From contig NC_135661.1 in assembly GCF_964188315.1 (NCBI RefSeq), positions 15,748,001 through 15,812,000 of the forward strand: a stretch of 64,000 nt of DNA, written 5' to 3'. The notes under the pieces were generated by a model. That model ran no database searches and had not been told where the DNA came from. It was given only the letters and a program-made list of their open reading frames with translations. This stretch comes from Podarcis muralis. Lineage: Eukaryota. Numbering within the stretch: position 1 is the stretch's first letter; every line of letters starts with the position of its first letter. The position numbers were made by a program, and so were the translations under genes. Below are positions 1 through 64,000 of the stretch, in pieces.

Positions 1-206
1 CTCTTAACCACTACACCACACTAGCAATTGCCTCTTTCATTTTCACCAGAATTCTGACACCCAGAGGCTATATCCTGATAGTGGTCAATTTTCTCAATCC
101 CACCCCCCCTCTCCACACCTACATGAATTATGCTGGAGACCACAGATGGGACCCTCTCTGTTTTGGAGCAAGGGCAGGGCAGAGATATAGAGTAATAATT
201 GCATAC

Positions 207-1311
207 CATCAAACACATTGTCCTCGTCAATGCCATGAGCTTTCTGGAGCCTCTTCCTCGCAAATGGATGTGGGTCTGCCACACCAATCACCTAACGAAG
301 GGAGAAAGCTGTCAGCATCTCGCAAGCAGATAGCTGGACTATGACGGTCCAATGCAGGCTATTTCAATACAGCTTAGTTCTCAAACGTTTTGGCTCCCAA
401 ACACCGCAAACCCGGAAGCAAGTGTTCCCGTTTGCGAACAATTTTTGGAAGCCGAATGTCCGACGGGGCTTCTGCAGCTTCAGATTGGCTGCAGGAGCTT
501 CCCGCAGCCAATCAGAAGCCACACTTTGGTTTCCAAACGTTTTGGAAGCCGAACAGGTTCCGTTCGACTTCCGAGGTACGACTGTACCATGGAAAGCATA
601 GTGGTCCATTTAGTTCAACATCCTATGCTCACAGCAGCCAATCAGATGCCCACGGGAAGCCTGAGTGAAAGCAATACTCTCCGCACCTGTGAATAGGACT
701 GGTTGATATATTGATATACAGTGGTACCTCGGGTTAAGTACTTAATTCGTTCCGGAGGTCCGTTCTTAAGCTGAAACTGTTCTTAACCTGAAGCACCACT
801 TTAGCTAATGGGGCCTCCTGCTGCTGCCGGAGCACGATTTCTGTTCTCATCCTGAAGCAAAGTTCTTATCCTGAGGTACTATTTCTGGGTTAGCGGCGTC
901 TGTAACCCGAAGCATATATAACCCGAGGTACCACTGTATTGTCCAAAACCAGTTTAAAGTCCATATTGTGATAGCGGTTTCATAATTTTTGACCTGGCAA
1001 AATCATGAATTGCAAATCATTGGTCTGTGTGTTTGTGCTATGCAAAAATCGCAGTGCAGAAAAATGGGGCATTTGCTGGGGGGGGGGGGGCGGGGATGAG
1101 TATCAAGTGTTTGGTTTGAAGTCCACTGCACCTGGAGCTATTTTGACATCAGGAGAAGGGTGTGTTCACAATCCCCAGAAGATCCCTGAGCTGCTCTTAC
1201 CTTCATGCGTGCAGGAAACTGCTGAGCAAAAGAGGAATAATTCCTTCCCCGACTTCCAGCTCCAATCACGAGAACAGTGACTTGGCGAGACATCTCAGTG
1301 TTGCTTTCCAT
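207..1311 (-). CDS. Gfo/Idh/MocA-family NAD(P)-dependent oxidoreductase, 5' part only (gene continues beyond position 1)
   Basis: Exon 1311(ATG; second in-frame ATG 1293)-1201 encodes MESNTEMSRQVTVLVIGAGSRGRNYSSFAQQFPARMK, with the Rossmann GxGxxG (GAGSRG), preceded by ttgacgcag and followed by AAG|gtaaga. Exon 291-207 encodes VIGVADPHPFARKRLQKAHGIDEDNVFD+G (cgttag acceptor, G|gtatgc donor). The beta2 VIGVADP motif is typical of the family. Confidence 0.85.
365..588. mobile_element. Tigger/pogo-like MITE (family 2), degenerate left end
   Basis: Right TIR gaggtacgactg plus TA; internal inverted repeat gattggctgc...gcagccaatc. Confidence 0.6.
719..936. mobile_element. Tc1/mariner-pogo (Tigger-like) MITE, main family
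   Basis: TIRs cagtggtacctcgggtt...aacccgaggtaccactg flanked by TA. Confidence 0.9.
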
Positions 1312-2776
1312 CTGCGTCAAGGAAACAACAACTTAGGACAAGCTTACGGCTGGGAAGTTCCTGCAAAGTTATGGCTTTATCTGGATTTGAATGCATCCCA
1401 GAATTTATTGCTGACAGCTTCAATGTACTTCCAGGGAATCATCATCATATTAATCATAGCTTTCTTTTTATCTCCCCGCAATAGCCATGTTTCTGCTCTG
1501 CAACATTCTCCTTCTTAAATTGTGAGCCACAAGATGTCAAACATGCAAGGCCATTGTTTGTTTCTGCACCTCTGAAACATTTGTACTGTTATATGTAACG
1601 AAACGACCTATTTTTTAAAAGAAAGAAAGAAAATGAAAAGAACTTTTGCAGAGAGAATTCAGGAAATGAAACTATCCTCAAACCACAATTTACTTACCGT
1701 ACATGCCTGCTTTGTTTGCATTTCCTGGCTTCCTTTGCTAATCTTGGCAGCGATTCAGGGAAATGTCAAGAGGTTGTGAAGCCTCAGGCCTTAATCATCA
1801 GCTTCTAAAATGTCCTACAATGTCCTTACAATTTCAAGCCTACTTCTCAGTCATAAGGTCTAGAAACTTGATATATATTTAAAAAGAAGAAGAGGAGGAG
1901 GAGGAGGGTCTCACAAAGTAGAATTCTATACTCAATATCAAATTCCAAATTACCCTAAACTAATCAATAAAAACATTTATTTTATTTTTCTTAGATTTAA
2001 AACGGGCATGTATAGAAGAGGCAAATCATGATGTAGAAATGAGTAGTCAGCGCTTGCAGGGAGAAGCTCAGAACGAGCTTGCAAGAGAGATTAAAAATAA
2101 TAATAAATGGTTTTCTGCAGCTATGTTTGAAGCAAGAGGAAGAACAAGCAAGCAAGCAGAAGGTCCTCTGCATGGAGAAGATGAAGAAATGCTATTGGGT
2201 GTCAGAGAGAAGGTAGAATTGTCCAACACCTATCCAGGGCCTGCTGAGCCGTGTTCAAGGATTACCAAAGGAACTCACATTTGTAATCTCAGAGCTTCCT
2301 CCTCTAACATTTGAGAATTCTTGGGGAACAGGTGAAGTCCCTGTGGGCTGGAAGCAGGAAGGTTTTGCTCCCATCTTCAAAAAGGCAACTACCAACTGGT
2401 CAGCTTGCTGTAGATAACAGGAAAGGTCCTAGAACAGAATTAAACAGTCGGTCTGTGAGCACTTTGAAAAAGATGCTTTGATTACCAAGACCAACCATGG
2501 GTTTCTGAAAAACAAGTCATGCCAGACTAATCTTATTTCTTTTCTCTTTTTTGGGGTTACAAGTTTGCTGGATCAGGGGAATGCTGTGGGTGTAGCGTAT
2601 CTTGATTTCAGTAGAGCTTCCTGGTAAAATGTAGGCTAGCTAGACAATATTAGTTAGGTGGATTTGAAACTGGCTGACTGACCCAAACAGTGCTCACCAA
2701 TAGTTCCTTGTCATCCCATAAAAGAGTGAGAAGTGGGGTGCCACAGGGTTCTGTCCTGGGCCCGGTGTTGTTCAAC

Positions 2777-3406
2777 TGCAGCGGCTCGTATACTTGTGGC
2801 CAAGGGATGGAAAGATCGCGAGGGTCCAAAATAACAGATTGGCAAATCAAATCACACAAATTGGTGGAGACGGCTCAATTGACTAGTAAACTCAGAGGAA
2901 ACTCAAAGCAAAAATTTGTGGGAAAATGGGATGGTTATAGAAGATATGTGCAAAAATACAATAATAGTTTTGACTCCGTGCTAGCATTCGAGTGATAAAT
3001 TAACTAAAAGGAGGTGGACAACAATTAAGGATGTATTATGTTTTCAGAATGTATTGGAAAATTTATATAGAAAGGTTTATTTTTTGTGTACATTCGATTG
3101 TAAGATAAAATATATGCAAAGGGACTTGACAGGAAGTCAAAGTTGAAGAAAAGATTTTGGAAGATAAAAGGGGGGAAATATTTACTTTCATTATTATCAT
3201 TTTGTGTGCGGGGGTGTGCGGGGGTGGGTGGGTGTCTGCACATATGTGTGTGTTTTTGTATGGAATGTTTGGGAGGAAATAAGACGGTAAATAAACTAAA
3301 TATTGATGTATGCAATTTTTATTTCTTAATTATATTTAGTGTTAGTATGGTTGTATTTTTTTGTAACATAAAATCATTCAATAAAAATTATTTTTTTTTT
3401 TTAAAA
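2777..3406 (+). mobile_element. 5'-truncated L1/Tx1-type LINE insertion with 52-bp target duplication
   Basis: ORF2 C-terminal remnant (ITDWQIKSHKLVETAQLTSKLRG...), aataaa and A/T tail; identical 52-bp flanks at 2725-2776 and 3407-3458. Confidence 0.75.
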
Positions 3407-3538
3407 AGTGAGAAGTGGGGTGCCACAGGGTTCTGTCCTGGGCCCGGTGTTGTTCAACATCTTTATAAATGACTTGGTTGAAGGAACTGGGCCGGGTGCT
3501 TGTCAAACTTGCAGATGACACCAAATTAGGAAATGTAG

Positions 3539-3835
3539 AATTAAACGAAATGATACGAAGGGAAAAACTGGTGACATAATAGTTGAAATGTATAATAATA
3601 ATAAGATTTGAAAGAGGGTAAGATATTGCTGAATATGATTTTTTTAAAAGAGAACACAGAAAAGGGAGATGTGAGGAAGTCAGGAAAGAGGGTTATGAAG
3701 GTAGCAAGCTAGAAACAGGATTTTTATCTTTTTCTTTCCTTTTTTTATGTATCTCTATGTATTTTCTTTTGTATTTTCTAAGTTTGTGAAATTTTTTAAT
3801 TGTTTAAAATTTTTAATAAATATCTTTAAAAAAAA
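3539..3835 (+). mobile_element. L1-type LINE 3' fragment with 17-bp TSD
   Basis: aataaa plus A tail; caaattaggaaatgtag duplicated at 3522-3538 and 3840-3856. Confidence 0.7.
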
Positions 3836-4929
3836 CCAACAAATTAGGAAATGTAGCTAACACCACATAAGACAGAGTCAAGATTCAAGGATTTAACATA
3901 ACCTTAGCAGATGGGAGAACTAGGCCAAAATTAAGAAAATGAATTCCAATAGGGACAAATATAGGATGGGGGGACATCTGGGTTGACAGCAGCACAGTAC
4001 ATATAAGAAAGTTCTAGGGGTCTTAGTAGACCACAAGCTTAACGAGAGTCAGGCGTGTGATGCAGCAGCAAAAAAAAGCTAACACTGTTCTAGGCTGGAT
4101 CAACAGAAGTATAGTGTCCAGATCAGTGGGAGTAACAGATCCTGCCTTAGTCAGATCCTGTATCCAGTTCTGGGCAACACAGTTTAAGAAGGATATTGAC
4201 AAGCAGGAAAGTGTGCAAAGGAGAGCAACCAAGATGATCATGGGTCTGGAAACCAAGCCCTATGAGGAACAGCTGAAGGAGTTGGGTATGTTTAGACTGG
4301 AGAAAAGAAGACCGAGAGGTGATATGAGAGCCATCTTCTATGCTTCTGTGAATAAAGTGTGTCCAATTTGTTTTTAAAACTGCTAGTTTCGGGTGGCATC
4401 CAACATTAGTCCTGCTCAGAGCAGACCCATTGAAATTAATAACCCAAGTTATTAATAACCTATTAACTTCAACAAGTCTACTTTGATTTGAACGTCGGCT
4501 ACAACACGTTACCTGTATTTTAATAACTTTTGTCTCATTTATTTTATTTTATTTGTTGATACTTATTCAAAGATACACATATACATACCCATTACAAAGT
4601 ATATTTTTATGATATGCCGAAATAAAACTGCTCTTTTTTTAGATTAAGTAGCTAAGCCAGAAGGAGGAAAATACAAGAAAAGGATAAATCGAAAGAAGGA
4701 GAAGGAAGAGAGATGGAAAATAAAGAAAAAGCTATTTTTTTAATGAACGTTTTATATTATTTTATGTAAACCGCTTACAGATGGTATTACCATTACTATT
4801 ATTAGGCAAAATGCAAATCCTGGTAAATATTTAATATTTAAAATTTTAAGCCCCACCACCTTTCCACCTTGAGCTCCTTGGAGGAAACGTGGGGTGTAAA
4901 AGCATTTAATACAGCTTAAAAATGCAAGC

Positions 4930-5340
4930 CCGCCACATCCCACATAGCGCTGGCTAAAGAGCAAGGGGAAACTAACGTCGGGGAAGCTTTGCGGCGATGC
5001 TTTGAGACCATCACCCTGGTTTGTTTGTTTTAAAGTGATTTCCTCCCGCTAACAGCATCCCTTCGTGTTATCCGTTTTGTAGTTTGCATTGAGAGAGACT
5101 CACCGGACAATAGCAGAGCTCGTTCTGATCTGATCGCTGAGCACGATTAACACCGACCTCAGAACAGAACGCTCAGCTGGGCAGGGAGCCACGCCCACTT
5201 CCAGATTCCCCATTCACGCGGGGCTCTCCGAACTCAAGCCAATCAATGGGCGCGGATGACATCGCACGGGAGGAATTTTATTGGCCGACAAGAAAAGTTG
5301 GGGCGGGGAAATGAGGATGCCAGCTGTTGGTTGGTTCTGC
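4930..5340 (-). promoter_or_regulatory. Probable CpG-containing promoter of the oxidoreductase gene
   Basis: Local CpG enrichment; CCAAT at 5239-5243, ATTGG at 5280-5284, GC box GGGGCGGGG at 5300-5308; about 3.7 kb upstream of the first coding exon, which starts at an acceptor site. Confidence 0.5.
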
Positions 5341-5566
5341 GTTTAGACCGGTTAGCTTTGGACTCCAACCCCAATTAGTTAACAGTGAGGAATTATGGGG
5401 ATTGTAGGCAAGAACATCTGGAGCTCACCAGGCTATCGCTGAGCTAAGGAGATGCCCACACAGTGCCTACTCAGAGGTAAGCATCATTGAGACCAGCGGA
5501 GCTTACTCATAGGTAAGTATGTGTAATATACACTGTGTAGCATTGCAGCCTCAGCTATCCTTTAAA

Positions 5567-5597
<31 letters not shown>

Positions 5598-5600
<3 letters not shown>

Positions 5601-5720
5601 CACAGAAATGTAGAGCTGGAAGAGACCACGAGGGTCATCTAGTCCAGCTCCCTGCAATGCAGGAATCGAACTGACAACCCAGAGATTAAGAGTCCATATT
5701 CTACCGACTGAGCTATGTAG
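5598..5720 (-). mobile_element. tRNA-Lys-headed SINE with CR1-type 3' tail
   Basis: Reverse complement of tagctcagtcggtaga...actcttaatctc head joined to the ttccagctctacatttctgtga tail; related copies near 8625-8745, 30205-30352, 43352-43472 and 60835-60975. Confidence 0.65.
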
Positions 5721-5769
5721 CAATCTCCTTTCAGCGGATATGTACCGTACATGCTGCTTATATCTAAAA

Positions 5770-6095
5770 AAATTCCTTCCAGAAGCACCTTAGAGACCAA
5801 CTAAGTTTGCTCTTGCTATGAGCTTTCGTGTGCATGCACACTTCTTCAGATACACAGAAGTCACCAGACCTTTATATATAGTGAGAGGGTGGGGAGGGGT
5901 ACTACTCAGAAGGGTGGTGGGAACGGGTGATTGGCTGATAGGTGTGGTAAACCTGTTGACGGACTGTTAACGACTGCAATTGGTCCCACAGGAAAAAGCA
6001 AGGGGTGAGATGGTTAAAAATAGCTTTATCATGTATAATTTTTTTATTTTGTTTTGGCTACGGCAGACCAGCATGGCTACCTACCTGTAACTACT
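5770..6095. mobile_element. Penelope-like element fragment
   Basis: Shares the ttccttccag(t/a)agcaccttagagaccaactaag...gtgtgcatgcacacttcttcagatac end and the ggcagaccagcatggctacc segment with the copy at 10040-10245; family assignment from recall. Confidence 0.55.
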
Positions 6096-6404
6096 GCTTA
6101 TATCTATTTATTCTTAATTATGCAAGTGCATATTGATAATTTTATTTTTAAAGTGTGTGGTGATTTAATTGTATCCGCCTGCCACCTTCCAAGGGAGCTC
6201 TTCCTGCTATCAAAGAGTTCTCGGCGTCAGAAAATTCTTCCTAATGTTTAGTCGGAATCTCCTTTCTTGCAACATGAATCCCATCTGCTGTATGGAGATA
6301 ATAATAGACACCCCTACCTTCCAGGGCTGCTGTAAAGACTGCATGCATGTGAAATGTTTAGAATGATGTGCTAGGCATGTACTGTTACCCTTATTACAAG
6401 TGAA

Positions 6405-6758
6405 GGGACGCAGGTGGCGCTGTGGTCTAAACCACTGAGCCTAGGGCTTGCTGATCGGAAGGTCGAAGGTTCGAATCCCCGCGACGGGGTGAGCTCCCGT
6501 TGCTCGGTCCCAGCTCCTGCCAACATAGCACATCAAAGTGCAAGTAGATAAATAGGTACCGTTCTGGCAGGAAGGTAAACGGCATTTCCATGCACTGCTC
6601 TGGTTTCGCCAGAAGCGGCTTAGTCATGCTGGCCACATGACCCCGAAAAACTGTCTGTGGACAAACGTCGGCTCCCTTGGCCAGTAAAGCGGGATGAGCG
6701 CCAAAACCCCAGTCGTTCACGACTGGACTTAACTGTAAGGGGTCCTTTACCTTTACCT
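6405..6758 (+). mobile_element. Sauria SINE, full length
   Basis: gggacgcaggtggcgctgtgg head, (tttacc)n tail; 13-bp TSD ttattacaagtga at 6391-6403 and 6759-6771. Confidence 0.9.
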
Positions 6759-7421
6759 TTATTACAAGTGAGAACCCACAACAAAATAATTACTTGACTG
6801 CTCCATAAAAACACTAAAATGTTGTAGTGTGGAGTGTGCCAACCAGCTAGCCATTCCTTCTCCAGGATATTCCATGACAACCACAACTTTTCATCTTTTT
6901 CTTTCCCAAGAAGCACCCTAGTCCTCGTTGTGCTGTTCCCTGCCCTGTGCCGCAATAGTGCTTTTCCCCTAAAAAATTTTTGTTGGATCTTCAGGACTCC
7001 CTTGAGTATGCTGACAGCCTCCTTGCTTCTGAGTGGACCATTTCATTCACCAACAGTTCACTAGAGGAAGCTGTTATGTGTTTATTGCTTTTTTAATATT
7101 AATATTAATATTAATATTGATATTGTTGTGGCATTTATTGGATTCGACGCTGAGCTCTCTCCCCCCCCCCCCATGGCTAATGCTTTTTAAAGTTATTTAG
7201 CTCCCCTGTGGATTTCTGTAAACTGCTTTGAGCACTGCTGTGATGCTCCAGCAGATCACTTCCAGAGGCATATGGCTTTTGGGAAGGAAGGTTCCTTACC
7301 CCTGGGCTGCTTGTTTGAAATGACGGGTTACATTTTTCAAACAAACAAACCAGCCTACTAACTGAGAAAACTGCAGGAGTAAAGTGGCGAAATCTGAAGC
7401 GGTATACAGTATACTTGCATT

Positions 7422-8104
7422 CAGTGTCTGATTTACGTATAAGCTAAACAAGCTATAGCTTAGGGCCCCACTCTCTTGGCCCCCCCCCAAAATGTAAAGA
7501 AAACAAACCCTGGATGTTCGTTTCCAAAATACAGTGGTACCTCGGATTACAGACGCTTCAGGTTACAGACTCCACTTACCCAGAAATAGTACCTCGGGTT
7601 AAGAACTTTGCTTCAGGATGAGAACAGGAATCATGCAGCAGCGGCGTGGCAGCAGCAGGAGGCCCCATTAGCTAAAGTGGTACTTCAGGTTAAGAACAGT
7701 TTCAGGTTAAGAATGGGCCTCCGGAACGAATTAAGTTCTTAACCCAAGGTACCACTGTATAAGATAAAAAACAAATAAAATAAAACCTATATACAGCAAC
7801 AGTGTTTTGTGTTGTATAGGCTTCTATGATGTAAGTAATGGACCCCGCCTGCTAGCCTGTTCCCTAAAATATCACTGGTTTGCTCATTTCTATATATAGG
7901 GTGCTTACATTCTGCATAGACTCTTTGCATGGCAACATGTGCAAATGGCTTTAGACACCTATTAGGTCCATAAATTACCATATAGCATATATTCAACACA
8001 AAAAAACAGTGACAATTTGTTGTTGACAAAGGACAGCTGGACATATAAAGGGCCCCCATTACCTTCAGTAGCTTAGGGCCTCATCAAACCTAAATCCGGC
8101 CCTG
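7422..8104. mobile_element. hAT MITE (family H1) containing a nested Tigger-like MITE
   Basis: TIR cagtgtctgattta...taaatccggccctg; 8-bp TSD cttgcatt/cctgcatt. Confidence 0.85.
7532..7757. mobile_element. Tigger-like MITE, main family (nested in hAT MITE)
   Basis: TIRs and TA TSD. Confidence 0.9.
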
Positions 8105-9087
8105 CCTGCATTCAGTTATCCCTGTTTACATGTGAGAACAGAACCATGCATGTGCGGAAAAGGTGGAGTAGGGGCAACTTTGTCCAACGACATTCGTCAT
8201 TGTGTCTGACTGTTGTGAATGAAATTTAGCTGGTGACAAGCTGGTATGTTGATCAAAAAGCCACATTTCCATAACACAACAGGACCTTCCTTCCAGTGGG
8301 AAAGGAACATCAGAACACAGGACAGAGGCGCTAGCTAGCATTACAACTGTGAAAACCAAGACAACACAGCCCATGTCTGAATGTGCCTGGTGTTGCCGCA
8401 TTATTGCTGCCTGGAGCCATAGTGCAACAAAATCAGGACGGCCTGGGATGTTTGTGATATGAAGAGTCCCAGGATTTCAGCAGGAAGTGAAAGGAAATGC
8501 CCAGATTGGAAATGAAGCAATATGCCCGTCCTGAAACGTTTGCACATGCAAATGGTATTGAAAGCAGGTTTGCTCAGGTATAATCATGAGCACAAATCTC
8601 AGGTAGCACAATGGGTCAGTGTGCCTAGCTGTTAAGCAGAAGGTTGGTGGTTCAAGCCCACTCAGGGATGGCTGTGGGCAGGATTCGTGCGTTGCTGGGG
8701 GTTGGACTGGATGACCCTCGGGAGTCCCTTCCAATTCTACAATTGAATACAGAATAAGAAAGATGCCTGGAGGGAGCTGCTCCCTTTTGGTTAATAATTT
8801 CTTCACCCCACACTTTCCAACCTACAAAAAAGCTCCCTTAACTTCAGTGGATTTGTCGAGTACTTGAACCCTCTCACATGCTTGATTCCCTCTCACAGAG
8901 CATTGGCAACCTAGGAGCATCCTTGGACTTCAACCCTAGACCTATTTACTTGGGAATGAACCCCACTGAACTCAGCAGGACTTGCTTCTAAGTAGACATG
9001 AGCAGGATTGCATTTCTGAGGTTGCCACTCTTCTCCTTCACTTAAAGACATCAAAAGGAGTCATGTGTGGTTTGTGTGTGGTTTTTG

Positions 9088-9093
9088 TTTATT
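9088..9093 (-). terminator. Candidate polyadenylation signal of SLC45A1
   Basis: AATAAA on the minus strand about 83 nt after the stop codon, followed by a GT-poor/AC-rich then T-rich stretch. Confidence 0.5.
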
Positions 9094-9175
9094 AAGGGCA
9101 CAGCTCCGTGGTCCCCCCCCCTCCACTGTCTCTCGCACAGCACCGCGGCGCGGGATCCCCCTCCCTGCGCCAGCT

Positions 9176-18151
<8,976 letters not shown>

Positions 18152-18576
18152 CGTGGATTTTGCCTGCGAAGAAAAGCCAGCGCTTTAACTTTACTTATTA
18201 TTGGCAACATTTTCCAGCTGCCCTAAATCAGACAGGCTTGCAATACGGAGTGGTAGTTTCAGCTGCCTTCCTGCAGAGCAAGGGGTTGGACTAGATGACA
18301 ATTGGGGATCCATCCCAAGTCTACAGGTGGGGTTTGGGGTTTTTTTGATTTTGTTTTGGGCGGGGGTATTCTGCAACGTGGCATCGGTCGCATCCAAACC
18401 ATACTTTTAAAGCACGTTGGGTCACATTCAACAAAACAGCTGCGCTAGCTTTGAGCCAGCACAGTGAGTTCCACTAGTGCCAAGTTACCCAAACTTGGGT
18501 CTCCAGCTGGTTTTGGACTACAGTTCCCATAATCCTGTGGGAATGTTGAGGTTAGGAGAGGATATATTGATTAGTA

Positions 18577-18816
18577 CAGTGGTACCTCGGGTTAAGAAGT
18601 TAATTCGTTCTGGAGTTCTGTTCTTAACCTGAAGCACCACTTTAGCTAATGGGGCCTCCTGCTGCCGCTGTGCCGCCGCTGCACGAATTCTGTTCTTATC
18701 CTGAAGCAAAGTTCTTAACCCAAGGTAATATTTCTGGGTTGGGGATTCTGTAACCTGAAGCGTATGTAACCTGAAGCGTATGTAACCTGAAGCGTATGTA
18801 ACCTGAGGTACCACTG
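18577..18816. mobile_element. Tigger-like MITE, main family
   Basis: TIRs, TA TSD, three copies of the internal 16-bp unit tgtaacctgaagcgta. Confidence 0.9.
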
Positions 18817-19090
18817 TATTATTATTCTTCCTCACTCACACTAGTGAGCTAGTAGCAGGGCACATTCCCTTGTACATAGCAGGAAGCTAGTTGATAGATC
18901 CATTAGAACCTTTTGAGTTAAGCAATCCAGTCTGGCTTGTCCAGATTGGATTGTTCCTGGTAAATTCCCTCTGTTCCCTCTTTAAAAAAAATATGGCACA
19001 ACAGTCTTCTTTTATAAAGTACAGTGGTACCTCGGGTTACAGACGCTTCAGGTTACAGATGCTTCAGGTTACAGACTCCGCTAACCCAGA

Positions 19091-19876
19091 AGAGGAGGAG
19101 GAGGAGGAGGAGTTTGGATTTGATATCCCGCCTTTCACTCCCTTTAAGGAGTCTCAAAGCGGCTAACATTCTCCTTTCCCTTCCTCCCCCACAACAAACA
19201 CTCTGTGAGGTGAGTGGGGCTGAGAGACTTCAAAGAAGTGTGACTGAAACCAGAAGCCTTTCTCTTGGGTATGGTGGGCCAAATGGTGCCAAGGAAGGAT
19301 AAGACATTTTTTTCGTACGCCACAACAGCAGCAAGAATTCTTCTAGCAAAGTATTGGAAGACACAAGAACTACCCACGTTGGAAGAATGGCAGACGAAGG
19401 TGATTGACTACATGGGACTGGCAGAGATGACTGGCAGAATTCGAGACCGGGGGAAGGAGGCGGTGGAAGAAGATTGGAACAAATTTAAAGCATATCTTTA
19501 AAATTGTTGTAATTTGGATGAAAACTAGGGGTCAGGGAGATAAGAGATAAAGAACTACAGTTGTTATTAATAAGTTAAGGAAGTTAAATTTATGAAATGA
19601 GTAAAACACATTTATGACTAAAGGGTTGCTGGAAAAATTTGAAATAAGGATGCAGGAAAGGGGTGGTATGGGGAGGTCCATTTTATGTTTGTTTATATTT
19701 TTGTTGTGTTTTGTTTTTTCTATTTATGGAAAACTAATAAAAAATTTTTTAAAAAAAAACAAAGAAGTGTGACTGGCCCAAGGTCACCCAGCAGCTGCAT
19801 GTGGAGGAGCGGAGACGCGAACCCGGTTCCCCAGATTACGAGACTAGCGCTCTTAACCACTACACCACACTGGCTC
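19091..19876 (-). mobile_element. tRNA-derived SINE (Squam3-like), interrupted by L1
   Basis: Minus-strand head ccagtgtggtgtagtggttaagagc with B-box gggaaccgggttcgcgtctcc, (CTC)n tail; another head fragment at 1-23. Confidence 0.75.
19247..19759 (+). mobile_element. 5'-truncated L1 LINE with 16-bp TSD
   Basis: ORF2 C-terminus (AARILLAKYWKTQELPTLEEWQTK...EDWNKFKAYL), polyA tail; caaagaagtgtgactg at 19231-19246 and 19760-19775. Confidence 0.85.
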
Positions 19877-21919
19877 TCTCACAATAGTAATAGTACCTCA
19901 GGTTAAGAACTATACCTCAGGATGAGAACAGAAATCGTGCGCTGGCGGCAGCGGGAGGCCCCATTAGCTAAAGTGGTACCTCAGGTTAAGAACAGTTTCA
20001 GGTTAAGAACGGACCTCCAGAAAGAATTAAGTTCTTAACCTGAGGTACGACTGTAATGATAAGGTTTACTTACATTCAGTTCACAGTAGGGTCCTGAAGG
20101 CAGGCTTTAGCTTTTAGTTACAGAGAAAGGTGTGGGTTCATCCTCTTGTGAGGGATGAGCCCATGTGCTGCTGACTGAGAGCCACACACAGCAAAAGAGC
20201 ATATCAAGAGAGAAGGGCGGAAAAGGGAAGATGGCTGCATGACCAGCCCTTTTATGGGGTCTCCCAGGGTCACGCCCATCTACCTGGTCACACACTCAGG
20301 GGGAGAGGATACTCCAGACCAGGTGTGACAGGAAGTCCTCCTGGCTGGAGCAACACTCCCCTGTGTGTACACTCTGGGAAAACAGGAAATGTTGTATTTG
20401 GCTGCTTTTGTGGTGTTACATCCCACACATCCCTGACTACAGGTGCTGCTAGCTAGGGATGATGGGGATTGTAGTCCAAAAAGAAATGGCGACACAAGTT
20501 GGGGAAACCCTGCTCCGCTGCAATGGAGCTTTCTCCCGCTCTCCTTTGCCTGTATGTCCCCCCACATCCCTGCCCTAATTCAGTTCTGTGGGGTCAGGAG
20601 AACCCCCCAAAGCAGAACTCAGGGGGAGTAGAGGGGGAAATGCTTGCACTGACAGAGTGCTGTTGAATTCTGCCCATTGCTTCTGCCAAGGAATTCTGGG
20701 AGCTGTTGGGAGCGGTAAACTGGATCCCCCAGAATCCTTTGGGGGAAGCCAAGCACTCAAGTGTATGGTGCAGATGTGGCCTAAGAAGCAACAATCGTGC
20801 ACTGGTGGTGGCTTTTCTACCGGTTCGCCCACACATCATTAAACTTTGTTTGTCGTTCTGCAATGCTTCCCCCATAGTTTTATGACATAACTTCATCAAA
20901 TGATTCTGGGGCTGTGTGCAAAAAGTGTGAATGGAATTAATTCACAGAGATACAACCGCATGTCGTCAGGTAAGCATGATAAAATGCACAACACCTTTTT
21001 ATCAAGCCCTTCCCCCAAATACCTCAAGGCAGCTTCTGTTTTATGCTCACAACAGCCCTGTGAGGTAGGTCAGTCTGAGAGATAAGTTACTGGCCCCAAG
21101 TCACCCAGTGGCTGAGTGGGAATTTGACCCTGGGTCTTCCCAGTCCTAGTCTCATAAACTCATCATTATACTCCACTTCATATGCTAAGTCTCTCCTCTT
21201 TACAAAACATTACTTTGAATAAATTCTTAACGGTAAAATATATACTGTAATAATAATAATAATTGCACTCTTAACATTCATCAATTTGTTATCCCAACAC
21301 CTTTTCACTCATTGATTAGAAGACTGGAAAATGGGCAGATTTGCTGGGCAACCAGCTAGAATACAGCCCATATATTTCTCTTTCTTATTTTTTTCCTCAT
21401 AACTCTGCAACCAAAGGGACTAGAAACTTAACAAAAATAAAACTGAAAATTCATCTTCACTGATATATCTGGGACCAAAAGGACTAGAAACTTAACGGGG
21501 GGGGGGGGAGTAAACCTGAAAATTAATTTTTCCTTCTATCTCCGGATCCAAAAGAGTAGAAACTTTTTTTTTTAAAAAAAGCTTAAGATTCACGAAAAGA
21601 ACCCTGAGTATAAATATGTAGTCTAGAGACACCCTCATAGGCTAAGGCTCAGTCTAGTGGATTATTCTAATCTGGGGGATAAAACCCTCAGTCACGGCCG
21701 TTCTCTCTCTGTGAAGGCAAAAGTCCACAGCACACCTTAAAATTCCACCACATTTCCCTCTCTTAACCACCATCATTCAAACACCCCCTCCCTCCCTCCC
21801 TCTTGGAGCTAAAACAGGCAGGTAAGGCGGAGCCCACCCCATATGCTTTAGCAAGGAGGGCCTGGTCTCAAAGATCTTAGGAAGCAGGCTGGCAATGATT
21901 CAGTAGGAAATGGATTTAC

Positions 21920-22028
21920 CTGTATTAGGATAGATGGTGGAGCATCCTTCCAATAATAATAATAATTAAAAATAATATTTACAATAATGCCTGCAATTTT
22001 CCCCGGGATCCTTGGATTGACGGCGGCA

Positions 22029-22066
<38 letters not shown>

Positions 22067-22370
22067 CCGCCCCCCTGCACTAGGATCCTGCGTTTCTGGC
22101 TGGGGAGGAGGCTGGGTGATGTCACTGTGTCTCCTGCCCTGCCTTTCCCCCAGCCCTGCAGAAACGCATCCGCCTTCTCTCCACCTCGTCCACCCCGTGC
22201 CTTAAAGAGGCAGGAGCCAGGGATGCGATTCAGCATCCTGCTGCACTGGTACCCAACGGCGGAGGGCAGGAAATGGATTGGTTGAAAGACCGGAGGGGAG
22301 GCGCGCGCGCGCGCACACACACACACGGAAAAGTCTCTGCTGAGGGAGGATCCAGATTCAGGTATGCTTT
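21920..22370. promoter_or_regulatory. Candidate promoter / non-coding first exon region between divergently oriented SLC45A1 (-) and claudin gene A (+)
   Basis: CpG-containing; CCAAT (minus) at 22277-22281; (GC)7(AC)6 tract at 22301-22326; (CT)n at 22031-22063; minus-strand donor CAG|gtaaat at 21920/21919 and plus-strand donor CAG|gtatgc at 22361/22362. Confidence 0.45.
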
Positions 22371-22490
22371 GGAGAGCACGGAAGGTGTTTGCTGAAAACT
22401 GGGTACCGAGGCAATCGCTGGATTGTATCCCTACAAAACCCTTTTTCTAAATAAAGAAGAGGAAAGTTTGGATTCTGTTGACTCCAGAAT

Positions 22491-23480
22491 CAGTGCCGGA
22501 TTTACGTATAAGCTAAACAAGCTATAGCTTAGGGCCCCATTCTCTTGGGGGCCCCCCAAAAAAAATTAAAGGAAAAAAACAAACCTAGAGGTACATTTCC
22601 AAAATATAAGATTAAAAAAAAAAACCTACATACAGCAACACATACAGTGTTGTGTAGACTCTTGAGAGTCCCATGGACTGCAAGGAGATCAAACTTATCC
22701 ATTCTTAGGGAAATCAGCCCTGAGTGCTCACTGGAAGGACAGATCCTGAAGCTGAGGCTCCAATGCTTTCGCCACCCCATGAGAAGAGAAGACTCCCTGG
22801 AAAAGACCCTGATGTTGGGAAAGATGGAGGGTACAAGGAGAAGGGGATGACGACAGAGGACGAGATGGTTGGACAGTGTTCTCGAAGCTACGAAGAGTCG
22901 GACACGACTAAACGACTAAACAACAAGCCTCCTTTGTTTTTAATATAACTTTATTAATTTAAAATAAATACATTTATGAAAAACAGATGTACATACAAGT
23001 AAACAAACATACAATCAAACAAACTAATAACAGAAAATTCAAACAAACCACCACACTAAGATATAAGAAGATTAATATAATACAGTGAGATTAATTGGAA
23101 GTCAGTTTTAAATTTCTTCTCTATAAATTTTATAATTGTGTTCAATACCAGGAGTATATATGATGATGATTATAGTTATAATTATACAACAAGGCTCCTA
23201 TGATGTAAGTAATGGGCCCTGCCTGCTAGCCTGCTCCCTAAAATATCACTATTAATATACTTCTTAATTGTATTTCAGTTCAACAATTACTTTGATAAAA
23301 TACATATTTTGTTACGTGTAAATGGCTTTACATACCTATTAGGTCCAAAAATCACCATATAGCATATATTCAACACAAAAAAACAGCAACAATTTGTTGT
23401 TGGCAAAAGATAGCTGGACATATAAAGGGACCCATTACCTTCAGTAGCTTAGGGCCTCATCAAACCTAAATCCAGGCCTG
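22491..23480. mobile_element. hAT MITE (family H1) with nested BovB and AT-rich LINE-tail fragments
   Basis: TIR cagtgccggattta...taaatccaggcctg; perfect 8-bp TSD tccagaat. Confidence 0.85.
22646..22925 (+). mobile_element. BovB (RTE) LINE 3' fragment
   Basis: RLLRVPWTARRSNLSILREISPECSLEGQILKLRLQ; acgactaaacaacaa tail. Confidence 0.85.
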
Positions 23481-23907
23481 TCCAGAATGATGACGAGGAA
23501 GAGCTGTAGCCCAGTGGCAGAGCATCATCCGAAGGTCCCAGGTTCAATCCCCTTCTGGCATCTTCAGGTAAGCCTAGGAGAGGCCCCTGCCTGAAATCCT
23601 GGGCAGTTGCTGCCAAGTCCATGTTGGCAATACTGAGCTAGATGAATCAATGGTCTGACTCAGTGTGATGCAGCTTCCTGTATTCCTATTATACAGCCCC
23701 CCATCCATATGGGGGCTGCCTCATCCTGAAAAGTTTTACCAGGTGACTCGGAATGTATGCTCCTTTTCCATAACAAACTGTGCCAAAAAAGAGTCTCACA
23801 AATATTTTTTTAAAACCCTTTCCTATCAAAATGCGTAGCATAGCTGGGGAGGGAAGCTGCATCCCCATAAGACAAAATCAACAGTTGAATAACTGTGGAA
23901 CAAATTC

Positions 23908-24380
23908 TACATCACCTTGCCAACAAAGGTCCGTATAGTTAAAGCTATGGTTTTCCCAGTAGTGATGTATAGAAGTGAGAGCTGGACCATAAAGAAGGAT
24001 GGTCGCCGAAGAATGGATGCTTTTGAATTATGGTGCTGGAGGAGACTCTTGAGAGTCCCATGGACTGCAAGAAGATCAAACGTATCCATTCTTAAGGAAA
24101 TCAGCCCTGAGTGCTCACTGGAAGGACAGATCCTGAAGCTGAGACCACCTCATGAGAAGAGAAGACTCCCTGGAATAGACCCTGATGTTGGGAAAGGTGG
24201 AGGGAACAAGGAGAAGGGGACGACAGAGGACGAGATGGTTGGACAGTGTTCTCAAAGCTACCAGCATGAGTTTGACCAAACTGCGGGAGGCAGTGGAAGA
24301 GAGGAGTGCCTGGCGTGCTCTGGTCCATGGGGTCATGAAGAGTCGGACACGACTAAACGACTAAAGAACAACAACAACAG
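23908..24380 (+). mobile_element. BovB (RTE) LINE 3' fragment
   Basis: TKVRIVKAMVFPVVMY..ESWTIKK...DAFELWCWRRLLRVPW; (CAA)n tail; ends about 350 bp upstream of the gene A start codon. Confidence 0.9.
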
Positions 24381-24744
24381 AACAAATTCAGTAGGATAGT
24401 GAAGTAATCCAGATTACATAGGTGGCAAATGTGACATGAAGCCTGGCAACCTGAACCCCAGCGTAGCCACTTGCAGATGATCTCGAAGTGCCCGGAGACA
24501 GTCTGGTCGTGCAGCTAACACAGCAGTTTGACTTTGCCAACAAAAATGCATGTTCTTTCCATTTCCACAAGGGGGAACATGCTGGCTTTTACCAGCTTCC
24601 CTCCCAAAGTCCTTTCCACTTAGATCTGCTGGTCACCTTCTGGTCTACTGGTTCCAAGAAGAAAAGTGGTGTGCGTATGAGTGTGAGTGTGTGTGATGTT
24701 GCGAAGGAAAATTCCTAGTTGAGCGTGGAATGGAGATCCCGGGC

Positions 24745-25768
24745 ATGGCAGTGGCAACAGACATCCTGGCGATGGGACTGGGAGGGCTGGGCTTTTTGCT
24801 TCTCGTTCTGGGTGCCGGAGCAGATTGCTGGAGGGTAAGAAACAAATTAAGAGGACTTTAAAGCTGGGAAGGGGGCGGGGGGTGGGGAATCAAAAGCTGT
24901 GTTGTGCCAAATACCTGCCCTTTGGTTTCCTCGGTTGTTTTCCCTTTTTCCTGCCTCATCTGTGGGTAGGGATGCAAAAACCTGTCTGATTTCATTTTCC
25001 GAAGGCAAACTTCAAGTTCCGAAATGAGATGTTAAGTGCAATGTAGCCAACCTTTGCGCTTCTTCAGATTTTGCAGGGCTGTTCTCCTCCACGCAATGTG
25101 TAGATAGCATACACTCAGTGGCGTAGCGTGGGGGGTGCAGGAGGGCCGGCCGCACCGGGCGCAACATCTGGGGGGGGGCGCGCTCGCACTCGCAGCTCTC
25201 TGTCCCTACCTGGCTCACTCACTCTCTCTCACTGCAGTGCTGGCTGTGCGAATCCGAGCCGAGCCGCCGGGTCGCCGCCCACTGTGGAGGGGGGGTGTGC
25301 CAGGCGTGCGGTGCGGGTTAGGGGGCGCAAATCCACGGGTTAGGGGGCGCAAATTACTTGCCTTGCCCCAGGTGCTGACAACCCACGCTACGCCACTGCA
25401 TACACTGGATCGCAACCTGTAGAAGTCCCAAGCACTGACAATGTGCAATTAAAAATTAAAACAATACTGAACCATATAATAAAATTGTACTATTTGTAAT
25501 GACACAGAACTTGCATGTATGCTGAAATGCACTTGCATGTATGTCATTGGTGACACCCAACAGGATCTGATATCCTCTCATTAGTTTGGAGGAATGCTCC
25601 CTGGCTTAGGTGGGGATAAGTAATAAAAAGAGAACAGGAATAATGAGGGAAGTATTTGTAGTGGAGGGTAAGGAAGCCTAACAAAGTTCTGGTTTCCCCC
25701 ATGGTGATTACTTAGAAGCTTTTTATTTTTTTGGAAATCTCAAATGTTAAATTACTTCCCAAAAGAAA

Positions 25769-25815
<47 letters not shown>

Positions 25816-26358
25816 ACCCCTGCTTTGCTGGTACCTGAAACGCGCTTAATCAGTCCATTGGGCAATCTAGCACTGTGTGCTACAAGACGAAGACACAAAG
25901 TCCTTCTGGGAAATTCTTCAACTTGGATCAGCTTCTGAGCCATTCCCTCATCCCAGCATACAAAAAATTTCTTGGTCCCCCTTTCCCTCTCTGAAGAAAT
26001 TGAAAACTTGCTTGATAGAAGAACTGGGGGGTGCTTGGCTTGTGCTGTTGTCAAACCCAAGGCCTGGTTGCCATAGGAACGTTAAGCTCTGGGGAAAATA
26101 TACAGCAGCGGCGAGGGCCGGTGTACTCCTGGAAAGGTCAAACCTGCTTCTGGTGACTTTGATAAAGAGGGGCCAGTGCCCCCAGCTTTGCCCTCACTGG
26201 GTAAACACTGGCCACGGGAGCCATCACCGCTTCTTCCTTTCTTCGTTGCTGAACCCTCTCCGGGTGTTGGATGCACAGGAGCCTGCTCTGTCAAACATAT
26301 TTACTAATATTCATAAAAGTGAGCTGCCTGTGTGTGTGAAAGATACATACATACAGGC

Positions 26359-26401
<43 letters not shown>

Positions 26402-27093
26402 AGAGAGTGTGGGCTGTGAGGATGAGAGTGCCCGAGACACAGGACAGTCAGAACATGATAACGTAAGAGCCTACTGGATCTGGCCAATGGCCCATCTAGC
26501 CCAGCCTCCTGTCCTCACAATGGTCAGCAAGTTTCCTCAGAGGCCTAGGACCCTCGTACTTATGGGACCACCTCTCCGGTATGACCCACGGAGGACCTTA
26601 AGGTCCATAAATAGCAACACCCTAGCGGTCCCGGGCCCTAAGGAAGTCAGATTAGCCTCAACCAGAGCCAGGGCCTTTTCAACTCTGGCTCCAGCCTTGT
26701 GGAACGCTCTGTCTCATGAGACCAGGGCCCCGCAGGATCTGATTTCTTTCCGCAGGGCCTGTAAGACAGAGTTGTTCCGCCTGGCCTTTATCTTGGAATC
26801 AACTTGATCCCCTCTTTCCTTTTTCCTTTCTCCTTCTGTGATGGAACTCCTATTTGGGGACTTCCCTGGCTTTTCTGGCCCACGTAGGACCAGTCTGGAT
26901 AGTTGACCTTGGTGAAGATTTGACGTTTTCATCCCCCAAAAGTTTATGATTTGACTTTCTACTGAAATGAGGCTGCATTTTAATGTTGTACTTAATCTTG
27001 TTTTTAAGTTGCATTTTAATCAATTGTTTTTATACCTGGTGCTGTTAGCCGCCCTGAGCCTGGTCTTGGCTGGGGAGGGTGGGGTATCAATAA

Positions 27094-27140
<47 letters not shown>

Positions 27141-30100
27141 ATGGGAAACCTGTAAGCAGGACCTGCACACAAGAGCCCTCTCCCCCTCCTGTGGTTTCCA
27201 GACACTGGTATTCAGAAGCATTGCTGCCTCTGACCGTGGTGGCAGAATGCAGCCACCACGGATAGCAGCCATTGATCATCTTCTCCTCCAGGAGGTTCTC
27301 CAGTCCTCTTTGAAAGCTATCCAAGTATGGCGGCCACCACTGCCTCCTGCAGGAGCGAGTTCCACAGATTACGCACTGTGTGAAGAAGTTATTCTCAACT
27401 GTCCTGGTCTGTGGACCAGCTGAATGGGGTTCATGAACAGCCCGTGGTCTGCAGGCCACTGCTTAAGAACCTCTAATTAAAAAATTAGTTCTCAAAGTCT
27501 CTCTCCACCCAACTTCTGATGATTCCACCCTGCTCACCTTCCTTCTTTCTTACAACGAGTCCAGAGTGTAGTCCTGGGTGTCTTCATCTTCCTCCTTAGT
27601 CTCAGAGTTGAACTTGGGGGATGCGGGGGATGGGGACAAAACTAGAATGAGTTAGCTCTGCCTGCCATGCCCTCTGGCGCCACCTACTGTTGGCCTCCCT
27701 GCCTTCTGTCCTACCAGACTTCATGGGCACCAGCCTCTACTGACTACAATTCCCACCACCCCAGTTCATTAGCCATGCTTGGGGCTGAAGGGTGCTTCAG
27801 GGAGTCCAACCACATCTGGAGAGCCTCAGGTTCTTTCCATCCTCGAATAGGGGACAGATTCCCTCCTGCCACAATCCTGAGGCTCCAACCAATTGGAGGG
27901 GCAGGCAGCCTGGGTACAACTGAGTTAGTCCACCAACACCTTTCTACTCAACTCCATCTCACTTCACCTCACCTGTCTGTACAAAAATCCCGGCGGTGCC
28001 TCATAACTGCACAGAACATTTCTTCTCTCTTCTCTTCTCTAGCAAGATGCCAAGGACCCCCTGTCTTCGGTAGGGCTGAGTGCCCGGTGCCGGGGGTTGT
28101 GGAGTGAGTGTGTGTTTGATAACGTCGCTGACCTCTGGACCTGTGACATCCCGATCTCCTATCTCAGCGAGCATCCAGGTGAGGAAAATAAACCAGGTCC
28201 ACCTAGTTGGAGCAGGTTGCAAAGGTGGACAGGACACATGGGAAGCTGCCCTGTACCATTAGTCCATCTAGCTCAATAATACCAGCACTGGCTGGCACTG
28301 GTTCTCCAAAGTTTCAGACAGCAGTTTCCCCCCAGCCTCACCTGGAGTTTTTCGGGGATTGAACCTGGGATCAGAGGCTCCCAGTCAAAGGTGCAGTTCT
28401 AAGACTCTCAGCTCAGTTATTGCCAGTGGGTTTATTCCATAAGTCACAACAATGGCCAAACAGTGGTCAGGTTACAAGGTGTGTAGGTCACCAGTCTCCA
28501 GGCGGAAATTGCTAAATGTCCTGGAAAATCCAGCCATATGGCAACCCATGTTGGGAGTGAAGTTTCCCACGTTGGGCAAAAGATTCCTACATTGCAGGGG
28601 GTTGGACTAGATGGTCCTAGTGGTCTCTTCCAACTCAACAGTTCTATTATTCTAACCCAGAGGAGGTTTTTGAGAGAAGGGGGAGAGATTTTGTTGTTGT
28701 TGCTGCCATTATTAAATAAGTGAGCATCAGAAACCCCACAGGAAAATTTGCCTGCAGTCTACCATTAAACTCTGATCTCCTTTCAAGGTGCCTTCCGTGT
28801 TCTAAAGTCTTGTTCTCTCTCAATTCTTCACCCCATCCCACCAGCTGTTCTCGTGGTCACTCGGGTCTTGGTGATCCTCTCTGCCTTTCTGACTCTTTCT
28901 GCCATACCTCCCTTCATTGCTGGCATGAAATGTACCAAGCTAATGCGCAGCAGAGTCCTTCAGAAACAGAAGTTCTCCCTGGCTGCTGGCATCCTGTTCC
29001 TCTTAGGAGGTAAGCACAGCCTTGCTTTGTTTCAGGTTGGGGCAGAATAGTACTTGATCTAGACCTTGGCTTCCACAGTCTCGTTTGTAGGGTGCCTCCT
29101 TCCTCTTCCTTTTTACATTAGTCCTGCATTAAAGCCTTTAACAGCAACCAAAAAACCGAGGAACCCTCCAGATTCCCTTTTATTCCACATTCATGATGAT
29201 TTGTGCTCACAATGGTATTGGGGTGGTTAAACTTGATCCCGCATTTATGACTGTCTGCACTTGCAACTTTTTACAGTCTGAACAGCTGTAGTGGCGAAGC
29301 AGTACAGATTGTTCATGTTCAAAATAAGTAAATGTAAGTTGAAAGAGAGTAATATGTGGAAGTATAGGGTTGTCTCCAACTAAGACCTACTCGGAGCAGA
29401 TCCAGGGCTGGGTTTAGGTTTGATGAGGCCCTAAGCTACTGAAGGTAATGGGGCCCTTTATATGTCCAGCTGTCCTTTGTCAACAACAAATTGTCACTGT
29501 TTTTTGTGTTGAATATATGCTATATGGTAGTTTAAAGGTAAAGGTACCCCTGCCCGTACGGGCCAGTCTTGTCAGACTCTAGGGTTGTGCGCTCATCTCA
29601 CTCTAGAGGCCGGGAGCCAGCGCTGTCCGCAGACACTTCCGGGTCACGTGGCGAACCTACTCTGGTGAGCCAGAGCCGCACACGGAAATGCTGTTTACCT
29701 TCCCGCTAGTAAGCGGTCCCTATTTATCTACTTGCACCCGGGGGTGCTTTCGAACTGCTAGGTTGGCAGGCGCTGGGACCGAGCAGCGGGAGCGCACCCC
29801 GCCGCGGGGATTCGAACCGCCGACCATGCGATCGGCAAGCCCTAGGCGCTGAGGTTTTACCCACAGCGCCACCCGCGTCCCATATATGGTAGTTTATGGA
29901 CCTTTAAATTTTTGGGGGGCCCCAAGAGAGTGGGGCCCTAAGCTACAGCTTGTTTAGCTTATACGTAAATCTGGCACTGAGCAGACCCATTTAACTAAGC
30001 TGGTCATGCCCGTTATTCAGAGTAGGACAGAGTAGGATGATGTATTATTATTATTAAGGAAGCCACGGCAGCTGGAAACTCTAATGTGGAATGGTCTCCC

Positions 30101-31788
30101 TTTCACAGGGCTCTCTGGAGCGGTTGCTTCTCTGTGGTACGGCATCGACACCGTTCAGAAGTATAAGCTTGAGGTAAGTGAGGTACCCTAAAAGAACATA
30201 TGAACAGAAGAATCATAGAACTGTAGAGTTGGAAGGGACCACACGAGGGTCGTCTAGTCCAACCCCCTGCATTGCCAGAAACTTCTGCCCTACATGGGGC
30301 TCAAACCAACCATTCTGAGGTTAAGAGTCTTAAGCTCTACTGACTGAGCTATATGGCAGAAGCTGCCTCATGCCAAAGTCTGCTAGCCCAGTACTGTTGA
30401 CACAGACAGGCACCAGCTCTCTAGGAAGGGAGTCTTTCCCAGCCCAGTTTGGCGATGGCTAGGGACCTTCCTGCATGCAAAGTAGGGGCTCCACCACACA
30501 GTTGTGGCCATTCCCCAATGGGAATGGAGTTTAGTACAGAACCTATTGAAAGCCACATGGATTCTTTAGGGCGTTCCCCATCCACCTCCTGCCTTGACTG
30601 GCTGCAGTTCCCTAGGGTCTCAGCCCTTTCCCAGAAGTAGCTGAGATGTCAGGATTTGAACCTGGGGCTTTCTGTCCGCAAAGCCCTACAAGTGAGAATT
30701 TTTTTTATGGTAATCAACACATGCCTTTAAAATGTGCTGCTCCCACCTGGTTCGATGCCTGCAGAGTGTCCGGGATCACTCACCATCTCTTTTTTTGTAG
30801 TATTTTTGCTTTTCCATTTTCAAAATTTAAACATAATCTTATTATCCACATTGTTTTTTGCTCTTCTGAGCCAAATCAACTTCTCCCCCTCCTGCCTCAT
30901 GGCTTTGAAAGTTCACCCTTATATCATAGCATTCATACATCTTCCATTTTACGTATTTCTCATTCAACTTATCTCCACTTTCAAATAAATAAAAAAGGTA
31001 ATAACCATTATCATTACAAGATTTCTTACAACCCTACTAGTGTTGGTAAATGTTTACAATAATCCTTCAAATATTGTACAAATTTACTCCAGCCTTTTAG
31101 GAAAGCTTGATCACGCTGGTTTCAGATTTTCCCGGTCAGCTTTGCCAATTCCGCATAGTCCATCATTTTCATCTACCACTCTTCAATCGTTGGTACAGTG
31201 GTACCTTGGGTTACATATCCTTCAGGTTACAGACTCCGCTAACCCAGAAACAGTACCTCGGGTTAAGAACTTTGCTTCAGGATGAGAACAGAAATCATGC
31301 TCCGGCGGCGCGGCAGCAGCAGGAGGCCCCATTAGCTAAAGTGGTGCTTCAGGTTAAGAACAGTTTCAGGTTAAGAACGGACCTCCGGAACGAATTAAGT
31401 ACTTAACCAGAGGTACCACTGTACTTCTTGTTGCTTCCATTTTTGGGCTAAAAGAGTCCTTGCTGCAGTAGTAGCATACATGAACAATTTATGATCGCCC
31501 TTTGGTATTTCTTCACCTACTATACCTAATAAAAATGCTTCCAGGTTTTTTTTTTAAGAAAAGGGATCGCTCACCATCTCAGTTCTCTTTCAGGTCAGCT
31601 TGGGCATCCCTGGCGTGACTTACGAGCTTGGCTATTCCTATTGGATGGCTGCCGCGGGCGCCGCTTGCTCCACTTCCGGCGGTGCCTTACTGATCGCCGC
31701 CGACTGCCTCGATGCCCAGGCGCCGAAGAGAAAGCAGAACCTTCTCTGCAGCCCACTGACCTCCAAAGGGCCACAAACCTACCTATGA
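24745..31788 (+). CDS. Divergent claudin-16-like protein (gene A), complete, 216 aa (221 aa from in-frame ATG at 24730)
   Basis: Exons 24745-24834 (90 nt), 28043-28178 (136), 28845-29009 (165), 30109-30173 (65), 31594-31788 (195); total 651 nt, GT-AG, open frame. Protein: MAVATDILAMGLGGLGFLLLVLGAGADCWRQDAKDPLSSVGLSARCRGLWSECVFDNVADLWTCDIPISYLSEHPAVLVVTRVLVILSAFLTLSAIPPFIAGMKCTKLMRSRVLQKQKFSLAAGILFLLGGLSGAVASLWYGIDTVQKYKLEVSLGIPGVTYELGYSYWMAAAGAACSTSGGALLIAADCLDAQAPKRKQNLLCSPLTSKGPQTYL. Claudin W-GLW-C-C signature and four hydrophobic segments; DCW, CRGLW and EHP motifs as in CLDN16. Confidence 0.88.
25116..25398. mobile_element. hAT MITE (family H2)
   Basis: TIR cagtggcgtagcgtggg...cccacgctacgccactg; perfect 8-bp TSD catacact. 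Confidence 0.88.
25772..25813. repeat. (GT)n microsatellite
   Basis: Direct reading; also (CA)n at 45721-45761 and (GACA)n at 26357-26400. Confidence 0.95.
26545..27138 (+). mobile_element. L2 LINE 3' fragment
   Basis: ORF2 C-terminus (RTLRS...[21 protein letters not shown]...FRRACKTELFRLAF), 3' UTR and (TTA)n tail; related inverted copy at about 37860-38390. Confidence 0.8.
29403..29979. mobile_element. hAT MITE (family H1, inverted, internally deleted) with nested Sauria SINE
   Basis: TIR cagggctgggttta...taaatctggcactg; TSD agcagatc/agcagacc. Confidence 0.8.
29535..29881 (-). mobile_element. Sauria SINE (variant subfamily)
   Basis: 14-bp TSD tatatggtagttta at 29521-29534 and 29883-29896. 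Confidence 0.88.
31196..31421. mobile_element. Tigger-like MITE, main family
   Basis: TIRs and TA TSD; last intron of gene A. Confidence 0.9.
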
Positions 31789-33527
31789 AGGCGGAGTCCA
31801 GCCCTCCCTCTGCAGACAAGCCAACCGTTGGCTTTCTAGCAAATGTCGTTTGTAAAGGCTGCTGGGGATTATAGCTCTGTGAGGGGGGAAACTACAGTTC
31901 CTGGGTTTCTCTGGTGGAAGCCGTATGCTTTAAATGCCACGTGCTTTAAAAGCTATATGGTTTAAATGTTTGAAGCGGGTGCAACCATAAAGCACGATTC
32001 CAATTAAACCAGAAGCAGCTGGCTGGTTGGATTGCATTGTGTCTTTTCTGCATCACCAGACTGGTCTTCGCACTTGCTTGCTGATTGGTAGTAGCGCCAA
32101 TCGGGGAGCAGCCAGAAGGACCACATGGCCTTGGCCTCAAGCTCAAAAGGGGGCTCAGATTTAGCCATGCGTTCGTTTCATTTCTGCTGCATTTGAGAAG
32201 TTTTGCAAATTTGTTTTTAAGTGCTGAAAGGTGACACGTTATCCTCCCTTCGAGCTGCAAAGATATATAAAAAAGGAGTTGTGATTTGGCAAAAGACATC
32301 CAGTATTCAATGATGGGTGAAGCTGTCCATTTTGGTTCTCTCCGTTTCTCATATTTCCAGCCTTACGTTCAGTCCTCTTTGTTCCCACATCAGTTTTCAA
32401 TTCTTTTTGAAAGTCCTCGTGAAAAATTGTCAGCGTTGTGGTGCAATTTTCTCCTAATATGCACAAGTTTGTTTGCAATTTCCCCTAAGAAGCACACTTT
32501 GGCAAAGCAATCTCCCCCTATAGAATAGAGTTTTGAACGTCATTTTCCCCACTAACAGGTGTTATTTTTTTGACACCCTTTCCCCTAATAGAGTCATTTA
32601 CTTGGTCGGAGAACCGCACTGCAAAATTCAGAGAAGTGTGAATTTTGAATAATGGTTGCACTTCTATTTAGGGAAGTACAAATTTCCATGTTTGCCTTTA
32701 AATGGGAGATGAATTGAATCCCCCTGTTCCCATCCAGCCCTTGCTGCAATATGACAACCCCACATCTCATCTAGGGGTGCTATAAATGTACAGTATGTAG
32801 CATCAGGATTCGCTCCAAAGAGCTTGGGCCACACGGCAACCACATAGTGATTCCTTCTGGTTTCCCAACATGTTCCTAGCTGTTAATTTCCACATCACAT
32901 TTGAGCTTTCACATGACAAAGGACTATAGTGGGATGTAGTGCAAGTTTAGTACTCGTTTCCATGCTATTTGCAAATGACTTTCTTCTTTTTCCTGGAGGC
33001 AAGTAGCACATGAATGAGTCCTCAGCTTACATCATATTCTGCTGCATTTCTGGAAGGGGCTTTTACGTTATGTGGAAGCACAAATATAATGTGGAAATTC
33101 ACAGATACGGCAAGATCAGGAAAATGGAATAAACTGCTGTGTGAGTGCAGCCCAGGTGTGGAGAAGCCGTGTTGTGATCAATAGCATTTCCATGCTCTAG
33201 GGCACGAGTGTGTTTGTCTGTAGGGCTTCCTTTGCAAATAGCTGCGCTCAATGTACAAGCATCAGAGAGTGGATCTGAGGCAGAGACACAATATCAGAGG
33301 TGGGGCAAGGTGGGGCTCCCTATTCCTGCTTCACCAGCAGTCATCTAAGTCACACAGGGGTAGGACTGTTGTTGGGGTTTTTTTTGGGGGGGGGGAGAAG
33401 GCACGCGCTGTGCGAGCAAGGCCCCAAAGCAGTCTTATGCCTTCCCTCCGAAGCCAGCATGAAGAGAAAAGGCTCGTGAGCAGCTGTTCCAGAGGCAGTT
33501 CGCTCGCTGGGGCCGCTTGCTTCCATG

Positions 33528-36500
33528 TCACACGCGGGAAGCCATGGCATACATTTTGCAAGTGACTATGGGCGAATGGTGTGTCAGGCGCTGAGGTCTC
33601 CTGCGGGGGGCAGCACCTGCATTGGAAAGAAGAATGGAAGTCACAATATTTAGAAATAGATGTGGCCCTCTCTAGTGCTCTTGGAGAGTGGTGCATACAC
33701 AGTGGCGTATCGTGGGTTGCCTCTGCCCCCCTCTGCAAGGAAAGTATTGCCCCCCTTAGAAAATTATTGCGCCCCCTAAGTGGCATTTCCATATGGTGCT
33801 GATGTTGCTACTGGACGGAGCTTCAGCGCAGCGGCGGGACATGTGCGTGCACCTCCTTGGGCTGGGGCACCACCATCGTGGCAAGTCTCACCGTCTGCCC
33901 GCCTCCTCTGCTGGTGGGGAGCGCTGCACAGCCAAAGGATGCAAGGGCCCATCCTCTCCCAGCTCCTGTTTGGAGTGCTGTCCAGGTGAGGCAGGCAAAA
34001 GGTTGGGGCAAAAGCTGCAGAGGTACGCTTGTAAGAATTTTTGCACTTGGAGCAATTGCCCCGGTAGCCCCACCACCATGCTACACCACTGTGCATACAT
34101 TATCTTGTAACAGCCCTGCTAGGTTATCTTCACCCATGCGGGGGAAGCACCATGAGCAGGGTTTCCTGACATCACCTCCAAATTGTCACTGTTGGGTGGG
34201 AGGAATTCAGCTAGGGCCCATCATCCCTAGGCAGCATGGCTAGTAGCTAGTAGGGTGGTTGGAACCTGTAGCCCAAGAATATCTGGAGAATGTAAGAACA
34301 TGAGAGCCCTGAGGAATCAGGCCAAAGGCCCATCTAGTCCAGCATCCTGTGGCCAACCAGATGCCCATTAGGGGAAGCCCCCAAGCAGGATCTGAGCATG
34401 ACAGCAACCCTCCCCGCTTGTGGTTCCCGGCAATTGGTATTCCAAAGCATAATGTCTCCAACAATGGAGGCAGAACATAGTGATAACTGGCTAGTAGCCA
34501 TCGATAGGCTCCCTGAATTTGTCTAGTCCTTCTGTAAAGGTATCCGAGTTGGTGGCTCTCACTACCTCTTAGTATAGTGAGTTCCATAATTTAACCATGA
34601 ATTGTGTGAAGAAGTGCTTTTCTCTACCCTGAGTCCTCCTACGTTTGGTTTTCTTGGATAGCCCCAGGTCCTAGCATTATAGGGAGGCACAAGTTTCCTA
34701 CCCCTCCCTTAGGACAATTGGGGGATATCCACAGCCAGTGATAACCACTACGGTTTTTCCTCTTACACCACCTTTGCTGCTGTCTCTGAACTCTTAACTC
34801 TTCGTACTGACCTCCTGCGGTGGCAGAAAGGCAGCAAGTCAACACAATGGCTGCCACGAAGCATCCTGAGGATCCCACCATTCCCAGCCAGCAAGACCAT
34901 CCAAAGTCATAATGGACTCCCAAGAACACACTGTGCAAGACAAGAGTGGTCCTCTCCATATAGATATCGACAGCATACCAGACAGAGCCCACCAGTCCGA
35001 GGACACCTGGTGGGCCAAGAAAACACAATTATCTTAAGAAAGGCAGAGGCCATATGCTGGGCCACTACCCAAATCCCTCTGTATATGTTCATATATGTGG
35101 CAAAATTGCTCCATATCAACTGGCCAGGGGTTGCATACCATTTTGGGCCAGTGGGCATATTTGGGCTAGTCACAAAATGGCTTCCCTGAGGTGTGCAGCA
35201 TAACACAAAATGGCTGCTGGCTGTAGGCGTAGGGGCATAACACAAAATGGCTTCCATTGTGAGTCATGGCACAACACAGGCTGGCTGTCTTATCTAAAGG
35301 AGCAGAAAAGGAGACCTGGATGGGAAACAGTGTGGTCCTGCCCTGGAATCAGGGGCAACACATCCCGTTGTGTAATGATGAGGGATGAGAGAGGTTGTAC
35401 ATGAGACTCCACTTTCCACCTCAAGGCTTGCCTCAGTAGCTGTCCTGGTCGATAACAACAAAGCCAGACCCCAATGGAAAAGGCACTTACTTCCGACTCC
35501 CAGGACTAATCCTGACGAATAGCGCATCTTCAGCTTAACGTGCGGCTCGTCCTTGAGAAACTTGATGCAGTCGAGGCCCAGCGCCAGCAAGACTAACGCG
35601 AATCCCGAGAGGATGTCAGCTGTGATCAGCAATGCTCGAGTCACCACAATCTTCACTGAGAAGGGAGAGCAAAATACAAGGTAGTTGAAGGTCAGTCAGA
35701 GAAGCATCCTACTGGCCTGGCGTCCCCTGTCTGACTCTGTTGGGAGGAACCATGAAGGTCTGTATAATACTGAGCCAGGTGATTTGTCCACCTAGACCAT
35801 CAATGTCTACACCAGTGGGCAGTAGCTCTCCAGGATTTCTCTCAGCAGTCCCTCCCATTTCTCTACCCGGATTAAAATGGGACCTTCTGCATGCATATCA
35901 GGAGCTATAACCACTGAGTTAGATCCCTTTCCTAAAATTAAAGCAAGGTGCCAGATAAAGAGTTGATTTAAATAGAAACATAAGAAGCTAACATACTGAG
36001 TCACTGGTGCATCCAGCTCATGATTGATGATTGTCTACACTGACTGGAAGCAGCTATACAGGAGTTCAGGCAGGGGTCTCTCCTAGGATACTTGGAGATG
36101 CCAGGGATTGAACCAGCAACCTTCTGCATGCAGAGCAGATGTTTTACCACTAAGCTATGGCTCTTCCCCCCGGTTCTTCCCTGCTCAAGCTGGCACCTGA
36201 CCTGTCTTCTGATGACCTCTCTGCCTCTGCCTCTTCCTCTATCTCCTGCTTCCTTATTTACCTAATCTGGTGCCTCTGACCTCCGGCCCATCCAAGATTG
36301 TGCCTCCTGCCCCTGCCCCATTTTGCAGACCAGACCCTTCAAGAGTCACCATTTTCCAGGAACGGTTCCAGTTTACAGAAGCCGTCCCGGTTTCTGATTA
36401 GATCCCGGAATGTCCCACTTTTCCTTAGGAAGTCTCTACAGTGGTACCTCGGGTTAAGAACTTAATTCGTTCTGGAGGTCCGTTCTTAACCTGAAACTGT

Positions 36501-37860
36501 GCTTAACCTGAGATACCACTTTAGCTAATGGGGCCTCCAGTTGCTGCCACACCGCGGCCACGCGATTTCTGTTCTTATCCTGAAGCAAGGTTCTTAACCC
36601 GAGGTACTATTTCTGGGTTAGCGGAGTCTGTAACCTGAAGCGTCTGTAACCTGAAGCATCTGTAACCCGAGGTACCACTGTATTTTCATCGGATAAATGT
36701 TGGCGGGTCTGGAGTTACATAACCCCTGAGCCAAGGAGATAAGTACTGTAACTGTACAACTTTTAGAAGACATCTGTATAGGGAAGTTTAAAAAAAAACT
36801 TTTAATGTTTTATTATGTTTTTATATATGTTGGGAAGCCGCCCAGAGTGGCTGGGGCAACCCACTCAAATGGGCAGGGTATAAATAATAAAATTGTTGTT
36901 GTTGTTGTTGTTATATAGGACATCCCTATTGTTATTGGAGAAATGTTGGAGGGTATGATTTTGGCTGAAGCCTGTTCCAGGCTAGCACTACCCCCATCCA
37001 ACTCTAAAAATGTAGGGCAGTGTTATTACCCCTATACTGCCGAAAAACAAGCTGAGGCTGAGAGAGATACAGCTTGCCAAAGAGTATTTGCATTGCCACA
37101 GATCACGGGCCCATTATTATCATCACTATAGGCCACTGGTGGAGAACTGTACTGGGGCTCCCGATTTGACCCATGAGGTCATGCCTTGTGCAGTGCAAGC
37201 CCCAATGACCAGACAACGGCTGGGGCCTCAGTGCGCAGCTCTATTTAAAGAAAAGCTCCCCTGATGTCATTGTGATGTCAGATGATTGACAGGTCAAACT
37301 TGGCCCATGGAAGGGGGCAGGAGATAGAGATTTGGCCCACCAGTTCCGAATCCAGTTCTCCACCTACTGATGTAAGCCTATCCAACCTTACTTTAAAGAG
37401 GACTCTCCACTGGTCAACCCTCATCTCTGCATTTTTACTCCACCCCTGGAGGCCTGATCATCAGTTCCAGCCCTTTTAGCAATCTTAACACGCTCGGAAA
37501 CCCACCCCAGCACCTCCAACAATTGGGGCCAACTGTAGAAGGGGAGGGTCGCAATTGTGCAATGGCTGAGAAAGCTTGAATGCACCCGAAGATGCTTCAG
37601 CCCATCAGCTGTTGGAGACTTACAGGGATGCTCTGCTAAAATGGAGTCGTACTGGTCGCAGGTCCTGATGCCGTCTTGCATGTTGGTGACACACTCCCTC
37701 CACAGTCCTCGGCATTTGTGGCTGACCTGCAAAGAACATCATCGGATGTTTTGGGTGCAAAAAGGGGTGCTGCTTGGGGCTGAGACAAATAGAGAAAGGG
37801 ACCTCCACATTTCCAGGCTTTCGCTGTACCTTTAAGCTTACTGTTTTATCTCATTGGTTT

Positions 37861-37913
<53 letters not shown>

Positions 37914-39617
37914 TATTTATTTATACCCCGCCCTCCCCGGCCAAGACCGGGCTCAGGGCGGCTAACACCAAATATAAATACAGTAAAAACATTTTAAAAC
38001 AAAACAAAACCAAACAAACAGTTGATTAAAATATAAGTTAGAATACAGTTTAAAATGCAGCTTAAAATGCAGCCTCGTTTTAATGGCAGCCTATAGATCA
38101 AAGCCATAAGGGGAGAAAATGTCAAATATTCACCGGGGCCAACTATCCATGCTGGTCCTACGTGGGCCAGCAAAAAGAGCCGAGGGAAAATTTATATACA
38201 AAATCCCACATTAGGGGTTCCATCAAAATAAATAAATAAGAGCGGGGGGGGGGGGGGGTTAGACTGAGTTCAGCCCAAAGGCCAGGCGGAACAGCACTGT
38301 CTTGCAGGCCCTGTGGAAAGATGTCAAATCCCGCAGGGCCCTAGTCTTTAGTGACAGAGTGTTCCACCAGGCCGGGGCCAGAGCTGAAAAGGACTGGATG
38401 TTTTAGACTGAAACATCTTAGGTTGCATCCTATTTACAACTTCCTCCACCTACTCTGACTTCTCTTTTGGACCTCAAGATGAGAGGGCACCTTGGGTCCA
38501 TCCTCTGAGAACAAAGGAGCAAGCATGTCTGCCTTTGTATTGCCCAGATTAATTGGTTAGGATAGAACGAAAAAACGTCCCTATCCAAGTTATGTACTAC
38601 CTATAATAAACTACTTTTCTTACTCCACAAGCATCTCTGCATGTTGGATTGCAACAGGTAAAGTTGACTCTGCAACTGGATTCTCAAGCCATATGCTACT
38701 CACTTTGCACAGCAAAGAGCTCCAATAGGTAATTGGGCTCAGTTCCTGTTGTGATTAGGGACACAGGTGGCGCTGTGGTCTAAACCACCGAGCCTCTTGG
38801 GCTTGCTGATCAGAAGGTTGGCAGTTTGTATCTGTGTGATAGTGTGAGCTCCTGTTGCTCTGTCCCAGCTTAGCAGTTCAATGTAGCAGTTCAAAAGCAT
38901 ACCAGTACCTTTTCCTCACCTATTATTTATTATATTACTACTACTGCTGCAGCTACTACTATAACTAGTTGGTTGCCTAACACAGGACTGGTTTACAATC
39001 AAATTTCATCAAGTACCCCAGGAGAGATGAACACTTTAGCTGCCAAAATGTGCCCATTTTGCAGGCAGGGAGCCTGACAGTAGGTGGCGCCAGAGCCAAT
39101 GACAGAAAGAGCAAAGTGATTCCAGTTTCACCCCCATCCTCCTCCCTGTTGAGTTCTGCAAAAGGCAACACTGAGACTAAGGAGTGGGGAGCCAACAGGC
39201 AGCCCCACCCTCTGAACTTGTTGTAAGCAGGTAGAGATGTGGGAGAGGCTGGCTGAGGGCAGATTGAACTGCCTCCACTGGATGTAAAGGTTGGCCCCAG
39301 GTGGGCATGGCCAGGGAAAGCACTCCACAAGCAGAGAAGGGTGACCGCAACCTTTCTTATTATGCAGAGGCCCTGAGGGAAGGGGGATGCAATGATAGAT
39401 CTGGAGAATAGGGAATGGTTGCATATATAGGCACCAAGCTAGCTACCCCAGCGTAGTAGAACATGCTGGAGCTCAGCTACCTGTTCCTGTTCCTCGTCCT
39501 CACCTCCAAGCTGTCATCAGCATTAACCATCCAGCAGTCGGTCCATGTGGCCGCGACCAGGAAGAGGGTTGAAATGAGAGCGACGCAGAAGGACATCAGT
39601 TGCAAAGCCACCGCCAT
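33528..39617 (-). CDS. Claudin-16-like protein (gene B; probable CLDN16 paralogue), complete, 221 aa
   Basis: Exons 39617-39504 (114 nt), 37726-37624 (103), 35655-35491 (165), 35006-34812 (195), 33616-33528 (89); total 666 nt, GT-AG. Contains [15 protein letters not shown]|[34 protein letters not shown]|[52 protein letters not shown] and C-terminal KMYAMASRV, co-linear with human CLDN16 as recalled (KMYAVDTRV). Intron positions also match CLDN16. No symbol is given because paralogue versus orthologue cannot be settled from this window. Confidence 0.93.
33700..34091. mobile_element. hAT MITE (H2-related TIR)
   Basis: TIR cagtggcgta...tacaccactg; perfect 8-bp TSD tgcataca; about 82 nt from the last acceptor of gene B. 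Confidence 0.8.
36439..36680. mobile_element. Tigger-like MITE, main family
   Basis: TIRs and TA TSD. Confidence 0.9.
37860..38390 (-). mobile_element. L2 LINE 3' fragment
   Basis: Reverse-complement counterpart of the 26545-27138 fragment, with a (TAA)n tail at 37861-37912. Confidence 0.75.
38759..38905 (+). mobile_element. Sauria SINE 5' fragment
   Basis: gggacacaggtggcgctgtggtctaaacc head, degenerate and truncated. Confidence 0.75.
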
Positions 39618-39964
39618 TGGGAGAACTACAAAGGGCTAGGAGGAGACACACGTAAGGCTCTGGGTGTGTCCATCCTCACCCTGCCCAAAATTGCCACGGC
39701 TTCCCCCCAAATTGCAGCAACCTCTGAGCTTTGCTCCCAACAATGGATTCCAGCTTGTCCCCTGTTTGCTTTGGGTGGGGAGACGGGTGTCGTTTGAAAA
39801 AAAAACCTTACAGAATGAAGACACACAAACATTGCAGGAAGTTGGACTAGATGCTCCTTCGAACCCCTTCCAACGCTACAATTCTATAATTCTATGAAAC
39901 GCACCTGTGCTCAGAGTCCACATATATGCACTCTGCTCCCAAGAGACTATCAGAATCATATATA

Positions 39965-40491
39965 CAGTGGTGCCCCGCAAGACGAATGCCTCGCAAGACG
40001 GAAAACCCGCTAGACGAAAGGGTTTTCCGTTTTGGAGGTGCTTCGCAAAACGAATTTCCTACGGGCTTGCTTCGCAAGACGAAAATGTCTTGCGAGTTCC
40101 TGCAGGGTTTTTTTCCTTTCCCCCCCTTTTCCCCAAGCCGCTAAGCTGCTTATCAGCTGATCCGCTAAGCCGCTAAGCCGCTAAGCCGCTTAACAGATGA
40201 TCCGCTAAACCGCTAAGCCGCTTAACAGCTGATCGCTAAGCCGCTTATCAGCTGATCCACTAAGCTGCTTAACAGCTGGTCCGCTAAGCCGCTAAGCTGC
40301 TTATCAGCTGATCCGCTAAGCCGCTTAACAGCTGATCCGCTAAGCCGCTTATCAGCTGATCCGCTAAGCCCGCTAAGCCGCTAATAGCGCTAATCCGCTA
40401 AGCCGCTAATGGGCTTGTTTCGCAAGACGAAAAAATCGCAAGACGAAGAGAATCACGGAACGGATTCTTTTCGTCTTGCGAGGCACCACTG
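39965..40491. mobile_element. Tigger/pogo-like MITE (family 4) carrying an internal minisatellite
   Basis: TIR cagtggtgccccgcaagacga...tcgtcttgcgaggcaccactg, TA TSD; internal array at 40136-40410. Confidence 0.85.
40136..40410. repeat. Minisatellite of 24-bp units (ccgctaagccgcttaacagctgat) mixed with 8-bp ccgctaag units
   Basis: Seven exact CAGCTG and one CAGATG variant read directly from the sequence. Confidence 0.9.
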
Positions 40492-40877
40492 TATTTTTTG
40501 TTTCATGCTGATTTCCTTGACCAATGGCTTAAGGAAACCCGAGTTAGGCAAGCAAGAAAAGACTTCCACCCTTACAAAAATAAAAATTAAGGGTGAGAGG
40601 CTTGCACAATAATGCCAATTCCAAGCACCTGAATTGTCCTCTGTGCTGCCAGCTTTGCCACATTAAAAAAAGGGTTCCCCAAGGAATAAGGTAAGCTAGA
40701 ATTTTTTAAAAAAACGACATACTAATGTAGCAAAATTAACGCGGCGGTGAGAAAACAAAGGGTGTTTATTGCTAGCAATAATGGCTCAGCGGGATCACGC
40801 TCCAAAAGCTGAACAAAGCCCAAAAGGGTGAGGCCTGCTTTATATACCGTACATAGCTGTTATCTGTTAAAGCAATA

Positions 40878-41103
40878 CAGTGGTACCTTGGGTTAAGTAC
40901 TTAATTCGTTCTAGAGGTCCGTTCTTAACCTGAAACTGTTCTTAACCTGAAGCACCACTTTAGCTAATGGGGCTTCCTGCTGCCGCTGCGCTGCCGCCAC
41001 ACGATTCCTGTTCACATCCTGAAGCAAAGTTCTTAACCCGAGGTACTATTTCTGGGTTAGCGGAGTCTGTAACCTGAAGCATCTGTAACCCAAGGTACCA
41101 CTG
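40878..41103. mobile_element. Tigger-like MITE, main family
   Basis: TIRs and TA TSD. Confidence 0.9.
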
Positions 41104-43291
41104 TACATATGCATAAACTTCCTCCAATCTAAAGTTACAACACAATACTAATTATACCATGTATGGTCTTTCCTTTATTACCTATTCATTAGGCAAGGAA
41201 ACAAAGGACTCTCTTTTGTCAAATGTAGACACTTAGGAATGTTGTTTACAACCTTGGGACTAAAGCTGCTTCTAACACGAGATAAGGCACAAGGCCTCTA
41301 GCCTGGCTAGTTAGCTGAGCTTATAGGTCTCTATGTGCATCACTAAGACCTAGGAAGATGCACAAAGAACAAAACTCAAGGGCCCTGGCTTCTTTGGTTC
41401 ACAGGAATTTGGGTGGATTTTCTTTTTAAAAGCTCAGTGCTCTCTACACTGACTGGCAGCATCTCTCCAGGTCTTACCCAGCCATACCTGGACATGCCAG
41501 GAACTGAACCTGGGAGTTTCTGCATGCAGGTCAGATGCTCTGCCTCTGAGCTATGAATGATTTTAAGTTTTCGCCTGCACGGTCTGGTCGTGTTCGGGGG
41601 GAAAGGAAGGAAAGCGACTGACTCAACTCGGGGCACCAGGGGAAGAAGGCATAATGGAAGGGAGCTGGCCATGTGTTGATGGAAAGGGCGACAAAGGATG
41701 CCCCGAGATTCTCTGTGTTTTGTAGGAGGGATCCTAGCGCATGCCATAACTGTAGGCTTGTGCAATGAAAACAGATCAAAGCGCTCTGTCACCCTTTTGG
41801 AACAAGTCCACTTTTGAAAAATAAATAAAAGGGAAGCAGATTTCTATGGGGGAAGGCAGCAAAAAGTCCTGCAAGCACACAAGAACAAATTGCTCACTGA
41901 CTGCTCATTGTTGTATAACAGCCCCGCAAACGAATCACAACAAACATTCATTCAAGACTGAACTAAAGCCCCATCTACATTGCAGTAGCAGATCACTTTC
42001 AACAGTGGCTTTCTCCCAAGGAATCCCAAGAACTGTGCTTCGTTAAGGGCACAGAGAGTTGTTAGGAGACCCCTGTTCCTCCCACAGAGCTAAAACTCCC
42101 AGAGTGGTTTAACAACCGATCCCTTTTCCTAGGGAACTCTGGGATCTGTTAGCTCTGTGAAGGGAATAGAAATTCTCTGCGTTTCGATTCAGTGACTATT
42201 TTGGAGAAAGTGACTTTGTTAGGTTTTCCTTTAAATGTGAACTTAATTCGATTCCTCCGCCATTTCTAGAAAACCCCTCCCATCTTTCCAGAAAGAAAAT
42301 AAGACTGTAAGAATCCCTACAACAGGTTAGGATTATTTTCCTCCTGCCCCTGTCCTATTGGAGGTGGAAACAGGAGACTGTAGGGAAGGCCCTTAACTCA
42401 GTGACAGAGCCTCTCTCACAGACCACAACGCCCTCCCAAGGAAGATCACAACATTAGTTTACCTTTAAGTCGGGTGCACTAGAGCCTCTGCGTCTGTCAT
42501 CCTTGCGAAGGAGATCCCACAGAACATCTGAAGAGAAGCCAGAAATTCAGGTTAAGTCTTTTCCAGGAGTTTTAAAACGTCAATAAGGTGACATGAGGTT
42601 GCACCACCAAACCTAGGAACCGTCACCTGGCAGTACAGGGGGCAGAATTGAACCCCACCTGACAGGCCTGCCACTGGCCTGTTCAGTAGCAATCGAAACT
42701 GTCTCTGGATCAGACTCCTTAAAAAATAAAAAATAAAACCCAAGCCATGTCAGCTGTGCTTCGGGCTTTAACAGCGTGATGGGCTTCCTTGCAATTAAAA
42801 TGGCTATGGGTCAGAAAGCATAAACAGGTATTGGCATCTTCGGGAGCTTGGCAGGCGATACTGGCACGCAGCGGTGTGCCCTCCCTCCAGAACTAAATCC
42901 ATCACTTCTTCACTGAGGATCAAGGCTACATCAATTATTTCCGGAATTAGAGGTTCCAGTCAACCTCTCCAAAAGAAAGGCTGGGAGCTTTTCCTGCGGG
43001 ATCCCTGGGTTCCTGGTAGAGGTTTTGTTCAGAGGTCAAGAATGCAATGATTTTGCTAAATCGGACCAAAATCCATCTTAGTCTGGTATTCTGTTGCCAA
43101 CAGTGGCCAGCGGGATCGGGGGTGGGGGTGGTGGTGGTGGTGGCTGGTGCCCATTGGACAAAAGGGAGGGAGCCCAACAGTAGGTGGCGCTAGATCCAAT
43201 GACAGGCAAAGCCAAGCAGTGCTAGCTTTCTCCCCATCCTCTTCCCTGCTGAGTTCTACAAGGGGTGACCCTGAGACTAAAGAGGAAGAGC

Positions 43292-43293
<2 letters not shown>

Positions 43294-43341
<48 letters not shown>
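43294..43341. repeat. (GA)n microsatellite
   Basis: Direct reading; also (GA)n at 10738-10766 and (AACT)n at 56832-56880. Confidence 0.95.
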
Positions 43342-43343
<2 letters not shown>

Positions 43344-44390
43344 AGATGTCAGGATATCTCAGTTGGTAGAGCAGGCAACTCTTAGTCTCAGCACTGTGGG
43401 TTTGAGATTCCTGCATTGCAGGGGAGCTGGACAATTGATGCAAACGGCGCCTTCCAAATCTACAATTCTATGACCTGTGATTAAGACTGCAGCTTTGGTG
43501 CAGAAAAGGCCAAAAAACCCTCCCTCTCTTCCTGTTTCCCAAGTCTGCAGCTGGAATTGTCACACGTGCTTGTTCCCAGTGCCTGCAAAGTGTGGGTGCC
43601 TCCTCTTGATGCTGAGCGTTAAGATAACAGGTTGGAGCTGCCATTGTTGCCATGAACAGTTAAATCATTCTCACGGCTGCTTCATTTGCCTTGAGCATCA
43701 GACAAGAGGCTACTTGCTGGGCCCTTCCAAACAGAAGTGTCTGTTAAAGCGGAAGAAAGAGCTTCTGTGTTTGGTATGAAGCATTTTGGAGCTCTGCCAG
43801 GCAGCTCAAAGTCTTGAGGCCAGTTCAGGAGGGCCACGTAGATTGCTTTGTTGCCTGGGGTTCCGAAAAGGTTCAGAGAAGATCATTTATCGGACTTTTC
43901 AACCAGGTCCACCCTCCCCCTCCTCTTATCTCGACCAAGGATGGATAAGTCCAAAACCTCCTGCAAGATGAGCTTTGATGCTCAAAGACAGCGCAGTGCA
44001 CACCAGCTAAATCTTGAGCTGGGAAGTCTGACCTGACTCAAATCTGATTTTTCTTTTCATTGCCATGAACTCGCTAGGCAAAGGTTGGCAGGTCACCATT
44101 TTCTCAGCCCTGACTTCTTTTGTTTGTGACACGGGAAGTAAGAGCACTTGTAAGTTTGTAAGCCGTTACGTCCTTTGCCCCACAGGTTTAAAACACATGC
44201 CTTCCCACAAAGATTCTTGGAAATGGTTGCTTATTAGATGTGCTGGCTGCTTTGTGTGGGGGAAAAGACAGTTCTCAGGTGTCTTCCGGGGAATACATGT
44301 CCTTTACATGTATGAGGGGGGTGGAGCAGAGTTCACTTTGGATATCCTTTGGAGGAGAGCATGCTGTCATTTTTAATATACTGTATGTAA

Positions 44391-44749
44391 AAAGGTAAAG
44401 GGGTAAAGGGACCCCTGAGCATTAGGTCCAGTCCTGGCCGACTCTGGGGTTGTGGCGCTCATCTCGCTTTATTGGCCGAGGGAGCCAGCGTACAGCTTCC
44501 GGGTCATGTGGCCAGCATGACTAAGCTGCTTCTGGTGAACCAGAGCAGCACACGGAAACACTGTTTACCTTCCCGCCGGAGCAGTACCTATTTATCTACT
44601 TGCACTTTGATATGCTTTCGAACTGCTAGGTTGGCAGGAGCGGGGACCGAGCAACGGGAGCTCACCCCGTCGCGGGGATTCGAACCGCCGACCTTCTGAT
44701 CGGCAAGTCCTAGGCTCTGTGGTTTAACCAACAGCGCCACCCGCGTCCC
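44391..44749 (-). mobile_element. Sauria SINE, full length
   Basis: 13-bp TSD atactgtatgtaa at 44378-44390 and 44750-44762. Confidence 0.9.
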
Positions 44750-44843
44750 ATACTGTATGTAATACTGGCTTATTATATAGACATGCCACAGGTGGAAGTG
44801 CGATTTTCAGAGTCCTGGGCCAGGGGTCAGTGTGTGCCATGTA

Positions 44844-45088
44844 CAGTGGTACCTCGGGTTACAGATGCTTCAGGTTACAGACGCTTCAGGTTGCAGACTC
44901 CGCTAACCCAGAAATAGTACCTCAGGTTAAGAACTTTGCTGCAGGGTGAGAACAGAAATTGCACAGCAGCGGCGCAGCAGCAGCAGCAGGAGGCCCCATT
45001 AGCTAAAGTGGTGCTTCAGATTAAGGACAGTTTCAGGTTAAGAACGGACCTCCGGAACGAATTAAGTTCTTAACCCAAGGTACCACTG
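44844..45088. mobile_element. Tigger-like MITE, main family
   Basis: TIRs and TA TSD. Confidence 0.9.
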
Positions 45089-45719
45089 TATTTGTTGTTT
45101 TGCATGCCATTTTCAGAGGGGAAATGGCGAAGAATGCTAATCATTCTAGCCTTCCATTTGAAAGACTGTCTGGTCCAAGTCTGGTTTAAAGACAGAGAAG
45201 CAGAAGAAAGGAGATAAGCTAGTTCAGTGGTTTTCAACCAGATGTCTGTTGCAGCAGCCCTGGCTACAAGCGCCCCAGGCAAATGGTGCCTCTAGGGCTG
45301 ACCAGGGGGTGCTTCCCAGGTCCCTGTGGGCTGTGGGAGGAGGCACCTCTCTATGGGGCAGGGAGGGCAGCTCAGAGACCAAGGGCGGCAACAGCGGCTG
45401 CCTGGAGGACTCCCAAGGAGAGGGGAGAAGAGACTGAGGGAACACTTCACAAGGGTGTTCAAAAAGGGTGAGAGGCTGCCAGCTCTGCAGGCAAGGGGGG
45501 ACATAACTGGGCTCCTGAGCCCTACAGGGGTGCCGCAGAAAGAATGCAGTTGGTCAAGGGAGCCGTGGACTCAAAAAGGTTGAAAACCTCTGAGCTAGGT
45601 AGACTGCAGTCTTCAGTTGTATCCAACAGCAACCTGCTCCACTACTGGATCAACACCCCTGTTTAGATGGCTTAAAGAAGAACTGAGCCCAAACCAGTTT
45701 CAGGCTGGCTTGACACCCG

Positions 45720-45764
<45 letters not shown>

Positions 45765-46273
45765 CGCTTTCGGCAGCTCGTGATATCTTTGGGCCCAGCT
45801 GGTTTTTGCAGAGGCTTCTGAAGCTGCCTAGAACTTCGGAAAAGCAGCCCCAATTAGCCCACATTAGGCACGAAAGCCGCGGGGGAGAAGATTACCTCTC
45901 CTTTGCCCCCACCCCTTTCCATGGCATCCTGCGTGTGCAGACGGATTAGGTTAATTAGCGTTTCCTGCATTCACCAGTCCAAAAAATGGGAGGAAAGGTG
46001 TGGGAGGGAGAGGAATGAACGATTTGGCTCAGAGTGGCTGGTTACAGGCGGCAGCAAAGCTGAGGCTCCCCAGTAGCAGCTGGACGACTAGCAAGTGGGG
46101 GGGGGGCGCTTCCATCAGAAGCCAGGCAAAGCAGGATGCTGGCACACCAGACACAACATCATGGGGTCAAGAGAACCAAGCTGGCTGGTGCTGGGAAAGC
46201 CAGGAGTTAATTTTGCCACCAGGGATCTGCAGCTACGGCCTTGGGTTGGCTGACTTTATTGGTCTTCCCAATA

Positions 46274-46499
46274 CAGTGGTACCTCGGGTTAAGTACTTAA
46301 TTCGTTCCGGAGGTCCGTTCTTAACCTGAAACTGTTCTTAACCTGAAGCACCACTTTAGCTAATGGGGCCTCCTGCTGCCGCTGCGCCGCTGCTGCACAA
46401 TTTCTGTTCTCATCCTGAAGCAAAGTTCTTAACCCAAGGTAATATTTCTGGATTAGTGGAGTCTGTAACCTGAAGCGTATGTAACCTGAGGTACCACTG
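46274..46499. mobile_element. Tigger-like MITE, main family
   Basis: TIRs and TA TSD. Confidence 0.9.
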
Positions 46500-47177
46500 T
46501 ATGGGTTTCCCCTCAAGCTATAGCGATGGGCAAAGCATCCACTTTGCATGCAGAAGCTCCTAAATCCAGTCCCTGGCATTTCCAGACCGGGCTAGGAAAG
46601 GGCCGCTGTCCAGAACCCTGTTTTGCCACTGTTGGCTAAGCTAGATGTACGGGTGATCTGACTCAATGTAAAGCCACTCCTATGTTTATATGGCTGTGTA
46701 CGCACCATGCATTGAATGCACATTTCTCTCTCTCCCCACCCCTACCCCGGTTCCAAAGAATCCTGGAAATTGCGGTTTGTTAAGGGTCCTGGGAATTGTA
46801 GTTTTCTGAGGTGCCGACTGCAATTCCCAGGTTCTTGGGCTGTGTCCATGCTAAAGTAAATTCAAAGCCCTTCCTCCTCTGAATGAATTTTGGCCGCTGT
46901 AGTTCAACCTTCACAGAGTTACAGTTCTCAGCAAGCCTTAACAAACTGCAATTCCCAGAATTCTTTGAGAGAAAGAATGGGCTGCTTTAAAGGCACAAAG
47001 TGGACACAGCTTAAGTGGTGGCTGGGATGTGCTGAAAATGTATGGTGCATTGACAGTCTATTATGTTTTAAAGAAAGCAGTCTTCAACCTTTCCCAACCT
47101 GGGACCCACCTTTCACCCAAACATGCATTTGGCATCCCATACCTTAATTTGTTACCTTATATTTGCATGGTGGTAGT

Positions 47178-47620
47178 GCGGCTGTCTAGTGATGTATGGA
47201 AGTGAGAGCTGGACCATAAAGAAGACTGATAGCCGAAGAATTGATGCTTTTGAATTATGGTGCTGGAGAAGACTCTTGAGAGTCCCATGGACTGCAAGAA
47301 GATCAAACGCATCCATTCTTAAGGAAATCAGCCCTGAGTGCTCACTGGAAGGACAGATCGTGAAGCTGAGGCTCCAGTACTTTGGCCACTTCATGAGAAG
47401 AGGAGACTCCCTGGAGAAGACACTGATGCTGGGAAAGATGGAGGGCACAAGGAGAAGGGGGCGACAGAGGACGAGATGGTTGGATAGTGTTTTCGAGGTT
47501 ACCAGCATGAGTTTGACCAAACTGCGGGAAGTAGTGGACAGAGGTGCCTGGCGTGCTCTGGTCCATGGGGTCACGAAGAGTTGGACATGACTAAACGACT
47601 AAACAACAACAACAACAAAA
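47178..47620 (+). mobile_element. BovB (RTE) LINE 3' fragment, followed by an L1-type tail fragment to about 48075
   Basis: VMYGSESWTIKKTDSRRIDAFELWCWRRLLRVPW...RRRGRQRTRWLDSV; (CAA)n tail. Confidence 0.9.
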
Positions 47621-48549
47621 GAAGGATGCTGGAAAGAAGTTATATGACTTTAGTAGAAATATTATAAAGAATTAAGTATGAATAGATTGACATTGGGTAA
47701 AGATGTAAATTTAAGTCTAAAATTGAGTTAAATTATGGAACTAATTTTGTGAAAGAGGGAAAGGACTTGCTGGAATAATTAATTGAACTAGAATACAAAA
47801 AAGGAGGTGTGAGGAAGTCGAAGAAATAAGCAAATGAAAGATAAGGATATGAAAATATGGGGTTCTTTTGTATGTTTGTTTGTTCTCTTTTGGGGTTTTT
47901 TTTTAAGGCCTTTTTCTTCTTCTTCTTCTTCTTTGTATTGTTGATGCTTTGTATTACTGTATTTATTTTTGTTTTTGAGGCTTTGTAATTGTTTATTGAT
48001 TATATTTTTCTTTTGTTTTACCTTTCTTTTTTTTGTAATGTCTAAACTTTAATAAATATTTTATTAAAAAAAACAAAACCCCCCCCCCCCCAAAATGTGA
48101 TGGGTAGTGAACTTGCTGGACCATTCAGTTCAGCACTTATGAGGCACCCCAGAATCTGAGGAGGGATACAACGCACTTTAGAAAGCTGGCAATAAAAATA
48201 TTTTAATAAGACAAATGTTTAGTACAAACCATTAGAAACATTTATATACTTTGTTGTTGTCGTTGTTGAAAAGGTAGAACCACATTGTCAAGCAGTATAA
48301 ACGGTACCATGGGGAAAAGTTAATGCGACCTTTTTACATTTCGAAAACAAGCAACTTTCATTTTCAAAGATGCATTTCTGGTTTTTCATTTTTCTCTCTC
48401 CCAATAAGGAAAAGGGGTATTGGGGGAAACACAGTGGGGTGTCTGCTTCGTGTTTGTTTTTTTAAAATGTCCTCGCTATAGTCACTTTGGTCTCTTGGAT
48501 TGAAAAGCTCAGGCCCAGAACCATGTCTCTCTCTTCCCCCCGGAAGGCA

Positions 48550-48583
48550 TTACACGGACTGATCTCCCCTTTTTACAGGGGGC
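48550..48583 (-). CDS. CLDN19: Candidate alternative terminal exon 5 of CLDN19 (C-terminus ...ARE-PPVKRGDQSV)
   Basis: Internal donor GA|gtacgt at 48949/48948; long polypyrimidine tract plus tttttcag acceptor at 48584-48585; phase-compatible G CCC CCT GTA AAA AGG GGA GAT CAG TCC GTG TAA. Confidence 0.7.
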
Positions 48584-48938
48584 CTGAAAAATGAAGGGGA
48601 AATAAAAAGAGGGCTGTTAGTTTCAAGCCCGCAGATACACAACAGGTGGGTGGAAAACATATCACGAGGTTGGGACTCCCTTCCCACCGCTCACACGGGC
48701 CCATCTGTGATGCCATTTTGCAGAGCTGTGGGTGGGGAAGACGTTCCAAATCCCTTCTTGTGCATGAATCTGAGAAGGAACCAAAAATAACAATAATAAC
48801 AACAAGAACCCCTGAGATATTGTGCCTCTGGACTTTCTAGCCTGCTTGGAGCTGCAAGAGGCAACTTGGCCCTCTCCATTCCACAGACATGTAAAGGAAC
48901 CACCCGTCACTTGTCTCCACTCTTTCTTCCCTTGGGAT

Positions 48939-51900
48939 TCAGACGTACTCTCTAGCCGTGGAAGGCTGCGACTGCCGGTAGTACTGCTGCCCTCTCTCTT
49001 CCGGTTTGGGGCAGGAGCAGGACAGGAAGGCTCCGCCCAGCATGGTCAGGCTGCCTGCTGACCACCCCACAAAGAGAGCAGGTCCAAATTCATACCTAAG
49101 GCCAAAAAAGAAAAAGAAAAAGAGTGTAGATTATAACAGCAGACATGTCGAGGTGTGCATCCTGATAAATCGGCTCCACCTCTTTGTGGGGACGTGTTGC
49201 GGGCGAGCCGCCAAGCCTCCCCCCCTACAGGGAACCAGGCAGAGGGCCTTCTCGGAAGTGGCACCCGCCCTGTGGAACGCCCTCCCACCAGATGTCAAAG
49301 AGAAAAACAACTACCAGACTTTTAGAAGACATCTGAAGGGAAGATTTTCATGTTTAATAGGTTATTGTATTTTAGTGCTCTGTTGGAAGCCGCCCAGAGT
49401 GGCTGGGGAAACCCAGCCAGATGGGTGGGGTATAAATAATAATAATACTTATTAATTATTATGGGGGGCGGGACTGTGTCCTGCCTTACGCTGGGGAGGC
49501 CCGGCCACGCCAGTTAGCCAAGTGGCCAATCAGGCAGGTTAGGGGGCGTGGTCAGGGTCAATTTAAACCACAGTGCAATGCTGAATCGCCCCTTTTCAGG
49601 CTCACGCCGTGAATCTCTTGCCCTCCCACTCTTTGTTCAGGTTGCATCATTGATCTTGCCATGGTCTTCGGTTGGCCGCCGTTGAGGGGCCTGGTAGCAC
49701 TTTTTCCACTTGGCAAATTGGCACTGGCAACTTGGTTTCCGCCTACCTCATAGCAATCGTCACAACTTTGTAAGGTTAGGCGGTTAGGCACTGGAATAGC
49801 AATGTGTGGGGGAGGGGAGGTGCGGCCATCACCTGCCCCCTCCGTGCTCAAGGGTATTCCGTTAAAGCATGGGTAGGCAAACTAAGGCCTGGGGGCTGGA
49901 TCCGGTCCAACTGCCTTCTAAATCCCGGACAGTCTGAGAATCAGCGTGTTTTTACATTTGTAGAATGTGTCCCTTTATTTAAAATGCATCTCTGGGTTAT
50001 TTGTGGGGCCTGCCTGGTGTTTTTACATGAGTAGAATATGTGCTTTTATTTAAAATGCATCTCTGGGTTATTTGTGGGGCATAGGAATTTGTTGATTATT
50101 TTTTTTCAAAATATAGTCCGGCTCCCCACAAGGTCTGAGGGACAGTGGACCGGCCGCCTGCTGAAAAAAGTTTGCTGACCCCTGTGTTAAAGGAATCTAG
50201 GGGTGTGGATTTCGTCTGAAGCCCGGGGAGGGGCTAGGGCCATGCCACAACCCCAGTGAGAACCCAGGGGATGCTCGGGTCAATCCACATTGGCGGGGCT
50301 CCCTCTACTGGTGGTTTACCCTTAAAAATCTCCCTGCAAGGCGGGCAGGAGTCAGATACAGTCTGTTGATGCCAATGCCTAAGCCAATACCTCTCACATT
50401 CTGTAATCAATAATGTTGTAGCCTAAATTTTTGCCCATTAACATTAACCTAAATTCTGTGTCCTTGTGTCTTTATTCTCCTTGGGGTAGCTTGGGGCTTC
50501 GACATGCAAACTCAGTTGCCTCAAGATGGCAAAAAATAAAGGGCCACAGTGGAGTGGCAGAAGAACAGAACACCTGCTTTGCATGCAGGAGGTGCTGGGA
50601 TCATTCCTTGGCACCCCCAGGTAGGGCTAGGCAACTACCCTAGTCTGGAACCCTGGAGAGCTACTGCCAGTCTCTGTAGGCAATACTGAGCTACATGGTG
50701 TGACAATCAGCTTCCTGTTTCAGGAATTTATGGGAGGGATTGAAGTGCATATCAGAACTTGTGTTTGCACCATTATAGTGGGTTAACGTGCTGCGTTGCT
50801 CTGGTGCATTGAATCAGAGGTGATTTCCAATGAGATCTCAGACAGCGAGGACATGGTGCCGGCCCCATAGAAATGGGTTTGTGAGTGTGTATCGAAATTA
50901 GCCTGGTGTGCAAAGGTAACGGTCTCTACGGTCTCCCACAGCTGGCGTGTGGCCCCTCAGAAGGTTGCCCAGAAGGCAAAGTGGCCCTTGGACTGAAAAA
51001 CGTTCCCCACCTGTGATCGAGGGGGGATGCTGTACACAACTGGGACAATCTCTCTGGGTTTTGAAAGGCACACATCCGCTGCTGTGATTTCTGGTTTGAA
51101 AAGAGGTGTAAGAAAGCGCACTCTGGGTTGGCACAGGCCCTGCTCTCACCTGGCGTTAACCGGCGTGCTGGGGTTGAAAAACTCGTACGTCACCCGTGCC
51201 GCGTACCATGAAACAGCCGTCATGGTGCACAGACCTGGGAACAGAGGAGACAACACAAATGATCCAGTTAATAGGAATTGGGGGCCAAACGACACATTAC
51301 ACTCATGTTCCAGGATTGGGAGTTATCATGAGAACATTCTGCTGAATCAAACGAGGGACCCACCTAGTGCAGCATTCTCTCAGCTTTCTGGGATGTTCTA
51401 ATGTTGTGAGAGAGGGAGAAAAGCTTTTCTCTGTCTGCTTTCTCCATGGCATGCATGGGGGGGGGGGCGCGGAGGAGAAATACAAGCAAGCCCAGGAACC
51501 CGTTCTTAAAAGTAGTAAATGAACAGCTTGAATGGAAAATGTTTGAGGGGAGGAGCAGCCAAACAGAGATGGTCTTTTAGCAGAGCCAATGAGAATGGGC
51601 CCTGCAGTCCTATATGTCCTATGGCTGCTGCTGTCTTGTGTCACATGTCTCCAATTCCCCCAATATTCAGTGGTCGATGTACTTCATAAGGCTTATCTGC
51701 AGGCACAGGCCCAAGGAGAAACTGCTATGTTGCCTGACCTACTGCCCTTACTAAACCTCGGAGCAAGCTGATATATCTAGCTTTTTCCTTTACTATCTTG
51801 AACACATGCTTGTGTTCCCCAAATTTAAACACAAGTATAACAAGAACCTTGATATGCATTTCATGCTCCAAACCAGGATGTGCCCAGAACAGTTGCACCC

Positions 51901-54900
51901 GATAACCCTCTTGTTGAGGAATAATCCACCTTGTTAACTTGTTTCCACAAAGTTGTATTTGTTCTGAGCCGCTTCGAGTCTACCGAATAAAGCAAGGGTG
52001 GAGTGTATTTTTCAACCTTCTCTTCTGGGCAACCTTCTGGGGGCTACGTGCCAGTGGTGGGCAGCAGGCCAGAAGCAAAAGTGGGTGGAGCAATAAATAT
52101 CACTCTCGTCTTACTGTATAATGGCAATGGAAGACTGTCGTCAGGCTGCAGTTCCCTTGGCCACCAAGAGGTGTCACTGTCCACTTCAGTGTAGTGAGTG
52201 GTGGCAGATGGGCAGCCTAGGGAATCCGTGGGGTGACAGCAAGGGCACTCTGCAGCAGCCACCCAGCTCCACTGGCTCCCCCACCTGCCGGCTTCAAGGG
52301 CCTTGCCCTCAGGATTCAGATAACCAGGCTGACCACTGGACTGCTGGTCACCTACCCCCTCTGCATCCCGCCTTGGAATCTGTTGCTATTGATTGACAGG
52401 AAGAATGACAGGAAGAGCAGACCAGAGAGGTGGAAGATGCCCAGAAGCATAGTCTGGCCTTGAATACTGCAGGAGCAGCAGCATGGAGAAGGCACTCAGC
52501 AGTGGCAGCCAACCAGCCTCCAGATCTGCAGCACAATCCAGTTTCCACGTGTTGTCATACACACATGTCTGTCCTCCATCCAGGGATTCTCAGAGTTTGA
52601 GGACACAACCATGCCAGGCAATAACACCCAAAGAGAGTACAAATAGAGCAGGCAAAGGACCAGGGAGAGTCCTCAGGTCAGAGGAAGATGCCCAGAGGGC
52701 CACATCTGGCACCCAGGCTGGGACAAGGCCCACGGGGTATATATTAGCCTTCAGCTTACTTACCTGCTAGTAGGAAGAAGACACCCCCCAACACAGCGAT
52801 CCAGCTTTTCACCACGGGATTCTCGTCTCCAACTTTGGTGCATTTCATTCCGATCACGCTGACAACAGCCCCGACGAAACCCAGGAGGATGGAGACCACC
52901 ATAAGTGCCCGGGAAGTCTGGATATGAACTGGAAAACAAGAAAGTGCCTGTCTTTGGGGTGTCCAAGGGGGGAAAGAGGCAGCTGCAATTGCAGGGTTAA
53001 GTTGCTTAAAATGGCCCTTAGGGTTGCCATATGTTGAAGAGCAAAAAAGAGGTCACATTTGCTGACTTCTACTTTTAACTATGGATCACTACACAGTGGG
53101 TGGCGCTGCAGTCTAAACCACTGAGCCTCTTGGGCTTGCTGATCGGAAGGTTGGCAGTTTGAATCCCCGCGACCAAGTGAACTCACGTGGCTCTGTCCCT
53201 GCTCCTGCCAACCTAGCAGTTTGAAAGCACACCAGTGCAAGTAGATAAATAGGTACCGCTCCGGCGGGAAGGTAAATGGCATTTCTGTGTGCTCTGGCTT
53301 CCGTCACAGTGTTCAGTTGTGCCAGAAGCGGTTTAGTCATGTTGGCCACATGACCCGGAAAGCTGTCTGGCCTGAAAGAGAGATGAGCACCGCACTCCAC
53401 TGTCGCCTTTGACTGGACTTAACCTTCCAGGGATTCTTTACCTTTTTACCTCTACCCATGAAATAGAGGATGTGACCTGGAAAAAGAGGACATATGGCAA
53501 CACTTCCAGGAACTAATTTTTAACAAAGGCAGTTTATTTTATTATTTTATTATTTATTTCCAATTAAGAGTGCTGTCAGGGGTTCAGGAGCAGAGGCAAG
53601 GGCAAGGGAGGAAACAGAGAGCGAAGGGGAGGAGGCAGAAGAAAGGATGAGTGATGACGACGACCCGAGATCTCCGAGTCTCTCCAGTGAGTCGGAGGAT
53701 TCACAGAAAGGAGCACCAGTGGCCAAGGCAAGGGGGGAGTTTAGGGGGGCACCCCAGGGAGATAGAGCCAGAGGGGAATCAGAGGAGAGCAGTTGGAGAT
53801 CGGGTCCAGCGTCACCGCCAGAGAGCAGGGAAGAGGAAAGGAGCCAGGGGGCAAGCGCTGGCAGCTCACAGCAGGAGGGAGGGCACGAGTCAGGGGTGGC
53901 CACACCTCCATCTGGGAGCGAAGAAACGGTTAGACGGAAGGTGGAAGGTTGGGCGCGCGCGCCAAGTTCAAATGCACAGGAAGGAGGCGCAGTAGGCAGC
54001 CCGGAAAGAGAGCCGGGTCCTAAAGCCCGGCGCAAGGAGACAGGAGAGTCCGGGGGGTCAGCGTCCGAAGAATCCCGGAAGGAAGAGACCCAGGGGGGCA
54101 GAGGGACCCAGAGAAGAACAGTCAGGCGGAAAAGGTGGAGCAGGGCTAGGATATTAAGTTGGTGTACGAGGGGCGGAGATTCAGACGGAGCTTCGCCGAT
54201 CTAGCTACTAGACGTAGGGTTGCACGCAGCAGCTTGAGAATGGAAACTGTAACTCAATAAAGACTTTTACTTAATGACCGTTGGCTGGCGTGATCCTCTG
54301 TGAGCTAGGATCCTGAAGCAACCCTGACAAGTGCCATGTTCCAACCTCTGACGTATGGGCAAAGGGCTCCCTTACCTGTTAAAGGCCTCTTTGACACATT
54401 GGCTAAAGGCTCTTTACAGCTTTACCCAATGACTCTCGCCCATTGACATATAGGCAAAGGGCTCCTTTAACAGTTATATGCAACACTTATGAAAAAGCTC
54501 TGACACAGAGGCAAAGAGCTATTTAACCTGGGCTCTACACCTTGAATCAGATCCACTGGCACACAGGCCAAAGGCTCCATCAGCTCTGAAAGGGGTCTCT
54601 GAGGCAGAGGCTAACAGACTCTCACAAACTGACACATGGGCGCCATTTTGAATCCATCTGTCAGGCCCAAACTCTGCCAATTTGGATGCCTCTGAAGATT
54701 TCCTAATTCCAGTTTGGTGTGATGGGCTCCCGATAGCAAGGAATGGGCTTTGGTCTCTGTTTCTTAGATTCCTGGGGCAACACCGTGTGTACTGCCAGCT
54801 AGCTAGCTAGCTAAATAAATAAATAAATAATAGTTAATTCTCAGCAAGCAGTTGCACCCATGCAAGAATGTCACACACGCACAGTTACTGTTTTAGATCT

Positions 54901-56839
54901 TTGCTCTGTTAGGGGTTGCTTTGCCCATGCAAAGCACTTAAAGAAGAGAGCTGGTAGCAGAGGGATCTGTTGAAGAATCAGCGTCCCTACCGACTGGTAG
55001 CTTTCCCCCTCCGGGGGGTCTTCCACAATCAAATTGCATTAGTCAAAGCTGGCCCATCCATGAGGCGAAGCGAGGTGGTTGCCTAAAGGCAGCAGGCTCC
55101 AGACAGCCACAAGGAGTGGCAGATCCAGCTGCCAGGGACTGTCAGGCTCCTTTTCCACTGCATGCCCACCTGGCAGGCTGGCACACAACAGCGGGCACAC
55201 AGCAGCGGAGAAAGCATTTTCCACTTTAGCAGCAAAACGTCCCGGCCTGGCCCTGGCATTAATGTTGGGTTTATTCTGGAAAGTCCATACACCACTCCTC
55301 TTTACAGTGGTACCTCGGGTTACATACGCTTTAGGTTACAGACGCTTCAGGTTACGGACTCCGCTAACCCAGAAATAGTACCTCGGGATAAGAACTTTGT
55401 TTCAGGATGAGAACAGAAATCGCACGGCTGCAGTGGAAGGCCCCATTAGCTAAAGTGGTGCTTCAGGTTAAGAACAGTTTCAGGTTAAGAACGGACCTCT
55501 GGAACGAATTAAGTACTTAAGCCAAGGTACCACTGTATTGGTTTTTTTCTTCAATGCATATTCAACATTACCGCATGGAGGGGTGCTCTTGCAGAGCAAT
55601 GACAGTGGGACTCACCCTCCCACCCTGGATATTGAATACTGAAAAATAATAATTATCAATAGTAATAGTTTGTATCCAATTAGTCCCACTCAAGAGTAAA
55701 CCAGCTGAAGTTAGTAGACATGGCTAAATTAGGTTCATTACAGCATTGGCCCGAATATAAGCCTCACTTTCCCCCCAAATTCCGACTGTGAAAAGTCAAA
55801 GTGTGGCTTATATTCGCGACCTTACGGTATGCATCCAGGAGCAGCGAGGAATGGAGCAGCTTATATTTGGGTATTTCCCCTTTTTTTTCTTTTCCCCTCT
55901 CCAATTTTAACAGTGTGGCTTATATTTGGGTGCGGCTTATATTCGGGCCAATATGGTAATTACAATGGGTCAGCGAGTAGCACTTACTTGCAGGCAGCCC
56001 CCAAATAATAAACAGCCACCACTGTCACCCCGAGGCTTCCTTTGAGGCAAGGTTCACCAGGGGTCACTTCCAGCACCTTTACACGATGCCAAGGCTCAAG
56101 GTGGATAGGAAATAGCACTAAATATTAAACAATAATAAATATCACCTTGAGCCTTCCCTTGAGACGAGGCTCACCAGAGGTCACTCGCAATGCCTTTATA
56201 TGATGCCAAGGTTCAGCTTGGATATGAAAGAATATGAAAGCTATTACTGAAATAAAAATAAAACAGAGGAGGAGGAGGAGGCGGTGAGGAGGAGATATCA
56301 ACTGTGTGGCATTTTCACATTAACAAGAACACAAGGAGCCCCGACAATTATGGACTGGCATACCAAGCTACAAGAATTTGCTGAAATGGCACAGCTGACC
56401 AATAGCCTGAGAGGCAACTCAAAACAAAAATTTATGGAAAAGCGGGATAGATATAAGATATATGTTCAAAAATACAGTAAAGGTTCACTATCTATGCAAG
56501 CATTCGATTGACGTTGGGTAGAGACTGAGTTGAGAAACAAGACCAAGGGTACATATTGATATAGGAATGTATTAGATAAAATGTAAAGAAATATACAATA
56601 ATAAGAGTACATTCTTTCATTAAAAAAAGGAATATACAACAGGATAGACAGCAAGTCCAAAGTGTTGGTATATATATGATTTTGGAGTAAGTTTGGAATA
56701 GCTTTTTATTTTGGTTTTTTTTCTTTTTCTTTTTTCTTTCTGTATATAAAGTATACATACAGGTTGAAAATTACAGTATAACAAGTTTTGTGATGGAATA
56801 TGACAATGTCTGTTGATGTAACGTAAGAACGAACTAACG

Positions 56840-56881
<42 letters not shown>

Positions 56882-57585
56882 AAGCAAGAACACAGGTCTC
56901 TGCCCCTAAAAATGTACAATCCAAAATTCAATGCACTGGAGACAGTCGAAGGCAATGGGGGGGGGGGCGCTTTTCTTTTCTATTTTAGGACAAGAGAGAA
57001 GCAGAGCTCTCAGCCGCCGCCACTGCGTAGCTAAAACCTTCGCTAACGGGGCCTCCCGCTGCCGTTGCACAATTTCTGTTCTCATCCTGAAGCAAAGTTC
57101 TTAACCCCAGGTACTATTTCTGGGATAGCGGAGTATGTACCCTGAAGCGTCTGTCACCCGAGGTACCACTGTACTTGATTTAGAGGTGGTACCTCGGGTT
57201 ACAGACGCTTGGAGGCTGCGCTACATCCCGTCAGGCGAGAGCCCCGCTTCCCGTACCCACCCGCAGGCTGCCTGTTGGACGCCAGCGAGGCGCAACCGCA
57301 GCCCCGGCTCTCCCTGTGCGCCCACCTCCCCCCCCCCCACCCCATGCACCCTTGGGACGCACCGTCGAGCGAGAGCAACGACTCGTGGAGCTTGCACTGG
57401 ACCTGCCCGGTGCTCTGCGAGGCGCAGCTCATCCAGAGGCCCTCGTACAGCCCGACGGCCGTGATGATGGCGTCCCCGGCGTAGGAGCTCTGCTTCCATT
57501 GGGGCAGCGCCGACGAGCAGATGGAGCCCACCAAGCCGCCCAGGGCCATGAAGTAGCCCACCAGCTGCAGCCCCGCGCTGGCCAT
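48939..57585 (-). CDS. CLDN19: Claudin-19, complete, 209 aa (AREYV isoform)
   Basis: Exons 57585-57363 (223 nt), 52928-52764 (165), 51234-51150 (85), 49095-48939 (157); total 630 nt. The sequence [59 protein letters not shown] and STAREYV is diagnostic for CLDN19 rather than CLDN1 or CLDN7. Confidence 0.93.
49146..50504 (+). mobile_element. Probable solo LTR-like element interrupted by an L2 tail (49225-49460) and a hAT MITE
   Basis: Inverted termini tgtcga...tcgaca; internal GC boxes, CCAAT, atttaaa and a degenerate caataatgttgtagcc polyA region; no conventional TSD. Confidence 0.55.
49868..50184. mobile_element. hAT (Charlie-like) MITE
   Basis: TIR catgggtaggcaaac...gtttgctgacccctg; TSD cgttaaag/tgttaaag; internal direct duplication. 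Confidence 0.75.
53097..53450 (+). mobile_element. Sauria SINE, diverged
   Basis: Recognisable head, body and tttacc tail. Confidence 0.85.
53574..54329 (+). mobile_element. Solo LTR (Gypsy-like), 756 bp, antisense in CLDN19 intron 1
   Basis: Inverted termini tgtcagg...cctgaca; perfect 5-bp TSD AGTGC (53569-53573, 54330-54334); AATAAA near 54256. Confidence 0.9.
54349..54644 (+). repeat. Degenerate 20-bp motif repeated 5-7 times with non-identical spacers
   Basis: Consensus TGACAYAKRGGCWAAGGGCT at 54349, 54392, 54444, 54501 and 54557; weaker copies at 54600 and 54630. Confidence 0.7.
55305..55535. mobile_element. Tigger-like MITE, main family
   Basis: TIRs and TA TSD. Confidence 0.9.
55739..55958. 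mobile_element. Tc1/pogo-type MITE (family 5)
   Basis: Inverted ends attggcccgaatataagcc...ggcttatattcgggccaat. Confidence 0.65.
56030..56265. repeat. Diverged tandem duplication, period about 117 bp
   Basis: gaggcttcctttgaggcaaggttcaccaggggtcac... versus gagccttcccttgagacgaggctcaccagaggtcac... Confidence 0.7.
56300..56630 (+). mobile_element. L1-type 3' fragment
   Basis: [31 protein letters not shown], the same family as the 2777-3406 insertion. Confidence 0.7.
57030..57209. mobile_element. Partial Tigger-like MITE plus an adjacent inverted TIR fragment
   Basis: Right half of the MITE ends at 57171; second TIR fragment at 57186-57209. Confidence 0.75.
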
Positions 57586-57900
57586 GGAGAGAGGGAGAGG
57601 ACCACGGGGAGCGACGGCAGGAGGAGGAGGAGGAGGAGAGGGCTCGCCTCTTCCGACGGGGCGATCTGCAGCAGCGACTGAAGCGGCGGCGGCCGACGAT
57701 GCCAGGGGCCGCCCCCGCGAGGGAACACGCTCTGGCAGCGGACGAGCTCGCCCGCCCGCGCTCCCTTGCTCTCGTCCTCTCTCTCCCCCCACCCCATAGC
57801 AAGGCTGGCCCCGGAGCGGGAGGAGCCAGCCCTCGAGTCCAGGCAGCCTGAGCACCGCTGGGCCCTTCGCAGCGATGAGCAAAAGGCATCACACAGAACC
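57200..57900 (-). promoter_or_regulatory. CpG island over CLDN19 exon 1 and proximal promoter
   Basis: High GC and CpG density spanning exon 1, the 5' UTR (with a (CCT)n tract on the minus strand) and the start of intron 1. Confidence 0.75.
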
Positions 57901-57911
57901 TCAGAATGGTA

Positions 57912-58126
57912 CAGTGGTACCTCAGGTTACAGATGCTTCGGGTTACAGACTCCACTTACACAGAAATAGTACCTCGGGTTAAGAACTTTGCTTCAGGATG
58001 AGAACAGAAATCGTGCGGCGGCAGCGGGAGGCCCCATTAGCTAAAGTGGTGCTTCAGGTTAAGAACAGTTTCAGGTTAAGAACGGACCTCCGGAACGAAT
58101 TAAGGTCTTAACCCGAGGTACCACTG
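57912..58126. mobile_element. Tigger-like MITE, main family, in the CLDN19 proximal promoter
   Basis: TIRs and TA TSD; about 330 bp upstream of the ATG. Confidence 0.9.
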
Positions 58127-58624
58127 TAGTTGGAATGGACCTCCCATCCCTTGGCTCTAAGTGCCAAGGGATGTGAGTAAATTTGTAGAGGATCAGGCTG
58201 TAGGGAACATTCTCATGCACACAATAGAATGATGCCTGAAGTCTCCCCCCCTCCCCCCCAGATATGCATCAAAAACTGGTGCATGCCAAGGTTATCTATT
58301 TGAATAAAATATTTGGGGGGCAGGCAGGCATGGGCATAGCCAGGAATTGGGGGGGGGATGACACCCACCTGTCATCACCTTGCTCTGTCTAGCAGATTTG
58401 GAATGATATTTCTCAACAACTGTTGTTTTAAATGACTTTATTTTGCCCCCAAGTGCTCAGAAAAATCTGTCCGAACCTTTCTACAATTTCTACTTTTACC
58501 TAAGGGTTTTTTAATTATTATTTTTTACTTGATTTAGGTAGGGGACAGCTGCCCTTCCTGCTTCCCAGGCTACACCCATGGGGATCACATAATCGCTCAC
58601 AAGTTGCAACACACACACCATTTG

Positions 58625-58990
58625 AATGTGGCACTGTGGTCTAAACCACAGAGCCTAGGGCTTGCCGATCAGAAAGTTGGCAGTTCGAATCCCTGCAACG
58701 GGGTGAGCTCCTGTTGTTTGGTCCCAGCTCCTAGCAGTTCCCAACCTAGCAGTTCAAAAGCACGTCAAGTGCAAGTAGATAAATAGGTACCGCTCTGGCG
58801 GGAAGGTAAGCGGCGTTTCCGTGTGCTGCTCTGGTTTCGCCAGAAGCAGCTTAGTCATGCTAGCCACATGACTAGGAAGCTGTCTGCGGACAAACACCAG
58901 CTCCATCGGCCTATAGAGTGAGATGAGCGCTGCAACCCCAGAGTCGTCCGCGACTGGACCTAACGGTCAGACGTACCTTTACCTTTTTAC
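58625..58990 (+). mobile_element. Sauria SINE
   Basis: Recognisable body and tttacc tail. Confidence 0.85.
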
Positions 58991-60055
58991 CCATCAACTG
59001 GGGAGGGTGAGGGACAGTGCCAGATTATCAAATTGGAAGAGTAGGCACCGTCCTATGGACCCCACACTTTTGAGGGGCCCCAGAACAAGAAATCGAAATA
59101 GCGTTGATTTGATCTTGAAAGAAAATTACAGTCAAACCGAGTAGAAGCTTTGAGATAACTTGCAAGGGCCCCCCTGAGATTTTGACTGCCATGGGGCCTC
59201 CACAGGGTTTAACCCAGCACTGGGGGGGCTCTCAAATATTTTATTGGGGGGGGGTGAAGGGAGCTGGCTCCTGTGGTACATGGGCAGCATTGCAGTCAGC
59301 GTCAGGTGCCTCGTTTAGCAGGATCAGGGCCTCCGAACACAATGGCATTTGGAAAGTTTGACCTGCCCCACTCTCCTTTCTTCAACTCCTGCCCTTTGTC
59401 TAGTAAAGTAGCCCTGAGCTGCATGCTAATGAGCATAACCTTTCCCTCTCCTTGTCCAAAGGCTCGCTTTGTGCTGTGCCTAGGCCCCGTACGTGGGGGG
59501 CGCTTGGCATTTGGGCTGGAATCCGGGTGGGCTCCGTCCGTAAACAAAAAACCTCATTGACACGAGACCGTTGGGAGTGTTTGGCTTCCTGCTGATTACA
59601 TTGACTCTCCCCACCCTGCAAGTATGTGTGTAAAAGAAAGAATGCTTGAAAAAAATAAAAAATAAAAATAATCCTGGTGAAAAAAATAAAAACCACAGTC
59701 ACAAACAGACTATATCTTGCAGTTCAGTGCACGCAGCCTCTGCTGCCCCCAGCGTGCATCCTGGCCCGAGGCCAGAACTCAATTCGCGCCCTGCGCATTC
59801 CTGCCTAAAGCAGTTTGGAAAATTGCTCTGCAGGGTTGCCTTTGAGAGAATTGCTGGTGCGCTCCACCAAGACACATGATTTTTAGAAGTCGGTAGAATT
59901 ATGCATGGAGTCGAGAAAGCAAAGAGCAAAACGTTTCCCTCCCTCTTCATTAACACCAGGACTCCAATAGACACCGAATGAAGTGGAAGGTTCGGGGAGG
60001 GATAAAGGAAAGCACTTTCTTGTGCAGCGCTCAGTTAATCTGTGGAACTCCCTCC

Positions 60056-60257
60056 CAGTGGCGTAGCGTGGGGGGTGCAGGGGGTGCCGGCCGCACCGGG
60101 CGCAACATCTGGGGTTAGGGCAAATCCACGGGTTAGGGGGCGCAAATCCACAGGTTAGGGGGCACAAATCCACAGGTTAGGGGGCACAAATCCACGGGTT
60201 AGGGGGCGCAAATTACTTGCCTTGCCCCGGGTGCTGACAACCCACGCTACGCCGCTG
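60056..60257. mobile_element. hAT MITE (family H2) with internal 22-bp tandem repeat
   Basis: Same TIR as the 25116 copy; perfect 8-bp TSD ctccctcc. Confidence 0.88.
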
Positions 60258-60344
60258 CTCCCTCCCACAAGGAGGCAGCAATGGCCAGCAACATGGGTGG
60301 CTGTAAAAGAGGACCAGACAAATTAATAGGAAAACGTTATTAAT

Positions 60345-60593
60345 GGCGACTCTCCTGCCAACCTAGCAGTTCGAAAGCACATCAAAGCGCAAGTAGATAA
60401 ATAGGTACTGCTCCAGCGGGAAGGTAAACGGCATTTCCGTGCACTGCTCTGGTTCGCCAGAAGTGGCTTAGTCATGCTGGCCACATGACCCGGAAGCTGT
60501 ACGCCAGCTCCCTCGGCCAATAAAGCGAGATGAGCGTCACAATCCCAGAGTCGGTCACGACTGGACCTGATGGTCAGGGGTCCCCCTTTACCT
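60345..60593 (+). mobile_element. Sauria SINE, 5'-truncated
   Basis: Body and tail only. Confidence 0.85.
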
Positions 60594-61631
60594 ATTAATG
60601 GAGACTAGCCATGATGGCCACAATCTGCCTCCATGGTTGGAGGCAATAGTGCTTCTAAAACCAGAGAAGGCGGAGAGGGCTCTTGTGCTCACGTCCTGCT
60701 GCATCTGGTGGCTACTGTGAGAACAGGATGCTGGGTATAGGAGCCATTTGCCTGATCCAGTAGGCTCTTCTCAATGTTCTTATGCGTAAGAGGAAGGCCT
60801 TTTGGAGAAGCCTCAACGTGGGGCTACCCTCTAAGATCACAGAATCATAAAGTTAGAAGGGACCACGTGGGTCATCTAGTCCAACCCGTCAATGCAGGAT
60901 TTTCTTCTGCCTAAGGTTAGACTCAAACTCGCGACCCTGAGATTAACAGTCACATGCTCTACTGACTGAGCTGTTGCAGATGGCTTGGAAACGTCAGGTG
61001 ACGCAGAATATATTCATAGGCTAATAGGTGTGGAGAGGCAGGTTTTCTGAGGGCCCGTTTCACATGTTCTTGTCGTGCATTCTTCCTGACCTGCTTGCAC
61101 ACAGCTTATGCAGAGGTTAGTTTATATCCAGTCTTTATAGAGCATTCGTTCAGATAGATGTGCGGAGGCAGTCATGCAACCATGAGCAGTTGCATTCATG
61201 CTCCGATTCGCTTGTGGGGCGTTTACACGTTCAGTCATTGGTTCATTCCAAACTTTTCAGTGCATTCCCACCCCCACCCACCCCATTTCTCTCAGGGCCA
61301 TTTGCTATAGAGCAGTGGCAGAGAACTCCTGCCTTGCATGCAGAAGGTGAAATCCACAGAATCTCCGCCGAAAGAGAATGGCGCGTTAGCAGACCTGGGG
61401 AAGAATCTGGAGAAGCAGTAGACAAAAGTGGGCGAGATATCATCGGAGTTGATATAATGCACAGCCTGGTATCCTTCCTTGAGGGAGGGGCATAGTTGAG
61501 GAGCAGGATACCCACTTCGCATTCAGAAGGTTAAAGGTTCCACCCCTGGCATTGCCATGTCCTTTACCTGAAGCCCTGGAGAACTCTTGCCAAAAGCACT
61601 CAGCTAAGGGGACCTGTGCTCTAACATGGTA

Positions 61632-61850
61632 CAGTGGTACCTCAGTTACAGATGCTTCAGGTTACAGACGCTTCAGAGATAGTACCTTGGGTTAAGAACT
61701 TTGCTTCAGGATGAGAACAGAAATTGTGCTCTAGCGGCGCAGCTGCAGTGGGAGGCCCCATTAGCTAAAGTGGTGCTTCAGATTAAGAACAGTTTCAGGT
61801 TAAGAATGGACCTCCAGAACGAATTAAGTTCTTAACCCGAGGTACCATTG
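61632..61850. mobile_element. Tigger-like MITE, main family
   Basis: TIRs and TA TSD. Confidence 0.88.
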
Positions 61851-62660
61851 TATAAGGCAGCGTCCTTAGGAGCATACATGGCTCAAAGGAAGAACACCTG
61901 CACTGAGTGCAGAAGGTCCCATGTTGCAACAGCTTGAGGCAGCTATGTTCCTATGAGGGAGAGGGTTGTGTGGAACTGTGTGTGACACTTGTGCAGCTGG
62001 AATACAGTCTGTTGCCACATTTAGAGTCGTATCAACTGACCTGCCCACCTTTAGCACCCAGCCCTTGTCCACCCCTGGAATGTGGCCCCCAGACCGTTCT
62101 CCATAAGGGAATGTGGCCCCTGGGCTGCAAAAGCTCCCCACTTTCTTAGAGCACTTGGATTCTTCTCCTTTCCTTTTTTGCAATGTTCCCGGTTGTGAGC
62201 TTATTACTTTTGGGGGCCCACCAAAACATCACACACCCAAAAAGCTGTCGAGGAGACTCGAACCGCAATCTGATTCCCCTTCCCGACAGCTGAGAAATGG
62301 CCCCTGGCCGAGAGTTGCCCTCTGGGCCTGGTCCTCGCCTGCCTTCCTCTCTCTCCTCCACCTCCGAGCTGCAAATATTTAACTCTCCCCGCTCATTAGC
62401 AATCTGCTCACGCTTTGCAACCTGGCTTTCACCTTTCCTCGCAAGGAGAGCGCGACGGGTTCGCATGTGCTGTGAGGAGGCGGTGTAGACATGATATGAG
62501 GTTTATAGAACGGTGTCTGGCTTGGAGGAAGTGGAAAGAGATTCTCCCCAAACCCTTGTTCATTTGCAATGCCCAAAGCGGGCAGAGGACAGTCAGAAAG
62601 GCAGAGGGGCTGTTACTCTATATTTGAGGTGCGGTGAGGTCCAAATCCAGCTTAAAGGTA

Positions 62661-63012
62661 AAGGTAAAGGGACCCCTGACCATTAGGTCCAGTCATGGCT
62701 GATTCTGGGGTTGTGGTGCTCATCTCGCTTTATTGGCCGAGGGAGCCAGCGTACAGCTTCCGGGTCATGTGGCCAGCATGACTAAGCCGCTTCTGGCAAA
62801 CCAGAGCAGCGCGCGGAAACGCCGTTTACCTTCCTGCCGGAGTGGTACCTATTTATCTACTTGCACTTTGACGTGCTTTCGAACTGCTAGGTTGGCAGGA
62901 GCTGGGACCGGGCAATGGGAGCTCACCCCGTTGCGGGGATTCGAACCGCCGACCTTCTGATCAGCAAGTCCTAGGCTCTGTGGTTTAACCCACAGCTCCA
63001 CCCACATCCCTT
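62661..63012 (-). mobile_element. Sauria SINE, full length
   Basis: 12-bp TSD agcttaaaggta at 62649-62660 and 63013-63024. Confidence 0.9.
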
Positions 63013-63049
63013 AGCTTAAAGGTAGAGAACCTCAAAAAGGAATAGGAGG

Positions 63050-63191
63050 TTCGCCAGAAGCGGCTTAGTCATGCTGGCCACATGACTCAGAAGCTGTACA
63101 CCGGCTCCCTCGGCCAATAAAGTGAGATGAGCGCCGCAACCCCAGAGTCAGTCACAACTGGACCTAATGGTCAGGGGTCCCTTTACCTTTA
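63050..63191 (+). mobile_element. Sauria SINE 3' fragment, inverted relative to the neighbouring copy
   Basis: ggttcgccagaagcggcttagtc...tttaccttt. Confidence 0.85.
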
Positions 63192-64000
63192 ACTGAAAGA
63201 CATCACATTCCTCCTCTCCAGGCTCCCATTGGGCCTTGTTCTTTCCACTGCTCTCTTCGCTGTCACTGCGTTTATTGTCCTTTCTTCTCTTCACTAGAAA
63301 CATCCTTTTTCTCCTTAAGAAAGCGCCTCTCTCCCCTTCATCTGCTTCTACAGTCCCTTTGTGTGTCTCTAATCTTGCAGACCGCCTCCCGTTTCGTATA
63401 ACTGCTTATTTTATGTTGCAGAGCCTTAATTACGAAATGACGTTCCTTCAAATATCTGCGCCGCTCCACCTAAAAACTACTTTTGAAGAAACCTCCTAGA
63501 ACAGGGCAGTCCAGCTTTTCATACCAAGGGGACAGCAAGAGTATTTTGGCACAGAACCTACAGGCTACGTGCCGAATTAAATTGTCCCTATTGTAAATTG
63601 AAGGGTTTGCAATATATGTTAACTCATTTAATATACACCATGTATTTAATTAAATACATATTGAAATACAAAACTAATAAGATTTAATTGTTAAACAAAT
63701 TTAATAAACATGCGCTTTTGTTAATAGTGCATGACATAAAAAATAAAATTTTAAGGCTTTAAAATTTTTCTTGAATGTTGCCGAGGGCTGCCAAAAAGGC
63801 TGCAGACTGAAATGCCCTGTCCTAGGACATAATTGTCCTGGGGGACACTCAGAATCATAGAATTTTAGAGCTGGAAAGGGCTTTGGAGGTCATTCCAGAA
63901 TTAAAACCCCTTTGCTCAATGGAGGACTCAACTGCAGCACCCCTGATGGATGGCCATCCAGCCTCTACTTCAAGGTAGGGAATATTTTTTGCAAGCCAAG

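What the first reader, a model, noticed from the sequence alone, without database searches (positions are those of the whole stretch)
24730..57585. Compact CLDN16-like x2 + CLDN19 cluster: a candidate second claudin-16/19 paracellular cation system not known from mammals
Seen: three intact multi-exon claudins within 33 kb, namely gene A (+), gene B (-) and CLDN19 (-), all sharing the 165-nt TM2-TM3 exon. Established: mammalian CLDN16 and CLDN19 co-assemble in thick ascending limb tight junctions to allow paracellular Mg2+/Ca2+ reabsorption, and mutations in either cause FHHNC. Human CLDN16 lies beside CLDN1 (3q28), and CLDN1, CLDN7 and CLDN19 are close paralogues with the same 223/165/85-nt exons. 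Inference: an ancestral [CLDN1/7/19]+[CLDN16] pair was duplicated in vertebrate whole-genome duplication; squamates kept CLDN16-type genes beside CLDN19 while mammals lost them. That would place a partner gene and CLDN19 under possible shared cis-regulation. Non-avian reptiles lack a loop of Henle, so the tissue is open (distal nephron, oviduct calcium transport, gut, Schwann cells or RPE). Caveats: human CLDN1/CLDN16 are divergently oriented whereas here the CLDN16-like genes lie 3' of CLDN19, and automated annotation may already label them claudin-16-like.
Basis: partly seen in the sequence, partly recalled or inferred. Interest (0 to 1): 0.9.

Follow-up and report, generated by a model that had tools for sequence, protein, structure and literature searches.

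The report
Ancient CLDN19 plus two claudin-16-like genes
This wall-lizard locus holds CLDN19 next to two intact claudin-16-type genes, a three-gene cluster that goes back to the ancestor of jawed vertebrates and that mammals lost, so the "claudin-16" of reptiles, birds and frogs is an old sister copy of the mammalian gene, not its direct counterpart.

Summary
The window holds three intact claudin genes with canonical splice sites: gene A (+, 5 exons, 221 aa), gene B (-, 5 exons, 221 aa) and CLDN19 (-, 4 exons, 209 aa). Each has a 165-nt TM2-TM3 exon. A and B are identical to NCBI's "claudin-16-like [Podarcis muralis]" proteins, so both are already annotated.

The cluster is not a squamate novelty. 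CLDN19-B-A occurs in the same layout in Podarcis raffonei, a gecko and the chimaera Callorhinchus. CLDN19-B occurs in ostrich (followed by a YBX1-like gene) and in eel.

Trees and AU tests split claudin-16 into two ancient lineages:
- Type I: mammals, salamanders, caecilians, coelacanth and elasmobranchs.
- Type II (gene B): sauropsids, frogs, ray-finned fishes and chimaera.

No species was seen with both types. B keeps the five acidic pore residues and the S/T-R-V tail, so it is probably the lizard's only classical claudin-16 and the partner of CLDN19, not a second system.

Gene A belongs to a further ancient lineage, sister to a "C-type" gene 3.7 Mb away in P. raffonei. Neither lineage was found in birds or mammals, and neither has a known function.

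Spliced RNA was seen for A in this species, and for B only in a related species. Co-expression was not tested. Interest is moderate.

The parts
24730..24834 (+). Gene A exon 1 (ATG, TM1, start of ECL1)
   Evidence: donor AGG|gtaaga. The product is identical to XP_028596842.2.
28043..28178 (+). Gene A exon 2 (ECL1 with the CRGLW..C..TCD..EHP motif)
   Evidence: An RNA contig of run X1 joins it to exon 3.
28845..29009 (+). Gene A exon 3, 165 nt (TM2, loop, TM3)
30109..30173 (+). Gene A exon 4, 65 nt (first half of ECL2). This short exon is shared with the C-type genes and is absent from gene B.
   Evidence: The same short exon is in the Callorhinchus A-type gene and in C-type genes.
31594..31788 (+). 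Gene A exon 5 (rest of ECL2, TM4, tail ending TYL, stop)
   Evidence: A 346-nt contig of run X1 covers the exon and its 3' UTR.
39504..39617 (-). Gene B exon 1 (ATG, TM1, [14 protein letters not shown])
   Evidence: There is an in-frame stop upstream of the ATG.
37624..37726 (-). Gene B exon 2 (ECL1, CRGLW..EHP)
   Evidence: A contig of run X10 joins exons 4-3-2.
35491..35655 (-). Gene B exon 3, 165 nt (TM2, loop, TM3)
34812..35006 (-). Gene B exon 4, 195 nt (ECL2 and TM4 in a single exon, as in CLDN16)
33528..33616 (-). Gene B exon 5 (cytoplasmic tail ending KMYAMASRV, stop)
57363..57585 (-). CLDN19 exon 1, 223 nt
52764..52928 (-). CLDN19 exon 2, 165 nt
51150..51234 (-). CLDN19 exon 3, 85 nt
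48939..49095 (-). CLDN19 exon 4 (TM4, tail ending REYV, stop)
   Evidence: It is 100% identical to the last exon of the upstream claudin in the P. raffonei locus L001.

Best explanation
The window is the Podarcis muralis copy of an ancestral jawed-vertebrate gene cluster. Its layout is CLDN19, then a claudin-16-type gene (B) in the same orientation, then a second and more divergent claudin-16-subfamily gene (A) on the opposite strand.

Gene B belongs to 'type II' claudin-16. This is an ancient sister lineage of mammalian CLDN16 ('type I'). The two lineages have been kept reciprocally:
- Sauropsids, frogs, ray-finned fishes and chimaera keep type II, beside CLDN19.
- Mammals, salamanders, caecilians, coelacanth and elasmobranchs keep type I. 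In human and mouse it lies beside CLDN1.

B retains the acidic ECL1 residues and the PDZ-binding tail of CLDN16. It most likely does the CLDN16 job in the lizard: it would co-assemble with CLDN19 in distal-nephron tight junctions into a cation-selective paracellular pathway for Mg2+/Ca2+. This step is inferred, not shown.

Gene A is a member of a separate ancient lineage, sister to a C-type lineage found 3.7 Mb away in P. raffonei. Both lineages appear to be missing from birds and mammals. A is an intact, spliced claudin under purifying selection, with a net-negative ECL1 and a different tail. Its role is unknown; the most likely one is another channel-type or modulatory tight-junction subunit.
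For: Gene models and identity to NCBI proteins.

Family membership: Pfam; full-length sequence matches to solved claudins; the AlphaFold model of A has pTM 0.75 and its best fold match is claudin-15, 4p79, with target-normalised TM-score (TMt) 0.79.

Conserved layout:
- P. raffonei L001, CLDN19-B-A.
- Eublepharis L008, same layout.
- Callorhinchus L003, CLDN19-like, then B-type, then an A-type gene with all five A-type exons.
- Struthio L002, CLDN19, B, then a 325-aa cold-shock-domain gene.
- Anguilla L007, CLDN19 then B.

Phylogeny (careful IQ-TREE): type II 100/99, gnathostome type I 96/78, I+II 95/91, A 97/97, C 100/99.

AU tests reject amphibian, amniote and chondrichthyan monophyly across types I and II, with p = 2e-114, 1e-39 and 6e-4.

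Linkage, judged from contig lengths:
- Type II shares a chromosome with A and/or C in squamates, an alligator, a turtle and a frog.
- Type I lies on a different contig from A and C in Microcaecilia, Ambystoma and Lissotriton.

Of 140 claudin-16 proteins, 33 are type-I-like and 107 type-II-like. No sauropsid, frog or ray-finned fish is in type I.

Residues: B has D104, D105, E119, D126 and E140 (human numbering) and the tail ...SRV.

Selection: dN/dS against P. raffonei is 0.12 for B and 0.23 for A.

Spliced transcripts.

Literature: Xenopus cldn16 is expressed in the pronephric intermediate tubule and DT1, and cldn19 in the intermediate tubule (PMC2441470).
Against: - I could not search the whole lizard genome, so absence of a type I CLDN16 beside CLDN1 is inferred only from its absence among the retrieved proteins.
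- No species with both types was found.
- Synteny of type I with CLDN1 outside mammals could not be read.
- Human CLDN1 and CLDN16 are head-to-head, while CLDN19 and B are in tandem. A block duplication therefore needs an added inversion.
- The lamprey gene is unresolved between the two types.
- Spliced B RNA was seen only in a related species. In this species only an unspliced piece was found.
- The tissues of the runs are unknown, and co-expression or interaction with CLDN19 was not tested.
- The Xenopus EST itself was not typed as type II.
Confidence: 0.75

Rival explanations
1. One reading: the lizard has a canonical CLDN16 next to CLDN1, and in addition this CLDN19-linked pair acts as a second, parallel claudin-16/19 system.
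For: The whole genome was not searched. The hit list was cut at 120 proteins (232 bits), so a lizard type I protein scoring a little lower would not have been shown.
Against: None of the 33 type-I-like proteins comes from any of the many bird, turtle, crocodilian or squamate genomes represented, although mammalian, amphibian and shark type I proteins scored inside the listed range. NCBI names only three claudin-16-like genes (A, B, C) on this Podarcis muralis chromosome. For alligator, ostrich and cormorant, NCBI gives the name 'claudin-16' to the B-type gene itself.
Confidence: 0.1
2. B is the plain orthologue of mammalian CLDN16. There is one gene throughout vertebrates, and it moved from beside CLDN19 to beside CLDN1 in the mammalian line. 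On this view the two-clade tree is an artefact of rate or composition.
For: No species with both types was found. Sequences are short (about 220 columns). Several type II sequences (Bombina, sturgeon, eel) and the elasmobranch Heptranchias (type I) sit on very short branches, and the lamprey is unresolved. The orientation relative to the classic claudin differs between the two loci.
Against: Both clades contain cartilaginous and bony vertebrates, and each clade follows the species tree internally. AU tests reject all three species-tree groupings. Type I also occurs in elasmobranchs, coelacanth, salamanders and caecilians, where it lies on a different contig from A and C. Type II is linked to A and C in frogs and sauropsids. 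A single mammalian translocation does not explain this.
Confidence: 0.1
3. A and B are recent squamate tandem duplicates of one claudin-16 gene.
For: They are adjacent and both encode 221 aa.
Against: A and B are only about 32% identical. A-type genes occur in chimaera, sturgeon, bichir, amphibians, turtles and crocodilians. A has a different intron layout and tail.
Confidence: 0.01
4. Gene A is a decaying or non-functional copy that merely remains open.
For: RNA depth is low (word depth about 6 in contigs). Two of the five CLDN16 acidic pore residues are replaced, and the TRV tail is missing. ECL1 is modelled with low confidence.
Against: The reading frame is intact, the splice sites are canonical and the transcript is correctly spliced. 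The lineage is conserved from chimaera to lizard with lineage-specific invariant motifs. dN/dS is 0.23. The claudin fold is predicted.
Confidence: 0.04

Closest known systems
Mammalian CLDN16 (paracellin-1), partner of CLDN19 in the thick ascending limb
   Same: Gene B has the same five-exon layout. This includes the split of ECL1 after ...SLE, the 165-nt exon and a single ECL2-TM4 exon. ECL1 is nearly identical ([40 protein letters not shown]). All five acidic residues reported to set cation selectivity are present, and the tail is KMYA..SRV. Identity to mammalian proteins is 56-59%.
   Different: B lies in a separate ancient clade, type II. It sits downstream of CLDN19 instead of head-to-head with CLDN1. 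It has no long N-terminal extension. Type II signature residues include CDQYD (type I has CDEYD) and HY[DE]FGW (type I has QY.FGW). Function and interaction with CLDN19 are untested.
'CLDN16' or 'claudin-16-like' of chicken, other birds, turtles, crocodilians, frogs, eels, sturgeon and Callorhinchus
   Same: These are the true orthologues of gene B (type II clade 100/99). Where the locus could be read, they have the same position beside CLDN19.
   Different: Birds appear to lack the A-type neighbour: ostrich has a cold-shock-domain (YBX1-like) gene there instead. The literature treats the bird and frog genes as orthologues of the mammalian gene (PMC3875640, PMC2441470).
Human CLDN1-CLDN16 gene pair at 3q28 (from established knowledge of the human gene map; not tested here)
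   Same: A classic claudin of the CLDN1/7/19 group lies next to a claudin-16-type gene. This fits one ancestral pair copied by an early vertebrate genome duplication.
   Different: The orientation differs: divergent in human, tandem here. The lizard locus also carries a third gene, A.
Unnamed 'claudin-16-like' A-type and C-type genes of non-mammalian vertebrates (NCBI predictions only)
   Same: Gene A is the P. muralis member of the A-type (identical to XP_028596842.2). A-type and C-type share the short ECL2 exon, the motif E|VSL.IPG..(Y/F)E.GYS.W and a Y-[LV] end.
   Different: I found no experimental or evolutionary description of either type in the searchable literature. The C-type does not even reach Pfam's claudin model.
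Solved claudin structures (claudin-15 4p79, claudin-3, claudin-4, claudin-19 3x29)
   Same: The predicted structure of A has four TM helices and an extracellular sheet. Target-normalised TM-score (TMt) is 0.79 to claudin-15. Full-length sequence matches have E-values of 1e-6 to 1e-10.
   Different: Identity is only 20-27%. The ECL1 of A is poorly modelled (pLDDT 45-60). No claudin-16 structure has been solved.

Membership tests
Claudin family (Pfam PF00822 PMP22_Claudin) | Profile match above the curated cut-off | tested here: met
   A scores 57.2 bits. B, tested through its P. raffonei orthologue (4 differences in 221 aa), scores 55.7 bits. The cut-off is 26.7.
Claudin family | ECL1 signature W...GLW..C........C | tested here: met
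   A has DCW...CRGLWSEC...WTCD. B has DCW...CRGLWREC...RTCD. CLDN19 has PQW...EGLWMSC...VQC.
Claudin family | Four-helix bundle with an extracellular beta-sheet | tested here: met
   The model of A has pTM 0.75. Its top PDB matches are claudin-15, -3, -4, -19 and -9. B was not modelled.
CLDN16 orthologue group of mammals (type I) | Groups inside the clade that holds mammalian CLDN16 | tested here: not met
   B falls in the type II clade (100/99), outside gnathostome type I (96/78). The AU test rejects an amniote clade, p = 1e-39. A lies outside I+II altogether.
CLDN16 orthologue group of mammals (type I) | Position next to CLDN1 | tested here: not met
   B and A lie 3' of CLDN19 in the window and in L001, L003 and L008. 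The human position is from established knowledge.
CLDN16-type cation pore (works-like test) | Acidic ECL1 residues D104, D105, E119, D126, E140. The role of these residues is recalled from published mutagenesis and was not re-checked here. | tested here: met
   B has 5 of 5. A has 3 of 5 (K at 104, A at 126) but still carries a net-negative ECL1.
CLDN16-type cation pore (works-like test) | C-terminal class I PDZ motif (T/S)-R-V | tested here: met
   B ends in SRV. A does not meet this feature: it ends in TYL.
CLDN16-type cation pore (works-like test) | Heteromeric interaction with CLDN19 and cation-selective permeability | not testable with these tools
   This needs co-expression, FRET or co-IP, and dilution potentials.
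CLDN19 | 223/165/85-nt exon layout, a YV end and high identity to CLDN19 of other species | tested here: met
   Exons are 223/165/85/157 nt and the tail ends in REYV. Identity is 100% to the P. raffonei last exon and 89% to a 47-residue stretch of ostrich exon 1. Per-exon identity to the claudins upstream of B in chimaera and eel is 65-77%. It was not compared directly with CLDN1 or CLDN7 sequences.

The most novel reading that the evidence does not exclude
Vertebrates began with a linked claudin module: CLDN19, a claudin-16 gene and an A-type gene, with a C-type gene nearby. On this reading the claudin-16/claudin-19 partnership was born as neighbouring genes. The 'CLDN16' of birds, reptiles, frogs and basal fishes is a different ohnologue from the human disease gene. 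The uncharacterised A-type and/or C-type claudins are additional paracellular cation-channel subunits that work with CLDN19 in the kidneys, and possibly the oviduct or gut, of non-mammals. That would include teleosts, where no Cldn16 partner for Cldn19 is known (PMC11605958).
Probability: 0.3. Interest if true: 0.65.

Novelty: new member of a known kind. Interest (0 to 1): 0.5.

Why it matters
[quoted passage not shown] Chicken, Xenopus and fish are used as comparative models for them.

If the non-mammalian "CLDN16" is an ancient sister copy that lies beside CLDN19, then results from chicken and frog are about a paralogue of the human gene. The reciprocal one-copy retention suggests the two copies are functionally interchangeable. 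The physical linkage to CLDN19 hints at how the obligate pair arose.

The A-type and C-type lineages are two claudin subfamilies without mammalian members and without any described function. They are candidates for the missing partners of Cldn19 in fish and reptile kidneys.

None of this changes the basic biology of claudins, and the genes are already in automatic annotation, so the value is moderate.

Tried and rejected
- Full-length profile of gene A: aligning A's exon pieces to a full-length guide with MAFFT misplaced exons 1, 4 and 5. Only exons 2 and 3 were used (A2).
- The A2 search listed only claudin-16 proper, not A-type proteins. A-type entry points came from a phmmer search with A exon 2.
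- Synteny of type I genes was unreadable. Scyliorhinus and Microcaecilia gave no DNA and no neighbours within 10 kb. Latimeria was not on record. Lampetra had no neighbours.
- The claudin next to the Salarias A-type gene could not be typed from the 4 kb available.
- Seven literature searches found no paper on claudin-16 paralogy or on the 'claudin-16-like' genes. There was one incidental mention in an eel transcriptome paper.
- RNA: raw-read runs X22 and X20 showed only repeat-derived reads over both genes. B was not seen spliced in this species.
- The tissues of all runs are hidden, so co-expression of A, B and CLDN19 could not be judged.
- Pfam on the flanking open frames and on the open frame in CLDN19 intron 1 gave nothing. 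The Atlas look-up of the left-flank frame gave only weak leads to major facilitator superfamily (MFS) transporters.
- Rejected readings: recent tandem duplication of A and B, and gene A as a pseudogene (see the rival explanations).

Full report
**What is in the sequence.** The window is vertebrate DNA without gaps. Reading the open frames and splice sites gave three complete claudin genes.

- Gene A lies on the + strand with five exons: 24730-24834, 28043-28178, 28845-29009, 30109-30173 and 31594-31788. It encodes 221 aa.
- Gene B lies on the - strand with five exons: 39504-39617, 37624-37726, 35491-35655, 34812-35006 and 33528-33616. It also encodes 221 aa.
- CLDN19 lies on the - strand with four exons of 223, 165, 85 and 157 nt: 57363-57585, 52764-52928, 51150-51234 and 48939-49095. 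It encodes 209 aa ending in YV.

Every intron is GT...AG with a pyrimidine tract.

My models of A and B are identical to NCBI XP_028596842.2 and XP_028597528.1, both named 'claudin-16-like [Podarcis muralis]'. The window is therefore wall-lizard DNA, and the genes are already in automatic annotation.

Both proteins pass Pfam's claudin model and match solved claudins over their full length. An AlphaFold model of A (pTM 0.75) is most like claudin-15.

**Expression.** In Logan contigs of RNA runs of the same species:
- A 501-nt contig joins A exon 2 to exon 3 exactly at the predicted sites.
- Another contig covers exon 5 plus the 3' UTR.
- Two further runs from other studies hold partial spliced pieces. 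Depth is low in all of them.

For B, a 1677-nt contig from a related species joins exons 4, 3 and 2 at the predicted sites. In the window's own species only an unspliced intron-exon piece was seen.

Compared with Podarcis raffonei, dN/dS is 0.12 for B and 0.23 for A. The number of differences is small.

**What B is.** A search with B's largest exon, followed by a profile search, returned about 140 'claudin-16' or 'claudin-16-like' proteins. They come from squamates, birds, turtles, crocodilians, frogs, sturgeon, eels, osteoglossids, chimaera, sharks, lamprey, coelacanth, salamanders, caecilians and mammals.

A careful maximum-likelihood tree splits claudin-16 proper into two groups:
- Type II (support 100/99) holds gene B, all sauropsids, frogs, ray-finned fishes and Callorhinchus.
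- Gnathostome type I (support 96/78) holds elasmobranchs, coelacanth, salamanders, caecilians and mammals.
- The lamprey gene is unresolved at the base.

Each group repeats the species tree internally. AU tests reject a single amphibian, amniote or chondrichthyan clade, with p = 2e-114, 1e-39 and 6e-4. The caveat is that these groups were named after the tree was seen.

Among the 140 proteins, none of the 33 type-I-like ones is from a sauropsid, frog or ray-finned fish. None of the 107 type-II-like ones is from a mammal, salamander or caecilian. The one elasmobranch scored as type-II-like by identity (Heptranchias) carries the type I motif and falls in type I on the tree.

The two types are therefore ancient paralogues with reciprocal retention. 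I found no species that keeps both.

**Synteny.** The layout CLDN19 -> B -> (A on the opposite strand) is found in:
- P. raffonei (L001);
- the gecko Eublepharis (L008);
- the chimaera Callorhinchus (L003).

In Callorhinchus the third gene matches A-type proteins over all five A-type exons, with 255 summed bits. The same region scores 79 bits against C-type and 95 against type II.

Ostrich has CLDN19, then B, then a 325-aa cold-shock-domain gene, which fits YBX1, the human neighbour of CLDN19. That YBX1 neighbours CLDN19 in human is established knowledge and was not tested here. Eel has CLDN19 followed by B.

Contig lengths give linkage:
- Type II is on the same chromosome as A and/or C in Mixophyes, Eublepharis, Tiliqua, Elgaria, Hemicordylus, Varanus, Alligator and Emydura.
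- Type I is on a different contig from A and C in Microcaecilia, Ambystoma and Lissotriton.

Together with the human CLDN1-CLDN16 pair (established knowledge), this fits a block duplication of a [classic claudin + claudin-16] pair early in vertebrate history. An inversion is needed to explain the different orientation. That last step is inference.

**What A is.** A phmmer search with A's ECL1 exon, followed by a profile search, found two further lineages, both labelled 'claudin-16-like' by NCBI.

- A-type: squamates, turtles, crocodilians, frogs, salamanders, a caecilian, sturgeon, bichir, bowfin and a few teleosts.
- C-type: squamates, turtles, all three amphibian orders, sturgeon, paddlefish and lungfish.

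No bird or mammal protein appeared in either lineage. A and C are each monophyletic (97/97 and 100/99) and are sisters (92/76).

They share a short fourth exon and an intron before VSL.IPG that B and type I lack. The C-type gene lies 3.7 Mb from the cluster in P. raffonei and 5.3 Mb from it in the gecko. It is not in this window.

**Function.** B keeps D104, D105, E119, D126 and E140 (human numbering). From memory of published mutagenesis, these are the residues that give CLDN16 its cation preference. B also keeps the KMYA..SRV PDZ tail.

Xenopus cldn16 is expressed in the pronephric intermediate tubule and DT1, the segments equated with the thick ascending limb. Xenopus cldn19 is expressed in the intermediate tubule (PMC2441470). 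Frogs yielded only type II among claudin-16 proper, so that gene is probably a B orthologue. This is an inference, because the EST was not typed.

I therefore read B as the lizard's working claudin-16 and the partner of the neighbouring CLDN19. It is not an extra system.

A differs from B in several ways:
- It has K at position 104 and A at position 126.
- It has a three-residue insertion in ECL1.
- Its ECL1 is still net-negative (about -4 by my count).
- It has a classic-claudin-like GMKCTK loop.
- Its tail ends in TYL.

A's role is open. A channel-type or modulatory subunit is the most likely, with low confidence. A salmonid paper notes that only Cldn19 is known in fish kidney and that its partner is unknown (PMC11605958). 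A-type genes exist in some teleosts, which makes them candidates. This is speculation.

**Known or new.** The genes are predicted and named in NCBI for dozens of species. Seven full-text searches found no paper that discusses claudin-16 paralogy, the CLDN19 linkage, or the A-type and C-type lineages. The chick claudin survey treats chicken Claudin-16 as the mammalian orthologue and does not list a linked pair that includes it (PMC3875640). Subscription-only papers on claudin phylogeny were not searchable.

**Verdict.**
- The duplication-and-loss idea is largely right, but the cluster is far older and wider than squamates.
- 'Two CLDN16-like genes' should read one type II claudin-16 plus one member of a distinct A-type lineage.
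- 'Second system' is probably wrong, because sauropsids seem to lack the mammalian type.

Interest is moderate.

Noticed in passing
L009:10001-17192 (P. raffonei, 3.7 Mb from the cluster); L005:10001-20808 (Eublepharis, 5.3 Mb from the cluster): There is a third 'claudin-16-like' gene (C-type, 213 aa, XP_028597770.2 in P. muralis) on the same chromosome. It has the same five-exon layout as gene A and ends in TYV. It gets no Pfam claudin hit at E <= 0.01. In both species an 831-833-aa gene follows it.
   Followed up: partly
window:13389-18151 (- strand): Long open frames (297, 143 and 165 aa) look like exons of a multi-pass membrane transporter. From memory they resemble the SLC45 sugar-transporter family. 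Pfam found nothing, and the Atlas gave only weak leads to major facilitator superfamily (MFS) transporters. This gene, not YBX1, is the left neighbour of gene A in the window.
   Followed up: partly
window:53647-54204 (+), inside CLDN19 intron 1: A 185-aa open frame rich in Ser, Glu and Arg lies in the most G+C-rich part of the window (0.53). It has no Pfam match and I did not look at RNA there.
   Followed up: no
window:28179-28844 compared with L001:21268-21380: Intron 2 of gene A is 666 nt here but 113 nt in P. raffonei. The extra DNA coincides with a repeat that has very high RNA-contig depth (28400-28800), so it is probably a recent transposable-element insertion.
   Followed up: partly
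window:29400-29999, 31200-31599, 36360-36960, 38160-38360, 38760-38960: Interspersed repeats in the introns of A and B carry word depths of 1e3 to 3e5 in every RNA run, with many variant letters. These are abundant repeat-derived transcripts and say nothing about expression of the claudin genes.
   Followed up: no
L004 (Lampetra fluviatilis claudin-16, P0050): The lamprey gene is equally similar to type I and type II (73% to each) and carries the type II motif CDQYD. Its place relative to the I/II split is unresolved, so the timing of the duplication relative to the lamprey lineage is open.
   Followed up: partly
L002:12130-17964 (Struthio): In ostrich the 5.8 kb between the B-type gene and the cold-shock-domain gene has no called gene and no TBLASTN match to gene A. 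Together with the lack of bird A-type and C-type proteins, this suggests birds lost both lineages.
   Followed up: partly
window:34607-34892: A 287-nt contig in RNA run X1 runs straight from B's intron 4 into exon 4. This is either unspliced pre-mRNA or DNA carry-over. It is the only trace of B in runs of the window's own species.
   Followed up: no

What the first reader, a model, noticed from the sequence alone, without database searches (positions are those of the whole stretch)
24730..31788. Gene A is a mosaic claudin: CLDN16-type ECS1 with classic-claudin features elsewhere
Seen, CLDN16-like traits: the extra cysteine pair (DCW and CRGLW) in addition to the canonical two, 10 residues between the canonical cysteines (9 in CLDN19), TCD..S.L.EHP..LVVTR.L.I, and an acidic ECS1. 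Seen, classic traits: 18 residues from W to GLW (as in CLDN19; 15 in gene B), GMKCTK after TM2 (gene B has GLDCIK) and a C-terminal TYL rather than TRV/SRV. It also lacks the CC doublet after TM4. Inference: an anciently diverged, probably uncharacterised claudin lineage, possibly basal to CLDN16; the extra cysteines could form a second ECS1 disulfide.
Basis: partly seen in the sequence, partly recalled or inferred. Interest (0 to 1): 0.78.

Follow-up and report, generated by a model that had tools for sequence, protein, structure and literature searches.

The report
Ancient unnamed claudin-16-like paralogue
Gene A is an intact, transcribed tight-junction (claudin) gene from an old, still unnamed sister lineage of claudin-16, kept next to claudin-19 by cartilaginous fishes, bony fishes, amphibians and most reptiles; I did not find it in an ostrich, a python or any bird or mammal protein set, and because databases already predict it, it is an under-described family member, not a new kind of gene.

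Summary
Gene A (+ strand, 5 GT-AG exons, 24730-31788, 221 aa) is a real claudin. It passes Pfam PF00822, its AlphaFold model matches solved claudins, and spliced RNA contigs confirm two exon junctions.

My model is 100% identical to the NCBI prediction 'claudin-16-like [Podarcis muralis]', so the gene is already in databases under a placeholder name.

It is not a lacertid copy of gene B, with which it shares only 32% identity. It belongs to a well-supported orthogroup (98/98) found in a sawshark, chimaera, sturgeon, bichir, teleosts, amphibians, turtles, crocodilians and lizards.
- All five species checked have identical intron positions.
- The tail-to-tail position beside gene B, next to CLDN19, is conserved in chimaera, frog, turtle and gecko.
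- No bird or mammal orthologue was found, and the ostrich and python loci have no trace of it.

The four-cysteine ECS1 is shared by all CLDN16-like lineages, including mammalian CLDN16.

With CLDN19 as outgroup, A plus a third lineage 'C' is sister to (lamprey cldn16 + CLDN16 + B). An origin from B is not rejected (AU p = 0.22).

Function is inferred only: probably a cation-selective tight-junction subunit. The proposed second disulfide could not be tested. An earlier scan note on this same window already described the cluster.

The parts
24730..24834 (+). Gene A exon 1: start codon, TM1, ends ...DCWR, phase-0 donor GTAAGA
   Evidence: The same exon end (DCWR|Q) is found in gecko, turtle, Xenopus and Sparus. 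A spliced RNA contig carries 175 nt upstream of exon 2, off the laid stretch and not checked against exon 1.
28043..28178 (+). Gene A exon 2: ECS1 core (QDAKD...SSVGLS.RCRGLWSEC...TCD...SYLSEHP), the most conserved part of the protein
   Evidence: RNA joint 28174>28841 (GT..AG, cut +4) in runs X1 and X3. Exhaustive HMMER search with this exon gave 73-89% identical hits in tegu, newt, bowfin, frog, alligator and lungfish.
28845..29009 (+). Gene A exon 3 (165 nt, phase 1 to 1): TM2, GMKCTK loop, first half of TM3. Same size and phases as CLDN19 exon 2 and gene B exon 3.
   Evidence: RNA joints on both sides.
30109..30173 (+). Gene A exon 4 (65 nt): rest of TM3 and start of ECS2, ends ...KYKLE
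   Evidence: RNA joint 29007>30107 (GT..AG, cut +2) in X1 and X3 contigs, plus 2 raw reads each in X23 and X24. This intron position is shared only with lineage C.
31594..31788 (+). Gene A exon 5: rest of ECS2 (IPGVTYELGYSYW), TM4, cytoplasmic tail ending TYL, stop codon
   Evidence: RNA contigs begin at 31592, the acceptor plus two bases that also match the exon-4 end.
33528..39617 (-). Neighbour gene B (5 exons, 221 aa, ...SRV), CLDN16-type 'B' lineage, tail-to-tail with gene A
   Evidence: 217 of 221 residues identical to Podarcis raffonei 'claudin-16-like'. Tree.
48939..57585 (-). Neighbour CLDN19 (4 exons, 209 aa, ...EYV)
   Evidence: Exon 1 is 97% identical to Zootoca vivipara claudin-19.

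Best explanation
Gene A is a functional, transcribed claudin gene. It is the Podarcis muralis member of an ancient jawed-vertebrate orthogroup that so far carries only the automatic name 'claudin-16-like'.

The orthogroup lies in a conserved three-gene cluster, CLDN19 > B > < A. Together with a further lineage C it is most likely the sister of the clade holding lamprey cldn16, true CLDN16 and gene B.

Its 'mosaic' look has a simple explanation:
- It shares the derived CLDN16-type ECS1 (four cysteines, TCD, EHP..LVVTR).
- It keeps ancestral classic-claudin features (GMKC after TM2, a -Y[VLI] tail) that the CLDN16/B branch later replaced with GLDC and -[TS]RV.

Inferred mechanism (not shown):
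- A four-helix tight-junction protein whose acidic ECS1 lines a paracellular cation-selective pore. ECS1 has net charge -3, an invariant Asp directly after the second canonical Cys, and 3 of the 5 acidic residues that I recall as setting cation selectivity in CLDN16.
- It is probably anchored to ZO scaffolds through its TY[LIV] end.
- It probably works in heteromers with the neighbouring CLDN19 and/or B in ion-transporting epithelia.
For: Gene and expression:
- Intact 5-exon ORF, identical to the NCBI Podarcis muralis protein P0026.
- Spliced RNA contigs and reads support the exon 2-3 and exon 3-4 joints.

Claudin identity:
- PF00822 at 57.2 bits.
- AlphaFold model with pLDDT 82 and pTM 0.77, showing 4 long helices and 5 strands.
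- Best fold matches are claudin-3, -4, -15, -19 and -9, with TM-score about 0.8 by target.
- Sequence matches to the same solved claudins.

Orthogroup:
- 72 hits from shark to lizard, none from birds or mammals.
- A clade 98/98, A+C 95/85, lamprey + CLDN16 + B 96/82.
- Identical intron positions in lizard, gecko, turtle, frog and teleost, two of them shared only with C.

Synteny:
- A and B lie tail-to-tail in gecko, Xenopus and turtle.
- The full CLDN19-B-A cluster is present in Callorhinchus.

Constraint:
- dN/dS is 0.15-0.22 among reptiles.
- The ECS1 segment is at least 95% conserved across 49 orthologues, with W-to-GLW = 18 and C-to-C = 10 in every orthologue where the motif could be matched (40 of 49). 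TY[LIV] ends 45 of the 49; two salamander models end IYL and two end differently.

Pore residues:
- The alignment to gorilla CLDN16 maps D104>K39, D105>D40, E119>E57, D126>A64 and E140>E78.
- That these five residues set cation selectivity is from my memory of Hou et al. 2005, not checked here.
Against: - No functional data exist for any member of the orthogroup.
- The tissue of expression is unknown: run metadata are coded, and depth is only about 4-7.
- Two of the five recalled CLDN16 selectivity residues are changed, one to Lys.
- ECS1 is the least confident part of the model, with pLDDT 50-75.
- The deep position of A+C may be inflated by long-branch attraction to the CLDN19 outgroup, and the AU test does not reject A+C+B as one clade (p = 0.218).
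- Only CLDN19 served as outgroup; other claudin families were not sampled.
Confidence: 0.85

Rival explanations
1. Gene A, together with lineage C, arose by tandem duplication from the B lineage after B and true CLDN16 had separated, but before the split of cartilaginous and bony fishes. It then evolved fast, so its basal position in the tree is a long-branch artefact.
For: - A lies directly beside B in every cluster examined.
- A and C have long stem branches: 0.87 plus 1.13 and 2.02.
- Forcing A+C+B into one clade costs only 4.1 lnL, AU p = 0.218.
Against: - The best tree separates them, with 95/85 and 96/82 support.
- A and C keep the -Y[VLI] tail, and A keeps GMKC, as in CLDN19. B, CLDN16 and lamprey all share GLDC and -RV. 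This rival would therefore need reversals.
- Intron 1 and intron 4 positions differ between A/C and B.
Confidence: 0.25
2. Gene A is a recent, lacertid-only, fast-evolving copy of gene B.
For: It is adjacent to B, has the same protein length (221 aa), and shares the CLDN16-type ECS1 motifs.
Against: - A is only 32% identical to B, but 82% to Rhineura, about 75% to geckos, about 65% to turtle and gharial, and about 50% to frogs.
- Orthologues occupy the same position in gecko, turtle, frog and chimaera.
- The A clade has 98/98 support.
Confidence: 0.01
3. Gene A is a decaying or non-functional claudin relic, and its transcription is only noise.
For: - RNA depth is low.
- The gene has been lost in an ostrich and a python and was not found in any bird or mammal protein set.
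- It evolves faster than B and CLDN16 (branch lengths).
Against: - The ORF and splice sites are intact in more than 45 species spanning all jawed vertebrates.
- dN/dS is 0.15-0.22.
- Transcripts are correctly spliced.
- The extracellular segment is nearly invariant.
Confidence: 0.02
4. Gene A is a functional claudin, but a barrier-forming or regulatory subunit rather than a cation pore. For example, it could modulate CLDN19/B channels.
For: - D104 and D126 of CLDN16 are replaced by Lys and Ala.
- The invariant first half of ECS1 (QDAKD..SSVGLS) is unlike any characterised pore claudin and looks like an interaction surface.
- It has classic-type GMKC and Y-hydrophobic tail features.
Against: - ECS1 remains net acidic at -3.
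- The Asp after the second canonical Cys is invariant. From memory, this position is the pore-selectivity site in CLDN2.
- Its closest relatives by sequence are channel-type claudins (CLDN16 family).
Confidence: 0.3

Closest known systems
Claudin-16 (paracellin-1), mammalian CLDN16 sensu stricto
   Same: - Four-cysteine ECS1 (DCW, [KR]C[RK]GLW.EC, TCD), 10 residues between the canonical cysteines, S.L.EHP..LVVTR before TM2, acidic ECS1, and an extra intron within the ECS1-coding region.
- Presumably the same kind of job: a tight-junction cation-pore subunit that partners CLDN19.
   Different: - Only 32% identity and a separate clade.
- Lies beside CLDN19. Salamander, caecilian and sawfish CLDN16 lie on different contigs from their CLDN19 and/or A genes.
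- 3-residue longer first ECS1 loop.
- GMKC instead of GLDC, TYL instead of TRV, no CC after TM4.
- The ECS1 intron is displaced by 8-11 residues, there is an intron in ECS2, and none after TM4.
Gene B lineage ('claudin-16-like' or 'claudin-16' of birds, reptiles, frogs, basal fishes and chimaera)
   Same: Physical neighbour, tail-to-tail, in one conserved cluster with CLDN19. Shares the same CLDN16-type ECS1 signature.
   Different: B is slow-evolving and nearly CLDN16-like (GLDC, -SRV, CC, the CLDN16 exon plan). A is 32% identical to it and has a different exon plan. Birds and a python keep B but have no A.
Lineage C ('claudin-16-like' of geckos, Anolis, Pogona and a frog; P0014, P0019, P0015, P0085, P0086)
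   Same: Sister clade of A (95/85). Shares both A-specific intron positions (after DCW+1 and in ECS2 before VSL.IPG), a -TYV tail and the IPG...E.GYS.W ECS2 motif.
   Different: C has 15, not 18, residues from W to GLW. It has lost the Cys after TM2 and the W of the WY motif, and gets no Pfam hit at E < 0.01. In Eublepharis it lies 5.3 Mb away from A/B.
Claudin-19 and other classic claudins
   Same: PF00822 fold, W-GLW-C-C signature, 18-residue W-to-GLW spacing, GMKCTK after TM2, Y-hydrophobic C-terminus, and the 165-nt phase 1-1 TM2/TM3 exon.
   Different: Classic claudins lack the extra cysteine pair and the TCD and EHP..LVVTR motifs. They have 9 rather than 10 residues between the cysteines, and exon 1 is not split. 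The ECS2 intron lies 9 codons further on and is in phase 2.

Membership tests
Claudin family (Pfam PF00822 PMP22_Claudin) | Profile match above the curated threshold | tested here: met
   P0026, which equals gene A, scores 57.2 bits against a cut-off of 26.7, E = 2.6e-15, covering residues 22-189.
Claudin family (Pfam PF00822 PMP22_Claudin) | Four transmembrane helices with a five-stranded extracellular sheet; fold similar to solved claudins | tested here: met
   The AlphaFold model (pLDDT 82) has helices 5-31, 81-107, 118-159 and 171-199, with strands in ECS1 and ECS2. Foldseek's top hits are claudin-3, -4, -15, -19 and -9, with TM-score by target 0.75-0.83.
Claudin family (Pfam PF00822 PMP22_Claudin) | W-GLW-C-C signature in the first extracellular segment | tested here: met
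   W34, G53-L54-W55, C58 and C69 are present, and are invariant or nearly so across 46 aligned proteins.
Claudin family (Pfam PF00822 PMP22_Claudin) | Localises to tight junctions, forms strands, and binds ZO PDZ domains through its C-terminus | not testable with these tools
   Only the sequence motif is seen. TY[LIV] ends 45 of 49 orthologues.
CLDN16 orthogroup sensu stricto (the mammalian gene) | Groups with mammalian CLDN16 in a phylogeny | tested here: not met
   The A clade (98/98) is separate from the CLDN16 clade (99/99) and from the B clade (100/98).
CLDN16 orthogroup sensu stricto (the mammalian gene) | CLDN16 exon plan: ECS1 intron after ...DDSLE, no intron in ECS2, intron after TM4 | tested here: not met
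   A has its ECS1 intron after DCWR, an intron in ECS2 after KYKLE, and none after TM4. The CLDN16-type plan was read from gene B and the ostrich B gene. The plan of mammalian CLDN16 itself is from memory.
CLDN16 orthogroup sensu stricto (the mammalian gene) | C-terminal T/S-R-V PDZ motif and GLDC after TM2 | tested here: not met
   A has ...TYL and GMKC. Every CLDN16, B and lamprey row displayed has GL[DE] at the GLDC site (one eel row lacks the Cys); gene B and ostrich B end -SRV.
CLDN16-like superfamily (CLDN16 + B + A + C) | Four-cysteine ECS1 (DCW and C.GLW.EC...TCD) and the EHP/..LVVTR junction to TM2 | tested here: met
   C51, C58, C69, T68 and D70 are invariant and C33 is at least 90% conserved across 46 proteins of all four lineages. 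These features are absent from CLDN19.
Lineage A orthogroup (placeholder 'claudin-16-like') | Monophyly with orthologues from other vertebrate classes | tested here: met
   Support is 98/98, and the branching broadly follows the species tree, from shark through fishes and amphibians to reptiles.
Lineage A orthogroup (placeholder 'claudin-16-like') | Conserved position: tail-to-tail with B, in the CLDN19 cluster | tested here: met
   - Seen in the window and in gecko L001, Xenopus L003/L004, turtle L007 and Callorhinchus L009.
- In Sparus, A lies directly beside a cldn19-like gene.
Lineage A orthogroup (placeholder 'claudin-16-like') | Signature: QDAKD..SSVGLS.RCRGLWSEC, W-to-GLW = 18, IPG[VI]T[YF]E ECS2 motif, TY[LIV] end, and a five-exon plan with identical intron positions | tested here: met

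The most novel reading that the evidence does not exclude
A (with C) is a lineage of CLDN16-like claudins that predates the split from lampreys. Together with B and CLDN19 it forms a three-gene paracellular cation-channel module in the ion-transporting epithelia of cold-blooded vertebrates.

Its invariant extra ECS1 loop (QDAKD..SSVGLS) would give a distinct pairing or selectivity property. The module would have been simplified independently in mammals, birds and snakes. In many teleosts, A rather than CLDN16 or B may be the only CLDN16-like partner of cldn19.
Probability: 0.25. Interest if true: 0.6.

Novelty: new member of a known kind. Interest (0 to 1): 0.42.

Why it matters
CLDN16 and CLDN19 form the renal paracellular Mg2+/Ca2+ pathway, and their loss causes human FHHNC (familial hypomagnesaemia with hypercalciuria and nephrocalcinosis). 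This background is established knowledge, not tested here.

This work suggests that the single mammalian CLDN16 is the remnant of a larger ancestral set of at least four CLDN16-like lineages (CLDN16, B, A, C). Three of them share one uninformative database name.

Lineage A is conserved from chimaera to lizards beside CLDN19, under purifying selection, with an almost invariant extracellular loop. That gives comparative physiologists a concrete, untested candidate for paracellular divalent-cation handling in fishes, amphibians and reptiles.

It also gives structural biologists natural variants of the CLDN16-type ECS1. Finally, it flags a nomenclature and orthology problem: what is called 'claudin-16' in birds and reptiles appears to be lineage B, not the mammalian gene.

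Tried and rejected
- Pfam on single exons of A gave nothing because they are too short. It worked once the identical full-length database protein P0026 was found.
- I did not type the spliced protein into any tool. Full-length relatives were reached through an exhaustive HMMER search with exon 2.
- Alignments of a full-length protein with exon fragments were badly aligned (A2, A3). A2 still pulled in B and CLDN16 proteins. A3 was abandoned.
- CLDN19 outgroups were obtained with a stop-free ORF reference plus the 'region' option. That search returned almost only CLDN19, so no other claudin families are in the tree.
- The Polypterus protein P0066 was not on record for a locus look-up.
- Six literature searches found no description of the lineage. 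The only 'claudin-16-like' mention is a row in an eel differential-expression table, probably lineage B.
- A scan of the window for YBX1 cold-shock motifs found nothing. The upstream neighbour is instead an MFS-transporter-like gene, whose large ORFs gave no Pfam hit.
- The C33-C51 disulfide could not be measured because the structure tool returns no coordinates.
- The AU test did not reject an origin from B.
- The tissue of the RNA runs is coded, so there is no expression site.
- The exon 4-5 joint is not among the listed joints. It is supported only by contigs that start at the acceptor and by the conserved exon plan.
Full report
**Anatomy**

The window is vertebrate DNA without N runs. On the + strand between 24730 and 31788 lie five exons: 24730-24834, 28043-28178, 28845-29009, 30109-30173 and 31594-31788. 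All are flanked by GT-AG, with intron phases 0/1/1/0. Together they give a 666-nt ORF of 221 aa.

Two further claudin genes lie on the - strand.
- Gene B runs from 39617 to 33528, has five exons and encodes 221 aa ending ...ASRV.
- A four-exon CLDN19 runs from 57585 to about 48939 and encodes 209 aa ending ...EYV. Its first exon is 97% identical to Zootoca vivipara claudin-19.

A and B are convergent, with their 3' ends 1.7 kb apart.

**The observation**

- Cysteines at 33, 51, 58 and 69.
- 18 residues from W34 to GLW. CLDN19 also has 18, and B has 15 counted from W29.
- 10 residues between the canonical cysteines (CLDN19 has 9).
- ECS1 net charge of -3.
- GMKCTK after TM2, where B has GLDCIK.
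- A ...TYL end, and no CC doublet after TM4.

One small slip: three residues, not two, separate TCD from S.

**Is it a real, working gene?**

Sequence and structure say it is a claudin.
- Single exons were too short for Pfam.
- An exhaustive HMMER search with exon 2 alone found 73-89% identical stretches in proteins of tegu, newt, bowfin, frog, alligator and lungfish.
- A profile of these retrieved 72 proteins. One of them, P0026 'claudin-16-like [Podarcis muralis]', is 100% identical to my spliced model over all 221 residues. The window is therefore P. muralis or a near-identical genome, and NCBI already predicts this protein.
- P0026 passes PF00822 at 57.2 bits against a cut-off of 26.7 and matches solved claudin-4, -3, -19, -9, -15 and -18 over its full length.
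- The AlphaFold model has pLDDT 82 and pTM 0.77, with four long helices and five strands. It superposes on claudin-3, -4, -15, -19 and -9 with TM-score about 0.8 by target.

RNA evidence shows it is transcribed and spliced.
- Logan contigs of two probable RNA runs carry a 528-nt spliced contig. It holds 175 nt of upstream sequence, then exon 2, exon 3 and the start of exon 4.
- Its joints fall at 28178/28845 and 29009/30109.
- Two raw RNA-seq runs each show two reads across the exon 3-4 joint.
- Other contigs begin exactly at the exon-5 acceptor.
- Depth is low and the tissue is unknown.

Purifying selection is evident. dN/dS is 0.15 between Podarcis and gecko, 0.22 between Podarcis and turtle, and 0.21 between gecko and turtle. 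dS is about 1, so these values are rough.

**What lineage is it?**

A is only 32% identical to gene B's P. raffonei orthologue, which matches my B model at 217 of 221 residues, and 32% to gorilla CLDN16. Its identity to its own orthologues is much higher:

| Compared with | Identity to gene A |
|---|---|
| Rhineura | 82% |
| Geckos, skink, monitor | about 75% |
| Turtles and gharial | 64-68% |
| Amphibians | 47-58% |
| Ray-finned fishes | 39-50% |
| Sawshark | 47% |

I built an IQ-TREE (LG+C20) tree of 74 proteins with 13 CLDN19 sequences as outgroup. It gives four strongly supported clades.

| Clade | Support | Members sampled |
|---|---|---|
| A | 98/98 | Shark, sturgeon, bichir, teleosts, amphibians, turtle, gharial, squamates |
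| C | 100/99 | Squamates and a frog |
| CLDN16 sensu stricto | 99/99 | Sharks and rays, Huso, salamanders, caecilians, mammals |
| B | 100/98 | Chimaera, sturgeon, basal teleosts, frogs, turtles, squamates (including the window's gene B), crocodilians, birds |

A+C (95/85) is sister to lamprey cldn16 + CLDN16 + B (96/82). The stems of A and C are long and the outgroup is distant. Forcing A+C+B together costs only 4.1 lnL (AU p = 0.218). 'Basal to CLDN16' is therefore the best reading, but it is not proven.

**Rare genomic characters agree with the tree**

The A exon plan is identical in lizard, gecko, turtle, Xenopus and Sparus: DCWR|Q, EHP(1), GG(1)..E|V.
- Lineage C shares both A-specific intron positions.
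- B, in the window and in ostrich, has its ECS1 intron 8-11 residues further on (..DDSLE|VS), no ECS2 intron, and an intron after TM4.
- The 165-nt phase 1-1 exon for TM2/TM3 is common to A, B and CLDN19.
- The ECS2 intron of A is not at the CLDN19 position. It lies 9 codons upstream and is phase 0 rather than phase 2.

**Synteny and presence or absence**

| Species (locus) | Arrangement found |
|---|---|
| Leopard gecko (L001) | A and B tail-to-tail |
| Xenopus laevis (L003/L004) | A and B tail-to-tail |
| Turtle (L007) | A and B tail-to-tail |
| Callorhinchus (L009) | Complete CLDN19(+), B(+), A(-) cluster |
| Sparus (L005) | A followed directly by a convergent cldn19-like gene |
| Ostrich (L006) | CLDN19, B, 5.8 kb with no A-like tblastn hit, then a cold-shock-domain gene (YBX1 by my inference) |
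| Python Liasis (L008) | CLDN19, B, 5.6 kb with no A-like hit, then the MFS gene that flanks A in gecko |

The Callorhinchus result dates the cluster to the common ancestor of jawed vertebrates. A and CLDN19 also share contigs in alligator, Mixophyes, Nanorana, Gekko, Hyperolius, Lissotriton and Phrynocephalus, where the locus tags are 009823 and 009825.

No bird, snake or mammal appears among the 72 A-type proteins. I did not inspect any mammalian locus, so absence from mammals rests on the protein databases alone.

**What the 'mosaic' means**

Across 49 A orthologues, several features are shared:
- The W-to-GLW spacing of 18 and the C-to-C spacing of 10, in every orthologue where the motif could be matched (40 of 49).
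- The segment DAKD..SSVGLS.RCRGLWSEC..D....TCD..SY, conserved at 95% or more.
- The TY[LIV] end, in 45 of the 49.
- GM.C in tetrapods and basal fishes.

The extra cysteine pair, TCD and the EHP..LVVTR junction are shared by all four CLDN16-like clades and by lamprey, and are absent from CLDN19. They define the superfamily, not gene A.

GMKC and the Y-hydrophobic tail are shared with CLDN19, and the tail also with C. B, CLDN16 and lamprey instead share GLDC and -RV.

The simplest reading is this: A combines the derived CLDN16-type ECS1 with ancestral classic features that the CLDN16/B branch later changed. The three extra ECS1 residues are equally parsimonious as retained or re-gained.

**Likely mechanism (inference)**

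As a claudin with the full signature and fold, A should sit in tight junctions, with ECS1 lining the paracellular space.
- Its ECS1 is net acidic.
- Asp70, directly after the second canonical Cys, is invariant. From memory, this is the position of the selectivity Asp of CLDN2.
- Of the five acidic CLDN16 residues that I recall from Hou et al. 2005 as setting cation selectivity (D104, D105, E119, D126, E140), the alignment shows three kept (D40, E57, E78) and two changed (K39, A64).

I therefore rate a cation-selective pore subunit, probably heteromeric with CLDN19 and/or B, as the most likely function. A barrier or modulatory role is the main rival.

The C33-C51 disulfide is plausible because both cysteines are co-conserved in all CLDN16-like proteins. 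It could not be measured, because no coordinates are returned.

**Novelty**

The gene and its orthologues are already predicted in RefSeq and UniProt, but only under the name 'claudin-16-like', which lineages A, B and C all share.
- Many database models of A are truncated or mis-spliced.
- Six full-text searches found no paper that describes the lineage. The library lacks most subscription journals, including the main claudin-phylogeny papers, so prior description cannot be excluded.

I class it as a new, undescribed member of a known kind, of moderate interest. An earlier first-stage note on this same window (s1-193661) had already pointed to the CLDN16-like x2 + CLDN19 cluster.

Noticed in passing
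window 33528-39617 (- strand), gene B: Gene B is not in the clade of mammalian CLDN16. It falls in a separate 'B' clade (100/98) with birds, crocodilians, turtles, frogs, basal fishes and chimaera. No sauropsid fell in the CLDN16 sensu stricto clade among the proteins sampled. 'Claudin-16' of birds and reptiles may therefore be a paralogue of the human gene.
   Followed up: partly
L002:10001-20808 (Eublepharis) and proteins P0014, P0015, P0019, P0085, P0086: A third CLDN16-like lineage 'C' exists in squamates and a frog. It shares A's two special intron positions and a -TYV end. It has lost the Cys after TM2 and the W of WY, and gets no Pfam hit at E < 0.01. In Eublepharis it lies 5.3 Mb from A/B on the same chromosome. 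It was not seen in this window.
   Followed up: partly
L006:12129-17965 (ostrich) and L008:14457-20063 (python Liasis): The place where gene A should lie, after gene B, holds no A-like sequence by tblastn. This suggests independent losses in birds and in this snake.
   Followed up: yes
L005:20815-25007 (Sparus aurata): In this percomorph, the A orthologue is followed directly by a convergent cldn19-like gene with no B between. B-clade teleost hits came only from eels and bony-tongues. A may therefore be the only CLDN16-like neighbour of cldn19 in many teleosts.
   Followed up: partly
window about 9385-18184 (- strand): Long open frames look like exons of a membrane transporter. The gene flanking A in gecko (752 aa) and lying after B in python (757 aa) is annotated with MFS_1/MFS_2 domains. 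The window ORFs themselves gave no Pfam hit.
   Followed up: partly
window 29450-30050 and 31050-31450 (introns 3 and 4 of gene A); also 26450-27250 and 28450-28650: Blocks with very high RNA and contig depth, many variants and chimeric joints look like dispersed repeats or transposon fragments inside the introns, not part of gene A.
   Followed up: no
proteins P0001, P0002, P0003, P0005, P0006, P0007: Database models of A orthologues in tegu, Pleurodeles, bowfin, alligator, lungfish and Aldrovandia are truncated or run into intron sequence. Exon 4 and/or exon 5 is missing.
   Followed up: no

What the first reader, a model, noticed from the sequence alone, without database searches (positions are those of the whole stretch)
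33528..39617. Gene B keeps the CLDN16 cation-selectivity residues and PDZ tail but has targeted charge and TM3 changes
Seen: gene B aligns without gaps to human CLDN16 (235-aa numbering, from recall) through TM4. It retains acidic ECS1 residues D34, D35, E49, D56 and E70 (D104, D105, E119, D126, E140 in 305-aa numbering, reported to affect cation selectivity) and FHHNC sites R79, L81, G121, A139 and R146. Differences: W48->R and E63->Q make ECS1 less negative; YKFG->YDFG is a charge reversal in ECS2; G128->S falls at the exon 3/4 junction (human G198 is a disease position); TM3 is strongly diverged; the C-tail is shorter but ends KMYAMASRV, still a class I PDZ motif like TRV. Inference: a functional channel-type paralogue with altered selectivity or partner specificity, not a pseudogene.
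Basis: partly seen in the sequence, partly recalled or inferred. Interest (0 to 1): 0.78.

Follow-up and report, generated by a model that had tools for sequence, protein, structure and literature searches.

The report
Lizard claudin-16-like gene, ancient CLDN16 paralogue
Gene B is an intact, selectively constrained lizard gene for "claudin-16-like", an old sister gene of the kidney magnesium/calcium-pore protein claudin-16 that sits next to claudin-19 in non-mammalian vertebrates, is missing from mammals, and is already annotated in public databases although nobody seems to have studied its function.

Summary
A five-exon, minus-strand gene (CDS 39617 to 33528, all GT-AG) encodes a 221-aa claudin. 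It aligns without gaps to primate CLDN16 from M71 through TM4.

- **Not a lacertid novelty.** The protein is 100% identical to RefSeq XP_028597528.1, "claudin-16-like [Podarcis muralis]".
- **An ancient paralogue.** Trees and same-species co-occurrence show two CLDN16-type clades. True CLDN16 occurs in mammals, birds, turtles, squamates including Podarcis, amphibians, lobe-finned and basal ray-finned fishes. CLDN16-like occurs in squamates, crocodilians, birds, turtles, frogs, sturgeon, eels, bony-tongues and chimaera, with no mammal among the hits.
- **Genomic context.** CLDN16-like lies just downstream of CLDN19 in lizard, ostrich, eel and chimaera.
- **Age of the flagged changes.** E133Q and an acidic residue at K231 mark the whole CLDN16-like clade. 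W118R, G198S and P200L mark all sauropsids. None is lacertid-specific.
- **Functional gene.** dN/dS is 0.10-0.26, and 0.00-0.06 in ECS1. A transcriptome contig from a related species joins all five exons at the predicted borders.
- **Charge.** It shifts between the loops rather than being lost: ECS1 -5 and ECS2 -2, against -9 and +1 in lizard CLDN16.

Altered selectivity or partner choice remains untested. The scan's first stage also noted the cluster on this same window (s1-193661).

The parts
39504..39617 (-). Gene B (CLDN16-like) exon 1 CDS: Met1 to Glu38, covering TM1 and the start of ECS1 with D34 and D35
   Evidence: Sequence reading and splice donor GTGAGG. The 114-nt exon has the same size in all orthologues and in true CLDN16. 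A joint 39502/37724 (cut +2) appears in a contig of run X2.
37624..37726 (-). Exon 2 (103 nt): the rest of ECS1 with the GLW-R-EC motif, holding R48, E49, D56, Q63 and E70
   Evidence: Acceptor TTTGCAG and donor GTAAGT. Joints seen at 37624/35655 and 39502/37724 in the X2 contig.
35491..35655 (-). Exon 3 (165 nt): TM2, the intracellular loop and the first half of TM3. Its last base is the first base of the Ser128 codon.
   Evidence: Joint 35489/35004 (cut +2) in the X2 contig.
34812..35006 (-). Exon 4 (195 nt): the rest of TM3, ECS2 with YDFGWS, and TM4
   Evidence: 95% identical to the Podarcis raffonei protein. Joint 34810/33614 (cut +2) in the X2 contig.
33528..33616 (-). Exon 5 CDS (89 nt including TGA): cytoplasmic tail ending KMYAMASRV, a class I PDZ-type ending S-R-V
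57361..57585 (-). Neighbouring gene CLDN19, exon 1 (75 aa), upstream of gene B and in the same orientation
   Evidence: phmmer E = 3e-37 to mouse claudin-19 3X29; next best is claudin-9 at 9e-19. Translation.
52765..52932 (-). CLDN19 exon 2 region (TM2 to TM3)
   Evidence: 68-69% identical to the corresponding exon upstream of CLDN16-like in eel and chimaera.
28067..31788 (+). Gene A, a third, divergent claudin lying tail-to-tail with gene B. It is context only and the subject of another note.
   Evidence: tblastn hits at 28067-28177, 28829-29008 and 31558-31764. Orthologues sit in the same position in five squamates and in Callorhinchus.

Best explanation
**Identity.** Gene B is the Podarcis (most likely P. 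muralis) orthologue of 'claudin-16-like' (CLDN16L). CLDN16L is an ancient vertebrate paralogue of CLDN16.

**Origin.** It most likely arose with the duplication of a two-gene block, a classic claudin plus a CLDN16-type claudin. This happened before cartilaginous and bony vertebrates diverged. One copy became CLDN1-like/CLDN16. The other became CLDN19/CLDN16L.

**Distribution.** CLDN16L is kept immediately downstream of CLDN19 in chimaera, eel, birds and lizards. No mammalian copy was found.

**Product.** It encodes a four-helix tight-junction claudin whose first extracellular segment is almost frozen.

**Shown here.**
- Gene structure.
- Identity to the RefSeq model.
- Clade membership.
- Synteny with CLDN19.
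- Purifying selection.
- Splicing in a related species.
- The clade-level age of each flagged substitution.

**Inferred.**
- It keeps all five acidic ECS1 residues that make CLDN16 cation-permeable.
- It keeps nearly all positions where CLDN16 missense mutations cause disease.
- It keeps a -S-R-V PDZ-type tail.
- From these I infer that it forms, or contributes to, a cation-permeable paracellular pathway. It probably copolymerises with CLDN19 and is anchored through ZO-1.
- Its properties should be shifted relative to CLDN16 by a redistribution of charge: ECS1 -5 instead of -7 to -9, and ECS2 -2 instead of 0 to +1.
- The remodelled TM1 and TM3 (G198S, P200L) may also shift them.
For: **Identity and annotation.**
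- Model and translation.
- 0 differences to P0221, XP_028597528.1 claudin-16-like [Podarcis muralis].
- Pfam PF00822 scores 55.6 bits against a cut-off of 26.7, over residues 5-181.
- The AF2 model has four confident helices, and the best Foldseek hits are claudin-4, -15, -9, -3 and -19.

**Two clades.**
- In the careful ML tree of 71 rows, CLDN16L (32 rows) and true CLDN16 (33 rows) are separated by one branch. Support is UFboot 79 / SH-aLRT 98, and the split appears in 100% of 200 bootstrap trees.
- Sauropsid CLDN16L has support 97/98, and squamate CLDN16L 100/99 (quick trees).
- Both genes occur in the same species on different contigs:

| Species | True CLDN16 contig | CLDN16L contig |
|---|---|---|
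| Hemicordylus | 359.6 Mb | 17.4 Mb |
| Eublepharis | 145.6 Mb | 46.5 Mb |
| P. lilfordi | 98.3 Mb | 85.0 Mb |
| Mixophyes | 349 Mb | 100 Mb |
| Callorhinchus | 20.3 Mb | 10.2 Mb |

**Synteny.**
- CLDN19 lies upstream in the window.
- A CLDN19-like gene lies upstream of CLDN16L in ostrich, eel and Callorhinchus.
- The other Callorhinchus CLDN16-type gene has a different, divergently oriented 211-aa classic claudin beside it.

**Structure and constraint.**
- Exon sizes are the same in both paralogues: 114/103/165/192-195.
- Whole-gene omega is 0.10-0.16 against other squamates and 0.26 against Zootoca (binomial p = 0.002; 3e-24 against Tiliqua).
- ECS1 omega is 0.00-0.06.

**Expression.**
- A 1677-nt contig in run X2, about 96.5% identical to the window, joins all five exons at the predicted borders.
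- The eel orthologue is listed as differentially expressed in larvae (PMC8227761).

**Residues.** Site and charge tables. Functional meaning of the residues from PMC3867513 and PMC7140793.
Against: - **No functional data.** I found none for any CLDN16L.
- **No expression in the window's own species.** Two RNA-seq runs of that species (X10, X11, tissue unknown to me, about 12% of reads sampled) gave zero depth on the exons. The only contig from that species on exon 4 runs on into intron 4. Expression and tissue in Podarcis are therefore not shown.
- **Run X2 is only guessed to be RNA.** A processed retrocopy in that relative could in principle give the same joined contig.
- **Pore or modulator is open.** ECS1 is 2-4 charges less negative than in CLDN16, and W118 next to E119 is replaced by Arg. 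That could weaken or change the pore, so a barrier or modulator role is not excluded.
- **Root unresolved.** The CLDN19 outgroup branch is very long, and the lamprey and shark sequences move between trees. 'Before the gnathostome ancestor' rests mainly on Callorhinchus having both genes.
- **Mammalian absence is limited evidence.** It is absence from the protein hits (23 of 23 mammalian hits are true CLDN16), not a genome search.
- **No structural check of the loops.** The AF2 model gives no usable ECS1 (pLDDT below 50 for residues 29-70).
Confidence: 0.72

Rival explanations
1. Gene B is a functional tight-junction claudin that acts mainly as a modulator or barrier rather than as a cation pore. 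It would compete for CLDN19 copolymers, as CLDN14 does against CLDN16 in the mammalian thick ascending limb.
For: - ECS1 net charge is -5, against -9 in the same lizards' CLDN16. Arg replaces Trp next to E119.
- TM1 and TM3 are remodelled (9/24 identical), and these helices matter for cis-assembly.
- PMC12704743 shows that a second claudin can replace CLDN16 in CLDN19 polymers.
- CLDN16L evolves about 2.8 times faster than CLDN16 in the same species pair: omega 0.22 against 0.08.
Against: - All five acidic residues shown to carry CLDN16 cation permeability are conserved across the clade.
- ECS1 is under the strongest constraint in the protein, with omega 0.00-0.06.
- Summed ECS charge is -7, the same as in mammalian CLDN16.
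Confidence: 0.2
2. Gene B is simply the lizard orthologue of mammalian CLDN16, and the differences are ordinary species divergence.
For: - 62% identity and a gap-free alignment to primate CLDN16.
- Identical exon structure.
- Several database entries of this clade are named plain 'claudin-16', for example in Alligator, Struthio and Sphaerodactylus.
Against: - A separate true CLDN16 exists in squamates, including Podarcis lilfordi, Anolis, Pogona, Hemicordylus and Eublepharis. It groups with mammalian CLDN16, keeps W118/E133/K231/G198 and -TRV, and lies on another chromosome.
- Gene B lies beside CLDN19. In Callorhinchus the other CLDN16-type gene lies beside a different classic claudin.
Confidence: 0.02
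3. Gene B is a recent lacertid or squamate duplicate undergoing targeted neofunctionalisation. This is the implicit reading of 'targeted charge and TM3 changes'.
For: The flagged substitutions cluster at charged extracellular positions and in TM3.
Against: - Orthologues with the same gene neighbours exist in chimaera, eel, frogs, turtles, crocodilians and birds.
- Every flagged substitution is shared at least by all sauropsids.
- Lacertid-only changes are few and conservative, such as A97, I142, V171, A180, S188 and tail residues.
Confidence: 0.02
4. Gene B is a decaying or non-expressed copy: a pseudogene in the making.
For: - No reads on the exons in two RNA-seq runs of the window's species.
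- One unspliced contig over the exon 4 / intron 4 border.
Against: - Intact 221-codon ORF and four canonical introns.
- Nonsynonymous changes are significantly under-represented even between Podarcis and Zootoca: 11.5 nonsynonymous against 13.5 synonymous, p = 0.002.
- A fully spliced contig exists in a relative.
Confidence: 0.03

Closest known systems
Claudin-16 (CLDN16, paracellin-1), the cation-permeable tight-junction claudin of the renal thick ascending limb, mutated in FHHNC
   Same: - Five-exon structure with identical exon sizes for exons 1-3, and 192-195 nt for exon 4.
- Gap-free alignment from M71 through TM4, 62% identical; ECS1 44/49 identical.
- All five acidic ECS1 residues are kept (D104, D105, E119, D126, E140).
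- Disease positions R149, L151, G191, A209, R216, F232, G233 and W234 are kept.
- The tail motif KMYAxx(S/T)RV is kept.
   Different: - Separate clade and separate chromosome; lies next to CLDN19.
- Q at 133, I at 145, A at 162, L at 163, H at 229 (clade-wide).
- R at 118, S at 198, L at 200 (sauropsids).
- Acidic residue instead of Lys at 231.
- -SRV instead of -TRV.
- Last coding exon is 89-92 nt instead of 140 nt, so the tail is about 14-16 residues shorter.
- ECS1 charge is -5 against -7 to -9; ECS2 is -2 against 0 to +1.
- About 2.8-fold higher omega.
RefSeq/UniProt 'claudin-16-like' entries (XP_028597528.1 / A0A670IN51 Podarcis muralis; also P. raffonei, P. lilfordi, Zootoca vivipara, and many birds, turtles, frogs, eels and Callorhinchus)
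   Same: Gene B's protein is identical, residue for residue, to the P. muralis entry. It differs at 4 residues from each of the other two Podarcis entries and at 11 from Zootoca (95-98% identical).
   Different: Nothing differs in sequence. These are automatic annotations without functional or evolutionary description. Naming is inconsistent, with some orthologues called 'claudin-16'.
Claudin-19 (CLDN19), the obligate partner of CLDN16 in mammals
   Same: Same protein family. It is the physically adjacent gene, upstream in the same orientation, in all CLDN16L loci examined where the flank reached it.
   Different: It is a classic claudin with a different ECS1 (GLWMSC; not rich in acidic residues) and a different gene. 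Partnership with CLDN16L is inferred, not shown.
Claudin-14, the CLDN19-binding modulator that displaces CLDN16
   Same: It offers a possible analogy: a second claudin competing for CLDN19 polymers (PMC12704743).
   Different: There is no close sequence relationship. CLDN16L keeps the CLDN16-type acidic ECS1.

Membership tests
Claudin family (Pfam PF00822 PMP22_Claudin) | Profile match above the curated cut-off over the four-TM core | tested here: met
   PF00822 scores 55.6 bits (cut-off 26.7) over residues 5-181. PF13903 scores 31.5 bits (cut-off 29.1).
Claudin family (Pfam PF00822 PMP22_Claudin) | Four transmembrane helices with the claudin fold | tested here: met
   - The AF2 model has helices at 2-29, 72-99, 110-151 and 164-192 with pLDDT 85-94.
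- The top Foldseek PDB hits are all claudins (claudin-4, -15, -9, -3, -19), with target-normalised TM-scores of 0.60-0.66.
- ECS1 itself was not modelled confidently.
Claudin family (Pfam PF00822 PMP22_Claudin) | W-GLW-C-C signature in the first extracellular segment | tested here: met
   W29, G45-L46-W47, C50 and C61 are present and invariant in the 55-sequence alignment.
True CLDN16 orthologue group | Groups with mammalian CLDN16 in a tree, to the exclusion of other CLDN16-type genes of the same species | tested here: not met
   Gene B falls in the other clade. The squamate true CLDN16 proteins (P0167, P0170, P0173, P0175, P0210 and others) group with mammals.
True CLDN16 orthologue group | Diagnostic residues W118, E133, L145, G162, F163, G198, Q229, K231 and the -TRV ending | tested here: not met
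   Gene B has R, Q, I, A, L, S, H, D and -SRV at these positions.
True CLDN16 orthologue group | Genomic position at the CLDN16 locus (beside CLDN1 in mammals, by established knowledge) | tested here: not met
   - Gene B lies downstream of CLDN19.
- True CLDN16 of the same lizards is on other contigs.
- CLDN1 adjacency itself could only be checked indirectly, in Callorhinchus.
CLDN16-like (CLDN16L) paralogue group | Tree placement within the clade that holds RefSeq 'claudin-16-like' of sauropsids, frogs, basal ray-finned fishes and chimaera | tested here: met
   - Nested in squamate CLDN16L (100/99) and sauropsid CLDN16L (97/98).
- The group is separated from true CLDN16 in 100% of bootstrap trees.
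- Identical to XP_028597528.1.
CLDN16-like (CLDN16L) paralogue group | Position immediately downstream of CLDN19, in the same orientation | tested here: met
   Seen in the window. The same arrangement occurs in ostrich, eel and Callorhinchus, and an upstream claudin is present in Zootoca, Tiliqua and Eublepharis.
CLDN16-like (CLDN16L) paralogue group | Short tail ending (D/A)-S-R-V, plus Q133, I145, A162, L163, H229 and an acidic residue at 231 | tested here: met
   Lacertids have A instead of the clade-typical S at position 250.
Cation-selective paracellular channel claudins (functional class) | Acidic pore-lining ECS1 residues shown to set cation permeability in CLDN16 | tested here: met
   D34, D35, E49, D56 and E70 are all present, and they are conserved in 35 or 36 of the 36 CLDN16L sequences, depending on the residue. 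Their role is taken from PMC3867513.
Cation-selective paracellular channel claudins (functional class) | Measured cation-over-anion or divalent-cation permeability when expressed in epithelia, and dependence on CLDN19 | not testable with these tools
   Needs electrophysiology in transfected epithelial cells.
PDZ-anchored claudins | C-terminal class I PDZ-binding ending (S/T-x-hydrophobic) that binds ZO-1 | tested here: inconclusive
   The S-R-V ending is present and conserved from chimaera to birds. Binding was not tested.

The most novel reading that the evidence does not exclude
CLDN16L, together with its genomic neighbour CLDN19 (and perhaps the third clustered claudin, gene A), forms a second, physically linked paracellular cation system.
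- It would be ancestral to jawed vertebrates and lost in mammals.
- Its selectivity for Mg2+/Ca2+ against Na+ would differ from CLDN16/CLDN19 because negative charge has moved from ECS1 to ECS2.
- It could be the 'unknown partner' of Cldn19 in those fishes that lack CLDN16.
- It could be relevant to divalent-cation handling in sauropsid kidney, gut or shell gland.
Probability: 0.3. Interest if true: 0.6.

Novelty: already known. Interest (0 to 1): 0.33.

Why it matters
**For the scan.** The finding resolves to an ordinary, already annotated gene. The 'targeted' substitutions are old clade markers, not a lizard innovation.

**What is worth keeping is the wider picture.**
- Non-mammalian vertebrates carry two CLDN16-type genes.
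- The second one is tightly linked to CLDN19, the obligate partner of CLDN16 in the mammalian kidney.
- It is under strong constraint, and mammals appear to have lost it.
- In the open literature I could search, the name 'claudin-16-like' occurs once, in a table (PMC8227761).
- A recent fish-kidney paper states that the Cldn19 partner in fish is unknown (PMC11605958).

**Natural mutants for pore studies.** CLDN16L differs from CLDN16 at W118R, E133Q, K231D/E and G198S/P200L. These could serve structure-function work on the CLDN16 pore and on CLDN19 pairing.

**A caution for comparative work.** Studies that use 'CLDN16' probes or annotations in chicken and reptiles may be looking at either gene.

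Tried and rejected
1. **Exon-by-exon Pfam and PDB searches.** Too short; only sub-threshold claudin hits. Replaced by a word search seeded from the stop-free frame around exon 4. The whole spliced protein could not be given by reference.
2. **NCBIfam scan.** No hit, as expected for a prokaryote-oriented library.
3. **Rooting with the window's CLDN19 exons 1-2.** The outgroup branch is about 6-10 substitutions per site. The root and the placement of the lamprey and shark sequences are unstable, so I make no claim about them.
4. **AlphaFold2 with a 55-sequence alignment.** The TM helices are confident, but ECS1 (residues 29-70) has pLDDT below 50 and no coordinates are returned. Therefore no electrostatics, and no test of whether R48 and D161 are in contact.
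5. **RNA evidence in the window's own species.**
   - X10 and X11 gave zero depth on the exons.
   - X1 gave only an unspliced piece.
   - Reads piled up only on intronic repeats.
6. **tblastx of the ostrich CSD (YBX1-like) neighbour against the window.** No hit, so the window does not reach that gene.
7. **Literature searches.** Terms tried: 'claudin-16-like', 'cldn16l', ohnolog/synteny/whole-genome-duplication with CLDN16, and teleost or chicken paralogues. Nothing describes this paralogue. Subscription-only claudin phylogeny papers (Baltzegar 2013, cited in PMC10991444) could not be read.
8. **CLDN1 beside true CLDN16.** The 10-kb flanks in Hemicordylus, Eublepharis and quail were empty of claudins. 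Only Callorhinchus showed a neighbouring classic claudin. Calling it CLDN1-like rests on recall.
9. **The big representative search.** Not used. It carries no names or taxonomy, so it could not have tested absence in mammals.
10. **Human sequence.** None was fetched or compared. Gorilla CLDN16 served for numbering.

Full report
**1. What is in the sequence.**

ORF listing and direct reading of the minus strand give five coding exons:

| Exon | Coordinates | Notes |
|---|---|---|
| 1 | 39504-39617 | ATG at 39617 |
| 2 | 37624-37726 | |
| 3 | 35491-35655 | |
| 4 | 34812-35006 | |
| 5 | 33528-33616 | TGA at 33528-33530 |

- Each intron is bounded by GT..AG. The exons join into a 666-nt ORF of 221 codons.
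- An in-frame TAG lies seven codons upstream of the ATG. There is therefore no counterpart of the long primate N-terminal extension.
- The finding's coordinates are exactly this CDS.

**2.

For numbering I used gorilla CLDN16 (P0135, 305 aa). No human sequence was fetched.

- The alignment is gap-free from M71 to the end of TM4, with 135 of 218 positions identical.
- D104, D105, E119, D126 and E140 are kept. So are R149, L151, G191, A209 and R216.
- W118 is Arg, E133 is Gln, K231 is Asp, and G198 is Ser. The Ser codon is split A|GT over the exon 3/4 junction.
- TM3 is 9/24 identical. ECS1 is 44/49. The tail ends KMYAMASRV.
- PMC3867513 confirms the role of the five acidic residues in Na+ permeability, and the TRV->RRV ZO-1-binding mutation.
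- The variant table of PMC7140793 confirms the disease positions, including G198R/A/D and the F232/G233/W234 cluster next to K231.

**3. What it is.**

A word search seeded from the stop-free frame around exon 4 found a 221-aa 'claudin-16-like' of Podarcis raffonei. Its 90% cluster holds entries from P. muralis, P. lilfordi and Zootoca vivipara. Gene B's protein is identical at all 221 residues to the P. muralis entry XP_028597528.1 / A0A670IN51. So the window is very probably P. muralis, and the gene is already annotated with the same model.

Searches with that protein, and with a bird 'CLD16' protein, return two sets of CLDN16-type proteins.

- **True CLDN16.** This set holds mammalian CLDN16 plus 'claudin-16' of birds, turtles, tuatara and squamates (Anolis, Pogona, Hemicordylus, Eublepharis, Varanus, snakes, Podarcis lilfordi). 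It also holds amphibians, coelacanth, lungfish, and sturgeon, bichir and gar.
- **CLDN16L.** This set holds the 220-222-aa proteins of squamates, crocodilians, birds, turtles, frogs, sturgeon, eels, bony-tongues and Callorhinchus.

In a careful ML tree the two sets are separated by one branch (quick versions).
- Support is UFboot 79 / SH-aLRT 98, and the separation appears in all 200 bootstrap trees.
- Gene B sits inside squamate CLDN16L (100/99) and sauropsid CLDN16L (97/98).

Many species carry both genes on contigs of very different size: Hemicordylus, Eublepharis, P. lilfordi, Mixophyes, Anser and Callorhinchus. All 23 mammalian hits are of the true CLDN16 type. The root and the place of the lamprey and shark sequences are not resolved.

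**4. Genomic context.**

- The classic-claudin exons on the same strand at 57361-57585 and 52765-52932 are CLDN19. The match to mouse claudin-19 3X29 has E = 3e-37; the next best, claudin-9, has 9e-19.
- CLDN19 -> CLDN16L in tandem is also found in ostrich, eel and Callorhinchus. An upstream claudin is present in Zootoca, Tiliqua and Eublepharis.
- Downstream and convergent lies a third claudin, gene A, in five squamates and in Callorhinchus. Ostrich has a cold-shock-domain gene there, and eel has a V-set gene.
- In Callorhinchus the other CLDN16-type gene has a divergently oriented 211-aa classic claudin beside it. That claudin is only 49/74 identical to the same fish's CLDN19-like exon 1.
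- This fits the duplication of a two-gene block. From general knowledge, human CLDN1 and CLDN16 are head-to-head neighbours, and YBX1, CLDN19 and P3H1 are neighbours on another chromosome. I did not test this here.
- Both paralogues have the same exon sizes, 114/103/165/192-195. The last coding exon is 89-92 nt in CLDN16L and 140 nt in CLDN16.

**5. How old are the 'targeted' changes?**

From:

| Level | Changes |
|---|---|
| Whole CLDN16L clade | E133Q; acidic residue at 231 (Glu in anamniotes, Asp in sauropsids); L145I; G162A; F163L; Q229H; -SRV instead of -TRV |
| All sauropsid CLDN16L | W118R (25/25 other sequences); G198S (23/25); P200L; R185K; I203V. Anamniote CLDN16L keeps W, G and mostly P. 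|
| Squamates | D->A at the -3 position of the tail |
| Lacertids only | A few conservative changes in ECS2 and TM4, plus tail residues |

True reptile CLDN16 lacks these substitutions, but every sauropsid CLDN16L has them.

**6. Charge.**

| Protein | ECS1 net charge | ECS2 net charge |
|---|---|---|
| Gene B and all sauropsid CLDN16L | -5 | -2 |
| Anamniote CLDN16L | -6 | about -1.5 |
| Mammalian CLDN16 | -7 | 0 |
| Bird and turtle CLDN16 | -8 | 0 |
| Squamate CLDN16 | -9 | +1 |

The sum over both loops (-7) equals that of mammalian CLDN16. The charge has moved rather than been lost.

**7. Is it functional?**

I extracted CDSs from loci of Zootoca, Tiliqua, Elgaria, Hemicordylus, Eublepharis and ostrich so that they translate exactly to the database proteins.

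NG86 estimates:
- Whole-gene omega is 0.10-0.16 between Podarcis and other squamates, and 0.26 against Zootoca.
- ECS1 omega is 0.00-0.06.
- TM3 omega is 0.04-0.16 at the deeper comparisons.
- The tail is 0.3-0.6.
- The high TM3 and ECS2 values against Zootoca rest on 2-3 substitutions each and mean nothing.

Nonsynonymous changes are under-represented at p = 0.002 against Zootoca and 3e-24 against Tiliqua. For the same species pair, CLDN16L has omega 0.22 against 0.08 for CLDN16.

Reads:
- A 1677-nt contig of run X2 comes from another, closely related organism. It is about 96.5% identical to the window over the laid parts, and the run type is only guessed as RNA.
- That contig covers 33560-33614, 34810-35004, 35489-35655, 37624-37724 and 39502-39559. 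All four introns are removed at my borders, allowing for the stated 2-nt ambiguity.
- Two RNA-seq runs of the window's species gave no depth on the exons. One low-depth contig runs from exon 4 into intron 4.
- Splicing is thus shown in a relative. Expression in Podarcis is not shown.
- The eel orthologue appears in a larval differential-expression table (PMC8227761).

**8. Family tests.**

- Pfam PF00822 scores 55.6 bits against a cut-off of 26.7.
- No CLDN16 structure is in the PDB. The nearest solved relatives by sequence are claudin-18.2 and claudin-19.
- The AF2 model has four confident helices and matches claudin structures. ECS1 is unreliable.

**9. Mechanism.**

*Shown:* an intact, constrained, spliced claudin gene of the CLDN16L clade, linked to CLDN19.

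*Inferred:* it acts as a cation-permeable tight-junction component. It probably copolymerises with CLDN19 and is anchored through its -SRV ending. Its properties should be shifted by the ECS charge redistribution and by the remodelled TM1 and TM3. A modulator or barrier role, analogous to CLDN14 (PMC12704743), is the main rival.

**10. Novelty.**

- The gene and its exact product are in RefSeq and UniProt under an automatic name. The kind of thing is a claudin.
- I found no paper in the searchable library that describes this paralogue.
- A salmonid kidney paper says the partner of fish Cldn19 is unknown (PMC11605958).
- The cluster was also noted by the scan's first stage on this same window (s1-193661, s1-193673). 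I confirmed the CLDN19 identity and the conservation of the cluster.

**Verdict.** Interest is low to moderate.

Noticed in passing
window 24730-31788 (+), exons about 28067-28177, 28829-29008, 31558-31788: Gene A, a third, divergent claudin lying tail-to-tail with gene B.
- Orthologues sit in the same position in Zootoca, Tiliqua, Elgaria, Hemicordylus, Eublepharis and even Callorhinchus (70% identical in the ECS1 exon).
- Ostrich and eel have unrelated genes there (CSD and V-set respectively).
- None of the 220 CLDN16-type proteins then held matched it better than gene B.
   Followed up: partly
window 57361-57585 and 52765-52932 (-): CLDN19 exons 1 and 2, upstream of gene B on the same strand. 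Later CLDN19 exons between 39.6 and 52.7 kb were not mapped.
   Followed up: partly
L012:404-718 (-) (Callorhinchus milii): The second CLDN16-type gene of the chimaera has a divergently oriented 211-aa classic claudin next to it. Its exon 1 is 49/74 identical to the same species' CLDN19-like gene. It looks CLDN1-like by recall, which would mirror the mammalian CLDN1/CLDN16 pair.
   Followed up: partly
proteins P0107 (flamingo) and P0138 (Grus japonensis): These public models are mis-joined.
- P0107 fuses CLDN19 exons (matching window 57567-57352 and 52953-52765) to CLDN16L.
- P0138 starts with a LINE reverse-transcriptase fragment like window 4051-4338.

Naming of this clade in databases is inconsistent ('claudin-16' against 'claudin-16-like').
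   Followed up: partly
window 36360-36960; also 34160-34360, 38160-38360, 38760-38960: These intronic stretches of gene B collect enormous depth in all four runs laid (summed contig depth 1e3-1e5; raw RNA reads up to about 140x). Many reads have loose ends, so these are high-copy interspersed repeats, not part of the transcript.
   Followed up: no
window 37850-37920, 27090-27140, 36900-36920: There are long trinucleotide runs, read as poly-Ile, poly-Asn or poly-Tyr ORFs. There are also LINE RT-like ORFs at 23917-24399 and 47189-47590, and an RT fragment at 4051-4338.
   Followed up: no
L010:21841-25595 (Coturnix japonica, true CLDN16 locus): A 147-aa gene without a Pfam hit lies downstream of true CLDN16 in quail. 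By recall this fits TMEM207, the mammalian neighbour of CLDN16. Not tested.
   Followed up: no
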